Shown here: in pieces, positions 1-64,000 of the stretch
Layout: every line of letters starts with the position of its first letter
Position numbering within the stretch: the stretch's first letter is position 1
Origin: Owenia fusiformis
Lineage: Eukaryota
Length of the DNA stretch: 64,000 bases
Assembly (NCBI GenBank): GCA_903813345.2
Contig: CAIIXF020000001.1
Location: 14,942,001-15,006,000, forward strand
Direction of reading: 5' to 3'
Position numbers and translations under genes: made by a program
The notes under the pieces: model-generated
Told to the model about the DNA's origin: nothing
The model's input: the letters and a program-made list of their open reading frames with translations, nothing else
Databases searched by the model: none

Positions 1-535
1 ATACCATAAATGCATTTTATTGTTCTATATATCACCGATAATAGTTTCCGTCCTTTCGCGCTTCCAACCCAGTCCTCCATCGACACGTCTACTTCGCCAA
101 CGTTGTCTCCATGACCATTCAGTTATCGCGGCCAAGTTCCACCATACCCCTTGTCACACGAACGCTCCATTAATCCAGTTATAGAATTCCTCCAGAATCA
201 TTATATAGGACGAGTTTAATCAGGTTTGCATGATTAATGTGAAACTGTCCCCTAAATGGATTAGACTAGTTTTAATACTATTGACTGATACCACGGCGTG
301 AATAATAAACAACGTTGACAACTGAACAGCAAAAGAATGTGTATCCATCTCTAAGATCACTTTATGAATCTTTCGCTCCTTGTCGTTAATGTCTCCCACC
401 GGTCGAAGGACTCTCATTATTGTTGTAATATCTGTGGTCCCTTGTCAGTTTTGTGTCAATCCAGCCCAGGTTCCTAAATATGAGAAACACCAAACACAAT
501 TTAAAATTTAACAATCTCTAAGAAATCAGATCTTT

Positions 536-1210
536 TTATCGTATGATCTGTAAAATGAAGCCCTTTGATTGGCCAATTCTTGTGCTGTACCAATCTGTAT
601 TGCTACTGAGATTGTCCCCGTTGATCATCTCCGTCGCAATACAGAAGATATTGGTACGGAGGGGACAATCTCAGAAGCAATACAGAAGATCACACGATAA
701 AAACGTTATAGAATGATTTGACGTGCAATACAGGATATATTCTGCTCTCTATATTCTTGGCGATAAGATCACACGATAAAAACGTTATTGAATGATTTGA
801 AGTGCAGTACAGGATATATTCTGCTCGAGAAATTCTGTATTGGAACGAGACGAAGTCGAGTGCCAATACAGAATATCGAGACACTTCAAATCATTCAATA
901 ACTTAATATATTATCGTATGATCTGTAAAATAAAGCCCTCTGATTGGTCAGTTCTTGTGCTGTACCAATCTGTATTGCTACTGAGATTGTCCCCGCTGAT
1001 CATCTCCGTCTCAATACGGAAAATATTGGTACGGAGGGGGCAATCTCAGTAGCAATACAGAGGATCACACGATAAAAACGTTATAGAATGATTTGAAGTG
1101 CAACACAGGATATATTCTGCTCTCTATATTCTGTATTGGCACTCGACTTCGTCTCGTAACAATACAGAATTTCCTGTATATCCTGTATTGCCCTTCAATT
1201 CATTCAATAA
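536..1210. repeat. Duplicated and partly inverted non-autonomous element, Crypton-like MITE
   Basis: 536-770 is near-identical to 911-1130. The motif AAGATCACACGATAAAAACGTTAT recurs at ~686, ~765 and ~1061. 835-872 is inverted relative to 1131-1170. Confidence 0.6.
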
Positions 1211-1214
1211 CTTA

Positions 1215-1840
1215 TATTATTATATCATTGCTAGAATTTGTGTCCTTTGATTGGCTGATTCAGTACCATGTGATCAAAAATACCAAAGCGTATTTCACAC
1301 CTCCCTTAATTTTGGAATAATAAAAGACGTATTGCCCGGCGTATTGCCCGCCCGGGAATTCTGAATCGTCCCGTTTCGTCCAGTACAGTTGTGACGTGCA
1401 TCAAAATGGCAGACAGAAAAAGATTTAAAAGTCTGAATTCCGATGAAAAGAACGACATCTTGAGGGATGTGCATTCTAAAAACACCATTAAATCAACGGA
1501 ATGACATCTAATGTCTTAGAACATTTTCAAGTGTTATGTGGACGAAATAGACGTTAAATCTATCGATAAAATCGTTCTGGATGGAATTTTAGAGTTTTTT
1601 TTTGAACTGCGAACGAAGGATGGGGAATATTAAAAGAGTGCCAGTCTGCAAAGTAAGCGAATGTCTAGCAATGATATAATAAAACAAATATTTCATTCTA
1701 TGTTCGGGCAATACCTGTTGCACTTTCAATGATTTTTGCAGCATGTATTTCCCTCGCCCTCCGGGCTGCGGGCAATACATGCTGCAAAAATCATTGAAAG
1801 ATGAACAGGTATTGCCCTCCATAGAATGAAATATTTGCTT
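1215..1840 (+). mobile_element. Internally deleted Crypton-type (tyrosine recombinase) element relic
   Basis: A decayed frame from ATG 1406 reads MADRKRFKSLNSDEKNDILRDVHSKNTIKSTE*...IDKIVLDGIL/FFFELRTKDGEY*KSASLQSKR. This matches the RF...NT.K.T...L..F...R.KDG..Y...SL pattern N-terminal to DUF3504 in CryptonA/ZMYM/KCTD1-like proteins. Flanking TATATCATTGCTAGA (~1221) and TCTAGCAATGATATA (~1664) are inverted. Confidence 0.65.
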
Positions 1841-4585
1841 AGTATTGAGATGCCAACCTTAGTGATGAAGTGAATGATAAAATTATTGAAATTGTGGCTC
1901 ATTATGTCTCAGTAGCAATCTCAGTATAGAACGGACAGTGAAACATTCTAAAATCATTTGGGAACCTTTTGGGTGGGAGGGGGAGCAAGCATAGATACAG
2001 ACTGAACATTACGTGGTTTTTGTATTGTGTATTTAAGTCATGTATATTTTATGTTCTATATACTTTGCAGCTTACATGTATATGTTATTAAGTTAAGTTA
2101 ACAAAGGCATCCGTACATTTGTATTTATATCAATATCAAGGAAATATAAATAAATTGAAATTGAAAAAACCCAAACCCATGCAAAATATGAGATATACTA
2201 CACACATGTTCTGTATATAGTTGGGAAATAAAGATTTTTGATCATCTTCTTCTGCATCAGAGTATTCCTGCACATACGTCGTACAGAATGAGTCAAAAGT
2301 TCTCTGAGATTTGGTACATCTTTTTTCTTCGTCTTACTTTCAACCTTTTAATTATAATGAACTCAAAACATACGATTAACTAACTGTATAATAATGGTGG
2401 GGCTGCTGGATTCCATTATTTATAACTTTTAAATAAATTCTGATATATGTTTAGCTTTACGAGGTCATTTTGATCGATTATTTCAAAAATTATATCTGCC
2501 AGTTCAAAAAATGCAAAACTTCATTTCATGATAATACTTACTTCAAACTAGCAATATAATATTGTTTTTATTGGCCATAACCAGCTGCTCTGAACCAGGC
2601 GTAAGATCGTTTTTATCACTCGTGATATGTTCAGATGGTTAGATGGCAGCATATGACGTTACAGCTACAATTTGGATTGTCAAAGTAGGCCTTAGAGTTG
2701 TCCATAGGGATGTACAACTCTAAATACAGGAGAATAATCCAAGATTTTCCATAGAACTCCCAACACTCTTCGTATACAACAGTTTAGACATGAATGAATG
2801 ATTTGACTCAATGCACATGGCCTACCATATGAACTCTTTTTATTGATGGCAATGCAATGTACTTTTGGATTAGATGCACTAACGGATTTAAGCCTTGTAC
2901 TCATTGCAATGCGGTATGACCATTCCCTGATGATGTTGCTTTCTAAAATTTGCACGAGATGCGCAGCAAATGAATGGTCATTCCACAATGCATTGAGTCC
3001 TGGGCTTAAATTCTTTCCACACATTGCAAAATATTTTCTTCCATGTCCCTTAAAAGGTACGAAATTAATCACTAAAAGAATATATTTTCAATGAAAAGTT
3101 GGCAAAGCATCGATTTCAATCTGTAGAGGCAAGTTGTCACCTTGACAACCACATAAGGAATGACCTTGACTTGGATGCGGTGATTTGTTTTATAATGCAC
3201 TGTACTGCATTAATATGAAATACTGTGTTCTGATTTGCTGGAATTGGACACACCTTGCCTAGCTATGTGTGAATCAAGCTCTAAAATAATACTTTCTGTA
3301 TAAGAGTCGTGTTTGTAATTTGTACTTTTGAAGAACTGATTAGTACAGTGCTTCTACGCTATATGTTATAATAAAACAGTCAATTCTAGATGAAGTAACA
3401 TGTGAACAAAATCACATGACGTGATCTTACATATCTTTAATTTCTCATTAAAACTAATTTATGTCAATATTTTTCGACTTGATGGATGGATTTGTCAAAA
3501 GGGCATAGACGCACCTGTTACATGATTCATGTTATATCAGCCAATGTCAAACCATTTCCTCTTTTTGAGAACTCTACCACACTGTATAAGGCATTTACCG
3601 TTTGGCATCATCGATGAACTATGGTATCTCAATCCTTCTCACTCCTGAGATTATATTGATATCGAGACACAAACAGCAGAATGACCTTTTTGCGATAAGG
3701 TAAATAAATATGCATAACCTCATCCTTTTTTACCTACACAAAATATAGTAAATAGGGATCCAAGAATATATCATATATTTTGACTTAAAGTGTGTTACAC
3801 CCCTCCTCCATAGTTGGGCATCCGAGTGTCTTTACCATTGTGAAGCATGTCAAACGGGCTGATTGTGCTTAGATCTTAATTTTGTTTCTCAGCAATGCTA
3901 AAAGGTTGAGAAAAATATGGAGACTGCGAAACATTCGGAGGGGAGTGTATAACCATGGGAGAATAAACCATATCAATACACACCGATGTCCTTGCATCGT
4001 CCTGAAGAACAAAATAATGTTGACACATTTTTGAGTGTCTATCTATTAATTATGTTTTATGTCAATCACAATTATTTTGAGTGGGTGGAGAGTGTTGAAC
4101 AAAAACACACAACATGACAATGGGAATTGAGGAACGATAAGAATACTAGCAACCTCAAATGATGTTATCTTTAACAAATTCAATTAGTTTATAGTCATTA
4201 ATAATGTTTTTAATTACGCATGCGTATCTTCAGAGTTGTACTCGTGTAGACGTTGTATTTATGAGTAATTGATTTCGCGCGATTACAAAGTCCAAAACTA
4301 TTTGTCAAATGGTACCGGGCCGAGTCTGATACTATCACAGTTCGGCAATCTGTAGCCATTATCACATTTAGAAATAATATTCATTAGACAACCGACAGAA
4401 GCAAACGCAGGTGAGAGACAAAGACTCAAATAACATTTTACTTTTATGAACTTTTTTCAAAATGGCCAAAGATTTGCGTAATGTTTTGTATTTGAAACAA
4501 TTGTTTAAAGGTGTTTTCCTAATTTTCTAAAAACACGTTTAAAGGTAGTAATCTAAAATGCAAGTGTTTGTTTTGAAGCATCATC

Positions 4586-7500
4586 ATGAGCAACAAGCCA
4601 ACAAAGGCCGAGATTGAGGAATGGTTTGCCCAGAAGGTAAGATCTAAAACATTGGACATTCTATCGGGAAGATTAAATACGCTCAAAATATGGGTCGTTC
4701 AAGTTGTGCTTAAAAAGTTAATTGATTTATTCTTAATTGCTGATCACAATAAGTGTTTTTAAAGTTATTTTAACCCGCCTGCAAGAAGATAACCATTAGA
4801 ATTTTATCAAAATTATTAGAGATCTTTGAGTGATAAACAGTTATAATATAATAATATGGAAGAATTGACCCTTTTCGATATAAATGGAAAATAAATTGGT
4901 ATTGGTAGGGCTAGGGTAGGGCTAGAATACATGTAAATTTATTGCCAGAGTCACTTAATTTCTTGATTTTAATAAGTAATTCCGTTTGGATCAACTTAAA
5001 ACACCGAAACGAAACTTTTAAAGAAACTTTAAAAGGTTTTTCAGCATTGCGTCAATGGGGATTTAGCCCGACCTTTTTTTAGACAACTAGAAAATCATTA
5101 GAATTTGAATAAAGGTAAATAATAGTGCAAATCAAAGTTGTTTTGATAGAAAATTACAAAATTCAAATATGCCATCAAATAGAAGAAAATGTTAGTCTAA
5201 TGGTAAAAAATGCAAAATTTGAAATTTAATCTCATTAAAAACAATTTGATATAAATGCTGTGCAAATTCAATATATACCATTGGAAAGAACATTAAGCCA
5301 AAATGCTTCATGAGTTCAACCAATCATTAACCTTGGCACATCCATGTAGTTTTGTTTGTTCTTTCGAATTATATAAAACCACATCCGAAGCATGTGAAGT
5401 ATACTATCATAGGCGGTTTTTAGGGAAGTGATTTGTTTTCATGTCCCGATTTGTTTTTACTAATTTGGGTCGGAAAAGGGGCTTTTTCTGAGCCTTACTT
5501 CTAAAATAATCCCGGTGATTTTAGCTTTTAAAGTTATTTTAGACCCCGCCCTCAATGTACATATCCACTTCTGCATGTCCACTCTTTGAGTAATAAAGTA
5601 CTGTAATACTAGTAACTAAAGAAATATAATGAGGAAAAACATAAAATATATGAAAACTATTTTTTCCTCCCCATGCCAGGAATCAAGCGGAGAGAAGATC
5701 AGCGGGGCGGAGATAGGCGAGCTGCTATCTGCCCAGGGATACTCTGATGAGGATATTAAGGTAATATTACGAGATCTACTCCCAAAAATTATACGAGCGC
5801 ATGAGTTCTTGTTGGATAAAGGAAAAACTAGTTGTAGGTCTTCCAGAAGCACCCTGCCGTTCAGAGGATGGCCTTGACCAAACAAAGAACAAATATGTTC
5901 AAATTCTGTTATTCCACCAAAGCCTGCACCATATTAAGAATATAATTTTGTAATATTATCGTCATACACAGTAACACGGGCAGGTATTAAGACAAACTTG
6001 GGCAAATGCCACGAGGGGCAATATCTTCTTGTGCACCGACTCTGTTAACTTCGGTCTTAGGTACTTGGTATTTTGTTTACCTTTTTTGGAAAACAATGGA
6101 AGTCAGGATCGGAATCATGATGTGGATAGCAGGTATTCCAAGTTTGTTATCTTTTGAGTATCATTTGTTCATTGGAACATTTGCAATCAACAAATAGCAC
6201 ACATATTTTAGCAACTGTGTATACGTTGACGATGAAGTGTTCAAAAAGGCAAAGTAAGGGCACGAGATATGATAATTATGATTATTTATTGGATGTTAAT
6301 CATGTTGTCCTCCAACACCCACTAATTCGTATATTTTAAATATAGGATTGACAAATATAGCCTAAATTAAATTTGACTTTAATTTTAACTTTTGATTTGC
6401 CTTATTTGAAAATTACTTCAGCGGTTCTATAATTATGGACTATTTATAATCGATATAGGCCTAACCTAAAATGGAACACACCAAATTAAATATTAGTAAT
6501 CAAATGTTGAAATAATACTGATAATTTCATGACAAATTCGAGTTAAAGTAAATGCTATTCGTCACATCATACAGACGATGGTCAAAGATTATGGTATCAT
6601 ATCGTATCATTAGATTCATGAAAATATTTCCACTCCCGAAGCTCACTTGAGAATGTGTTGAGTGGTTTGTGCCATCAACCACCAGTTTAATGGAACTTTC
6701 CATTAATTCATTAATTATAAACCATCATGTAATAGATTAACCCAATAATATCGAACGCGTTATTTTTGATATATTTATAATATTTTGATACAGTGACCGT
6801 ATGAGTACATTAGCTTGTAATTAAAGTAAGACTTAGTCATTTCGGCATCGAGATGACATGTGAATCTGAATGTATAGGCTAGGCTACAACATTGGTTTTA
6901 TGCCTATTACTGGATTTTCTAGTTTCAAGTCCCTGAGCTCTCAAATGAGAAATAGGTAATTATTTTGTCATGTTTTCCGGTGTTATTTATACTGGTTTAT
7001 ATGGGTCCCATGTTATGAGGGTCGTTGGGCCCTTAATTAGGATCTTCCTCATTATAATCGTATTTACTATTTTTATGGCCTTTATTTATTGCAAAATTGT
7101 TGTACAACAATAAGGTTTTTAACATTTGTAAAAAATGTATCCGAGAGCTGTCTCGCTAGATCTAAACCACATTTAAACTCAAACGCAAATTATTTTTGTT
7201 TTAGGCCATTGCCGACCATGCCAAGATGGACGCCAGCACTCAACTCACTCAAGATGAGTTCATTGACTTCATCATTGGTCTTGCGGTCCTCAACCACATG
7301 TAAATATGCTTCGAATACTCACACTTTTTCATTGTACCATTGGAATTGCATAATTGCAATAATCTTTAGCTCATACTCACATTCTTGATTGTTGTAAATA
7401 CAAAAATAATGTGTAATAATTTTTATACTCCGAACGGTAAACAATGAAATACATAAGTGCAAGAAATTTTTCCATCAAATCATGAAAATGCATTGACGAT

Positions 7501-8580
7501 TATTCAATCTTGAGACCAAGCTGTGCTGGAGAGTTAAGTTAAAAAGTTATTTAGAATAGAATACATAAAATATACGATTCAACAAATGTGTCCAGCCTTT
7601 GCCGACTTACAGTATTGAAATTCATGAACTCTTTAGATTATATTGAAGATGTGCCTCCGTTTAAAAATACGAAGAAGAGACTAATGATTTTCCTCATGTC
7701 TTGTATGACAGGGAACATTATGTTAGAGATCCACACAGCCATTGACATGTAAACTTATATCGATTGTGTGTATTTCAGGGCAGCGAGAATCCGCAAGAAG
7801 ATCAGACGCGAAATCCGCAAACGTGGTGGCAAATTGACACCCGAAGAGGTCATGGAAGTCGGCCCCATTCTTGGCAAAGATTTCAAGGAAGACGTGAGTA
7901 ATAATCCGTTCCTTACAAATAAATTGTTTATAAGTTTAGCCGGTGTAAAAGGGTAGGAGGTCCTATCAAATTATGGTCCTACTCTCCATCGATTTATATG
8001 GTGACCTAAATACAACACTTTCCCTCATTATCTTATACGCAATCAGGGCCAGTAAGGGCCGTTAAGAAAGGGGACCATAATCCCTGGGGGACCATCATTT
8101 CTTTCACACCGGGTCATCCAAAAACTCGTAACCATTTCCTTACTTTTTAAGAATCTTAGGGGCTTGGTTTTGATTCATTTTGACATGTCCTTTTGAATTA
8201 CAAATCTGAGAGCAAAATAATAATTAATCAACAATTATTCCCGTTTAGCATAATAAGGTTAACTTCTAAAGTGACCGCGACTGTAGAAATGTTACTGACC
8301 GCAGAACTGATAGACCGTACACGGTCGCCGTTGCAAATGTCACCAAGTGTCATTGACTTGGTTTAGAGTCGGTTAGTCTTCCGCTAACGTATATTATCAA
8401 AAGTATACAATCACTGAGTGGTTAGAAGTGAAAAGTATTATCCTTTGAAGGTAAAACAAATGTTGTTGATTGCAGGTCGCAAAGGGAATACTAGAAAAGC
8501 TGGCAAAGGATGGCGAAGGCAAAATCAACGGCGAGGAGTTCGTTAAACAATACACAGAGGCTGTGAGCCCAAAGAAATAA
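4586..8580 (+). CDS. Calmodulin-sized (148 aa) protein with four degenerate EF-hands
   Basis: Phase-consistent GT-AG exons 4586-4636, 5680-5760, 7205-7299, 7779-7893 and 8476-8580 total 447 nt: MSNKPTKAEIEEWFAQKESSGEKISGAEIGELLSAQGYSDEDIKAIADHAKMDASTQLTQDEFIDFIIGLAVLNHMAARIRKKIRREIRKRGGKLTPEEVMEVGPILGKDFKEDVAKGILEKLAKDGEGKINGEEFVKQYTEAVSPKK*. A probable 5'UTR exon donor (CAG|GTGAG) lies at 4410/4411. Confidence 0.88.
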
Positions 8581-9662
8581 TCTCAACCACATACTTTATA
8601 GGACAGTAATAGAACTGAAAGTAAGCTCCAGAGGTAGATGCAAATAAGGAATTTTCGCTTTCATATTCAATGTGTTAAGGTGCATTTGTATGAAAGTTTT
8701 CACTGGGAGGATGCACTACCAAAGACTGTGTACGTGCAATTCAATCAAATGATTTATTGCATACCCGTCTCTTTCAACATTGCTGAGTAAACCCTATTGA
8801 ACGTGCGCATGTTCAAAAAATAAATCATATCCTTTTTCCTTTTTTGTATATATCGTATTTTGTTACATTTTTGTAAGAAATGAAACGTGTTGAAACAATA
8901 CACGGAGGAGAGCTTCGACCAAAGTGATCATATGGGCAAGATGGCTACCCCTTGGTATTTCTTTCAATCCAACAGATGGCACTAGATGTAGTATATGTTA
9001 CACAGAACGATACTATGTCAATGTGTAAATTACTTACAATGTTTAACATTTTATTGGATATACTCTAAATGACCTCCATCAGAGCTAGACTGAATAGAGT
9101 TACTTTGTGAAACTTTTAGATACTTATGATAATTAAATTGTTTGTCAGATTATAATTTCAAGAATATTCCTTAATCCGAATCTCTATAGCTAGTTATTTG
9201 GTTCATTTTAGGTCTTCTAATTCTTACGTGAACTTACGTCTCACTGCCCGTTGAAAACTACAAGTAGTTGCTACAATGCTCCAGGTAGTCACACATAAAC
9301 ATGGCACATTGCTCATTAGATTGCTTGACACGAGTTACATTCAAATGTAGATATAGGGAAGTTAAGCTACACGCTTTTAAGATAATCTGTACGCGAACGT
9401 GTAGAATTATGGTTCTTTAAATTATTATTTCTCCCCTTCGTAGTAGTTATTTGCCCAATGCGGTGTAAATGTAAAATGTAAATAGTTGTAATGAAGTCCC
9501 TGGGAAAACCAATTGAGACGGAGGCAGTATTCCCCGGGTTCATGATATCACATGTGCACGTACAAGTTCCCATAAACACATGTGCTAAAGGAGCAAAATG
9601 CGTAAATGAATTCTCATTTTTGATCTCCATAGTATTTCCCATGGATTAATAAGTACCTGATC

Positions 9663-11406
9663 CAGGACCGTCAGATGGGGGGGGGGGGGGGGGTGCGATG
9701 GGTGTGACCCTTTGTCACCCCCCAAAATAAATTTGAAAAAAAAATTTGAAAAATATTTTTTTTGTAATTTTTTTTCATTGACTCATACACTTTGAAAGTA
9801 CCCAGAAAGCACCAAATAGCATCTTAAAATTGTAAAATTTTCTAGGGGTATTGGCCACCCCTCACACCCCCCACAAAACAATGGAAAAGTTCTAAATTTA
9901 TTTTAGAGTTTTGTCTCAGACACTTTTAAAGTGCCCAGATATCATCAAATAGCTCCTTGATATAGTTAGTGTTTCTGGGGGACTTACTCCCCCTCTTGCA
10001 TCTTGCACTTGCATAACCCCCCCCCCCCCCTCTGGCGCCCCCCCCCCCTTGTCCCCCCCCCCAAAAAAAAAATTGTGATTTTCTCAAATTCTTTAATTGG
10101 CTCATACACTTTGAAAGTGCCCAGAAAGCACCAAATAGCGTCGTAAAATTGTAAAATTTTCTAGGGGGAGTGGGCCACCCCCCACACCCCAAACAAAACA
10201 ATGGAAAAGTTCTGAATTTGTTTTATGTATTGTCTCAGACACTTTTAAATTGCCCAGACATCATCAAATAGCTCCTTGATAAAGTTAATGATTCTGGAAG
10301 ACTAACACTTACTCGCCCTCTGGCATCCCCACTCCACCTCCCCCTCTGGCAGCCCCCCTCCCTTAACACCCCCCCCCAAAAAAAAATATATATTGAGATT
10401 TTTCAATTTTTTTTATTGACTCATACCCTTTGAAAGTGCCCAGAAAGCACCAAATAGCATCTTAAAATTGTAAAATTTTCTTGGGAAATAGGAACTTTTA
10501 TAGCACAGACACTTTTAAAGTGCCCAAACTTCATCGAATAGCACCTTCATATTGTAAATTTTGATATGAGGGACAAAACTTGCTCCCCCTGTGGCACCCC
10601 AGCCCCACCTCCCCCTCTGGCACCCCTCCCCCCCCTTTGACACCCCCAAAATTTGAAAAAATTGTGATTGTTTTTCAATGTTTTTATTGACTAATACACT
10701 TTAAAAGTGCCCAGAAGCACCAAATATCATCTTTAAATTGTAAAATTTTCTAGGAGAGTTAGCCACCCCTCACAATCCCCACAAAACAAAAGAAAATATT
10801 CTGAATTTCATGTATTGTCTCAGACATTTTTTAAGTGCCCAGACATCATCAAATAGCACCTTGATATGGTCAATGTTTCTGGGGGACAACCCCTTGCTCC
10901 CCTACTGGCACCCCACCCCATTTCACCCTCTCATCCTCTTTGACACCCCCAAAAGAATTTGAAAAAAATTCACATTATTCTTATTGACTCATAACGCACA
11001 GGCGTACCAGATGGTTGCAATTTCGCTCCAAATACAACCAAATTTCAGAATTTTCCTGGGGGAGAACCCCCAGACCCCCCTGAATGCTCGGTTTTTAATT
11101 CACTCAACTCTTATTCCCGTGGTGGTACTACTTAGAAACTTACACTTTGAAAGTGCCCAGAAAGCACTAAATAGCATCTCAAAACTAAAATTTTCTAGGG
11201 GGAGTGGACCACTCCTCACACCCCCCACAAAACAATCGGGACGTTTGGAAGTTGCATGCATTTGTTAATTCCAAACCAATATAGGGAGAAACTGACCCCC
11301 CTCCCTCTGTCTTAAGCGATTTGATTTACGCTGCAAAAAAAAATTATATTCTCTTTAGTAAGCTAAAAACCGCACCCCCCTTGGAGAAAAGTGTCTTACG
11401 GGCCTG
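9663..11406. mobile_element. Non-autonomous DNA transposon with CAGG termini, 5-bp TSD and internal C-rich tandem repeats (hAT5-like by inference)
   Basis: Ends are CAGGACCGTCAG and CTTACGGGCCTG. TGATC lies on both sides (9658-9662 and 11407-11411). Internal ~300-bp units contain AAAGTGCCCAGAAAGCACCAAATAGC and poly-C/G tracts. Confidence 0.8.
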
Positions 11407-12662
11407 TGATCTTTCATTTGACACCAAAAGCAGCTCAAACAGATCACATCAGAGTTCTATCAATTTGTATATGTCAAGTTTTTAGCAATGCCATTGAAAG
11501 ATGGCATTGTTGTTTGTATTAACCATTCATTTTTGATAGGATTTTCAACCATACGTCATCTTTAAATCCAAGAGTTAGTAATGCAAGTAATTTTTTTCAC
11601 TTCAGTATTGACCCAAATTAAAGTTTTTATCATATTTGATTGAGTGTGTGAGTTGCATGTCTCAAATAACATTTAGTCCTTTTTCCTTCAAAAATAGGCG
11701 CATTGCCTGTTTAACCTCCCTATTAAACTATTAAAGTTGTTCATGCTTCAGGTGAACCAGTGATGAGGAATTTGGTTAGTCTACTCAGTTGAAGTATATG
11801 CATCAGTTTTGCTCCATAAAAATGTTTGAATCTGAGTTTCCCAATCATGTATAAAAATACGCGAGGAAGGTGAGTGAATGTGAGTGTACCATCAATGAAG
11901 CTATACATTTGCTTGAACCTTTATGACATACTCTAGTGATTTATACATACACCGATTGTTCACATTACAACTAATAGGACACACTAGTGTTGTTTAGGTC
12001 TAACAAACCACTGTAAACAGGTAACTGTGTCAAAAAGAGAAGTGCTAATTTTTTATTCGACCTGATAATTTTTCTATTCCTAAAGCGAACACGTATCACA
12101 GTGTACTAGTAAATACATTTATTGTGCTGTTCAGGAGTGTATCCAAGGACATTTTTATGTAGGAGTAAAAAACATTTGAGGGACACAAAACGTTTTTGAA
12201 ACTTTTTATAGTATTTTTCTATACAGTTTATTCATTGATATGTTACAGTGAACTAAACATGTTACCGTAAAACTAAACTTTACATGATAACACATCATCA
12301 TCAGGCATAACGTTGACGCTATACAACCTTTAGAAATCCGCACATTTAATGAGGCTATTCAGTTAAAACCAAGATCTAAAATATACAAGCGTATACTTAT
12401 TGACTTAGCTAGCTAGCACTGCCGAATATAGAGTGGATTAAAGTTCACTTAAGGAACAACTGATTGAGCAAGAACAGTGGCACAAAGAAATAACAAAGAC
12501 TCATATAAACCATCGGAGTTCCTATTTGATTAGTAAGTTTTACCAATAAGCCCAATACTTCATGTACACGAGAATCAACAAGGAATTATTCGTAGTTATT
12601 TCTATGAAATTCGGGATTACATCTAATAATATTTCAACCAAGTAACACACACGACGACAACG

Positions 12663-12923
12663 ATGCCCGCAGAAGCGTACAAAATGGATGGAAGTAAGGG
12701 TGATGGCCTGGTTCAACGGTCAGCAACACTGGGCGACAAGCATGATCGTGGACCGGCGTGCTGGAAAGCTTTCGCAATCATTATGTTTCTCTGTGCAATA
12801 GGACTTGCTGTGGCATTGGCAGTGCTTTATATTCAACAGCAGAACGAAATTGCACGACTTCAAAAACAAATCCTGGTGCCACATTCAAGTGGCGATGCTA
12901 CCGTGAACGCTACCGATGCATAA
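12663..12923 (+). CDS. 86-aa type II single-pass membrane microprotein of unknown function
   Basis: ATG in ACGATG context. One strong TM helix (AFAIIMFLCAIGLAVALAVLYI), a short coiled stretch and an NAT sequon. AATAAA overlaps the stop. A possible 5'UTR intron runs from GTAAGT (~12533) to AG (~12642). Confidence 0.55.
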   Translation: MPAEAYKMDGSKGDGLVQRSATLGDKHDRGPACWKAFAIIMFLCAIGLAVALAVLYIQQQNEIARLQKQILVPHSSGDATVNATDA

Positions 12924-14419
12924 TAAAAGCAATGTTTTTGGTCACTGGTAACACTTGTCTTCTATAGTACATATATTCGATTAAGTTTGAATCAAATAAC
13001 AATATACTTCACTTACTATAGACTTGTTTTGCACAAGCGGCCAACAGTAATCGAAATGAGGGAATATGAGATGTTCGCCGTCAACAGTGACGGAATGTGG
13101 ATTTTATATGCTTTTATGAGAAAGGGGATGAATATTGAGCCAGACATTTTGCATTATGTCTAATACAAAAATTATGCTGCTATGCTTTATGCTATGACTA
13201 TACTGCATTATTTTTTTCTATACCCATAAAACACTAATAGAACTACATCCAGAGACCTCCATTCAGGTTTGATGACCCGTATCCGAACATTTTTAAAGAT
13301 GCTAATTTGGCGTTGTATTTTCACGCGAGGCAGGCACGCAAGATCTGAACAACATTAAGAGCATGAGTTCTGAAAAAGAAGAATACATCTCAATTATTTT
13401 CAAAGCAGTATTTGAACGTCATTTGGTCCCTGGCAGTCATCAGATGTTTCCTTCTTTCGCTGTTGGACCAGCAGCATACATCTTCTGGTTGATGCTGAAC
13501 ATCGATGTGTTTTTGCATGATACAATCGTTTGATTTCACGTATATCACGCAACCTGAATGTCTGATGCATTTATTCGTTATTGGCTGCTTATGATTTGAA
13601 TGTATGTAGCTATTATAGATGTCAACATATTGAGCAAACATATGGAAGAGATCTGAATTTAAAAACTCGGGTGAATCACAGAGCAGGCCGTAGTGTTCAT
13701 CCAACAAATTGGAAAAAAGATTTGTGAAGAACTTGTATCAATATAGACTTGGAAATCAGCTCTTTGGACAAATTATTTTGTTGCACAATTGGTCATAATC
13801 TACAAGAGTTTCCCTATAATACATCCATTAGGCGTATGTTTATTTACTTTCATTTTAAAGCATCCGCAAAACACACACGGGTGTTTAAAAAGAGAGAATT
13901 GTTGATTCTTTGGATAGTGAATGTCAATTTTGGGTGAAATACAGACGAAAATAAGTCACTATTAAAACGTTTACTTGTCTATACTCCCGACACCATGATA
14001 TAAATGGTGTCGTTTTTTATTTACAAAAACAAGAAACTATGTGTTCTAAAATGGTACACATGTGATAATTGATTTTATAAAAAACATATTTCAAATGCAA
14101 AATCTCTTCCTCGAATACTTCGCCCACTAAGCGTTTATTTGAATTAAAGCATTCGAAAATGTACTCATTTTAAAATAAACGCCACTCACTAGTAGCGAAA
14201 AACTCCGGAACTCTATCTAATTTGAGCAATGCAGTTCACAAAGAACATGCTATTCTTTGTTTAGAAGACAAAAAACTCAGTTTTCAGTCGGGGGGGGGGG
14301 GGGGGGTGCGATTGTGGCAAAAACAATCCCAAAAATTAAGATTGGCCTTTTAATCTTAACTTTTGCATTTACCTTTGTTGTAGAACAGCACCTCAAAACT
14401 AAATCATAGTGATAATATA

Positions 14420-15122
14420 TCGGATGTCCCAAAAAAGTGAGACACTTTTTGACAAGTATTTTCTCAGGAATTGATAAACCTTTACTGAAAATGTGTACAA
14501 AGCAGCAGCACAACAGAATCTTTATCAAGTTGTTAAAATATAAAAAAGATCAAATATATGCAATGCGGGGACTAATAAATTCAAAATAGCGTGTCATGCT
14601 AGGCGATGAGACCTTCGTAGTGTTTGTGCCAGCTATCATCAGCTTTTCTGCGTGTCATGTCCAATCAATTCGTTTCAGTATTCCCAAATATCCCAAATCC
14701 ATTCATTCCCATCTAAATTCATTGAAGGTGATATTGTTAGAATAAATATTAAACAATTTTTGACATGCCGTCTTTAATTCAACAATACTTACAAAACATG
14801 TGTGTCAAGTGTCTCAAGTAAAGTTTTCAAAGAAATTGGCTCATCATAGCTGAGAAATAACTTGTCAAATTGCTTCCCATTTTTGGTACAAACGTTATGA
14901 AGTTCTAATTGCGTTGCTCCGGTAAGGGATCTTTTGACATGCTATCTTGAGATTTCTTAGTACTCAGATAATAATTACTTGATCTTCTTTATATTCTTGT
15001 TAAAATTTGCTAATGATACTCTGTGGCTACGTTGTACAAATCTACAGGGGATTTGGTTTATCAATCGCTGATGTGATAAATTACTGTGATAAAATGCTGT
15101 CTCACCTTTTTGGGACACCCGA
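14420..15122. mobile_element. Tc1/mariner-type MITE
   Basis: TIRs TCGGATGTCCCAAAAAAGTGAGAC and GTCTCACCTTTTTGGGACACCCGA, flanked by TA. Confidence 0.7.
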
Positions 15123-15501
15123 TAGATATCGAGAGATACCATGATACGCATGCATAAAGAAATAAAACAATATAAATATATGGCTCGCACTTAGTCGACA
15201 GTTTAAGAACTCTCTCAGAACATATCTGCCGATTGCATCATGATATCTATCTGTATGAGATAGGGCATATACATTATCACTAATAGATACACATTTAGTG
15301 CACGTGCAACCATATCCCATCCTATCCTCAAATTCACTGATATCCCAAAAGCATGTAAAGTACACCGCGATGTAGCCTGTATTGATAGAACTCAAACAAA
15401 TGATAAGATAGCAGAAGATAACCATAACCGACGTATCTGTCCAAATGATGAGCAAGTGAAATTAGTCCATCATAGTTTATTAGCCCATCAGGTTCACAAA
15501 A

Positions 15502-18500
15502 ATGTTGACGTTGGTTTTGGTAGCGTCTCTGCTGGCGTTAGTAAATGGTCATGGACGGATGATCAACCCTGCTGCAAGAAACTGCATGTGGCGTTATGGG
15601 TTCAAGAATCCTGCCAACTATGACGATACTGCACTCTACTGTGGAGGCCTTCAAGTAAGCGTACCATATGGTGAACCTGAAGTTCGATCAGTTAGGTTCA
15701 GCTTATGTTCTGGGTTTCAGATGCTTGGATATATAAAGTATTTGAAGTATGTTATTTAGTGGAAAGAATGAATTATTTTCCGACACATCTGTAGTTATTG
15801 TAATACAGGGATTGGGAAAATTCAAAAATAAACTTAGATTCCTAAGGTTTGAAACGTAGCAATAACTACAACAAATAATTCTCCCGTTTTAGGACTGAAA
15901 TAATATGGAGGTTAAGCTTGACGTGTTAAGAGAACTTGAACGTGAACTTGTACAATTAAGGACTTCTAGGGATTAGCTCTTCCCTTGGTTGTAATTACCT
16001 GCGGCGACCTTGCGGTCTATCATTTCTGCGGCCAGTAACATTTCTACGCTCGCCGTGGAATTTCTGCGCTCTCATACTTTTGCAGTCACATTTCCCACGG
16101 CAGCCGCATGGTGAATTTTAAATTTCTGTTGATAAATAATACTTTTTTCATTTTATTTACATCGGGACAACTTATAAATGTTATTCATAGTGCTAGGATG
16201 TAATATCAAATGAAAAGTGATCGTTAAACATTGACAAATAATGATTTAATCTTGTTGAGCCAGTTGATTTCTCCGGCGACCTCAGAAATGAACAAAAATT
16301 ATAACTCCGAGTTATAATTTCTACGCCTTCCCTGCGGCCTGTAAAAATCTGCATACGCCGTACGGAGGCCGCAAGGCGAGCGTAGTTTTTCTACGCTCAC
16401 CGCAGATATTCACCGATTTAATTGATCTGCGGTCGACTTGCGGCCGCCGTGCGACACTTGCGGCCTCCGTACGGTGTATGCAGATTTTTACAGGCCGCAG
16501 GGAAGGCGTAGAAATTATAACTCGGAGTTATAATTTTTGTTCATTTTTGAGGTCGCCGTAGAAATCAACTGGCTCAACAAGATTGAATCATTATTTGTCA
16601 ATGTTTCACGATCACTTTTCATTTGATATTACATCCTAGCACTATGAATAACATTTATAAGTTGTCCCGATGTAAATAAAATGAAAAAAAGTATTATTTA
16701 TCAACAGAAATTTAAAATTCACCGTGCGGCTGCCGTGGGAAATGTGACTGCAAAAGTATGAGAGCGCAGAAATTCCACGGCGAGCGTAGAAATGTTACTG
16801 GCCGCAGAAATGATAGACCGCAAGGTCGCCGTAGGAAATGTGACTGGGGAGTTAGATTATGATCTGAAATATATGGGATTTATTTGAATTTGTTTATGAC
16901 TGGTCAGGCCCATGTGCATACTTTGTTTTGTAATACTTTTTTCCTTCCACGTATCATTCTGAATAATCTGCCATTTGACAGAGAAACCTTAGATGCGTCA
17001 CTGTTTGACTAATTGGTTGACTTCATTTGAACAGACTAAACTCTAGTTATAAAATCTCCTAATATCTGGTTCTATGATATCTGTTATCTCACGAACATGA
17101 ATTGGTGATACATCTGCAATAAATACTGATACGGCTATTCAATTTGTAGAACCAAGTCAAACAAGGAGGTAAATGTGGTACATGCGGCGACGCCTATCAA
17201 GGACCAAGACCACACGAGGCCGGAGGAAAATATGCCAATGGTGTTATCGCTAAAACCTACAAACAGGGGCAGATTGCTGAAGTCACCGTCGAATTGACTG
17301 CAGGTCATATGGGATGGATGGAATTCAGGTTTGTGTTGCGACCGGTGTATTAATGGTATTACAAATAGTTTGAAAAGGGGATGGGCGAACTAGGTAAATT
17401 GTGCTATTACTTGTTATTGTATCATTGTAGATTGTGCAAATGGGACAACCCAAAAGTCCCAGTGACACAGGAATGCCTAGACGAGAATGTCCTTCAGCTC
17501 GCCGATGGTTCAGGCACCAAGGTTCCAATTGATAACACAAAGAGGATGATCATTGCCAGGCTACAGCTTCCCAAAAACATCAACTGCAAACAATGTGTGG
17601 TGCAGTGGTTATACCACGCAGGTAACCATTGAATATAAAGCACAATATGTGGTGCAGTGGTTATACCACGCAGGTAACCCTTGAATATAAAGCACAATAT
17701 GTGGTGCAGTGGTTATACCATGCAGGTAACCATTGAATATAAAGCACGATATGTGGTGCAGTGGTTATACCATGCAGGTAACCATTGAATATAGAGCACG
17801 ATGTGTGATGCAGTGGTTATACCACGTAGGTAACCATTGAATATAAAGCACGATATGTGGTGCAGTGGTTATACCATGCAGGTAACCATTGAATATAGAG
17901 CACGATATGTGATGCAGTGGTTATACCACGTAGGTAACCATTGAATATAGAGCACAATATGTGATGCAGTGGTTATACCACGTAGGTAACCATTGAATAT
18001 AAAGCACAATATGTGGTGCAGTGGTTATACCATGCAGGTAACTATTGAATATAAAGCACGATATGTGGTGCAGTGGTTATACCACGTAGGTAACCATTGA
18101 ATATAGCGCACAAGGTGTGGTGCAGTGGTTATACCACGCAGGTAACCATTGAATATAGAGCACAAGGTGTGGTGCAGTGGTTATACCACGCAGGTAACCA
18201 TTGAATATATTTAGCACAATATGTGGTGCAGTGGTTATACCACGCAGGTAACCATTAGATATAAAGCACAATATGTGGTGCAGTGGTTATACCACGTAGG
18301 TAACCATTGAATATAGAGCACAATATGTGATGCAGTGGTTATACCACGTAGGTAACCATTGAATATAAAGCACAATATGTGGTGCAGTGGTTATACCATG
18401 CAGGTAACCATTGAATATAAAGCACGATATGTGGTGCAGTGGTTATACCACGTAGGTAACCATTGAATATAGCGCACAAGGTGTGGTGCAGTGGTTATAC

Positions 18501-20184
18501 CACGCAGGTAACCATTGAATATAGAGCACAAGGTGTGGTGCAGTGGTTATACCACGCAGGTAACCATTGAATATATTTTGCACAATATGTGGTGCAGTGG
18601 TTATACCACGCAGGTAACCATTAGATATAAAGCACAATATGTGGTGCAGTGGTTATACCACGCAGGTAACCATTGAATATAAAGCACAATATGTGGTGCA
18701 GTGGTTATACCATGCAGGTAACCATCGAATATAAAGCACGATATGTGGTGCAGTGGTTATACCATGCTGGTAACCATCGAATATAAAAAGCACGATATGT
18801 GATGCAGTGGTTATACCATGCAGGTAACCATTGAATATAAAGCACGATATGTGGTGCAGTGGTTATACCATGCTGGTAACAATCGAATATAAAGCACAAT
18901 ATGTGGTGCAGTGGTTATACCATGCTGGTAACCATCGAAGATAAAGCACAATATGTGGTGCAGTGGTTATACCATGCTGGTAACCATCGAAGATAAAGCA
19001 CAATATGTGGTGCAGTGGTTATACCACGCAGTTAACCATTGAATATAAAGCGCCGACATTGAGAGGTAAAGTCATATAAGCATACACAAAGCAGAGCAAG
19101 ATCGTCACGTAAGATTATTAAAAACATCGCGAATTCTTATTAACGGCATTAACGCCAATGAATACTTGCAGGCAATAGTTGGGGATGCGAGCCAAATGGT
19201 AAATGTTGCTCTGGATGCGGTACACAAGAGGAGTTTAAGAACTGCGCTGATGTTGCAATTGAACCTTCTACTTTCACCCCAGCAACCCAGGTAATCATAC
19301 AAGTATAAAATTGACAAGGAAATGACTAAACGGGAATTGATAATTACTGTTTGGGTGTACTGTTATTAGATTCTCCATTTAATCCCAGTCCCAACCAAGT
19401 ACATAAGCGAAATGTAGTGAAGCGAAATGTTTCCTTTGCATTATTCAAATAATTGGTTCTTTACATTGGATTTCTTCAGAAATTATGTGTCTAACATATA
19501 TTTCCAGAGACCCCCTTCTACAAAAAGGACTTATGAACCACCAATGGAGACCACCCCATCTACTAGAGTACCATCAACAAGAGCACCTTCAACTAGAGCA
19601 CCATCCACAAGAGCACCTTCAACTAGAGCACCATCTACAAAAAGGACTTATGAACCACCAATGGAGACCACCCCAGCTACTAGAGTACCATCAACAAGAG
19701 CACCTTCAACTAGAGCACCATCCACAAGAGCACCTTCAACTAGAGCACCATCCACAAGAGCACCTTCAACTAGAGCACCATCTACAAGACCTCCAACAAG
19801 GCGTACCACACCTCCAACAAGGCGTACAACACAAGCCATAAGGTAAATTCATTAATAGCCATTGATCACGCCTTATACCTGGTTAGTTCGAATCAATGAT
19901 TTGGCTAGTAGAAAACGGAACTCAACAATGAGGGTAAATAAGAAGGTAAGCTACAGGAGGTAGAAAGCCAACGCACTAATTTAAAATAAATTAGCTTGTC
20001 GAAGATAGTATGACAGTATTCTAATATTAAAGTATAGTATATTATTTAATATTTTAGGACTACTCCACGAAAGCCTGTTGGATGTCGAGCTGCTAATGGT
20101 CCATTCAAACAACCAGGCATGGACAGATGGTGCCAGGTCAACTGTAGGCGTAAATATTGTCCTCCCTCACATTGTGTCTGCTAA
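15502..20184 (+). CDS. AA15-family lytic polysaccharide monooxygenase (chitin-binding type-4 domain) with Pro/Ser/Thr/Arg linker and C-terminal 6-Cys module, 367 aa
   Basis: Exons 15502-15654, 17150-17328, 17431-17621, 19172-19290, 19508-19842 and 20058-20184 total 1104 nt and are phase-consistent. The signal peptide ends VNG|H, giving N-terminal His1. Motifs: NYDD..LYCGG, GKCGTCGD, HEAGGKY, LTAGHMGWMEFRLC, C..CVVQW.Y.AGNSWG, GCG.QEEFKNCADVAI. AATAAA at ~20212. Confidence 0.95.
15998..16850. mobile_element. Foldback/Harbinger-like MITE forming a near-perfect hairpin in LPMO intron 1
   Basis: ~15998-16376 is the reverse complement of ~16457-16835. The right end is GGAAATGTGACTGGGGAGTTA. Related copies lie at ~8265-8345, ~25243-25585 and ~57095-57243. 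Confidence 0.85.
17591..19052 (+). repeat. 52-bp minisatellite (~28 copies) containing the LPMO exon-3 3' end and its splice donor
   Basis: Unit CAATATGTGGTGCAGTGGTTATACCACGCAG|GTAACCATTGAATATAAAGCA. The first copy overlaps coding sequence (QCVVQWLYHAG). A 366-bp higher-order duplication is shown by near-identical ORFs at 18077 and 18443. Confidence 0.95.
19512..19830 (+). repeat. Coding 15-bp repeat (PSTRA)n, a mucin-like linker
   Basis: Lies within LPMO exon 5. Repeated CCWTCWACWAGAGCA units, plus a duplicated block encoding PSTKRTYEPPMETTP. Confidence 0.9.
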
Positions 20185-20415
20185 TTCCACTGCTGTATAT
20201 GTATATGCTTTAATAAATAAACCTATACTAGAGAGAATTATCAGAACAATAAAATATGATAGCCATATTATTTACACATCATAAATTTTTATTATGAAAA
20301 CAATCAACGCATCTTTTACCTATAACATATAATATCTTAAACTGATGCTGCAAAATTAAAAACAGAATTGCGTGCTGTAATAATCATTCAATGGAGCCAG
20401 TTAGATTAATTGTTC

Positions 20416-22453
20416 TCAGACAAGACACGGTAATGATTCTTGCATACACTCTGCCCAACCAACGTTGACCGACCATCGACATACTCCTCGTCTGGGCCGA
20501 CATACTGAATGTTTTGCATAACAGTTTTGTAGTGTATTTCCTATAGTCACATTTGAATCGTTGGTTAGTATCCATGGGCATGTGGCTGTGGTGTTTGAAC
20601 ACGTGCGATGATTCCCGTTTTTGTAGATAAATGAAGTCACTTCTGCCAGATATGGAGCAATGGTAACAGGTTGGATCGAATCCTGAAAATAGTAATTTAG
20701 CATGTTAACATATCGCTGAAAATGAAAACATAGTCTTCAGTAATGATATTTGATAGGGACTCTATGAGGATCGGTTCAAACGAACGATGAATGATGCAAA
20801 AAATCACAAAATACCGCACTGCAGAAGAAATAAACATTAAATATACTAGTTTAGTGATTTGAATGACTAGTGATAATTAAAGGACTCCTTCAGGGTCATA
20901 AATTCCTGACAGATATTGTAAAATAAGGTTAGATACGTAAATATATTACTTTAACTTATCATATGTAATAAAATACAATTGTATACCTGCCGATCAATAA
21001 TATAGTTATCTTACCACACATGCACAATTTTCTCCATAAGTATTCCAATCTAATTTTCTTTTCTGTCTTCTACTTGTATGCCTCCACATCTGACTCCACG
21101 AACATGTTGATAGAACCGCTTTGTCACCATCAACTCTGCCTAAATGACTCAAAGGAATAGGTGGAAATGAATTGTTAATATTAGATAGAGATACACGTAT
21201 TCCATCTCACACAGTTGATATTACTTGGCTAAAGTTGTTAATTTTAGGGCTTTACTCATCTTATTACAGATGACCAAATCTATGCATACAATAGCACCCT
21301 GCGACAAACCATGGATAGAGGTCCATGGACAAACTCAACAATTTTAATTCAGCTTCTTAGTGGAAACTAATAAGGGAGAGGGGGCAAATTTCAAGTACTT
21401 CTGATTTCGAACATCTAAGGCCCATTTTTTGAAAATCTTGCTAAAATTTAAAATACAAGGCCAAAAAGGCCAAGTAATGCCCAAAAAAGTCCTGACTAAT
21501 TAAAGCCCTTAAGTTTTTGGTCTAAATTTTTAAGCCCAAAATATCTTTTCTGGGACCATTTTACGGGAGAGGTTGGGCCCCTGCCCCCATCCCCCTAATC
21601 CGCAAGTGGCTCTTCGATTGACAAGTAATAAAGTTTATACATTTACCTGTAATGACGTATTTCTGTCCAGTCTCTAATATAACCGCTGTCTCACAGCCCG
21701 CAGTGCTATTTGATATAGTTGTCAATTCTTCCGGTTGTGTAGTAGTCAACATATCTTTTCCCTAAATGGTGCAAGAAAAATAGATTGATACAAAGGAAGT
21801 TAAGGATGCATTTGACAATTTAAGGATGAACAAAATGGTCTCGCCTTAAGTACTTCTAGTTCTTGATTTACACAATTCAGTATATGTTCCATACATACGC
21901 TTTATTGACGGATTCATTGCTCCATCACAAGTGATCTTACTTTGAAAATGGTTTCGGTTTTGATGGAGTAAGTAATACGTTTCTCCGTGGCTGACAAGAA
22001 CATTGTCTTCTTCCTGTCACATACTGCAAGTATCACTGAAAAACATCTTTGAATTTTCAAACAGTAAGAGTACTAATTGTTACATATATAAAGATGATAG
22101 ATGATAAATGATGTCATGATTCTTCTTTATCAGATCATCAGCGTGATCTAGAATATGCCAAGGTCACTGTTTGAGGGTTTCAGTCATGTGCCCATTTGGC
22201 CACAACTGTAGATAATACATAACCCGACAAATATGAACAAATATATAACACATACACATAGGTATACTTTGATCTACAATTTACCTTTAAAATCAAATCA
22301 TTTATCCGACGCCATGATACCAAAGGACTTACCAAAGTCAGCCTCACAGAAGTGTTGCTGGGGATGTTTTATTGGACAGTCGCATTTATCCAAGCATTGT
22401 ACCATAATATTCAATCTTACAGCAGCAAATACAAACAATATGCCTAAAACCAT
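20416..22453 (-). CDS. TIMP: Tissue inhibitor of metalloproteinases, paralogue A (240 aa)
   Basis: Exons 22453-22333, 22035-21941, 21761-21647, 21139-21015 and 20682-20416 total 723 nt. Motifs: CDCPIKHPQQHFCEADFVI, IFKG, GCE...LETGQKYVITG, TCSW, YGENCAC, CPW, CYAKHSVC...CRW. Confidence 0.93.
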
Positions 22454-22879
22454 AAATGTGCCCTTTTAGTGAGTGAATGAGAATGATATGTATAAGTGTC
22501 GATCATTGACCTGCGTTTTGATTTAGACATGCACAAAACATTAGGCTCGCCGATTTATCAATTTATTGCAAGTTTGTTTCCGAGAAATGAATTCCACAAA
22601 AACTTTTGAACTATTTCTAATAATTTCTTGTAAAAGGCATATTTTCCGTACTAAGTTTTCAAGAATAAAATTTCCCAAAAGGTACTTGTTTATCCTCTTG
22701 AAAGTCGTAAAAATATAAAGGTTTCTTGTGGCTTGTCCAACTTTCCATAAGCTTAATAATATTGCTTGCATGGCTATTGGATTATTATGAGATTAAGTGC
22801 AAGCTATATGACAATATTGACAATATATTATGTATATCAAGACTTACCAGCAGCATTTATTTAATAAAGAAGATGAGAA

Positions 22880-23270
22880 GAACTTACCAATAATTATGTT
22901 ATTGGCCATTGTCTGTGTAATTTTCTATTACTTCTTTCCATAAATAAATATAAACATGTCTTTCTTTGCTTTAACAAGTTATGTTTAGGTTGACAAAATT
23001 CATTCTTTATTCTTTTAGATCGTTTAAGTTTGATGAAAATGAGATGAGAATGTAATGTGTTAAAAACTACATTGTTAGAAAGTATACGTCCGTTTCATAA
23101 TTATTTAATGACTAAATGACGTCACAGTGTTATTAGTTCAGTCATTAAAACAAATGGCCGTGAAATGGCTGAAGGGCCCCGTTACGATGGGATTTTATTG
23201 TTTCAAATAAACAATTAATAACACAATTAGATTTGTGCTATCCAGTCATGCGAAATATATTTGCATATTA
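22880..23270 (-). promoter_or_regulatory. 5'UTR exon and promoter of TIMP-A, conserved with the TIMP-B upstream region
   Basis: Blocks AACTTACCAATAATTAT (minus-strand donor), AAAACAAATGGCCGTGAAATG and CATGCGAAATAT are shared with 31190-31595. TGACGTCA at 23117-23124. Confidence 0.6.
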
Positions 23271-24463
23271 GTATTGTAGGACATTAAAGAAGAAATACAA
23301 CATTTCATATACATGTTTGAAAAATGTCCCTATATTTCTGAATATTTATAATAGGGCATCTTATGTAATAAAATATGTCGAAAATTTAGCGTACAATGCA
23401 ATTCACATGTATGTAGTGCAGATATATGTTTTTTTACTCATGAATTTTCTGATATTAGATACAACGAACCCAAATGTCATTTATGTGGTATTAGATCCCA
23501 CTTAAGTAGCAACACAATAGAATGAACTGGTGTATTTTTCTCTTATTTTTTGAAGAATTGACATTTGGCAAGCTATCCAAAAACCAGTGTGGCACAATAG
23601 ACGATTGTCTGTCACATGCAGTGCACTGAAGTCGAACTTATAACATCCTATTCACTTATTCAATAGTTGAATAGTAAACACAAAAGAAATCAAATTTTAA
23701 ACAGTACCCAGCCTGCCACATGCAGTGCACTGAATCTAAAATAATAACACCAAATTATTTCTCAACACACCTCATAGTCAATACATAAGAAATAAAATTT
23801 TCCCAAAGTTGGATCATTGGCCATTTACTTTTCATAAGATACAGTGTGGGTTTAAGTTAGATAAACCATTCGTACTGGGGTTTATGCGAGTTAATAATTT
23901 CTCATAAATCCCAGTACTCATAGTTTATCCATTACAGATAAACGGATGTCACTTTGATGATGATCTACTGAACTTTCGGGCCAATATATCGATTCTAGCA
24001 ATAACTATATATATCATTCCTCCAAGTAAAGGGAACAGAGACGAGTTGAGAGTAAGTCATGCCTTCTTTCTATAATTCAGGAAAATCCTTTAATTTCCAA
24101 TGTAATTTGGTAAAACAGTAAACGTCCTCTTTTCAACTCTGATAAATTCGTGCATCTTTAATACTCAACAACCTCTTTATTTAATCAGATATTTTTACTT
24201 TTAATCATTATATTTTTATAGCTTTTTTATATCTTTCCAGATCTTTTTCAAATATTATAGTTAGGGTTGTAATGGAGACATTAGCACGCTTATTGAAACT
24301 GAATATTGCTTCCGACACTTATTTATTTGTTATTCCCTTTATTTTAATTTCGTAAAATAAAATAAAATATAGTGAAACAGATGTTATCTCAAGCGGGGAC
24401 ACACTACTATTAAAAAGGGCATATTTCACTACTCTCCATGAAAAAGCAACTTATTCAATTGTA

Positions 24464-24961
24464 TAGGGTGACACAAAAACACCACCCACTAATTTTTGAA
24501 TAACTTTCTCAATAATTAAAGAATCTACATGCTTCTTTTGTGTAAATAGAGTGTTCAATGGAAAACATATTGTACTTTGATAGCATCGACAACTTTCAGA
24601 TTGAGAAATATCAGATTTCCGTCAAGGCAAGCTCTCGGTGAAATCATCAAAAAATGTTCAAAAATACATTTTTTATTTGCGTCATTTCTGGAATGCTCTC
24701 ATCAATAACATTGAAAACTAATTTTGTCAAATTTGATGAACTGACTCGCTTATTGGGTAAATTTTAAGAAAGACATACATGTATATTCTAATGTACTTTT
24801 TGAGTGATTTTGTGTCAGAAAATGGGATATCTCTACACATCTCTACACAAGCATACCAATCCTTTTTCCATTGAACACTCTGTCTACACATAAAAATCAT
24901 GAAGATTCCTTAATTATTGATTTATTCCATAATTAGTGGGTGGTATTTTTGTGTCACCCTG
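24464..24961. mobile_element. Tc1/mariner-type MITE
   Basis: TIRs TAGGGTGACACAAAAACACCACCCACTAATT and AATTAGTGGGTGGTATTTTTGTGTCACCCTG, with TA flanks. Confidence 0.75.
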
Positions 24962-25242
24962 TATTAATGCTCTATGTACATCATTATTTAAAATATGGTA
25001 TTTATGTAATTTAGTTTGTCTCATCCTCGATCCTTCCCATACACACGCTGTATAAAGTGTTACTGATGCCAGAAGAGTAATCGAGAAGATAATTTTTTAA
25101 AATCATTTTAAGAAGCAATGACGCTATTAGATTGAAAAGTATTGTTAGTTGTTGAGAAGAAAATAAAATTCTAAATTAGGTTGGATTAATAATTACGTTA
25201 TAGGGATCTAGAGATCTGGCCCTAAGTTTTTGAGTACTAATT

Positions 25243-25585
25243 AACACCCCAGTCACATTTCCTACGGCGACCTTGCGGTCTATCATTTCTGCGGCCAGTA
25301 ACATTTCTACGCTCGTCGTGGAATTTCTGCGCTCTCATACTTTTGCAGTCACATTTCCCACGGCAGCCGCACGTTGAATTTTAAATTTCTGTTGATAAAT
25401 AATACTGTATAACCCCAGTCACATTTGTCGTACGGAGGCCGTGCGTCGACCACAGATCAATTAAATCAGTGTATTTCTGCGGCGAGCGTAGAAAAACTAC
25501 GCTCGCCTCGCGGCCTCCGTACGGCGAATCCAGTTTTTTACAGGCCGCAGGGTCGCCGTAGAAATTATAACTCGGAGTTATAACT
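25243..25585. mobile_element. Rearranged copy of the Harbinger-like foldback family
   Basis: ACACCCCAGTCACATTTCCTACGGCGACCTTGCGGTCTATC... is near-identical to the arms at 15998-16850. Confidence 0.8.
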
Positions 25586-25961
25586 GGTATCAGTATCATA
25601 TGTTTAAGAAAATGTACATATGTGCGAACAAATAGTTCAGAAGACAACAGAATCGTCGATTTAATTCTTCACTTAAGTTACGTAAACGGGTTTTCGAAAA
25701 ACAGTTAAGATCTGCAAATCGTTTATGTAACTTAAGTGAGGAATTAAATCGACTGAGCTATTTTTTCGCAAACATGAACTTTTTCTAAAACATATGAATG
25801 ATATGATACTAATACACGTTTGTGAGAAAGAACGTCGTGGGGATTCTGCCTACAACGCGTGGAATAAGGAAAAAATAAAAATCGTACCTTCGACGTTCCG
25901 ACATTTTGTTACCAAAACGAATCGTTTCGGTAACCAACGTAATCGAGTGGATCACCAGTGC
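25586..25961. mobile_element. Partial copy of the inverted-repeat MITE also found at 53244-53722
   Basis: Shares ATCAGTATCATATG..TAGAAAATGTACAT and TAATCGAGTGGATCAC with 53340-53722. Confidence 0.7.
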
Positions 25962-26619
25962 AGCTTACTATCATTACGAACTGTCACACAACCACGCGAT
26001 GGACAGTACCTCGATCGGGTTGTACGTTTATGTTTAATATAATTTATATGTGTAAAGTGTATACACTGAGATGTATACACATTTTTAATTAGTATTAGAA
26101 CAAGCCGGATATCTTGTTGAAGCCTTTGTTTGAATGTTGTAAAAAGTCATAACACAAAAACGTCCGGAGTAAGGAACGTCTGCGCCGTTTTCAATAACAA
26201 AATTTTGCGTAGTAGTCATTAAGTGATTTCATTCTTAGAAAATGTGTTACCATAGTGAAATCGTGTCGAAGTACCCCCGGCACTAACATATTTTAACAGC
26301 AAGTGTATATTAAAGAAAGTAAAAGACTGAAATGTACGAACTTTTTGATAAATCAAAATTGGCAATTTTGTATAATTTGTAAGAATTAGTACCCCTTGGA
26401 TTCGTTCGGCTTCGCTTTTTAAAAGAGAGATTCGTGTAGTTTCTAATAAGCACGCAATGTAAGGCAAATATCACACTATTTATGAGTAGGTCATGTGTCT
26501 ATTTAGATAGGATAGCACTGTCTCTGTCAACAACATAAATAACGATTGGCATCTGTTAACACATCATAATTTTTTATTCTGATAACAAGCAACGCATCGT
26601 TTTACCAAAATGTGATATA

Positions 26620-27982
26620 TAGGGTGTCTTAAAAATGTACCCAAAAGTATATCAACAGCATGACAAACCAATCAATATTTTCAGACATTTTTGCATGTTC
26701 TTGTAGATAAAAGATGAAAGTTTTCTCCCCAATACACCATTTTTATTTCAGTCTTGTCCTTTTGATGCTTTAACCCGTTACCTTTTACACCACATATTTA
26801 ATGTAACCTCATATTTCGATGACAGTCTGCATCATTACTACTACATTGTTCATCACATTGGATATTTCTGGTGTTTGTCTGTGTTTGTTCGATCGTCATC
26901 CTCAAACATCTTTCTCTGTGGCTATTTGGAGGAGTGTTTTAAAGTGTCTCACATATTCGATCAAAAGTTGCCATGCAAACATGTTAGTCTACTTTACTGG
27001 CCCCCCTTGCTGTAACAAGGAACCCAAAACACATTAAAACGTAAACATAAACCAATTAGTCACTTCACTATGAAAGTGGGGGTGTTAGCAAATGTATATT
27101 AGCAGAATACGCTGTGTGCATGGACTAACCAATATCAGTGGTCATTTACTGTGTCAACTTAGTAACCCTTGCATATCGTGCTCACTCAAGTATTGAATAA
27201 TTTTTTTATGATCTAAATGTTTGTGGTTTATAAAAAAAAAGTGATATATTTTAGTTAAAAATACATTAATTAATATATTCATTCAAACAGCACTAGAATG
27301 CGGGAAGAAAGAGCAATGGTGACAAAATGCAGACAGAATTTTCCGTAAGGGTTTCAAACATTTCTGGACACAATCATACATGTACTTCATGTGTACTGTT
27401 ATTTTTAGTGCTGTATTTATAGATATAATTTCACGTATTAAAATCATATTTTCCAGCAATGACTTCAAATCCGGAACCACACCCATATCACATTTTCTTC
27501 AATAACTCCAAACATGTGTAAACATTGACCATGTGCATATAAATTCAGATTTCACGAGCTCTTTCCTATTCGAGTACCTCATACACCCCTGCATGGATTT
27601 GAGTTGGATTCGCCTTTTATACGTGAGCCGACACACTCGCAAACGCTGATTGGATAAAGATTGCGAGAATCTTTAATGCTCATTCCAAGCAAAAAGATCT
27701 AGAACAACTTTAGGGCAACATCCAAAGAGAAATCCAAACATTATCAAATGTGATGAACAATGTACCAGTAAGGATACAGGCTGTCATCGAAATATGAGGT
27801 TACATCGATTATATGGTGTACAATGTAAAGGGTTAAAGCATCAAAAAAGACAAGACTGGAATAAAAATGGTGTATTGGGGAGAAAACTTTCATGTTTTGG
27901 CTACATGACCATGCAAAAATGTCTGAAATTGGTTTATCTGTGCATTTGATATACTTTGGGGTATACCATATGAGACACCCTG
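26620..27982. mobile_element. Tc1/mariner-type palindromic MITE with a piggyBac-like insertion (26774-27832) at its centre
   Basis: Outer arms 26620-26769 and 27837-27982 are inverted. The inner element CCCGTTAC...GTAAAGGG is flanked by TTAA at 26770-26773 and 27833-27836. Confidence 0.7.
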
Positions 27983-28060
27983 ATTGTTATGCGTTTTCAT
28001 TATTTTACATTTATTAGCTTTAATGATCATCCAATAGACATCTAGCCAGATCAATATATG

Positions 28061-30685
28061 TCAGATGAGACATGGACGTACATCCTGCATACATTCTGCC
28101 CAACCAACGTTGACCGACCATCGACATACTCCTTGTCTGGGCCGACATACTGAATGTTTTGCATAACAGTTTTGTAGTGCATTTCCTATAGTCACATTTG
28201 AATCATTTGCGAGTATCCATGGACATGTTGCTGTATTGTTTGAACATGTGCGATAACTACCATTTTTGTAGTCGAATGCATTTACTTCTATCATATAAGG
28301 ATCAATGTCAACAGATTGAATTGAATCCTGAAATTAATAAAGCATATTTGCTTTTACATGCACTATTGTTGTGGGATAAATTCATATGAATGTATACACA
28401 TAGTAGGACTTAGATTGCATTTAAAATGTTAACATTGGACGTCTATCATATGTAAAGGAAATAAAGGTGAAAATATTTAATAATCTCACCACACATTTGC
28501 AGTTTTCCCCATATGTATTCCTCGATAATTTTCTTTTCTGTCTCATACTGGTATCCTTCCAACTGATGCTCCAAGAGCAGGTAGGTAGAATAAGTTTGTC
28601 ACCATCAATTTTGCCTAACAGAAGTAAGTTAATAATGTACATTTACATAAACACGAGAGAACAAAATGTTAACATCGACTTTTTAGGGATACATTGAAGG
28701 AGTTATTATCTCACGTCTTTCACTCACTCTTACTGCATAATCATTTTAGCACATATACTTACATACTTTTAGAAGGAGTCAATAAATTAATACGACAACT
28801 GTTTGAAACATATACTTGCATTGACCACTATATGTACATAGTTCCACCAAAACATCAGCATTTAGAATTAACATGTTATTTGGTATATGAAAGGCTTGTC
28901 ACTAGTCCTTACCTTTTTGATGATATTAACTTTGATAAGAACAAACCAGACTGACCCACGGCTCGCCTAGGCACCTTTAATAGTAACTGAAATATATGTA
29001 TATTTCTAGTTTGTACATACCTGTAATGACGTATTTCTGGCCGGTCTCTAACATAACAGCTGTCTCACAATCAGCATTATTGGATATAGTTGTTAATTCA
29101 TCTTGCTCTATATTAGCTAACGCATCTTTTCCCTGTAAAGTGTGATGATAAAAGCAATGAAAGGGACTTGACACGGGGAACTTGACTCGGCAAAGGGACT
29201 CAAAAATACATTTGGTAACATAAAATGCTTTTGCTTAAACACTTTCATTTCTTGATATGATGCATGTGTAGCATACATCATATACTAAAATAACTCAATG
29301 ATGATCTAACCTTGAGAATGGTCTCAGTTGTTATGGAATATGTTATTTTCTTCTCAGTGGCTGACAAAAACATCGTCTTCTTCCGGTCACAAACTGCAAG
29401 TATCACTGAAAAATAACAAAAATATGAATCAATTCTACAGTTTTGAAGTTAGTTTTGCGTCTCTACATGTATATATTAAGGTAACATAAAAAACAAAAAA
29501 AATACAACAAAGAAGTAAGATTCAATAATGATATCGTATATATATAATCAGAGATATATAAATGTTGTCTCTGATATAATTTTATGGTATCGATTACATA
29601 ATTTATGTTTCATAACTAAGCCAAAAGATGGTATCACCTTGTCACATTATGTATCATTTCAAAAACTGAACAAATCAATAGACTGAATCTTCTCATCTCT
29701 GTACATTGGACAGTTTAAGAAGACAAGAGACTATATGATTGAGACATATTTCAAATGTATTACTAAAACTAATTACCTAAATGGACATTGCATGCTTTAT
29801 TTACAATTTAAAGGCCCACTATATATACTTAATTTAGAAGAAAAAATTATCATTGAAACATATTACTCACACACTCGCTCAAATATGAAACAAAGTTTGA
29901 TCTGCTTTTATATTGAACCAAGAAAAAATAAATGACATAGAAAAAAGCTTTTAAAGTTCAGAGACCATTAGACATGCATGCACATGCTAAACAAAGTGCA
30001 TATTTTTTAATTACTTTTGATTAAAACGATGGCGAAACTTCTATAAAAATGAATGTATCATGAAATACAAACAACTTTGCCATCTTTAAGTGACATTGAT
30101 AAAAACTTGATATATAAAGCTTGGCAGATCGAAAATATATTTTGATTAATTATTGGCAGCTTTGATGTGGTCCGTTTGAGCTGTTGTTGGTGTCAAATGA
30201 AAGATAGGGTTCTTATCAGTACATTGGACATTCTATGGAATTCAAATAGAATTCAAATTCACTTTGCCCAAAAACATTGAAAATACGCAAAGTGGGCCTT
30301 TAAGCTCAGGTTCAATGAATTGTGGATACTTTTGAGCATGAATGTTTTGTATCATGAGTTTGGATGAGGACAGCGGCCTGAATTCAAAGGCTAGAATACA
30401 GTATACAAAATTGAATGCATTATATCACTAACAATTCATTGAGGCCTAAATTCTTATACCATGCCTAGTCCAAGTAGTAGCTATTTGTGTATATTATTAA
30501 AATATAGTTAGTTATAAATGTAAACGTCATGTTCCAAAGGACTTACCAAAGTCAGCCTCACAGAAGTGTTGCTGGGGATGTTTGATTGGACAGTCGCATT
30601 CATCCAAGCATTGTACGATGATATCCAATCTTAGAGAAGCAAATACAAACAATATGCCTAAAAATGTAATGATGTTCATGGTCAT
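28061..30685 (-). CDS. TIMP: Tissue inhibitor of metalloproteinases, paralogue B (245 aa)
   Basis: Exons 30685-30547, 29405-29311, 29132-29021, 28614-28490 and 28327-28061 total 738 nt. Intron phases and Cys pattern match paralogue A. N-terminus is MTMNIITFLGILFVFASLRLDIIVQCLDECDCPIKHPQQHFCEADF. Confidence 0.93.
29812..30299. mobile_element. Kolobok-like MITE (TTAA TSD) in TIMP-B intron 1
   Basis: TTAA-AGGCCCACT...AGTGGGCCT-TTAA. Confidence 0.6.
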
Positions 30686-30780
30686 CGAGATTGTTTGGCA
30701 ACTATGAATAATAGAACAAATGCTATATCACCGAAAACCAAATTGAGGTACAAAAGAAAATACTCCATGTGTATCTTAAA

Positions 30781-31144
30781 GGTGCAACAATTAGTGCAGG
30801 GGGGGGGGGGGCATTCAACGATCATCGACCAGTGTCAAAATATATTTAAGTTTGGACATTTCATAAAGACTAACATATATTTTTATTTTCTCCAAAGAAA
30901 CCCCCTGGATGAACATTATTTCAGCTGATATTCCTCTTGAAACGTGATGGATGTTAAAAAGCTATAAGCGGGACTCCCATTACAGGAGTTTTGAACTTAC
31001 ACTTTTTAATGCTAAAATTGATAGTCTATCCATATATTTTAAGAAAATAGGTATGTCAAAGAAGATGTTAAGCCAAATATTGACCTGAAAGCTCAGAAAA
31101 AATAAAAAAATTCGAATTTTCTCTTTACAGTCCTCGTTGCCCCT
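30781..31144. mobile_element. Kolobok-like MITE in the TIMP-B 5' region
   Basis: TTAAAGGTGCAAC...GTTGCCCCTTTAA. Confidence 0.5.
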
Positions 31145-31727
31145 TTAAAACTATAAAAATATGATAAACTAAAGTATAATGAATTAAAAACTTACCAATA
31201 ATTATTTCACTGACCAAAACAGACATTATTACATTTCCGTATATGACACATGAACAGCTCGCGTTTTAAAGGTTGCAATGTGAAACTGCATTTTTCTTTA
31301 TTGGGCTATTTCTTCTTATTTACGAGTTAAGGCTTAAAAAATCATTATTTTTGCATGAATTCCTAGATCATAACATTTTCTATAAAATGTGGTAAAGAAT
31401 GCATCGTGTTGAAAGAGAACATGGCGTAATTATGTACGTCTGTTTTATCAGTTAATATTCAAAAGTGTTAATAGTTCAGTAATGAAAACAAATGGCCGTG
31501 AAATGTCTAGAGGGTCGCTTGATGATCGGGTTTTATTACTTCAAAAAGCAGTAAATAACACATAAAAAATTTGCAAGTCATTCATGCGAAATATTTAAAA
31601 CTATATGATTGATGTGAATTACAGGGTGAGTTGAAAACCGTTGTACACAAACAATTTTGAAAATCTTTATTCATTCACATTTTAGCAACCTATTGATTAT
31701 ATTTTTTAATCACTTTGCACCCATCAC

Positions 31728-34700
31728 TTATGGCAACGCAAACGTCTGAAAATATAAAACAAAATGTTTAAGACACCTCTCCAAATTCAATGGTTTTAAA
31801 AGAAAATAAATAAAAAGTAAAGATCGACGTAAAGATAAACATACCCTACAAAATCCTTCTACACACATTGATTTCTCCGTTGCTCCAATGTCACTATAGC
31901 TACAAGCAGTGCCATCTGGGAAAAATGCTGACCTGTGTGAACCAGCAGTTCCGCGCGTGACTCGACAATTTACGTCACATAGGTTGTCACCTGGAAAAAG
32001 AAAAGGCTACATATGGAATCCTATTATTGTCATGAAAACTTTCATTAAAAGTTTATTATATATCTGAAAGTTATTTTGGGCACCAAAAGTGAGGTGAGGT
32101 ATGTGGTATTCTTGTGGTCTTCTTGCTTTTCAATCTTCTGACCTGTTACAATTGAGGGACTAAATTCAAGCATGAATTCACTTTAAGACACTATCAAAAT
32201 GGGAACTTGCATTTGCAAACTTATGGAGGAGGTGTATACCTCCATATATATTTTGGGCATCTAAAGTGGAGTGAGGTATGTGGTATTCTTGTGATCTCCT
32301 TGCTTTTCAATTTCTGACCTGTTACAATTGAGTGACTAAATTCAAGCATGACTTCACTTTAAGACACTATCAAAATCAAAATGGGCACTTGCATTTGCAA
32401 ACTTATGGAGGAGGTGTATACCTCCACATATAGGAACACCGCAATACTCCCATCTTCTACCAGGATCAGTAGTATAACACCATGGCCCACCTATCTCATT
32501 GTCAGGATTTCTAGAAATAGACGAACGAGTTATACTAATTCTTTGTGTATGGGAATCAAATTTGGGAGGTACATACAATACACCTATCAGGATCTGTTTC
32601 CTTATGAGCTCTTATGAAACAGAATTAACCCCAAATAAGTAGCAAACCGCACTGACCTACAAAAGTTTTCGGCAGCTGCTAAAGAGCCATCTGGCACCTG
32701 CCAGTCTCTTACTCGGTGTGTATGCGGCGTCTGCGAATCCCAACGCTGACACGGTCTACCTCCCACAGTCATACTAGTCTCACCCATGTAGAGTCTACCC
32801 ATTGTGCCTGGCTTACAGTCTTCATCAACTTATATAAGCACAATACACTTTCCATATATATTAGTGATTTTTTAAAGCTTTGGTAATTAAAGAAGGAATA
32901 CGTTTTATCAAAGTCATTGATTGTACAAGCTGCACGTGTACACATCATTATGAATAAAAAAGAAATATAGATATAGGCCCTTTCATTATATATTAATCTG
33001 GACATAGGTGGCATGAAGAAGCAAAGATATTTTACCCTCCCCCAGTCCTGCCCACTCTATGTCTCCCGTCAACACAGAGCTTGTAGTGTGGTTGAGGCAT
33101 ATTTGTCTTCCCAAATTACGTATCCCTTGCTCCACCGTCTCTATGTCTTGATCATCAGCATTACAATCCTTCAAGCAAAACGAGAGCACATAGTACATAT
33201 ACCTTAACTACAGGGTGTCCCGAAAGTATGCCCCCCCCCCTAGGCAGACTTATACCAATGTCTCCATAGTATGTGTCATATATCATTTTAGATCCTATCC
33301 AAAGTTACATTGATTTGCCAAGAAGTATCATGGTTCAACTCACAGACGGTAAAACGTTACAAGCATGTCAAAACTTCGTGTTTGGCCAAAAATATAGTTC
33401 ATTTCAGTATCGTGGAAACAGCAATGACCTGAATGTGGCCGAAAATATGGGTGCTTTTGTCGAAGATAAGATGGCTATTGAGTTCTATAAGAGGACGTCG
33501 AGGGTAGATACTCCAAGGGAACTCTTCTAAAATGCCTTAAAAAGGTTTTAAGAGGATTACAAAACGCCACATCCCTATTTGAAGCGCGTATATATATATG
33601 AAAAGCATTGCTGATGTTTACATGGCCTAGGGAGACACACCGACTATTATTTTGGTGTTAAATTTACTTTAAATTTGGCCAAACACTAAATTTTGAAATC
33701 CCTGTAACTCTTTCAAATTTGTAAGTTGAACCATGATACTTGGCAAATCAATGTAACTTTGGATGAGCTTTAAAATGATGTATGACACATACTATGGAGA
33801 CATTGATATATGTCTGCCTAGGGGGGGGGGGGGGGTATACCCTGTATATGTATGTAGGAGTTGAGCAGCGTGTGTGTGTGGAATATCTAAGCACGAGTGC
33901 CAAAGGGATAGAAATGTCTGTTGTGCTTTCTCTGGTGTGTTCGAGCTTTAACATCTGCTGCCTCTAGTCAGATCGACTAACAAAACAACCATTTTTTGGG
34001 GTTGTAGAGCGTGTCCTCGACCTGTAACATCGATTCTAAACATATGATCATTTAATGATCTAGAGACCATAATTGACCTTGAATTTTGACGCCCTATATG
34101 GGAGCCTGTCCCTACATTGGCAGAAGAGTCAGGGAATTTTGTTAACATACTATTGCCCCCAATAGTAAGTTGCCGTGAATTTTATTTCAGCCGATTGATT
34201 CTACTTCATCCCTGACTATTAACATTACATGGGGTTTACCTTAGCTTGTACAGTCATCATTGCGTATCACTTGGATACATTTGATGGAACAATGACAATT
34301 TAGTGTAGTAGGAAGGTATGGTCCCCATGCACCCGAAAGATGTATTTTTTTAATGTACATTTTTGTAATCCTAAAGGTCCATACTAAAGATTTTTGCATG
34401 TTCCTAGAATGAAATATTGTCTCATGGTATCCATTGGCGGCCATCTTGTCAGCCATCTTGAATTTTTGAAAGAGTTGGTGTTAATTATCTCAAAGTACAG
34501 TTTTGAGAATTGAAAGCTGTAAGTGGTACCAAAATGAAGCTTTTATAGTATCCTATATTATCAGATGCAATAATTATGCAAATTGCCTCATTTGCATAAA
34601 ATGTGACATCATCAATCATAATTCTTGCCTCTTTACAACGGTATCGCATTATACCTTTCCGCCTGAGTGATCAGTCTTAGTCATTCATGAACATAAATGA

Positions 34701-37700
34701 ATTTAAATATATAGGTACATTAATTTTGAACATATTTGCAATTGAAAGTTTTGGAAAAAACATTGTCAGACACATGATTATGTAACTGAAAAGGGGCGTG
34801 GCACTTCTTGCGAAAGAATTGATGTTAATCATTTCAAAGTACAGTAACTTCCACAGTTTTGAGAGTTGAAAGCTGTTAGTGGTACCAAACTGAAGCTATC
34901 ACGATATCCTATATTATAAGATACAATAATTATGTTAATTACCATATTTGCATAAAATATGACATCATCAATCATTATTTTTGCCCTTTTTCAACGTAAT
35001 GCCTTTTCCTCTGAGTGACCAGTCTTGGTCTCTTATGAATATAAAGATATTAAATGTATACATTCATTTTAAACATATTTGCAATTGAAAGTTTGAACCT
35101 ACAGGGTGTCCCGAAAGTATGGGCCCCCCCCTAGGCAGACATATACCAGTGTCGTCATAGTATGTATCATATATCATTTTAAAGCTCACACAAAGTTACA
35201 TTGATTCACCAAGTATCATGGTTCAACTCTCAAATGTGAAAAAATCACAGGCATTTCAAAATTTAGTGTTTGGTCAAAATGAAGTTCAATTTTACACCAA
35301 ATCACTAGTCAATGTGTCCTTCCGGGCCATCGTAACAGCAGCAATTCTTTTCGGGTCAGATGGATATTGAGTTGGAAAAAGAGAATGGTGAGGGTAGAAA
35401 CTCTAAGGAAACTCTTCTAAAGTGCCTTAACAGGTTTTAAGAGGGTTATAAAATTCCACACCCCTATTTGAAGGGCTTTTAAGGTCATATCTGAAAATAA
35501 TTGGTGCTGTTAACATGGCCAAGGGGGGACTCATTGACTAGTAATGTGGAGTAAAATTGGACTTTATTTTGACAAAACACTAACTTTTAAAATGACTGTA
35601 ACTTTTTCCCACTTGGGAGTTAAACCATGATACTTGGCACATCAATGTAACTTTGGATAAGCTTTAAAATGATATATGAGACATACTATGAGGACACTGG
35701 AATATGTCTGCCTAGGGGGGGGCCCCATACTTTCGGGACACCCTGTATTTGCATTGAAAGTTTTAGAAAAACATCATCAGAAATTAAGGTATGACCTTTC
35801 AAATGATTATTGTTCTGAAAAGGGGCGTGGCACTTGTTGAAAATCTGTAATGTTATTATATAGTCAATGTATCATTTGTAAAATACCCAGGGGTTCACTG
35901 AATACACAATTCTGTAGGGGTCCTAGGCTGAGCCCTCAGATATCATTATGTTCCCATACCAATCTGTCAAATTTCAATGTGTTCCCATACCAACCAAAAT
36001 AATGCCCAAAAGCCATACCAAATATCCAAATATAAGACCAATGCTATATCAAATGTCCAAATATAGGACTTTTGCCATTTCAAATATCCCAAAAATATAA
36101 GACCAATGGAATGCAAAATGTCTAAAGCCCCTTGAAGAAGGCAGAACTTTTAGGAAATGATCCTAAACAACCTCAAATAAAGGACATTTGTTAAAACTAG
36201 ACCAATCCCATACCACAAGTGAGAGGTGACCTATTCTCCATGACCATTCTTGTACCACAAAGTAGAAAAATCCGACCATTGTCATACCTCAAAAGTCATA
36301 TTTTGGGGGGATTCTCATTCCAGATCCTAAACTTTGGATCCATTGCCATACCAAATGTTAAAAGAGGTACCCCCTTCAAGGTTTATATACAGTGAACCCC
36401 CCGGTGTAAAATATAGCTTTTGACTTTTAGAAAGTAGCCCAGTGATGTCCCTTATTCCTAGCTTGTTCAGAAATTCTTGTTGGTCAGTTTGGCAGACATC
36501 TAAATTTCAGCCAAAGATATATAAGCTGTATCGCTTTTGAACTAAGTACTGTACAGATACGAATGACCACATATCCCCATATCATTTTAGGATAGGCAAT
36601 GAACTGAAATGGGTACCCACAGTATTTAGTTGTTAAAGCTATATAATTAACTCAATATGTATTAAGCCTGTACCTCAGTCCAATGTTTTATCCAAGACAT
36701 CCGACTGGACTCTCAACTGACCTCTTCCAAAAACTCAGTGCTGATGTCAAAACACAGTAGGTGCGAGGACAAGGAGTGGAGGAAACATCTGTGAAACACC
36801 ATTGTGTTGGGCCAAGTAGAAGACAGAAACTTCTCTTGGGAAGGAGAGATGAAGCCTGCAGTGTTAGTGGACGGCTTCATCACTGGCAAGAGAGCTCCAA
36901 CAGATGCTTCTAAAGAGATTACTTCAACTTAGTCATCCAAAGATTCTTCTTCCAAAGATAGAAACACTCAGGAAAAGAGAAGCATAGGACCAGGAAGACA
37001 TTCTTTAAAAATCTCTATAGGCTCACATCAAATTTGTTAGGGAACCAAAGAGTGCCCATATGGCATGCACGCAGGATCAATCAGAAGCAAATACTTTGGC
37101 AGCACACAGTGACCCAGATCGGTGATGCCATTGGGTAATTTTCCAATTGACATCCCACCAGATTTATCATCAAAACCGTTTGACAAGTCAGATTTCAAGC
37201 TTGATGAGGTAAGAACAATCATCAGGAAGGCTCAGCCTCAGGTCTAACAGGTGTGACATACAGGGTCTACAAGAACTGCCAAAAGCTGTTAATACATCTA
37301 TGGCGATTGCTAACAAGCATTCAGAACAAAAAAATCTAGCAAGGAATTGGACTTTGGCGGAAAGGTACTTCATTCCAAAGGAGCTAAAATTTGAGCGACT
37401 GAACCAGTTCAGGTAGACATCATTATTTGATGCTGAGGGAAAGATCTTCTGGGCCATTATGGTCAAGCCTCGAAGTTGTTTCCTAGTGGCCTGCCAAGCA
37501 TCCAGAAAAGTGGTCTCCCAAGACATCATGGGGTACATATAGCAGCATAAGCCAACTTGTGAAGGAAGCCAAGAAAGAGAATCAGTAGTTTGGCTGGACA
37601 GAAGGCCCACCTAGTGTCCCTCACCAACTGATACTAGAGGTACAAGTTCACTTTCACGTACATGTACCAAAACCAACAGATGTAGTCAATCTGACAATGG

Positions 37701-40700
37701 GAAACACAAACTCCTTGAAGTTGCACAATACATTTTGCAATTATACCACTAATTAGCAGAGTTCGGAGAAAGGCATAGTGGCAGACTGCCCTATATTAGT
37801 AGTTCTCTTCGTAACATCCATGAACTTACTGCTAAATGCAGGGATGATGCAGTGTAAGGTTCCACAAGCAAATGAAGGTGCAAAACACCTACCATACAGA
37901 GCTTTCATGGATGACATCACAGTTATGACCAGTTCAGTAGTGAGTACCAGATGGGTTCTATTAGCTATGTAAAGAATGGCAAACTGGACTTGCATGAAGT
38001 TAAAAGCCTACCAGGTCAAGAAGCATGGTTTTGGTCGATGTCAAGCTTTCTCCAATGCAGTTCAAAATAAAAGCAAGCAAATACCAACAGTGCATGATAA
38101 AAGAATCAAATGTCTAGAGAAGAACTATGACAAAACCTTGCGTGGTTTGAACAATACAGCTGAAGTCTCAAGGGACCTGGACAAGTGGCTTAAAGCCATT
38201 GACTCAAGTCATGTATCGGGGCGTTATGCTATTACTTCCCAATTTCAGTGGCCTTTCCAGATTTACGACATTACCTGGGAACCCTCACTTCAGCAATTCT
38301 TGAAATGGAATGACCTTTGGTCCATGGACCGAGGGGAGTTCAATTTCCTATTAAGAGCTTTCCTTGACCTGGTCTCAACTCCATCAAACCTCAGACTTTG
38401 GGGCAAGGAAGAAACTGCCAACTGCCCCAAGTGCATGGCAACTGAATGACACGTACATTAAATCATATACTCAGTATTTGGGTTACAGCTCCCACTGATG
38501 GACAATACAGATGGCGTCATGATTGAGACTGAGGATGCCCATACTTTGATCTGGGCCTATCTTCAATATCTATCTTGCGTTTCTTTGATCTGGGCATTAT
38601 TAACCACTACCACTTCTAACATGTCTCATCAGATTGACTTTTGCATATGTGACAATAAAATAGTCTGACTTAGTATTGTGCTGTCATATTGGAATTACAC
38701 TATCATAATGAACACATCATGTACTCGTAAGCGGTGCACACAAGCTGCAAAATTTGGCCAACATTTCACCAATAAGCAACATTGAGCTCTATCTACATGA
38801 CTCTGCCAGAGCAGCTTCAGCCTTTGAAGTTGACATTAGTGTTTAGAAGTTAACATTTTGAACAAGAAGTGCCCCCCCCCCTTTTTCAGTTACATAATCG
38901 TGTGAAGTGTCAACACTTAATTTCTTATAGTTTTTCCAAAATTTCGATTGCAAATATGTTCAAAATTAATGTACCTATATATTCAAAATCATAAATGCTC
39001 ATGAATAACCAAGACTTTAACACAGAGGGAGAGATATTGGTCGTTACCATTGAAAAAAGCCAAAAATGATAGAGGTTGTCACATATTATGCAAATGGGAA
39101 AGTTTGCATGATTATTGCATTTTTTATAAGTATATTATAATACAGGTAGCTCCATTTTGGTACCACTTACAGCTTTCAATTCTCAAAACTGTGGAAGTTA
39201 TTGTACTTTCAAATGATTAACATCAACCACGGTGCCCATGTCAAGCTGCGCGCCTACTTAGGCGCGCAGTTTGTTTCGATCACAAACTGCGTGCCTATCA
39301 TTTAAGTTGGAGTCTGTAGTTTGAAACGTAATTTAAAGACATTTATCCTGCATTGTTTTCTTGTTCAATGCGTTCATTCTGTGGCGAATATACGAATCTT
39401 GCAAATACTAGCAAAAACTATGTGCAAATGAATCTGAGTTTTAAAACATAAGCAGATTAATGGCATTTTTCGTCATTGATTTAACGGGAATTTATACGTA
39501 AATCGATCTAGCACTTTAAACATAAATGACAAATACTTTAGACTCGTTTTATATTTAATTCCTTACGCATTTATTATGTATAATTCAAAATATTTCGAGA
39601 TAAAACAGATAATCAGGAGATTAAAAAGAAATAAACCACAAACTGCGCGCCTATTTTAGCCAGAAATTACAAACTGTGTGCATACACTATTAAAACTACA
39701 TATTATCATTGGAATTTCTACAGAGGCACGTAAAGGTGTTTTTCATATAGCTTTGGAAATTTTGCTTTATCATCAGATTTTATGAGATTTTCATATTGAA
39801 AGTCAAAATGTATAATAGAAGTAACAATTAAGTTGGGAACGAAAGAAAGTATTTTATTTTCAGATCACCATCTTGGTGGACGGACTCTCATAGTGTTTCA
39901 ATTATGGGGTTCTACTATTAGACACATATGTGCCTTACATATGGCGCTTACGTTTTCTAATAATACAAAACAAGCTTGGATAGGCAAGTTTGGAAATATT
40001 AGGCACGCAGTTTGGGAAATACATGTGAATATAGCCGCGCAGTTTGACAAGAAAAATGTTTAAATCACGTGTATGGCGTATTATCGTTTTGAACACAAAC
40101 TATGCTGCTTTAATCAGATAGAGTGATCCTATATATTCTAGCATACACAGACACAATGGCTGAATAAACGGCATATGACGACAGTAAATTTTGAGCACAG
40201 AAGTTACTTAAGACCCTTATATTGAGATAACTCGGTTAACATCGGGAAAAACATTGAGTACTAAGAGTAAATTAAGTTAATCTTCACAGAATGGTACTAT
40301 CTTTAGAACGAGACTAACCTTGTATTTTTCGTATTTTGGCTCTTTTTGGGAGTCGAGTCCTCCCCATCTTACATTTTGAAATATGCGCGCAGTTTGTCAG
40401 AGTTTCAAACTGCGTGCCTAGTAGGCACGCTGCTTGACATGGGCATCGTGTCAACTCTTTCTCAAGAAATGCCACGCCCCTTTTCAGTAACATAATCATG
40501 TGAAGTGTTATAACTTAGTGTCTGACAATGTTTTTTCCAAAATAAATATGTTCAAAATTAATGTACCTATATATTTAAATTCATTTATGTTCATGGATGA
40601 CTAAGACTGGTCACTCAGGCAGCAAGGTATTGTGCGATACCGTTGTAAAGAGGCAAACATTACGATTAATGATGTCACATTTTATGCAAATGAGACTATT

Positions 40701-43700
40701 TGCATAATTATTAATCTCATAATATGGGATACTATAATAGCTTCATTTTGGTACCACTTACAGCTTTCAATTTTAGTTATTGTACTTTGAAATGATTAAC
40801 ATCAATTCTTTCGCAAGAAGTGCCACGCCCCTTTTCAGTTACATAATCATGTGTCTGACAATGTTTTTCCAAAACTTTCAATTGCAAATATGTTGAAAAT
40901 TAATGTACCTATATATTTAAATTCATTTATGTTCATGAATGACTAAGACTGATCACTCAGGCGGAAAGGTATAATGCGATACCGTTGTAAAGAGGCAAGA
41001 ATTATGATTGATGATGTCACATTTTATGCAAATGAGGCAATTTGCATAATTATTGCATCTGATAATATAGGATACTACAATAGCTTCATTTTGGTACCAC
41101 TTACAGCTTTCAATTCTCAAAACTGTGGAAGTTATTGTACTTTGAGATAATTAACATCAACTCTTTCAAAAATTCAAGATGGCCGACAAGATGGCCGCCA
41201 ATGGATACCATGGGACAATATTTCATTCTGGGAACATGCAAAAATCTTTAGTATGGACCTTTAGGATTACAAAAATGTACATTAAAAAAATACATCTTTC
41301 GGGTGCATGGGAACCCCTCCTTCCTACCCGTCTAATTATTTCAAATGGTTATTTATTCTTTCCTTTTATCATATGTTTGGTACTGATCATCATATGCCAT
41401 TTGGTTGACGTATACAGCATGACGAAACAAATTAATGGACAAGGAAGGTCATTACAAACTTTTCCCATAAATGATAAGTGCAGAAATATCTGTATTTACT
41501 TTTCTTCGGAGATTTATAAAAAACGGGAACAAATCAACAATCAATTCTGTTTAGCTAAACTGTTACGATTATTTTATCATGATTATAGATCATCATGAAT
41601 AAATTAGCAACACATTACCATTTTAAAACTCAACCCGGACTTCCACAACCATATGAACCATGAAAGAATTACAAAAGAATAATTCAAATACTATTTAATC
41701 CCAAATAAGCGTTGATTTCATTCTCAGAATAGGATTCACTCCCCCCCCCCCCCAATGATGTTGGTCGAGTTCTATTCCTTCAACATAACTGGGAATCAAC
41801 GAAACAAACTTAAATTAGATTAAACGATATACCAGCTATGATTTATATGAATACATAAGAAAAATATAATATGTATAATGATTGGATCAGAAAAATGTCA
41901 AATCGTTTCTGCGCTCTCGCCATCAATATGTTGTAATAATTATGTGAATTCTTATTAAAGTGCCAATTCGGTAATTTCCATTTTTTTCCTAACACAAATA
42001 GATTCAATGGGTATTGGTTGGTAGAAACAGTATACCAACAGACTCACATCTTCATTTGATTGTCTTCCAGTGCCAAAATAAGATTTCCCGGAAAAACATG
42101 ACGTCATGATCAGAACCGGTTATGGATTTTAATCGGCAATGCGTTATGCAACGCAAATGTAAATTCAAAAGTGTTCATGATATCCTGTGTTCTGATTGGC
42201 CACAAAGGAGTAACGCTTCTCAAAATCACCTCATGGTTCAATGCCTTTTGGTTGTAAGATTTTAAACAGCATTGAGTTAGTAACAGGATCAACTCAACGT
42301 TTATAGTTTCTATACTGTATTCTGACTGGCCAGAATGTAATTTTGCATGACTAACTTTGTGAAAACGCACCACAGGGTCGGGAGCTCTAATTGAGGAAGA
42401 ATCGTGGCTCCAAAGTAGTCAAAGTTGAATCATTTCCCCACTGCATTGAATGCAGTGGCAATCAATTACACTGACACTATATAAGCACGTCCGGAGATCA
42501 TAAACTCCAGCAACAAGCTAAGTTCAAAACCTGTTCTGATCGTGATGTCATGATTGGCACTTGACATTGGGTTCCCGATTTTGAACATCAAATTTCACAT
42601 TTATAGAAAGATACGGTACATGGTGTGACTTGTAAGTGGTGTTTACTTCATTTAAAACCTGTATAAACTGGATTTTGACCCCATGAGCATCGCACAGACA
42701 CTTTAAAACTGATTCGCTTTTCATTTTTTGGTTTTATAGTTTATAATTGTGTTGGGGGGGGGGAGATAGGTCAAAATTGCCAAATTCAACATCCATAGCG
42801 CTTTTATTTCATAATATTGAACGGACTACATCAGACCAGACCTATGCACGATCCTATAGTTTGTCTATTAACTGACATAACATATTTTCATGATTTGTTG
42901 GTTGAATATAATGTTTCCTGAACACAAAATTAGTTGATTTTCAAATCGCCTTGAAAATGTGAAAAACATTGATATGTAGTACAGGGAAACAAATCCATTG
43001 TAGTTTGGAATTGTGATCCATGTGTATCACACTTTTAATCAATACGTTTGGTGTTCAGAACACGATTATATACTTTAGTGGAGAAAAGATTCAGAGGGTG
43101 AATTCTATCCTCCTTATATTGACATAATTCTGAGAATTTAAAGTTGAATTCTTGAAATAGTGTTGGAAAGCTTCATTATTTACCCATGTACGCAAAATTC
43201 AGAAAGTACACAGAAATAAAAATAGTAGTATGTCATTGAGTTCCAATAACTATAACAACAAGTAAACAAATATAACCATTGATAAGAAAGTTCAAATTCG
43301 TATTTAACAATTACGACACGCTGAAAGCACAATATGACGACTGCTTTTTATGATAAGACATACATGTACAGTGTACATTAGAAATGCAAAATATAATATT
43401 ATTGATAATCACTTGGATACAAACATACAATACAATCATACAAGGAAGAATTAGAATATATTGTTTTAGAACCGAGGGTACATTATGTGAACTTCAATAA
43501 ATGTTGCATATGAGTATTGATAAGCTAAGCAGGATTTTCCTGAAAGTAAGATGAGGAACTCACACATAGTCATTTGCATTAAATAAACTATGTTTTACGG
43601 AAATGAAGCAATAATTCAAAAAGGCAGAATTGAAATACGACATGGCTAATGATAGTAAAAACAATGTAACATGGTGGGATGACATCATGACTAATTATAG

Positions 43701-46700
43701 TAAAAATAGTGATTCATGGTGGGATGGCAGAAATCCATTCAATGACGAAGATCATATATATTGGGCAGGTAAATCATAGAATATATAATATACATGTTTT
43801 GTGTCCAGTAAATGCGTTACGATGATACCTAAACAAATCAGTAATAACATAACTGATACTATGATGTTACTTTTTAACCGAGTTAATTTTCTTACTTGGT
43901 TATCTAACAGCTGAGAGAAACAGCTGATATTCATTTATATAAGTCACTATTAACAAATTAAATGACCTTTTCTTCAGTTCACATGGGAACGTTCGCCATT
44001 CTTGCAGTCATTCACATTGCAACGTTGTTATATCATAGGAAAAATTGGTATGTAACATTTCAATCTAAGAGATTTTAATATGATACATGCACATGGTGTC
44101 ACAATACCTAGAACAATTGATCTACTGGTCTATACTTGAGCATGACCATTCAATTTCATGAATTCCAATAGAAGCTTTTATGGTTTGTTCATCATATTTT
44201 TCTGGCCATAGCTTTCCATACCTTTCAGTCTTTAAAAAATGAACAGAATAAAGTTTTTTATTAAGCCTACGCCACGAATCATACATAATTGTCGAAGTAG
44301 AAATAGTACTACGGCCAAGTGTCCAAAACACCTAGATTCAATTTGACTTTAGATTCCTGTAGGGGACCCCAAGGCATGTAAAAAAAGTTTGTGAACCTTT
44401 GCAAAGCAGGCTCAAAAGTGCTGAGTCAGCAAATTTTATCATTTTCGAGTCGGAGTTTGACAACTATTTAATATCTCATTTGAGGATAAAAACATACGTT
44501 TGGCAATATTTACTATCGACTGATTAAGAAATTTTGAAGAGAAATTATGTACTTCTAGGGACAAATTATCCCATATCTCTACCAAATTTCAGGAATTCTT
44601 CACTCATGCCTTATTGATATACTAACAATGTTTCATTATAATTGCAACATCCTCAAATGAGATATTAAATAGTTTCAATCATATGGTCAAACTCCGACTC
44701 GAAAATGATAAAATTTGCTGACTCAGCACTTTTGAGCCTGCTTTGCAAGGGTTCACAAACTTTTTTTTACATGCCTTGGGGTCCCCTACAAGAATCTAAA
44801 GTCAAATTGAATCTAGGTGTTTTGGACACAAATTGTCTTGGCCGTAGTACTAAAACATATTAAGAGAGACACAATGGTTATACAGAAATTAGCGGATTGA
44901 ATAAAACAACCAAATAAATAGAGGTTATTCACTGGGAGGAATCAATATGTGTTTTATTCCGAGGGACAATATGATATTTCCCGAAGGGCCGGAGGGCAAG
45001 ATGGAAATATCATATTGTCACAAGGGATAAACCCATATTCAATCCCGACCACTACAAAAGCTTTTTATCCCATGATATTCACGACTCAAGAATTCAAATC
45101 TGATTTTTCTATGAAACATAACTTATATATTTCTTGTATAAAATATGACTTAACTTTATGACATTTAAAAATATAAAATTTTGTTGTACAACATAAACGC
45201 ATTAACAACAAAAAATTAAAAATACGCATACATGTCCATTACAGGGCATTCGCATATTGGCATATCTCTCAGATTTCTATGACGTTGACTGTCCGTGTTT
45301 TGTTTGGAAAATATCGTTCCTCACATAAGAACATCATTATAGCACGCTTTATCGTTCCGCCTGAACGTGATAGGAAGCTTAAGCTTTGTAAGCAAACATT
45401 CCCGGGAGGGGAATACCATATTCGCGAGCGGGATTGGGAGGTGAATACAGAGAGAAATATTGATATCATCCCATCCGAGGAATACTCCCCATATCATCCC
45501 GACAGGTGAATAACGACCTTATGACATGGTCAAGAACAACATCTATCTAAAATCCTCTGTTGGATGAGAGAAAGGTTTTGAAAAAATGAAAAAAATGAAA
45601 TTTTTTGAATAAATACCTAGGTTGATATCCATATCATCCCTCTAGTCCCAATATCATCCCTGATATCATCCCTATCCCAAATATGTGATTTATCACTTCA
45701 ATAAGCTGGAAAAATCAACATACATCTGAAGGATATCGTAAGACTATCGTACGGGTATCACAAGGCTATCTGACAATGACTGTACGGCACTCGTCCTGGC
45801 CTCAGCACCATGCATGAGTGTATATAATATACGCGTCAGAAATCTATGCAATATTTCTGAAATACTCACGATTGAGATCGAAACAAGCTGAGACTGACCC
45901 TAACGATCCACCCACTCACCCACCAAAATGTGTTATTCTTTTATAATTTAAATTATGGTTCGTTAAACTGTTCATTCCATTTCTATTTTATAATATAGTT
46001 CTTTGTAAATATATTTCATAACCGAACGATGACCATACGGGACACGACCGGGTAGCTACTGATGAGTTTGGTTGAGAAAATCGGCAATAATATACATTGG
46101 TAACATTTATCCCCGCGATAGAACTTTTCCGGCGCCTGTACGGCATCTTAATATCGGCAGATATTGGCCGATCATTGCCCGGCGCCCACACGATGCCTAT
46201 TGTCATAATATATGCTAACTTACTACCAAAACTGTTTGTTTCAAAGTACTAGTATATGTGAGATTACCAAAATGTACAACTCTGAGTTCAAGTCAATAAA
46301 GCATGTAAATGTTTTGATATAAAGAAGATTCTTAATCTGGTCTTTACGTAATATTTAGAGTAGTTCTGATAGAACTTTATAGATCCTTATACCTATGACG
46401 CGGTATCGCCGCCAGAACCGCGCGAATAGTCGCGCGAAAAATTTATGTATTCCGGGCGAATGTTTTTTATTCCCGCAATTGATTTTAACCAATAAAAATC
46501 CTGCGTCTGCATAAGTAGTCGCCCGGAATATTGGTTACCGTCGCCCGGAGATACCCAACCAATGGGATGGCACATTAATGCTGAAAAATTCGACCGTGTC
46601 AAACCAATAAATGAAAGCCATCTTCACAACACGATATTCGATCCACCACGTGATATTTCCAGCCTTCAAATTAAGTACAGGGTGTCCCGAAAGTATGGGG

Positions 46701-49700
46701 CCCCCCCTAGGCAGACATATTCCAGTGTCCTCATAGTATGTGTCATATATCATTTTAAAGCTTATCCAAAGTTACATTGATTTGCCAAGTATCATGGTTT
46801 AACTCCCAAATAGGAAAAAGTTACAGTTATTTCAAAAGTTAGTGTTTTGTCAAAATAAAGTTAAAATTTTCACCACATTACTAGTCAATGAGTCTCCCCC
46901 TTGGCCATGTTAACAGCAGCAATTATTTTCAAATATAACCTTAAAAGCCCTTCCAAATAGGGGTGTGGAATTTTATAACCCTCTTAAAACCTGTTAAGGC
47001 ACTTTAGAAGAGTTTCTTTAGAGTTTCTACCCTCACCGTTCTCTTTTTCCAACTCAATACCCATCCGACCCAAAAAGAATTGCTGCTGCTAAGATGGCCC
47101 GGGAGAACACATTGACTATTGATTTGGTGTAAAATTGAACTTAATTTTGACCAAACACTAAATTTTGAAATGTCTGTAATTTTTTCACATTTGAGAGTTC
47201 AACCATGATACTTGGTGAATCAATGTAACTTTGGATAAGCTTTAAAATGATATATGACACATACTATGACGACACTGGTATATGTCTGCCTAGGGGGGGG
47301 GGGCATACTTTCGGGACACCCTGTACATGTCATTTTTCAAATATTTCAAGTCTAAATATTGCTATATGTTGTAAAAGATGATTATTAATTCATGAACCCG
47401 ATAAACAAATATATACTGTAATTGTAAGTTTTATTGCACTAGTTATTTGGTAAATATAGGTTTAAAACAGTTAGATTTACATTTAGAAGGGAAATGTGTT
47501 GATGATGATAATGATAGAAAATGTTCCTTATCGTTGAGAAATTAATCAATTGTTACTATCAAGCTTGAGAATATTCAACAGGAATTTATTTAGAACTCAT
47601 TTTTGCTTGCCAAATAGTACTTCAGTAATAATTATATGTACAGGCAACAGATAGAGTAGATCGCACACTTAGACAACACCCCTACCAGCCATTAGATGCA
47701 CACGAATATGAAATGATGGTTGAATTGAATATTTCGGACTTCAAGTCAAGATGGCGGCAGTAAACAAGTAAACATGGTTTTGAATGGTTTATTTAAGTCG
47801 GGCGAATTTCAGATTTGAGAAACAATAGCGCGAATAAAGTATTTTTTCTATTGGTTCATCAAGATCGCGCGACCGTAATATTGTCACGCGACGAATAAAA
47901 TATTCGCGCGATGGTTCGCGCGGTTCTGGTGGCGATACCGCGTCATAGATGCCCGGGTATTCCGGTCGATTTTGAACAAAATACTCATCGACCGGGCGCG
48001 TGAGATGATATAGATACTAATGTTTACTTTTCTCTGCGCCATACTGCATACTTCAAATCAGAACCCTACTATGCTTGTGTAGATTATGTGCGCTTGTATG
48101 TGGATATCATTCCAGGCATCGTAAATGGTTACCTGGAGAGAAAGCATGCACCAACTTGATACATCCCGAACTTACAATTTATCCAGCCCCTCCATCCGAA
48201 CAAGTGGCAAACTCACCAAGTTATCAATGGAAAGAGTGTCTAAGGTTCAAACTGACTATGCTCGAACGACCAATGATTTTAGACATCGTCCATTGGATTG
48301 GAATGTTCATCATTATCATTTGTATTTGGAGCAGGTCTAAGGAGTTAATCATTGGGACTTCATTCGTAGCATTATTCGACTTCATGCAATTTGTATACAT
48401 GATTAAATTATACCCCGATCCTAAACCCACGAAATTCCGAATTCAACTTACATACGCGGTCATTGCTGGATTTCCAATGGGAACCATTGGAAAAATGGTG
48501 CTTGCACTATCCATGGACGGATATATTCAGCTATATGAAGTACTTGGTGTTTATCAGTATGTATTTGAGGCAATAGCTGGGATCATCCTTATTATATCCA
48601 TAATTGCCATTTTCGCGCTTTGTGACAAATCCAGTAATCATGATGATGATGCATCAGCGTGCACATGTTTCATATTAACAGGGATCATTATACTTATATT
48701 TGCATGTGCAGGGGTAGCAATGGCTGTAATGTCGTATTTATATATGAAGCAACAGAACATTCGAGTAGATGACTTGAAAACGATGTTAAACATAGATGAT
48801 AACTCTGCAGTGCTCAAATCATGTCCATGCTGGACATGGGCCTTCCTTGTAATATGGATACCTCTGATGATTGCGTCGCTTGTGTTCCTTTACGTCTCAT
48901 CAAAAGGTATGTTGAATACCAACTAACTTGCAATTTACATATTCATTGAAACAATAGATTCATAAATGTATTTGTAAATGAGTTGTTTCAATCATACTAG
49001 CAGGGAACTTAGTTGTAGGTTTGCAAATCCCCTGATAAAATTCACAACAATAAGATTTCATGTATGGACTATTGAAATTATATTGTTTCCTTATGCGAAC
49101 TTGACCTAAGACCGGGGACCTGAGATGACCTCAATATTATGTAATGTTTAGCCAAGAAGCGTATATAACCAAATTAATTCATGACGTTTGATCTTTGATA
49201 TGATTTTGATAGATATAATAAAAATATAACTGATTAACACCCAAATCTCACAGTTTGAAGTAGCAGTACCAAGGCGTTGACAAGTAATAGTAAGAGTAAG
49301 TAAGTTGCCCATAAGTGTAAATTGCAATGAATTTTATTCCAGACTATGGATTCTACTTTATCCCTGATTACATAACGCTTCATGGGTTTTACCTTAGTAC
49401 AGTAATCCTTGCGTATCACTTGGATACATTCGATGGAACAACAATGCCACTTATTACAAATGGCTACATGTTATTCCCTCTCATCATGTGCTTGGTGCTC
49501 ACCGTCATATACCACTTGGTTGATGTACATGGGATGACGAGACAAATGACTGATGTACATGGGATGACGAGACAAATGAAAAAGGAAGGATACGAACTTT
49601 TCAGAGTCACTGGGCAAACAAGGAGAGATATAGAGCATCTGTTTAAAAGCACATGGGATCCACAAGAAGCCGGATCTGGGCAAGATACGGGGGGTTTGAA

Positions 49701-52700
49701 ATACTCTCGATATGTCATTACTGATATTGCAAAGTTACATAATCCTACATTGTATAGACGATATGTTGCAGGAAAGGATACATTAAAAAGAAAAAACAAA
49801 GACAAACCTCCTCTTAAACTTGAGCAACAACGACAAAACAGAGAGATATTGCCTGTAAACACGAGTACAGTTGGTTGCACCCATCTAGACTCCATTAGAG
49901 ACAATGACAACAATGAATACTTTTTGTTCCATGGTACTGGCGATGCCACCAGTGTTGACGGAATTTGTAAAAAAGGATTCCTTTTGAGCAGAGCAAGTAA
50001 GCATTCTCTCTTTGGGAAGGCTGTATATCTGGCAGAACGTTCAGTCAAGTCAGATCAGTACTGTGGTAAGTCTACATTCATTAGCCTATGCATAACCATA
50101 CATAACAGTATTACATGTATATTACCATTTGAAACGACGTTATAAAACAGGTGAGGTGAAATAAAAATATTGAATCACATTTTCGTTTTCCAAAATTACA
50201 ATATCGAATTAAACTATTTTTCCACATTTAATTTTAGATGGAAAAAGCTACGAGAATCTTCATATGTTTGTTGTTCGTACATGTTTAGGACGCTCCTTTC
50301 TGAATGATGACTTTAACAAGTATACTGATCTTCCATGCACAAAAAGGGGATGTATGGTTGAAAACTGTAGAAATCATCCTGAAAAGTTTGACACTATCGT
50401 ATCTGACCTTGGAGCCAGAATGAGATTTCGAGAGTTTTTGATATTTGACGAGACACATTGTTTTCCCGAATTTCTGATTGTATATGACAGAGTTGCAGAC
50501 AGCTAGCCTTCTTGTATTAGTAATGACTATTGTTTGCAGAAGCGATGAACTTTATCACCTCCCCATGGACCACGCATGTTGAGAAGGATTACAGATTATA
50601 AGTGTGAAATTATTTTATTTATGTTTCAGTTAATTTCAATATCTCTTTTGTTTCAATTCATTTATATTCATTCATAGAATCGGACAGTTTATATCTGAAT
50701 CAGCAACGCAAGTTGTCATTCAGTGCATAATGTGGAAACTTAGTACTGGAATATTCTTGGTGTGAAATTATTTCATTTAGATTAGGCCTAGTTAGGAAAA
50801 TGATGGGTAAGTGAGTGTTGATTTAAATTAAGAGTCAAGTTCAATAAGATCGCGGCCGGCTGTTGAAAAACAGTATCTTATTCGTTCGAACCCCATACGA
50901 GTCTTTGATTCTGTAAATATTCATTTGTAGATACAACATTTTGTACATTATGTTCTATATATTTGGAGTTATATTATAAAACTTTATAAACTCAAACTCA
51001 TTTGCTTTTGCTTTGGGCAAAGTGGTCATTCTGAAATAAGGTTAATTTTGTTTCCAGTGGATTTTCGAAAGTCCAAATAAAATCCCATGATATTCCGGCC
51101 CTAGCCACACTACCACATACTTGTTGTTAATAGTGGGGCTAAGTTCATTTCAGTGTATTTACCAACATTAATATGTTATTTTATAATTAAGTCAGCTTAT
51201 GTAATAATTTGTTCATGAAATGTTTTGTTTTATTGATAACAGTAGAACTACTCAATTGTCTGATAGAACTTAAAACAGACTAAAATTGAGTAATATTCAT
51301 GTCAACAATAGAGGTATTAAGACAGCCGATGTGGCAAAAAAAATTTTTTAAAAGAAAGGTCACAAACAAAGAGATATTTTAACTGTGTTGAAGAATTGAA
51401 ACGCTTAAAAATGGCTTGTTTTCTAAAATTGCCTAGAATAGCGTTAACATGTAGTGCAACAAATCCATCGTTGTTTGCAATAGGCATTCATTTTAATTTA
51501 CACTATGAGTGGTCAGAGCAGATGTATGCTGAATATACCAAGTATAAAAGGAACTTACTTGATTGTTACAGAGTGCTGCCTCGTAGTAGCTCCCAGGACA
51601 TTTTGTGTTCTTTGGCCTTAAAGATAAAACAAGCAAAATTAAAAATACTTCGTCAAACAATATCCAAAAATATAGTGCTTTAGTCCCTGATCTGGACGCT
51701 CTGAAAAAAGTTTTGTTGTCCGGTACTTTCCCACATAAAATGATTGTACCGTTTGAAAGAATAGACTTCCCTCTTTAAGAAAACACCTCTTCTATTGATG
51801 TAAACAGAGGCAAAAGGCACCAAAACGGGGTTAGACAAGGTAGCATTCTGAAGTCTCACTTTCTTGTCATCACGATTCCAGGTAAACCATCAGACGGATT
51901 TACTTCAAATTTTCACACATGTTACATGGTAAGAAGTTCTAGAGCTGATTAACTTTGCGGCGGCCATTTTGCATTCTGGCAGCCATCTTGGAATTTTTTT
52001 CAGATAAATATTGTCATCGCGATTCCACAAAAACCACATAACAGATGTACTTCAAATGTTCACACATGTTACATGATAAAAAGTCCTAGACCTCATTATT
52101 TTTTCGGTGGCCATCTTGCATTCTGGCAGCCATCTTGGAAGTTTTAAGATAAATCTTGTCATCACGATTTCAGGAAATCCAAACGGATTTACTTCAAATT
52201 TCCACACATGTTACATGGTAAGAAAATATAGAGGTGAATAACTTTTTGGCAGCCATCTTGCATTCTGGTGGCCATCTTGGAAATTTTGGGATAAATCTTG
52301 TCATCGTGATTCCAGGAAAACAACCTAACAGATTAACTTCAAATTTACACACATGTTACAAGGTATGAAGTTCTAGAGCTGATTAACTTTTCAGTGGCCA
52401 TCTTGCATTCTGACGGCCATTTTGGAAGGTTTATAGATAAATCTTGTAATCACGATTCCAGAAAAACCACTTCACAGTTTTACTTCGAATTTTCACACAT
52501 GTTACATGGTATGAAGTTCTAGAGCTGACTAACTTTTCGGTGGCCATGTTGCATGCCGTCGGCCATCTTGGAAGTTTTTAGATAAATCTTGTCATCACGA
52601 TTCCAAGAAAACCACGTAAGAGTTTTACTTCAAATTTTCACACATGTTACATGGTTGTAAGAAGTTATAGAGCTGATTAACTTTCCGATAGCCATCTTGC

Positions 52701-55700
52701 ATTCTGGCGGCCATCTTGGAAGTTTGTAGATAAATATAAAATACAGTCAAAGCATTTACCACCAACAGAGGATGCTCTCATTCTCCATATAAATAGAGCC
52801 AACTATCAGGCCTATATTTGGCGAAACGCAGGCAAATCAATGATTGATTATCAATCCCCCACATTACATGGTTGGACATTCAAAGGGAATAAACTACAAA
52901 TTAAGTGGATGGAAAACGGTCCTGCCCCACAAGAAATAATGGAGCTTGTTGCTTGTAGTTGTAAAGGAGCGTGTGACTCAATGAGATGTAGTTGTAAGAA
53001 ACAGGATCTCATTTGTGGAAGTTCATGTAAGTGCCGCAAAGGTGTGTCTGAGAACTGTCCAACCCATCAGCACGATGATGTTGATGAGAGCGACAATGAA
53101 TATGAACCAGTTGATGACACCATTACACCAAACGTTGAAGATCAGGAAGAAAATGAATTACCTGAAAATCTCTTACCTGACAACTGGATGAACCAACTTG
53201 TCAAAGTTGATGCCATAATATGAATTATCTCACCCTGTATATACACTGGTGATCCGCTCGATTACAGGTACGATTTGTCCTTATTCCTTATTTCATGCGT
53301 TGTAGGCAGAATCCTCTCGACGTTTTTTCTCACAAACGTGAATCAGTATCATATGTCTTAGAAAATGTACATGTTTGCGAAAAATAGCTCAGAAGACGAC
53401 AGAATCGTCGATTTAATTCCTAACTTAAGTTACATAAAGGTTTGGGTTAAAAGTGCAGATCTGAACTGTTTTTTCGAATTACCGTTTATGTAACTTAAGT
53501 GAGGAATTAAATGTACGATTATGTTGTCTTCTGAACTATTTGTTTGCAAATATGCACATTTTCTTAAACATATGATACTGATACATGTTTGTGAGAAAAA
53601 ATGTTGTGGGAATTCTGCCTACAAAGTGTGAAAGGAAAAAGGAAAAATCATACCTTCGATGTTCCCACATTTTGTTTCCGAAACAAACCATTTAGGTAAC
53701 CAGCATAATCGAGTGGATCACTATAATATACTTTAGTAGTCTTTAATAATGTTAGGGAGGATGAGTTGTAAGGCATAATATGTCATGTTAGATCATGATC
53801 TATACTATTTTTATTACAATTTACCAGTTACACTTTCTCCATGCTAGGTTCTGTTATAACTTTTGTTCCGTTTCCTATGGCATCCGTGCTTTATACATTT
53901 ACATTCACAATGGTCCCTTCCTGGTATATTTTTTTAGGTTTTATGACTGTTAAATTATATAGTCTAGTTAACACCACTTTATAAACAGGTTTATTATTAC
54001 TGGTGTAACTAACACAACGAAAAAAATATAATTAATTTATTTGATTTTATATAACATGAAATTATTTTTTCTTTTTGATAAAACATTGCTTATTAGAAAT
54101 ATATTTAGTTGAAAACTTAGAGTAAACAATCAGTTCTTCTATCACAGTTTATTTTGGTTCAGTAGATTTTTCTATACATTATTTTTATGTCACCACCACT
54201 AGTGATTGGGTGACATATTGTAATAGCTTCGAACGTTTATCTTGACACTGTTCAGTAGTTAATGTGTACTGTATACTTAACAAGGTGTGGTGACATTTTG
54301 CATTTTTCTGCATCGTCACTACTATTGAAAGCTTATGTTGATATTGTAGCAGTGTTTTTTAAGTTCTTTTTGTTGGTACAATTAGTTTCCAAACCCTTAC
54401 TTATATCGATCTGACACACAGTTTTAGTGCAGGTTTAAGTGATTTTTGTTGATTATTAAACGCAAAGAGCACATGTGTCTCAAACTCGCAACATTTTGGA
54501 TACAGAGCCCATTCACATAGTTTGACATGCTGGTGCTCTCAACCAGCTCGTTAGTTAATATCTGACTAAGAGACAGCTTGCTTTCCCGATGAAGAAACGT
54601 TGTCTGCAGCTTTTATGAGTACTAGTATCTACAACTATTTTTGATCTGTTTATTCCCATATTAGATTATTGTCTTGGGATATTCAGGTTTGATTTTTGTT
54701 TGCCAGTTTTACACTTTACAGTTTGCTTTTCCCACTAGGTTGCTTTACACTTTTTCCTTTCTCATTTGTCATTTTTGTTTATATTTAGTAAGGATATGAT
54801 ACGCAGGTCTCTCCTTCTGTGTGATCACCTGTCCAGAAGATAATTCAACTGCATGAAGAACATTTCATTGACATGATGCACAGTGAAAGGTTTTCCACAC
54901 ATTTACATTTTCGTTTAAAAGAGCTTTAATTCCGTTATATACTCAGATCAAGGCCAATTTAGCATACATTTCGCTCTCAAAAACCACTGTACAATAATGG
55001 ATTTCAAAGAAATGTTTGACGTTTTTAATAATCTTTTTCTTTTTGATGAAATGTAGTTATTTATTCTTAAAATCAATCGATGTCATACACAAAATGCATT
55101 TAAGTGGTATAAAGTACAGAAGCAGAGTAAAAATATGTATTTTAGAATATCACCATGTGTTACCCCATTGTAGCGCCTCTTGCCCATGTTTCTATCAATA
55201 TAAAACATGATAGCATACACCAAATATGCATTTATGTCAAATTATGTGGTTTAAAATACAGAAAAATAGATAACATTCTCCTTAGAATACCACCTTGTGT
55301 AACCCCACTTTACTGCCTTTTGCCCCTGTTTATATCAATATAAAAGGTAGCATGTAACCTTCCTTGTAACATGTGTAAAAGTTTCAAAAAAATCAGTAAA
55401 GTGGTTTTCCTGGAATCACAATGACAAGATTTATCCAAAAAACTTCAAAGATGGCCGCCAGAATGCAAGATGGCCTACGAAAGGTTAATTAGCTCTAGAA
55501 CTTCTTACCATGTAATATGTATGAAAATTTGAAGTAAATCCGTTTGGTTTTCCTGAAATCGTGATGACAAGATTTATCTTTAAACTTCCAAGATGGCTGC
55601 CAGAATGCAAGATGGCCACCGAAAAAATAATGAGGTCTACAACTTTTTACTATGTTACATGTGTGAACATTTGAAGTACATCTGTTATGTGGTTTTTGTG

Positions 55701-58700
55701 GAATCGCGATGACATCTAAAAAGTAATATACAAGTATTGTTAACTCACGCAGGAGAATCGCACGACCTTATTCTTTTTCTTACACCTCCTCCGCATGTGG
55801 AAGTACATTGAGTCCATGCACCCCACTGGCCCCAGGTACCCAGGACTACTTGGGGACGACCCAGGTTTTCCCACAATCTATCAGCATCTGTAGTCCAGTC
55901 CGTGCATCTCGTGTTCCGTCTACACCACTATTGAAAAATGAGATAGACGTGTATGTTTCTGCTCACTGTCCAAAATATACGTTTATTAATTGATTTTGCA
56001 CAATAGAGATCTCAGATATAATATATTTCAAGTTTGGAGTAAAATATAGAATGGCGCTCACTTTGTTTTCATAGCAATACGTTCCTTCTACGTTCCCTAC
56101 GCGGAAAGCTGTCCTAATATCATAGTTATCATAGTTGATACATTGTATGTGAGCATCACAGGTACCCTACAAGGAACGGGAAAGACCATTCTTAATATTG
56201 TATGCCATTAAAGTTATTGGTACATATTCATCTTATTAACTGCTTTGACCTTTTACAATACGATTTTTAAAGAATAATAGGATTTTACAATATTGTTGAC
56301 ATCTTACTAGTTGTGTCAACTTCTCAAAGGATTTTGAAATAATGAGAATTTTACAATATTATTGACACTATCGTATTGATCGCGCTGAGTTTTTACAATA
56401 AACATTTTCAGAGGATAACAGAATTTCGCATATACTGCGCTCTCTTTAAAGAAGCAAAGTCGAATTAACGGAAAGAGTAAATTTTGGACTCCTGGTTTTA
56501 CACAAATGGTTTATAAAAAGTACATTTCATATTCTTAAACTTCTAACATATATTCTGTTGACTTGTGTGTGACCCAAGTCCCCTCGCCCCGTGGTTACAA
56601 AGTATTCTTACCCTACTTGTACCATATATGTATCCCTTATTGCCATCATCTTTCATGTACGTAAAACTGGAGCCAAAGTGTTTCTCACATTGCTTATTAA
56701 TATCCAAACGTTGGCCTGGCAGTTCGTGTCCTTCTACCATATTAGGTAGTTGATAGTGCTCATATACGTTGTCATATACGCAAGCATTTGCACCTAATAT
56801 CCTGTAAACATAGTTCTCGATACAACACTGACAATGATCGCCATTAAAATATTTTAAAAATCCATATACTATGTATCCATCAATATACTAGGGTAGTAGG
56901 GTTCTGTTACAAAGTTCCGAATGTGGCAGAGTTATTGATAAGTAAAATATACCTCATCCTATTGATGAAACTCTCCGCTCCACATGGGGAGTAGCCAGTA
57001 GATCCACCACTCATCATATATCCTCTTGGTGACGGCAATCGACAGTCGTCACGTCCAGTGTAGTCAACATCGTGCCTCATACCCATACTGTAAAGCACAA
57101 GTCACATTTGCTCTACGGCGACAGTACGTCGTTCGTAGTTCGTTGAAATCAGTAAATTTCTACGGTGCTCGTAGGAAAACTGCGACCGCCTTGTGGTCAC
57201 CATGCGGCGAACCCAGGTTTTACAGGCCGTAGAAATTTTAACTTGCAGTAAGAGATGATCAGTGTAACATTTCATTGAAGCATCATGAGCAAGGTGTAAT
57301 AAGGTAGACATTCCGGTAACGTAGAGTGGGTTGAAATGCGCCTGTTATACAGGGTGTCCAAAAAAAAACAGGACCGTAAGAAAGTTGAATAACTCGGTCA
57401 ATTTTGCATATTTCGCCTTGAAATTTTAGAATTACTTAGTTCATTCAATGTGAATTTTGTTCCAAAAGTTTAATGATAATCTGTTCAGTGTGTCAAAAAC
57501 TACAGTCCTTTTCAAAACATGCTCAAAGTGGGCACTTCTCCTCTCTATGCACAAACGAATTCTGCGAACAAAGTTGTTAATGACCCTGACCTATACACAT
57601 TAATGTGGATGGTAAATATTGGGGTAGTTATTGCCCTCTTAAGATTGTTAGGGGCCTGTCAGTATACTCATTGGCTTTGAGAAATCCTCAAAGATAAAAT
57701 TTGGGGGATTTAGATCAGGCGAATGAGGTGCCCTTGCCCATATGGTTTGCGTTCTGCTGATGAGCTGATGAGCTGACCACCAAAGCATTGCCTAAACCAT
57801 TTCAGCATATCATTTGCAGTGTGGGGGTGGTATTGGCTTGTTGAAACCACTGCTTAATTATCTCCTTAGATGTCCCTTCTGGTGCTTAGTGACCTCCAAA
57901 ACTAGGTGAGAACTTACTGGTCCTTGTTCATGGTGATAGCACGTCCACAGTCACCTTCGAACCAAAAGGGACTGATGATTCCATGTTTCCTCATTGCCAC
58001 CCAGGCAGTGCATTGTTCAGAATGCAATGGATGCTGTAACACTTCATCAGGAGGATGTAAGCTCCAGTAGCAATTGTTCTTTGAACAAACTTGTCCATTC
58101 AGAAAGACATGTGTGTAGGAGGATCATCAACAACTTTGTTCGCCGGATTGAATTGAGCATAGAGATGAGAGGTGCACATTTGAGGCATGTTTTGTAAGGA
58201 GCTGTAGTTTTTGACTCAATTGATAGATTATTATCAAACTTTCACAACAAAATGCACATTGAATGAACTAAATAATTCTGAAATTTCAAGGCAAAATATG
58301 TAAAATTGACCGAGTTATTCAACTTTCTTACGGTCCTGTTTTTTTTGGACACCCTGTACTACTGTTATATATTAGGACTGTCTTGTCACGGATGAAAAGA
58401 TGAATGAAGTCAAAAATTATACAGACATTATTTGCAAGATGTTCACAGAACCATATTCCTCAGTTTAATTGGAGTAGTTTTTGTTTATAAAAAAGAAGAA
58501 ATGACTTAAGTGTCTCCATATGCTTACGTATGTCCCAGTTCATGAGCGACACATATGAGTCCACTGAAATGCGCATTTGCCTGGCATATAGAAGCAGTGT
58601 TTCTATTGTGACACAAACCGTTTACCCACGCCCAACCAACTGCTCCGCAAACGTTCCTGAATTAAAGTAAAACGTGTCTGGTTTAAAGGAAAATCGTTGT

Positions 58701-61700
58701 TCCCAATACAATAAAAAGAGGTGCATTGCATCACAGTCATCGTCACGTACCGAATTTATGTGCAGTTCCGCTTTGTTATTTGAAAGGTTGGTCATGTTCA
58801 TGCCAGACTATTGTAAAATGTACCAAAACGTTTCGCCATACATTAACTCACTTTACGACAAAATGTGCCACGTCCCATGCTCTTCTCTCGGGATGGGAAG
58901 CCTGATAACTAGCAGTGTTCCCCAAGGATTGGCAATCAGTCCGATTGTCACCATACCACTCTAACTGCAATATAAGTAGTCCACATCAAAATTTTACATC
59001 TGCAGTATAAAATATTGTGACGTGTCGCAAAAAGCTCGCGCACGCATTGTTACACATTTTGTGGCGTAATCCAGATAAGAGGATCCCCGCTTTTAACATG
59101 ATAGAATGAGACGTTTTTGAGAAAAATGTACACACATGAAAATCCTTTCGACCTCCACATTTACCTCTATATCTCAAAACATTTTAGACGAATAACTCTG
59201 ATATCATATATATATTGTTAATGGGCTAGGAGCATCATAAAACACGAATCAATTGATATTTTAGGTGAAATAAATATACGTGTTGCTGTGCTTGAAAATA
59301 GGCGAATGGCGTAAACTAGCCCTATTTTAATGAATTTTGAAAACCTTTCGTCCTCCACTTTTCCACATACAACAGAAATCACATACTTTTGTGAACAAAA
59401 TCAACTATTTATTAATAAACTAGAGTTTAGGAGCAAAATAATCATGTATGATTTATTAAAAATTGATCTCGTATTTTTTGTTTAATGTACACCTGAAAAG
59501 TTGAAGGTACCAAAAAATGAGCAAAAAAGGTCGCTGTCAACAGATTCTATTTTTCAGACTCTATGACGTCACAATATGGGACGCTTACTAAAATTCGTCG
59601 TTTGAAATAAAACTACCTTTATCAAGACGAAAAATAAGTATAATAGTCATATATTGTTTGAGTTATGAGCGTTTAAAGACGAAAAATAATTCAAAATGTA
59701 ACGTGTCAACATGGGATATTTGCCAGATGTTTTGGTAAAAAACTCTTTTTTAAAAACGAACGCGCAAAAAATGTGAACGGAGTGTAGTTGATCTAAAATC
59801 TTCATCGAAACAGCTTTAAAATGATATATAACTTTAATTAGAATATTATCTTATAATCCGGGGAATCAAAGTTACATTCACGCGATACCCTTAAAAAACA
59901 AATGCGCCACCTTTTTGCGACACGTCTGTACGTTGCCAACAAATCACCGGACATTTTATAAAACGTCGGTCATTGAAAAGGAATCTATGAGCCATTTATG
60001 TATTCATCTGGGTTTAACGAATAAATGAGATGGGTTGAAGGCACTCACCGGTGTCTGTTCATAAAAGAATACTCGCGTAAGAGTGGTGCTGATTGGACGA
60101 ACAAGTTTGTAGTCATGAAGCAGAGCACCTATCTGGAAAAGTCAAAAATCAGATGATAAGTCTACAATACTACTACTACAAGCTGTAAATATGTTACATT
60201 GATTTTGATAAAAAATACAGGGTGTCAAATAAGTCCCGCCCCCCTCTACAGCCAAAACCAAGATATTTGGTACCAAGTGTGATATATCATTGGAAAGGTC
60301 GTCCAAAGTTACGTTGATTGGCATATATCTGACACATGTCAATCAATCTCAGAAACTTTTACATTGTATCAATTGAGGTGACCATATGCCTAGAAACATG
60401 GCAATTTGGCGTATTTGGCACGATTTTAAGAATCGTATATAAGAAAGGTCACAGGACCAAAATATGACTAAATATGTTTATGGCGATGAATTTAACCTAT
60501 TTATGGATAGGGTTAGATGTGTAGAAAATAGAGGTGCAAGGAAAGTGGTGAAAACCTTTTTGTAACAAGTGGAATGTGAAAAAGATTAACTTTTTGATGT
60601 ATTTCTGAGGTCATATCCTTGTCATTTTGAAGCAAAAAAGCTACTTAAAGGAGGGCACGTTAATTTTAAAAGACATCATAAAAATATAGGTAAATTTCAT
60701 CCAAAATACTTGAGAGTTGGTGAGTTAACATAACTTTGGATGATCTTTCCAATGGTATATCACACTAGGTACCTTCTGTTAAGGTTTTAACTGTAGCAGG
60801 GGGGACGGGACTCATTTGACACCCTGTAAATAGAAAAGTCAGAGGAGTTGGCGTCTTTTTTTCAATTCTAACGAATTACACATTTTTAGCTTTAGATATT
60901 CACTAATCGTTGCTTTTGATCAATTTTGTTTGCATTATTTCTAAATATTTCTTCCAACGTGTCATACTCTGCTATTCTTTGCATTTACTTCAATGAAGGG
61001 TGAAGTTAGACAAGAAACCGACTGTGACAATATGGCAAATTGAGCCTGAGGCCCAGGAATGCGTTAAAAATGTTCAAAAAGTCCCCTAGTGTACTGAGTT
61101 AATGACAGTATTCCCGGGCCTCAGAATTGAACATTAATAAGCGTGAAGGCAACAATACCCCATTAATAAAGATGACGATGTAGCTTGTCATAGCGTCAAG
61201 GTCTCCATTGTATACTCGTGATATTTCTGCAGTTAGGTTTCCACCAATAAACATGCTTGTCTCAAAATTTGCAGGTCTTTCCTCTAGTGATTCAGCCCCT
61301 GTTTATGGATTTATACAGTTTGAGAAATATATTACACTGTGGCGTATAGTACGACATCAAAGAAATAAATGGTGGTATAAAGTGAATGACAGGCTCAGCC
61401 ATGCCATATTCTAAACCTGACCTGCTTCGCAGATATAGTAATAATCTGGTGTTGTTGAATGGCAATAGTCCACTTCCAAATTAAACGTATCATCCAGCCC
61501 ATCGTTGATTATAACACATTTTTGTTCTCTGTCATTTACATCTCCCACCAACTGATCCTGGATGTGTGCCGGCTGAAACATCATCAACAGATAACAGATA
61601 ATCATCACTGATTTTATTTGTGGACTGTTGATGTGCATCAATCATTCTGGACCACATGTTAACCTATACAAATGTCAGCTAGATCTAACACATAGTGCTA

Positions 61701-64000
61701 TGAATTGACACATATTATCTACATATGGTATATGACGTTAATATACCTTATACCAAGACCCGATGTCCCATGCCCATTGTCTTGGTTCATACACGCCAAC
61801 TTCCAATCCACTGGTCAACCAATTTGACTCTCCCACTACAGCTTCGTCCTCAATCAGTCCCTGAACAAATGCATACTCACCGTCTGTGTCAAGACTAACC
61901 AGCCTAGCTCCCAGATCTGCGCACGCACTTTTGGCTAGCACGTGACCATTGACATTCTGGCCAGAGCTAACCCAATAACAATGGTTGTCATAGAATTCCC
62001 CACCTCTGCTCTCACAATCTATTAAAACGTTAAATATTACAAGTGCTACGTCGTCCACATCTAACGATGCTTTAAACTTTAATTTGCGCAATCAATTTCA
62101 ACAACAGTAGATAACCTGATACAATATTTACCCAACACTGTCACGTTCGCAACACCTGGCGTATCATCTCTACAATATGGTATACCACAGAATCTCCATC
62201 GCACGTTAGGGTCTGTTGTGTAGCACCAAGGACCTCCTCCCTCGCCATCTGGGTTTCTGGACGGATTAAAAGTCATTCGTGAAAATTATGAAGAAAATGA
62301 CAGTGAAAGTGATGTACACATTCATACAGATTCCTTGACTAAAAAATGACAATGTATTTAGGAGAAAGCAATACGAGGACATAAAATCCCGGCATAAAAT
62401 GCACTCTATTCAAAGTGGCAATGGGAGTATTTGTTATTTGCTAGGAATATGATGTTCTCTAGACTTGGTTCATTGAATGACATTTACCTGTAAATCATTA
62501 TGTTCATTATAAGGTCTTTGGTGATCCAATTATAAGCATGCCTTAAAAATGTTAGTATCTACCTGCAATAATTAGCTGCATCTGCCAAGGTGGCATCAGG
62601 AAAGTCGTCAGGATTTGTTCTAGTATGACTGTGAGGTGTTTGACTGTCCCAGCGCTGACATGTTATACCAGTCATAGTTGTACTCCTCGTACCAATATAC
62701 TCTCGACCCATACGAGTTGCCTTACATTGCGTAGCTGAAATTGACAGATACCAATGAAGTCAGTGCAGCAGAAATGTACACTCGGTGAGAATGAACTTCT
62801 CTTGGAGACGTATGCACAAAGGAATTCCCCCTCTTCTTCCGATTTTTGATATATAATGATGAACAAAGAATACCTACTTAGCCTAGACAAATTCCATATA
62901 TCTTTAAATACGCGTACTGTAGTACCTGTTTTACACTCGACGACATAGTATATGTACCACTCTTGGCCAGGGTTTCCATTGGTAGATGTTCCACTGACGG
63001 GCTCCGGACTAAGTCTACATTCTCTCGTCTGTAAGTTATAATCACACGATTTACAAGTAAACGTTGTCTCCTGAAGGCAGGCAGTTTTACATCCTTCCTG
63101 TGTGAGATCTTGTACCGTCTTCTGAGGCGTTCCAGGCATTGCTGTTCCAGGGAACCGATTGAATACCCTTTGCAGACACTCTTATTAAAAATAAAAACAG
63201 TACTTTGCAGAACAAAGATATTTAATTAAAAATGGTAAAGGGGTATATGAAAACGATGAAATCAAGGTAAAATGACACTCTATTGCACTGATCTCGTACA
63301 TTGTCGTATGACACATGATACAATTTAAATAGTCAGTTACCACTCAGACTCAAACAAATTCTACCTTCAGCTTGATACAGCATGCCTTCTTCGCTATCAT
63401 CTGCTATAAGGTAGTCCACTTGAGATTCTAGCGGTTTTTGCTTCTCAATAGTTTCTTGGAGCAGTTCGTCTTTCACTTCGTACATGACATGATCACCATA
63501 ATTTTCAACTTGATGGTCACGGGATGGCATGATTGCTCTAATCGTTTCTCCACTCTTTATAAGCCCGATCTGGAAATAAATAAATGACAATTGAAAAATA
63601 AACTTATTGATGCAAACCATGAAACATTTGATAGTGAAAACAATTTTTAATAGAAAGAATACTTCAGCAGCCTAAACGTGTATTGGAAGAAACGATGCAA
63701 CACTACCATTTTGCCAATACAAACTGTGGCTATCACAGGACCACTGTATTGCTCCCCTTTAATCACAGATATAGTTTCGCCACTGTATACACAATCAGGG
63801 TCAAATGTTATGCGCTGCTCATGCCCATCTTTGGTCGTATAAACGGACTGGAATTCCGATCCTGCTAGTACCCTGGCATCTCTTTTGAGTCTCACTACAT
63901 GAGTATCACGATCGGCCTGAAGTACAACCAGACGGACATCAAGATCATTGAACCAAACATATATAAGTTCTATTTCATCGTTTTGATGTGGAATACCATT
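31728..64000 (-). CDS. ADAMTS-like M12B zinc metalloprotease with PAN/apple, two kringle and C-type lectin domains; 5' end beyond window, >=1054 aa
   Basis: 21 phase-consistent exons: 64000-63707 and 63569-63365 (prodomain); 63180-62926 (PAN); 62734-62563 and 62256-62132 (kringle 1); 62018-61747 and 61572-61422 (CTL); 61298-61159, 60132-60049, 58964-58852, 58656-58528 and 57087-56953 (catalytic, HELGHT|MGMRHD, Met-turn GYMMS); 56801-56612 and 56166-56062 (LPGQ..D...QC, EGT.C, disintegrin-like); 55927-55749 and 51616-51559 (TSP1, [37 protein letters not shown]...CNNQ); 33168-33036 (Cys-rich start); 32828-32657 and 32510-32422 (kringle 2); 31990-31845 (DGTAC...CVEGFC); 31745-31728 (stop). Minus-strand AATAAA at 31666-31671. 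Confidence 0.9.
32073..32430. repeat. ~180-bp tandem duplication in a protease intron that includes a splice donor
   Basis: 32073-32250 is near-identical to 32251-32430. Both end in GAGGTGTATACCTCCA, the minus-strand GGAG|GTATAC. Confidence 0.85.
33211..33844. mobile_element. Tc1/mariner MITE, family A copy 1
   Basis: TA-CAGGGTGTCCCGAAAGTATG...ACCCTG-TA. Internal [12 protein letters not shown] resembles the Tc1 WP.NSPDLNPIEN motif. Confidence 0.85.
35102..35745. mobile_element. Tc1/mariner MITE, family A copy 2 (nested)
   Basis: TA-CAGGGTGTCCCGAAAGTATGGG...CATACTTTCGGGACACCCTG-TA. Confidence 0.9.
35886..36404. mobile_element. Nested MITE with 9-bp TSD and internal short tandem repeats
   Basis: TIRs CCCAGGGGTTCACTG and CAGTGAACCCCCCGG. 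TGTAAAATA is duplicated at 35877-35885 and 36405-36413. Internal (ACCAATGCCATACCAAAT)-like repeats. Confidence 0.8.
36650..38525 (+). mobile_element. Degenerate RLE-class non-LTR retrotransposon (HERO-like) RT and zinc-knuckle relic
   Basis: Frameshifted peptides [25 protein letters not shown] (RT YADD-equivalent), [33 protein letters not shown]....CPKC and NHILS...YRWRHD. Confidence 0.8.
39228..40450. mobile_element. Transib-like non-autonomous element with CAC termini and 5-bp TSD
   Basis: Left end CACGGTGCCCATGTCAAGCTGCGCGCCTACT; right end (reverse complement) CACGATGCCCATGTCAAGCAGCGTGCCTACT. TSD TCAAC at 39223-39227 and 40451-40455. Many internal CAAACTGCGYGC repeats in both orientations. 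Confidence 0.8.
42080..42490 (+). promoter_or_regulatory. Candidate promoter of the TM-PARP gene with STAT/GAS, CRE, C/EBP, CCAAT and TATA motifs
   Basis: TTCCCGGAA 42085-42093, TGACGTCA 42099-42106, TTATGCAA ~42144, CTGATTGG ~42192 and TATATAA ~42478. A possible 5'UTR donor GTAAGT lies at ~42632. Confidence 0.4.
43642..50506 (+). CDS. Multi-pass (~8 TM) membrane protein fused to a C-terminal PARP (ARTD) catalytic domain, ~612 aa, nested antisense in a protease intron
   Basis: Exons 43642-43768 (tentative first exon), 48187-48906, 49343-50065 and 50238-50506, all joined in phase 1. PARP motifs: [77 protein letters not shown]. The last three exons are well supported; the first exon and the 48187 acceptor are less certain. 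Confidence 0.85.
44304..44852. mobile_element. Foldback MITE with TAG...CTA termini and 3-bp TSD (Academ-like)
   Basis: TAGTACTACGGCCAAG...CTTGGCCGTAGTACTA with ~160-190-bp inverted arms and AAA on both sides. Confidence 0.8.
44923..45515. mobile_element. Probable Crypton-like non-autonomous element
   Basis: GTTATTCAC...GTGAATAAC inverted ends, with internal GATATTTCCCGAAGG and CCGAGGAATA motifs. Confidence 0.4.
46393..47948. mobile_element. Non-autonomous TIR element with CpG-rich TIRs, carrying a nested MITE
   Basis: CTATGACGCGGTATCGCCGCCAGAACCGCGCGAA and TTCGCGCGGTTCTGGTGGCGATACCGCGTCATAG. No clear TSD. Confidence 0.75.
46678..47323. mobile_element. Tc1/mariner MITE, family A copy 3 (nested)
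   Basis: Near-identical to 35102-35745 in the opposite orientation, with TA TSD. Confidence 0.9.
52738..53223 (+). pseudogene. Academ-type transposase C-terminal fragment with tesmin/CXC-like Cys cluster
   Basis: [28 protein letters not shown]...P..HGW......IKW....[37 protein letters not shown], followed by an acidic tail. The 5' part is missing. Confidence 0.8.
53244..53722. mobile_element. Inverted-repeat MITE
   Basis: CACTGGTGATCCGCTCGATTA and TAATCGAGTGGATCAC, with internal symmetry around ~53460. Confidence 0.75.
57350..58356 (-). mobile_element. Tc1/mariner (maT/rosa-like) element with decayed transposase
   Basis: ~170-bp TIRs beginning TA-CAGGGTGTCCAAAAAAAA.CAGGACCGTAAG. Minus-strand relic peptides [21 protein letters not shown]...PH and PHSPDLNP. 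Confidence 0.85.
60218..60826. mobile_element. Tc1/mariner-type MITE
   Basis: TA-CAGGGTGTCAAATAAGTCCCG...CGGGACTCATTTGACACCCTG-TA. Confidence 0.85.

Follow-up and report, generated by a model that had tools for sequence, protein, structure and literature searches.

Results

A 21-exon gene for a modular metalloprotease

The window analyzed here is a 64,000-nt stretch of the Owenia fusiformis genome (assembly GCA_903813345.2, contig CAIIXF020000001.1, positions 14,942,001-15,006,000 of the forward strand). On its minus strand lies a gene of 21 exons that runs from position 64000, where its 5' end is open, to a stop codon at 31730-31728. All 20 introns have GT-AG borders and consistent phases, and the exons join into one open frame of 3165 bases, or 1054 residues, with a single terminal stop (Table 1). 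The predicted protein begins with an M12B propeptide, a PAN domain, a kringle, a C-type lectin-like domain, and a reprolysin catalytic domain, and it continues through a disintegrin-like domain, a TSP1 domain, a linker of 44 residues, another kringle, and a short Cys module. The gene extends past base 64000, where its 5' end and the signal peptide are located; the N termini of the paralogues P0010 and P0165 are hydrophobic as judged by eye only. Two TIMP-like genes lie directly downstream.

A partial Owenia protein of 644 amino acids, already deposited (P0020; CAH1773240.1), is the product of this locus and is identical to our model at 644 of 644 residues. It corresponds to model residues 403-1046 in the numbering of that comparison, beginning midway through the first lectin exon and running to the stop, and backs 14 splice junctions, including the junction between lectin and catalytic exons and the one across the 18.4-kb intron. 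P0020 starts inside the first lectin exon at 61839, with no Met; the beginning of the lectin domain and the modules ahead of it (propeptide, PAN, and kringle 1) are missing. A start of this kind resembles a 5'-truncated transcript-based model, and the present gene model adds seven and a half exons to the deposited one.

The donor of the second exon of kringle 1, at 62131, was picked by homology from the alignment with P0006 and P0010; a nearer in-phase GT lies at 62155. An alternative placement of catalytic exons, with 58807-58712 as an exon and 58962-58856 read in another frame, produced an apparent frame break and was rejected, as homology to P0006 and P0010 and identity to P0020 place the true exons at 60132-60049 and 58964-58852. 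The window was scanned with Pfam one minus-strand, stop-to-stop piece at a time.

Table 1. Coding exons of the window gene, in order of translation
Feature	Positions	Strand	Phase	Remarks
Exon P1, M12B-type propeptide, first part	63707..64000	-	ends in phase 0	open at window edge; donor GTAGTG; 61.5% identity to P0006 residues 52-129
Exon P2, propeptide end and acidic linker	63365..63569	-	0-1	ETIEKQK where paralogues carry RIKR/RTKR/RPKR
PAN/apple exon	62926..63180	-	1-1	PAN_1 E 3.9e-9; 65% identity to P0006 residues 199-283
Kringle 1, exon 1	62563..62734	-	1-2	Pfam Kringle E 1.7e-12; 80% identity to P0006
Kringle 1, exon 2	62132..62256	-	2-1	Pfam Kringle E 4.1e-10
Lectin-like exon 1	61747..62018	-	1-0	67-68% identity to P0006 and P0010
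Lectin-like exon 2	61422..61572	-	0-1	100% identical to P0020
Catalytic exon 1	61159..61298	-	1-0	123 bases past lectin exon; no convertase site ahead
Catalytic exon 2	60049..60132	-	0-0	between repeat insertions; tblastn with P0006/P0010, splice sites, P0020 identity
Catalytic exon 3	58852..58964	-	0-2	homology, splice sites, P0020 identity
Catalytic exon 4	58528..58656	-	2-2	ends in AHELGHT; Reprolysin_3 E 6.3e-5
Catalytic exon 5	56953..57087	-	2-2	MGMRHD and Met-turn YMMSGG
Disintegrin-like exon 1	56612..56801	-	2-0	ADAMTS_CR_2 E 0.0023 on this piece; ADAMTS-1 alignment
Disintegrin-like exon 2	56062..56166	-	0-0	homology, P0020 identity
Disintegrin-like end and TSP1 first half	55749..55927	-	0-2	donor GTGAGT; TSP_1 E 1.1e-8
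TSP1 second half	51559..51616	-	2-0	preceded by 4132-base intron; tblastn, splice sites, P0020 identity
Linker exon, 44 residues	33036..33168	-	0-1	preceded by 18390-base intron; no Pfam family
Kringle 2, exon 1	32657..32828	-	1-2	Pfam Kringle E 1.3e-9
Kringle 2, exon 2	32422..32510	-	2-1	Pfam Kringle E 1.9e-9
C-terminal Cys module, ~50 residues	31845..31990	-	1-0	Adt-1 E 0.003, ADAMTS_CR_3 20.6 bits in P0020, both below cutoff
Last coding exon, 5 codons and TAA	31728..31745	-		C terminus matches P0006, identical to P0020

Binding modules ahead of the catalytic domain

Against Pep_M12B_propep (cutoff, 23.7 bits), the window propeptide scored 15.4 bits (E 0.029), P0006 scored 23.7 bits, exactly at the cutoff, and P0010 scored 21.7 bits. 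The family had no Pfam match in P0165, and a search with the propeptide exon among the longer proteins of a word-indexed collection returned 64 candidates, none of them significant. Residues 209-370 of P0006 align in one stretch with residues 11-165 of plasminogen (i-E 9e-24), and the PAN-kringle region of P0165, like that of P0006, aligns in one stretch with both this part of plasminogen and HGF NK1. The window PAN exon alone matched no solved chain at E<=0.01. The kringles retain the residues that make up the lysine-binding pocket in plasminogen kringles.

Scanned separately with Pfam, the two lectin exons of the window gave no Lectin_C match at E<=0.1, and P0006 gave none at E<=0.01; scores were 24.0 bits for P0010, 24.1 for P0022, and 21.9 for P0165, with the cutoff at 22.6. 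The domain in the window copy is therefore called through its paralogues, on the strength of these scores together with its exon identity to P0006 and P0010. The best solved-structure matches for the lectin-like domain of the family are weak ones to venom lectin-like proteins (E 0.005-0.05), which point to a common fold family only and to no special relationship. C-type lectins bind Ca2+ and sugar through EPN or QPD and WND motifs. At the positions where these are expected, the window protein carries KPA and EVD, as compared by eye with the consensus; the glycan targeting suggested in the original prediction is doubtful.

An ADAMTS-like core with an unusual C terminus

The zinc site HELGHTMGMRHD (HExxHxxGxxHD) and the Met-turn YMMSGG are intact in the window gene, with a 1440-base intron falling between HELGHT and MGMRHD. 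Pfam recognized the catalytic domain of P0020 as Reprolysin_5 (E 2.7e-12) and Reprolysin (E 4e-8), the disintegrin-like domain directly after it as ADAMTS_CR_2 (31.1 bits; cutoff, 27.3), and the next domain as TSP_1 (E 1.6e-12, above cutoff). The best solved relative of the catalytic and disintegrin-like part is ADAMTS-1, in an alignment that spans both domains (E 1e-5, 28 bits). After the TSR, the ADAMTS-type Cys-rich domain of more than 100 residues and 10 Cys is absent, and the linker and a kringle are found instead; the terminal Cys module approaches the ADAMTS_CR_3 cutoff of 21 bits, and the protein ends 5 residues beyond it. No spacer family was detected by Pfam in P0020, P0006, P0010, P0022, or P0165 (E<=0.01 to 0.1), and no Trypsin family was detected in any family member, the metalloprotease occupying that place. 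An AlphaFold2 model of P0020 built from a five-sequence alignment had a mean pLDDT of 27.6 and was unusable.

Most of the architecture described in the original prediction was recovered. A PAN, a kringle, and a lectin module do sit between an M12B-type propeptide and a reprolysin/ADAMTS-type core in one gene, as seen in the open 21-exon frame, in P0020, and in the paralogues; the phases proposed for the head exons (1-1, 1-2-1, and 1-0-1) match when read by coordinates, and phase-1 introns border each head module. The intact zinc site and Met-turn, the disintegrin-like and TSP1 domains that follow, and the position of the stop were likewise as predicted. At the C terminus, the order from TSP1 to a Cys-rich module and the lack of a spacer held, but the module is shorter than a Cys-rich domain and falls below Pfam cutoffs, and the second TSP1 exon, the linker exon, and both exons of kringle 2 had been missed.

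A small family of Owenia paralogues

At least five predicted O. fusiformis proteins have this build, all deposited as uncharacterized (accessions with the shared architecture include CAH1776938.1, CAH1791207.1, CAH1796111.1/2, and CAH1773240.1). The window gene is thus not unique but belongs to a small gene family. Collinear full-length comparison gave 68% identity to P0006 (700/1026), 68% to P0010, 41% to P0165, and 40% to P0022, and the paralogues sit on four different large contigs. Pfam domain order is the same throughout, with the PAN module missing from the deposited model of P0022, and P0006 has two C-terminal kringles versus one in the window copy. Between the window protein and P0006, identity is 65% for PAN, 80% and 66% for the kringle exons, 67% for the lectin exon, and 61-74% for the catalytic exons; conservation in the head modules is similar to that in the core. 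P0165 and P0022 carry a degenerate active site, HEFGHLLRFAHN, and a deletion of the Met-turn region. The window copy keeps the zinc site, the Met-turn, and all cysteines marked as common in the five-protein alignment.

Every one of these relatives comes from gene prediction in a single species, Owenia fusiformis. The catalytic domain was present in only three among the best 150 of 1.84 billion cluster representatives, all three from Owenia, and a query with the catalytic and disintegrin-like part of P0006 in the word-indexed collection yielded only P0006, P0010, and P0020 among 633 candidates, with no named ADAMTS. A full-text literature search, covering journals outside subscription, found no description of this architecture.

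The four paralogues all have a furin-type site before PAN (RIKR, RTKR, or RPKR), and thus their mature enzymes would begin with the PAN-kringle-lectin head. The window copy has ETIEKQK in its place and no such site before catalytic exon 1; its sole R-x-K/R-R match is RLKR at residue 37, inside the propeptide fold.

Expression and polymorphism

Three RNA runs from unspecified tissues were each sampled at 1.66-1.92 thousand million letters (6-12 in 100). Of the 15 exons between 55700 and 64000, 11 lay in bins of read depth 0 and the remaining 4 had nothing but repeat-like reads nearby, most of them 95-99% alike; none of the 14 introns in this interval was seen as a splice joint. DNA reads of another individual (run X1) revealed 7 differences in exons among 21 listed (211 further), 4 silent and 3 changing a residue, too few to show constraint. 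Several introns are filled by repeat insertions of up to ~1 kb, and the X1 individual lacks one such insertion (joints 57350 to 58401).

Discussion

The window gene is real and is one protein-coding gene, not an annotation fusion. Two adjacent genes, one for propeptide, PAN, kringle, and lectin and the other ADAMTS-like, could in principle have been misread as one here and misfused in the deposited paralogue models as well; the missing 5' part of P0020 and the absence of RNA joints in all three runs would fit such an arrangement. The deposited protein, however, joins lectin exons to catalytic exons. The intron between the two halves is only 123 bases long, the first catalytic exon begins in phase 1 with no start codon or signal peptide, a protease propeptide ahead of PAN would be meaningless in a gene lacking a protease, and independent predictions at three or more loci on other contigs, with identities as low as 40%, show the same order. 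Taken together, these observations make the two-gene reading highly improbable. The gene belongs to a small set of paralogues, and we consider it probable that its product is a modular zinc endopeptidase of the M12B (ADAMTS-like) type, presumably secreted; the secretion, activity, and targets of the window protein are inferred.

Whether this particular copy is a working member of the family is a separate matter. It might be a paralogue that is silent or in decay, either intact by chance or only recently disabled in its regulation or activation, with P0006 and P0010 as the working members. The RNA data, the loss of an RxKR motif kept in all four paralogues, and introns filled with repeats, one of them absent from the X1 individual, are what such a gene could look like. 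We regard this as unlikely in view of a frame that stays open over 3165 bases and 21 exons with canonical borders at every intron, and of the retention of zinc site, Met-turn, and family-wide cysteines. P0020, moreover, looks like a 5'-truncated transcript-based model, and the RNA runs, of unspecified tissue, were sampled at only 6-12 in 100. The protein may instead be made but not activated by furin, being latent, activated differently, or mainly a binding protein acting through its PAN, kringle, lectin-like, and TSP1 modules. This would be in keeping with the replacement of RIKR/RTKR/RPKR by ETIEKQK, with a lone convertase-type match buried in the propeptide fold, and with a family that tolerates a degenerate site in P0165 and P0022; in addition, excerpts of PMC4448532 describe ADAMTS9 and ADAMTS13 as active with the propeptide attached. 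We consider it quite unlikely all the same, as the catalytic motif, Met-turn, and cysteines are canonical and conserved as in P0006 and P0010, which would argue for retained catalysis, and other proteases or noncanonical sites could remove the propeptide.

As a predicted modular endopeptidase, the protein invites comparison with three known systems. Its catalytic domain with HExxHxxGxxHD and Met-turn, the disintegrin-like domain of ADAMTS type directly behind it, and the central TSP1 repeat resemble those of ADAMTS-1, -4, and -5, but the resemblance is very distant (28 bits to ADAMTS-1). Unlike ADAMTS proteins, the Owenia family has three binding modules between propeptide and catalytic domain, substitutes a linker, a kringle or two, and a Cys module of 50 residues for the 100-residue Cys-rich domain and the spacer of ADAMTS, and has its convertase site ahead of PAN in the paralogues, the site missing from the window copy. 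The original prediction held that canonical ADAMTS place all ancillary domains C-terminal to the protease, in agreement with the excerpts of PMC4448532, where these domains are described as carboxy-terminal only. The excerpts of PMC4448532 and PMC4885070 describe no N-terminal exosite topology for ADAM, ADAMTS, or snake venom metalloproteinases.

The head resembles plasminogen and HGF, as had been claimed from its PAN-kringle pair: an N-terminal PAN/apple domain leads directly into a kringle, collinear with plasminogen and with NK1, every kringle spans two exons between phase-1 borders, and a binding head precedes a protease domain. The protease itself, in contrast, is a zinc metalloprotease and not a trypsin-like serine protease, and the Owenia head has one kringle plus a lectin-like domain, with an M12B propeptide ahead of PAN. 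The third comparison is with P-IIId venom metalloproteinases (RVV-X, carinactivase, and multactivase), which also pair an M12B protease with a C-type lectin-like module; excerpts of PMC4885070 present this module as an exosite that binds protein at a distance from the cleft. As described in such excerpts, however, the venom lectin-like chains are separate polypeptides, disulfide linked or bound to C-terminal domains, whereas the Owenia module is fused in cis and N-terminal to the catalytic domain.

The original prediction placed these modules as an insertion between prodomain and protease. The position stands, but the paralogue cleavage sites suggest that the head is better called the N terminus of the mature enzyme than an insertion in the pro-region. 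Class 1-1 exon shuffling, its proposed origin, predicts phase-1 introns flanking modules (PMC8001218, in excerpt), and all three modules are flanked in this way. A plasminogen/HGF-like gene may have supplied the PAN-kringle pair as one unit, to which the lectin-like module may have been added, both by shuffling of phase 1-1 exons before the family diversified. In the paralogues, a furin-type convertase would then cut after RIKR, RTKR, or RPKR, leaving one exosite array (PAN-kringle-lectin) at the N terminus and another (TSP1-kringle-Cys module) at the C terminus, and the two together may hold substrates, either proteins or matrix, at the catalytic cleft. The logic would be, by analogy, that of the C-terminal ancillary domains of ADAMTS and the lectin-like exosite of RVV-X. 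The window copy, having lost its convertase site, might be activated by another route or keep its propeptide as ADAMTS9 and ADAMTS13 can.

We tentatively propose, as a possibility short of a favored conclusion, that these proteins are a lineage-restricted "metallo-plasminogen" of oweniid annelids, in which a plasminogen/HGF-like head and a lectin-like domain were shuffled in front of an M12B protease to serve as exosites that become N-terminal after cleavage upstream of PAN. Under this proposal, the propeptide would act on a catalytic domain ~340 residues away, and the kringles, through putative lysine binding, would tether the enzyme to matrix or clot-like substrates bearing C-terminal lysines. 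The two TIMP-like neighbors could be local inhibitors.

M12B enzymes, including ADAM, ADAMTS, and snake venom metalloproteinases, have been described as owing their specificity to modules on the carboxy-terminal side of the catalytic domain, with the propeptide directly ahead of it. The Owenia family departs from both rules with its active site intact, and it offers a natural test of whether exosites work from the N-terminal side and whether an M12B propeptide can chaperone or inhibit a catalytic domain ~340 residues off. It also provides a clean, phase-documented case of recent exon shuffling, in which a plasminogen-type PAN-kringle unit was placed onto a different protease class, and, with active-looking and degenerate-site members side by side, it permits their comparison within one genome.

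Results

On its minus strand, the window, which has a G+C content of 35-40% and many interspersed repeats, carries an ADAMTS-like protease gene whose product contains an M12B propeptide, PAN, kringle, C-type lectin-like, reprolysin, disintegrin-like, and TSP1 domains, followed by a linker, a second kringle, and a short Cys module. Its catalytic signature is intact. Scanning single stop-to-stop pieces with Pfam recovered PAN, two kringle halves, the part of the reprolysin domain around the zinc site, part of an ADAMTS disintegrin-like domain, and the start of TSP1, with a weak match to the M12B propeptide; near 32 kb it also detected two further kringle halves and the small Cys module. The minus strand, read in three frames, supplied the splice acceptor, splice donor, and phase of every piece, and tblastn with P0006 and P0010, deposited Owenia fusiformis paralogues that match the window collinearly from 63928 down to 31845, brought out four exons (see table). 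In the resulting model, 21 exons are separated by 20 GT-AG introns, which range from 99 to 18390 bases; phases are consistent, and a single open frame ends in a terminal stop. The model yields 1054 residues with the homology-chosen donor for the second kringle exon, and the 5' end of the gene lies outside the window.

The phases at module borders given in the original prediction were borne out by this coordinate-built model. The propeptide ends in phase 1, the PAN exon is 1-1, the exons of kringle 1 are 1-2 and 2-1, those of the lectin-like domain are 1-0 and 0-1, and the first catalytic exon begins in phase 1. Exons of types 1-2 and 2-1, again flanked by phase-1 borders, also encode the C-terminal kringle.

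Features of the window and of its paralogues, with identities to the window protein
Feature	Position	Strand	Identity	Source
Exon	60132-60049	-		tblastn with P0006/P0010 (homology)
Exon	58964-58852	-		tblastn with P0006/P0010 (homology)
Exon	51616-51559	-		tblastn with P0006/P0010 (homology)
Exon	33168-33036	-		tblastn with P0006/P0010 (homology)
145-base and related 142-base arrays	51862-52735 and 55365-55714			
P0006			68% (700/1026)	five-protein alignment
P0010			68%	five-protein alignment
P0165			41%	five-protein alignment
P0022			40%	five-protein alignment
P0006 propeptide	34-103			Pfam
P0006 PAN	199-264			Pfam
P0006 kringle	288-367			Pfam
P0006 reprolysin	546-726			Pfam
P0006 ADAMTS_CR_2	744-819			Pfam
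P0006 TSP_1	847-895			Pfam
P0006 two further kringles	after TSP_1			Pfam
P0010 Lectin_C	415-521			Pfam

When the window protein was aligned with P0006, P0010, P0165, and P0022, the PAN, kringle, and lectin-like cysteines were retained in all five, the sole exception being the PAN of P0022, which is missing from that model, and tblastn of the paralogues on the window showed the inserted modules to be conserved about as much as the protease core. In all four paralogues the propeptide region ends in a convertase motif (RIKR, RTKR, or RPKR) that precedes PAN by about 25-30 residues, and no site of this type lies between their lectin-like and catalytic domains. Since P0165 and P0022 carry HEFGHLLRFAHN, a degenerate zinc-site region, and are missing the Met-turn stretch, they are probably inactive members of the family. 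These two proteins are 96% identical to each other, with a decayed C-terminal kringle in both.

Among longer proteins, the first kringle exon as query returned two from Owenia fusiformis, P0006 (1149 aa, 80% identical) and P0010 (944 aa, 73%). A full HMMER search of 1.84 billion cluster representatives with P0006 found no non-Owenia protein with the catalytic domain among the 150 best, the lowest score of which was 189 bits, so that a relative of the same build at about 25% identity could escape. Of 164 proteins screened with separate parts of P0006, the HMMER-listed ones included, matches to the catalytic, disintegrin-like, or lectin part were confined to P0006, P0010, P0020, and P0022; the remaining listed proteins match via kringle, PAN, or TSP1 repeats only. 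Together with P0165, a cluster mate, these four are all named Owenia fusiformis and spread over four different large contigs. All relatives are gene predictions from this one species. The proteins are already public as uncharacterized products, and full-text literature searches found no publication on this domain architecture.

Residues 11-165 of plasminogen align in one stretch with PAN and kringle 1 of P0006 (209-370; 86 bits), as does HGF NK1; the PAN and kringle of P0165 align in the same way, and all five plasminogen kringles align with the C-terminal kringle of the window. In plasminogen kringle 1, lysine binds in a pocket built from two acidic residues (in the NPD-x-D stretch), a pair of arginines, and three aromatics; window kringle 1 shows D, E, R, R, W, Y, and W at the aligned places. 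For the catalytic and disintegrin-like part of P0020, the top match was ADAMTS-1 (E 1e-5, alignment 113-306), followed by ADAMTS-5 and then by adamalysins and snake venom metalloproteinases, which match around the zinc site only. According to PMC4448532, canonical ADAMTS proteins run from a signal peptide and pro-region through the metalloproteinase, the disintegrin-like domain, and a central TSR to the Cys-rich domain and the spacer, and their variable modules all lie on the carboxy-terminal side.

Two tandem TIMP-like genes (28064-30727 and 20419-22465, minus strand) lie directly downstream on the same strand, the first beginning about 1 kb past the protease stop. Their exon pieces match Pfam TIMP (E 2.5e-6, 2e-4, 0.0033, and 0.017), their last exons are 80% identical, and their products may be inhibitors of the adjoining metalloprotease. 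Inside the 18.4-kb intron, on the plus strand, an open frame matching the PARP catalytic domain (Pfam E 4.6e-10) and a 301-residue frame just upstream (together covered by 49321-50506 and 48021-48926) may be nested or repeat-borne genes. The same intron holds a tandem array (145-base unit, 6 copies), with a related one (142-base unit, 2.4 copies) shortly after the first TSP1 exon. A minisatellite at 17590-19051 (52-base unit, 28 copies, 92% matches) can be read without a stop in each of the three frames of the minus strand and so mimics a repeat protein. Repeat blocks in two introns (57350-58400 and ~59019-61080) draw many RNA reads at 95-99% and have very high DNA word depth. Contigs from X1, a DNA run from another individual, join 57350 to 58401, so a ~1-kb insertion is missing there; in the PAN/kringle 1 intron (62814-62903), an X1 contig has 77 other letters in place of 88 bases, a structural difference between individuals.

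Discussion

That the architecture is an artifact of two genes is very improbable. P0020 (CAH1773240.1), the deposited partial protein of this locus, begins partway through the first lectin exon (window 61839) without a methionine. The public model of the locus is therefore 5'-truncated in mid-exon and lacks everything ahead of the lectin domain (propeptide, PAN, kringle 1) as well as half of that domain. Against a two-gene artifact, P0020 is 100% identical across all of its 644 residues to our model as first built (residues 403-1046), which makes the window the P0020 locus, and it bears out every junction between the first lectin exon and the stop, among them the lectin-to-catalytic one and both long introns. 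Upstream of the P0020 start, the window supports the remainder of that exon and seven more, and precomputed Pfam lists for P0006 and P0010 place PAN and Kringle together with Reprolysin, ADAMTS_CR_2, and TSP_1.

A silent or decaying window copy is unlikely, though less so. Three RNA runs labeled with the same species, of unspecified tissue source and sampled at 6-12 in 100, were compared with 55700-64000 alongside one DNA-like run. Between 1533 and 1804 reads were placed per RNA run, all within ~57.1-61.2 kb, mostly 95-99% alike and in stretches where DNA-run word depth reaches thousands, as in repeats. Across this interval, RNA depth was 0 in bins holding 11 of 15 exons, and none of 14 introns was matched by any listed RNA joint. 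The RNA runs thus give no support for expression, yet no demonstration of silence, and the reading frame is uninterrupted. Slightly less probable still is a copy that is not activated or has a binding role: at the paralogues' convertase site it has ETIEKQK, and its sole R-x-K/R-R, RLKR, lies within the propeptide fold, while its zinc site, where P0165 and P0022 are degenerate, is preserved.

We favor a secreted zymogen for this family. According to PMC4448532, a cysteine switch is generally absent from ADAMTSs, and ADAMTS9 and ADAMTS13 function with the propeptide still attached; the window copy would either use another activation route or retain its propeptide. RVV-X is described in PMC4885070 as an M12B protease employing a lectin-like exosite. 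In the paralogues, the propeptide would be cut off upstream of PAN, and its removal would leave a protease with binding modules on either side, in which PAN, the kringle, and the lectin-like domain, the last probably a protein binder, would act as N-terminal exosites.

Follow-up and report, generated by a model that had tools for sequence, protein, structure and literature searches.

The plus strand of the Owenia fusiformis sequence analysed here, a window of 64,000 nucleotides (GCA_903813345.2, CAIIXF020000001.1:14942001-15006000), contains at positions 43642-50506 what we regard, at a probability of roughly 60%, as a real five-exon gene of this annelid, encoding a 659-residue integral membrane ADP-ribosyltransferase. 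The five exons are separated by four canonical GT..AG introns and join into one 659-codon frame, whose sole stop is at 50504-50506. Stop-free plus-strand frames extend over 48021-48926, 49321-50145 and 50213-50506, and every peptide quoted in a preliminary description of this DNA is located in stop-free frames of this strand. The junctions 48906/49343 and 50065/50238 proposed there are borne out as well, both being canonical GT..AG, in phase and equipped with pyrimidine-rich acceptors. They delimit introns 3 and 4, of 436 nt and 172 nt, respectively.

Exon 1 (43642-43768) starts with the ATG at 43642, encodes an acidic N-terminus and ends in phase 1 before a GT donor. Its translation is identical (100%) to residues 1-42 of P0001 (CAH1773241.1), a deposited O. 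fusiformis protein. Exon 2 (43978-44047, 70 nt), located by tblastn of P0001, contains the bulk of helix 1 (aa 42-60), followed by a basic stretch; two AG/GT boundary pairs were tried, and the frame stays open with 43978-44047 only. Together with exon 1 and its ATG it forms the 5' part of the gene, and it is absent from the exons listed in the preliminary description. Exon 3 (48116-48906) encodes a basic loop of about 55 residues followed by helices 2-7 (aa 119-326). In exon 4 (49343-50065), the weak helix 8 (aa 338-356) and helix 9 (aa 373-391) are followed by a short linker, after which the PARP domain begins; the domain is completed by exon 5 (50238-50506), with a Cys/His insert, Glu636 and the stop codon. 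The N-terminal 60% of the PARP domain, with its His and Tyr residues, thus shares the single open frame of exon 4 with helices 8-9, and the fusion of the membrane region to the PARP domain therefore does not depend on splicing alone. P0001 matches the gene through exons 1-3 and on to codon 103 of exon 4; extending from exon 3 into exon 4, it uses the junction 48906/49343. Just past helix 9, an exact direct repeat of 29 nt with a period of 30 nt, read from the sequence (plus strand, 49521-49579; copies 49521-49549 and 49551-49579), doubles a decapeptide in the linker, and this repeat corresponds to a gap in the alignment with the homologue P0002.

P0002 is an independent protein of 647 residues, encoded by an uninterrupted ORF on a public contig of 2603 nt. 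Given the uninterrupted ORF, this contig would represent a spliced transcript, and P0002 may itself be an O. fusiformis paralogue. It aligns with the window protein in a single BLASTP segment (residues 77-655, 32.6% identity, E 2.4e-93), which is continuous across the junction codons of both 48906/49343 and 50065/50238. P0002 matches the Pfam PARP profile with 56 bits (E 5.1e-15) over profile positions 24-197 of 199. The membrane-plus-PARP architecture hence occurs in a second, colinear full-length protein, and together with the five-exon frame this agrees with the earlier proposal of an in-frame fusion between a polytopic membrane region and an entire PARP domain.

In the catalytic domain, exon 4 matches Pfam PARP (PF00644) with 38.2 bits (cut-off 26.7, E 1.4e-9), and exon 5 alone (88 aa) gives no Pfam match. 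The motifs FHGT, SDQY and FREF are located at aa 525, 566 and 634, and the Cys/His insert at aa 603-617 (50333-50377). The catalytic residues are His526 (49930-49932), Tyr558 (50026-50028), Tyr569 (50059-50061) and Glu636 (50432-50434). His526, within FLFHGT, and the two tyrosines align with the His and both Tyr of tankyrase-2. Glu636 was placed via P0002: the window segment FREFLIF corresponds to YREYMIF of P0002, whose Glu lies opposite a Leu of PARP15. Following PARP1 numbering (H862/Y896/E988), we take Tyr558 (in VYLAE) to be the triad Tyr, and Tyr569 (in SDQY) the second, nicotinamide-stacking one; the His/Tyr/Glu set described earlier is thus present in full, with its Tyr reassigned from SDQY to VYLAE. 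The catalytic domain is probably active, because the NAD+-binding His, both Tyr and the catalytic Glu are all kept. The earlier statement that H-Y-E is the triad of poly-forming PARPs is too strong, since PARP-3 and PARP-4 are given in an excerpt of PMC5322727 as mono-enzymes and H-Y-E as not the sole indicator of polymer formation. Carrying H-Y-E is no proof of polymer, chain elongation depending also on the structure of the donor loop, and mono versus chain addition is not readable from sequence. The Cys/His insert noted previously is found in exon 5, in the loop before the catalytic Glu. Three Cys and one His of it are kept in P0002, and it may bind zinc.

The membrane domain contains eight separate segments with Kyte-Doolittle 19-mers of at least 1.5, and a ninth (aa 335-353, the weak helix 8) that peaks at 1.21, so the approximate count of eight hydrophobic segments given previously stands, with one weak segment added. 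The N-terminus carries three N-x-S/T sequons, at aa 3, 8 and 18. A family alignment of five sequences has 14 invariant columns, corresponding to D154, Y160, G184-F185-P186, G188, K192, D200, Y202, F216, P303, W305, T306 and W313. Particularly, conserved polar residues are situated within helices, namely an Asp in helix 3 and a Gly-Phe-Pro-x-Gly-x3-Lys motif in helix 4, which suggests that the membrane domain has a role beyond anchoring, for example in sensing or binding something.

By its sequence, the membrane domain falls into no known family and represents a new one. It is nearly an orphan, with four matches among 1.84 billion representatives, and Pfam, PDB and fold searches gave no match to it. 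In a word-indexed search with exon 4 among longer proteins, P0001 was the only match of 444 candidates; the corresponding search with P0002 returned only itself among 8000 scored candidates. Searching proteins of 1134-3235 aa with the alignment A1 yielded no match, and scanning metagenome contigs for the family produced 32 pattern matches with 0 confirmed. The best score in the ESM Atlas, 0.79, is inside the stated noise, and a second query had no usable match there; an identity with TMEM117, from a row at 0.75, was rejected at this noise level. Tweety (TTYH, PF04906) was rejected likewise: over 50 residues, a window exon scores 15.7 bits where 31.8 are required, and the match recurs in P0001 alone, which has the same sequence, with none at E<=0.1 in P0002, P0003 or P0004. 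Two AlphaFold2 models, built from 5- and 6-row alignments, are poor (pLDDT 46.4 and 36.6; pTM 0.40 for the better one). With the model of pLDDT 46.4 as a query, Foldseek found no PDB match at E<=0.001 (best E 0.12, TM-score 0.13), and its TTYH2 rows have TM-scores of 0.15-0.18.

For a nine-helix arrangement with the N-terminus outside, the balance of Lys and Arg is 19 inside versus 9 outside. In such an arrangement, the short acidic N-terminus with its sequons would be located outside the cell or in the lumen, and nine helices would span the membrane. The PARP domain would begin about 20 residues past the last helix, on the cytosolic side, where NAD+ is available. The product is accordingly pictured as a membrane-tethered ADP-ribosyltransferase with a probably cytosolic catalytic domain, and its most likely targets would be the enzyme itself and membrane-proximal proteins. 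A more speculative extension, to which we give a low probability, is that the nine helices sense a ligand, an ion or a lipid and thereby control the fused PARP domain, making the protein a receptor-type ADP-ribosyltransferase. The sensing site would then be formed by the Asp of helix 3 and the Gly-Phe-Pro-x-Gly-x3-Lys motif of helix 4. The parallel with receptor kinases, or with TRPM2 and its ADP-ribose-binding domain, is one of analogy only. We know of no such receptor-type class in animals, and if true, the protein would represent a class of transmembrane signalling enzyme new to them.

The sidedness depends on the helix count, because with only eight helices and the N-terminus outside, the PARP domain would face the exterior or lumen. 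The protein would in that case be an ecto-ADP-ribosyltransferase with its Cys cluster forming disulfides, which agrees with the eight segments above the hydropathy threshold, the ninth reaching 1.21, and with the conserved Cys cluster in the catalytic domain. We consider this quite unlikely: aa 335-358 are among the parts best conserved between the window protein and P0002 and are helical in both low-confidence models (AlphaFold2 places a helix, at low confidence, at aa 336-358), the Lys and Arg distribution suits nine helices, and the enzymes of the PARP family work inside cells, on intracellular NAD+. Still further from the data lies the proposal that ADP-ribosylation is coupled here to a scramblase or channel of the XK/Xkr8/CED-8 type, formed by the membrane domain. 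It came from a likeness in helix spacing and in a single motif and nothing else, and some part in transport or in the handling of lipids would suit the conserved Asp and Lys within the membrane. XK-related Pfam families, however, were matched neither by the window exon (E<=1) nor by any of four family members (E<=0.1), and XK-related chains are absent among the 15 found at E<=10 when PDB sequences were searched with the family profile. The Glu of the FEAIAGIIL segment, the motif in question, is replaced by G, S, G and S in the other four aligned sequences. Foldseek shows no XK-related chain among the rows listed and none at E<=0.001, although a model as poor as the one used is uninformative on the fold. 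The XK link is very improbable.

The tethered cytosolic enzyme also has to be weighed against the deposited model and against loss of function at the locus. P0001 skips 585 nt (plus strand, 49653-50237), and so loses the greater part of the PARP domain and reads exon 5 in another frame, in which it ends 21 residues past the gap. Were P0001 right, the gene would encode a 455-residue membrane protein without a functional PARP domain, the PARP-coding part being skipped or deleted. In favour of it, the excerpted methods of PMC9977687 state that 99.29% of filtered transcripts have RNA-seq support; by the same methods, gene models were transferred (lifted over) from a previous assembly, which could mean that the gap is a real 585-nt deletion allele. 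All five possible placements of the gap junction are non-canonical (AT..AG, TG..GA, GG..AT, GG..TG and GA..GG), and ATGG is repeated at both of its sides, a 4-nt end repeat typical of template switching or microhomology deletion. Moreover, both the part skipped and exon 5, read in its correct frame, are open and conserved with P0002 to the last residues. The 585-nt joint is absent among the 15 joints listed for two DNA-like runs, although X1 has no depth in bin 49600-49843. The 3' end of P0001 looks wrong, since it loses the PARP domain through a non-canonical gap, and we hold the shortened protein to be improbable. The other reading, of a lineage-specific duplicate that is decaying or silent, open yet no longer under selection, is slightly less remote but still unlikely. 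Two RNA-seq runs (about 6% of each) have zero depth in 14 of 14 exon-covering bins, and the RNA-seq reads placed at the locus are all on repeats at 44232-48135, within intron 2. The four best RNA candidate runs are DNA-like, and in the two examined the contigs are unbroken through introns 3 and 4. Among the 40 of 125 differences listed for two DNA-like runs, eight are exonic, five non-synonymous and three synonymous, and they include Tyr202 to His at a family-invariant position, which fits weak constraint or paralogue contigs. Further upstream lie degenerate paralogue fragments, one at 34153-34292, interrupted by an in-frame stop, and another at 41326-41457. On the other side, without selection a frame of 1980 nt would be unlikely to persist for long with its four canonical introns and all catalytic residues intact, the fraction of RNA reads sampled is small, and eight differences are too few for a test.

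The gene may be nested antisense in a protease intron, as proposed earlier. On the minus strand, exons at 55745-63181 match PAN, Kringle and TSP_1 significantly. The protease-type matches on this strand are below threshold (M12B propeptide at 63647-64000, ADAMTS_CR_2 at 56543-56887 and ADAMTS_CR_3 at 31728-32006), a complete HExxHxxGxxH is absent from every frame of at least 30 aa, and the exon at 31728-32006 may belong to another gene.

Among known enzymes, PARP16 (ARTD15), a tail-anchored ER mono-ADP-ribosyltransferase without the catalytic Glu, has a single C-terminal anchor after its catalytic domain, whereas the Owenia protein has 8-9 helices before it, in reversed order. PARP16 is absent from the PDB matches of exon 4 (41 sequences, E<=1) and of P0002 (20, E<=0.01). 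Tankyrase-1/2 (PARP5a/b) share H-Y-E with the Owenia protein, and tankyrase-2 is the best solved-structure match of exon 4 (E 2.3e-5). The tankyrase catalytic domain has a zinc site, a metal-type Cys/His cluster, which directly follows the second Tyr, whereas the Owenia cluster is located after the LGRSFL strand. Pfam detects neither ankyrin nor SAM in the window exons, P0001 or P0002, so the protein is not assigned to the tankyrases. Tankyrase is absent among the 20 PDB matches of P0002 at E<=0.01. The clade-3 mono-ARTs (PARP15, PARP14, PARP12 and ZAP/PARP13) are the second-rank PDB matches of exon 4, and PARP15 is the best structure match of P0002 (E 4.7e-6, whole catalytic core). In contrast to the Owenia family, which has Glu at the third triad position (aligned with Leu in PARP15), they have Leu or Ile there, and they carry macro, WWE or zinc-finger domains without membrane helices. 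PARP16, described in PMC3372510 and listed as Jwa & Chang 2012 in the references of PMC5322727, has in common with the Owenia protein a membrane-held PARP domain facing the cytosol, an orientation that is predicted in the latter.

The novelty is somewhat narrower than the preliminary description suggested. In an excerpt of PMC4245714, Perina et al. 2014 mention a transmembrane domain in PARPs of Rhizaria and, N-terminally placed, in a 'PARP12-like' protein of a sponge. Compared by description only, these have the membrane part N-terminal to PARP, as here, and that excerpt mentions no many-pass bundle. Full-text literature searching for many-pass or transmembrane PARPs turned up this paper alone and no many-pass PARP in print, and a many-pass membrane domain joined directly to PARP is apparently a rare, undescribed design. 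In the portions consulted of PMC4245714, PMC3372510 and PMC5322727, the known membrane-bound PARPs are single-anchor proteins such as PARP16. The public gene model apparently misses the enzymatic half of the protein, which matters for PARP gene counts in spiralian genomes. With its tiny family and predicted function, the protein may prove a lineage-specific curiosity. A many-pass protein with an H-Y-E enzyme would place ADP-ribosylation at the membrane, possibly with a module embedded there as its regulator, and the fusion would offer PARP biology a new architecture to test.

The PARP-fusion gene is composed of five exons on the plus strand (exon 1, 43642-43768; exon 2, 43978-44047; exon 3, 48116-48906; exon 4, 49343-50065; exon 5, 50238-50506), defined by mapping P0001 (CAH1773241.1), the deposited protein of the annelid Owenia fusiformis, onto the window and then testing the exon boundaries. 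All introns possess GT..AG ends and pyrimidine-rich acceptors, and the joined exons form a 659-codon frame with a single terminal stop. The window is eukaryotic, with a G+C content of 32-41% in 2-kb steps. Exon 2 is absent from the preliminary description, and both junctions proposed there (48906/49343 and 50065/50238) coincide exactly with exon boundaries. Exon 4 by itself runs in one open frame from two helices into the PARP segment that carries the His and both Tyr, so the helix-PARP fusion is visible in the DNA with no splice assumed. This open frame, together with the same layout in the colinear homologue P0002, bears out the proposed fusion of a membrane region to a PARP domain.

P0002 comes from a public run assembly, in which a 2603-nt contig carries its 647-aa ORF; the protein has a Pfam PARP match (5e-15). 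The window protein and P0002 align in one segment (residues 77-655 versus 52-646, 32.6% identity, E 2.4e-93), which is unbroken over both junction codons. Helices 2-7 share 73 of 249 aligned residues, helices 8-9 share 23 of 63, and the linker plus PARP domain share 103 of 254. Because the window gene has four introns and the P0002 ORF none, the latter appears to derive from a spliced mRNA or a retrocopy.

P0001 itself (455 aa, labelled 'unnamed protein product', from a 62-Mb contig) shows 100% identity to the locus across exon 1 and across 216 query residues of the membrane exon. Its sequence tracks exons 1-3 and the first 103 codons of exon 4, then makes a 585-nt jump into another frame of exon 5, reaching a stop after 21 residues. 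The ends of this jump are non-canonical in all five possible placements, and ATGG is repeated at both sides. The O. fusiformis annotation, as described in PMC9977687, drew on Trinity/GMAP, StringTie, Mikado, Augustus, and PASA and involved a lift-over from one assembly to another. The jump could stem from template switching, from a gap introduced by the lift-over, or from a deletion allele, and the annotation of this locus is likely in error.

Exon 4 matches Pfam PARP over the gathering score (E 1.4e-9). Its closest solved structures are tankyrase-2 (2.3e-5), followed by PARP15 and PARP14, and its FLFHGT and [13 protein letters not shown] align with the His and two Tyr of tankyrase-2. The exon 5 peptide searched alone, Pfam included, gave no match; it shares 41% identity with the P0002 C-terminus, which aligns with PARP15 across the whole core and places the family Glu where PARP15 has Leu. 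Since the tankyrase-2, P0002, and PARP15 alignments place these residues, the catalytic triad is His526, Tyr558, and Glu636 by correspondence with PARP1 numbering, and Tyr569 takes the place of the second tyrosine. All three residues expected of an H-Y-E enzyme are present, but their reading as the mark of a polymer former goes too far, as H-Y-E is insufficient to establish polymer formation according to PMC5322727. The domain's clade is ambiguous because tankyrase is best for the window protein and PARP15 for P0002, and the Pfam scan found no ankyrin, SAM, WWE, macro, or zinc-finger domain in the exons or relatives. The Cys/His insert noticed earlier (aa 603-617) is located in the loop ahead of the catalytic strand; P0002 retains three of the Cys together with a nearby His, and these two sequences suggest a possible zinc-binding site.

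The membrane-domain family is tiny. With the 216-aa exon-3 peptide as query, a full HMMER scan of 1,835,955,588 representatives (E<=0.001) returned four proteins, namely P0001 itself, P0002 (9.8e-14), P0003, and P0004. Short relatives P0003, P0004, and P0005 are probably genomic exons, because their ends coincide with the end of exon 3 and their tails resemble read-through of a phase-1 GT donor; they are therefore uninformative on the fusion. The 14 invariant columns of the family alignment include Asp in helix 3, Gly-Phe-Pro-x-Gly-x3-Lys in helix 4, Asp-x-Tyr past that motif, and Pro-x-Trp-Thr ahead of helix 7. The suggested likeness to XK/Xkr8/CED-8 scramblases found no sequence-level support: the domain matched no Pfam family at threshold, and the family profile recovered no membrane protein among 15 PDB sequences at E<=10, 12 of which were PARPs drawn in by residual PARP columns. 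An ESM Atlas search gave nothing over noise. Tweety was rejected, scoring 15.7 bits against a threshold of 31.8, with the window sequence only.

Eight segments reach Kyte-Doolittle >= 1.5. The score of a ninth (aa 335-353) is 1.21, and two low-confidence AlphaFold2 models both draw it as a helix. The alternative, eight helices, would place the PARP domain on the external side. Given three sequons at the N-terminus and K+R counts of 19 inside versus 9 outside for an arrangement of this kind, we prefer an N-out protein with nine helices and its PARP domain in the cytosol, at about two in three.

Among the runs listed by the public run search, no RNA run contained the locus, and X1 and X3 behave as DNA because their contigs continue through introns 3 and 4. 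About 6% of each raw RNA-seq run X11 and X12 was read; the 457 and 398 reads on the locus all fall within 44232-48135, on repeats of intron 2, with zero in the 14 exon-covering bins, which shows low or absent expression in these two samples only. Among 40 of 125 differences in X1/X3, at least 8 are exonic; of these eight, five are non-synonymous, among them Tyr202 to His at an invariant position, and the other three are synonymous, too few for a constraint test and possibly from paralogue contigs. In both DNA-like runs the contigs lack a 46-nt stretch of intron 3 (49147-49194), an indel polymorphism versus the reference.

The intron 2 repeat (46665-47325), probably a transposable element family, has copies at 35100-35758 and 33209-33831, and internal inverted halves (46675-46929 and 47073-47326, 87.5% identical). 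The DNA-like runs cover it very deeply, and RNA-seq reads fall on no other part of the locus. Intron 2 also contains a 549-nt palindromic stretch (44304-44852, 78% self-complementary). Upstream of the gene, 34153-34292 (+) shares 82% DNA identity with the exon 4 acceptor and start and carries an in-frame stop, and 41326-41457 (+) shares 49% protein identity with the helix-9 region; lying 7 kb apart with repeat copies in between, they are identified by alignment as degenerate remnants of a paralogue. Elsewhere on the plus strand, two overlapping frames of about 140 aa (19407-19846) with Pro/Ser/Thr-rich tandem repeats (PSTRA-type units) look mucin-like. Frames of 180 aa (52681-53223, with a Cys-rich block and acidic tail) and 158 aa (37973-38449) have no Pfam match. 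Similar short motifs also occur at 51953-52147 and 55495-55767, which hints at a repeated element.

Nesting of the gene in an antisense protease intron is possible. Significant minus-strand matches are PAN (62672-63181), Kringle (62559-62759 and 62079-62285), and TSP_1 (55745-55927), but the M12B propeptide (63647-64000), ADAMTS_CR_2 (56543-56887), and ADAMTS_CR_3/Adt-1 (31728-32006) are sub-threshold, and no complete zinc-binding motif was found in window frames of 30 aa or more. A C-type-lectin-looking exon (no Pfam match) and a 'GMRHD' metalloprotease remnant motif were noticed by eye within 55745-64000, where the order is weak M12B propeptide, PAN, Kringle, lectin-looking exon, 'GMRHD', weak ADAMTS cysteine-rich, and TSP_1, perhaps extending to 31728. 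A candidate ADAMTS-like gene could plausibly host the PARP-fusion gene within an intron of 24 kb; if real, such a protease with PAN and Kringle domains would be an uncommon combination.

Literature searches found no many-pass PARP. Perina et al. 2014 (PMC4245714) mention PARPs from a sponge and from Rhizaria that have a single 'transmembrane domain', in contrast to the many-pass domain here. Judged from sequence, this architecture is real and unusual, and enzyme activity is a prediction. In the best reading, the product would be a membrane-tethered ADP-ribosyltransferase with a new many-pass domain, its PARP domain probably facing the cytosol; because polar residues inside the helices are conserved, there is a hint that the membrane domain may have a role beyond anchoring.
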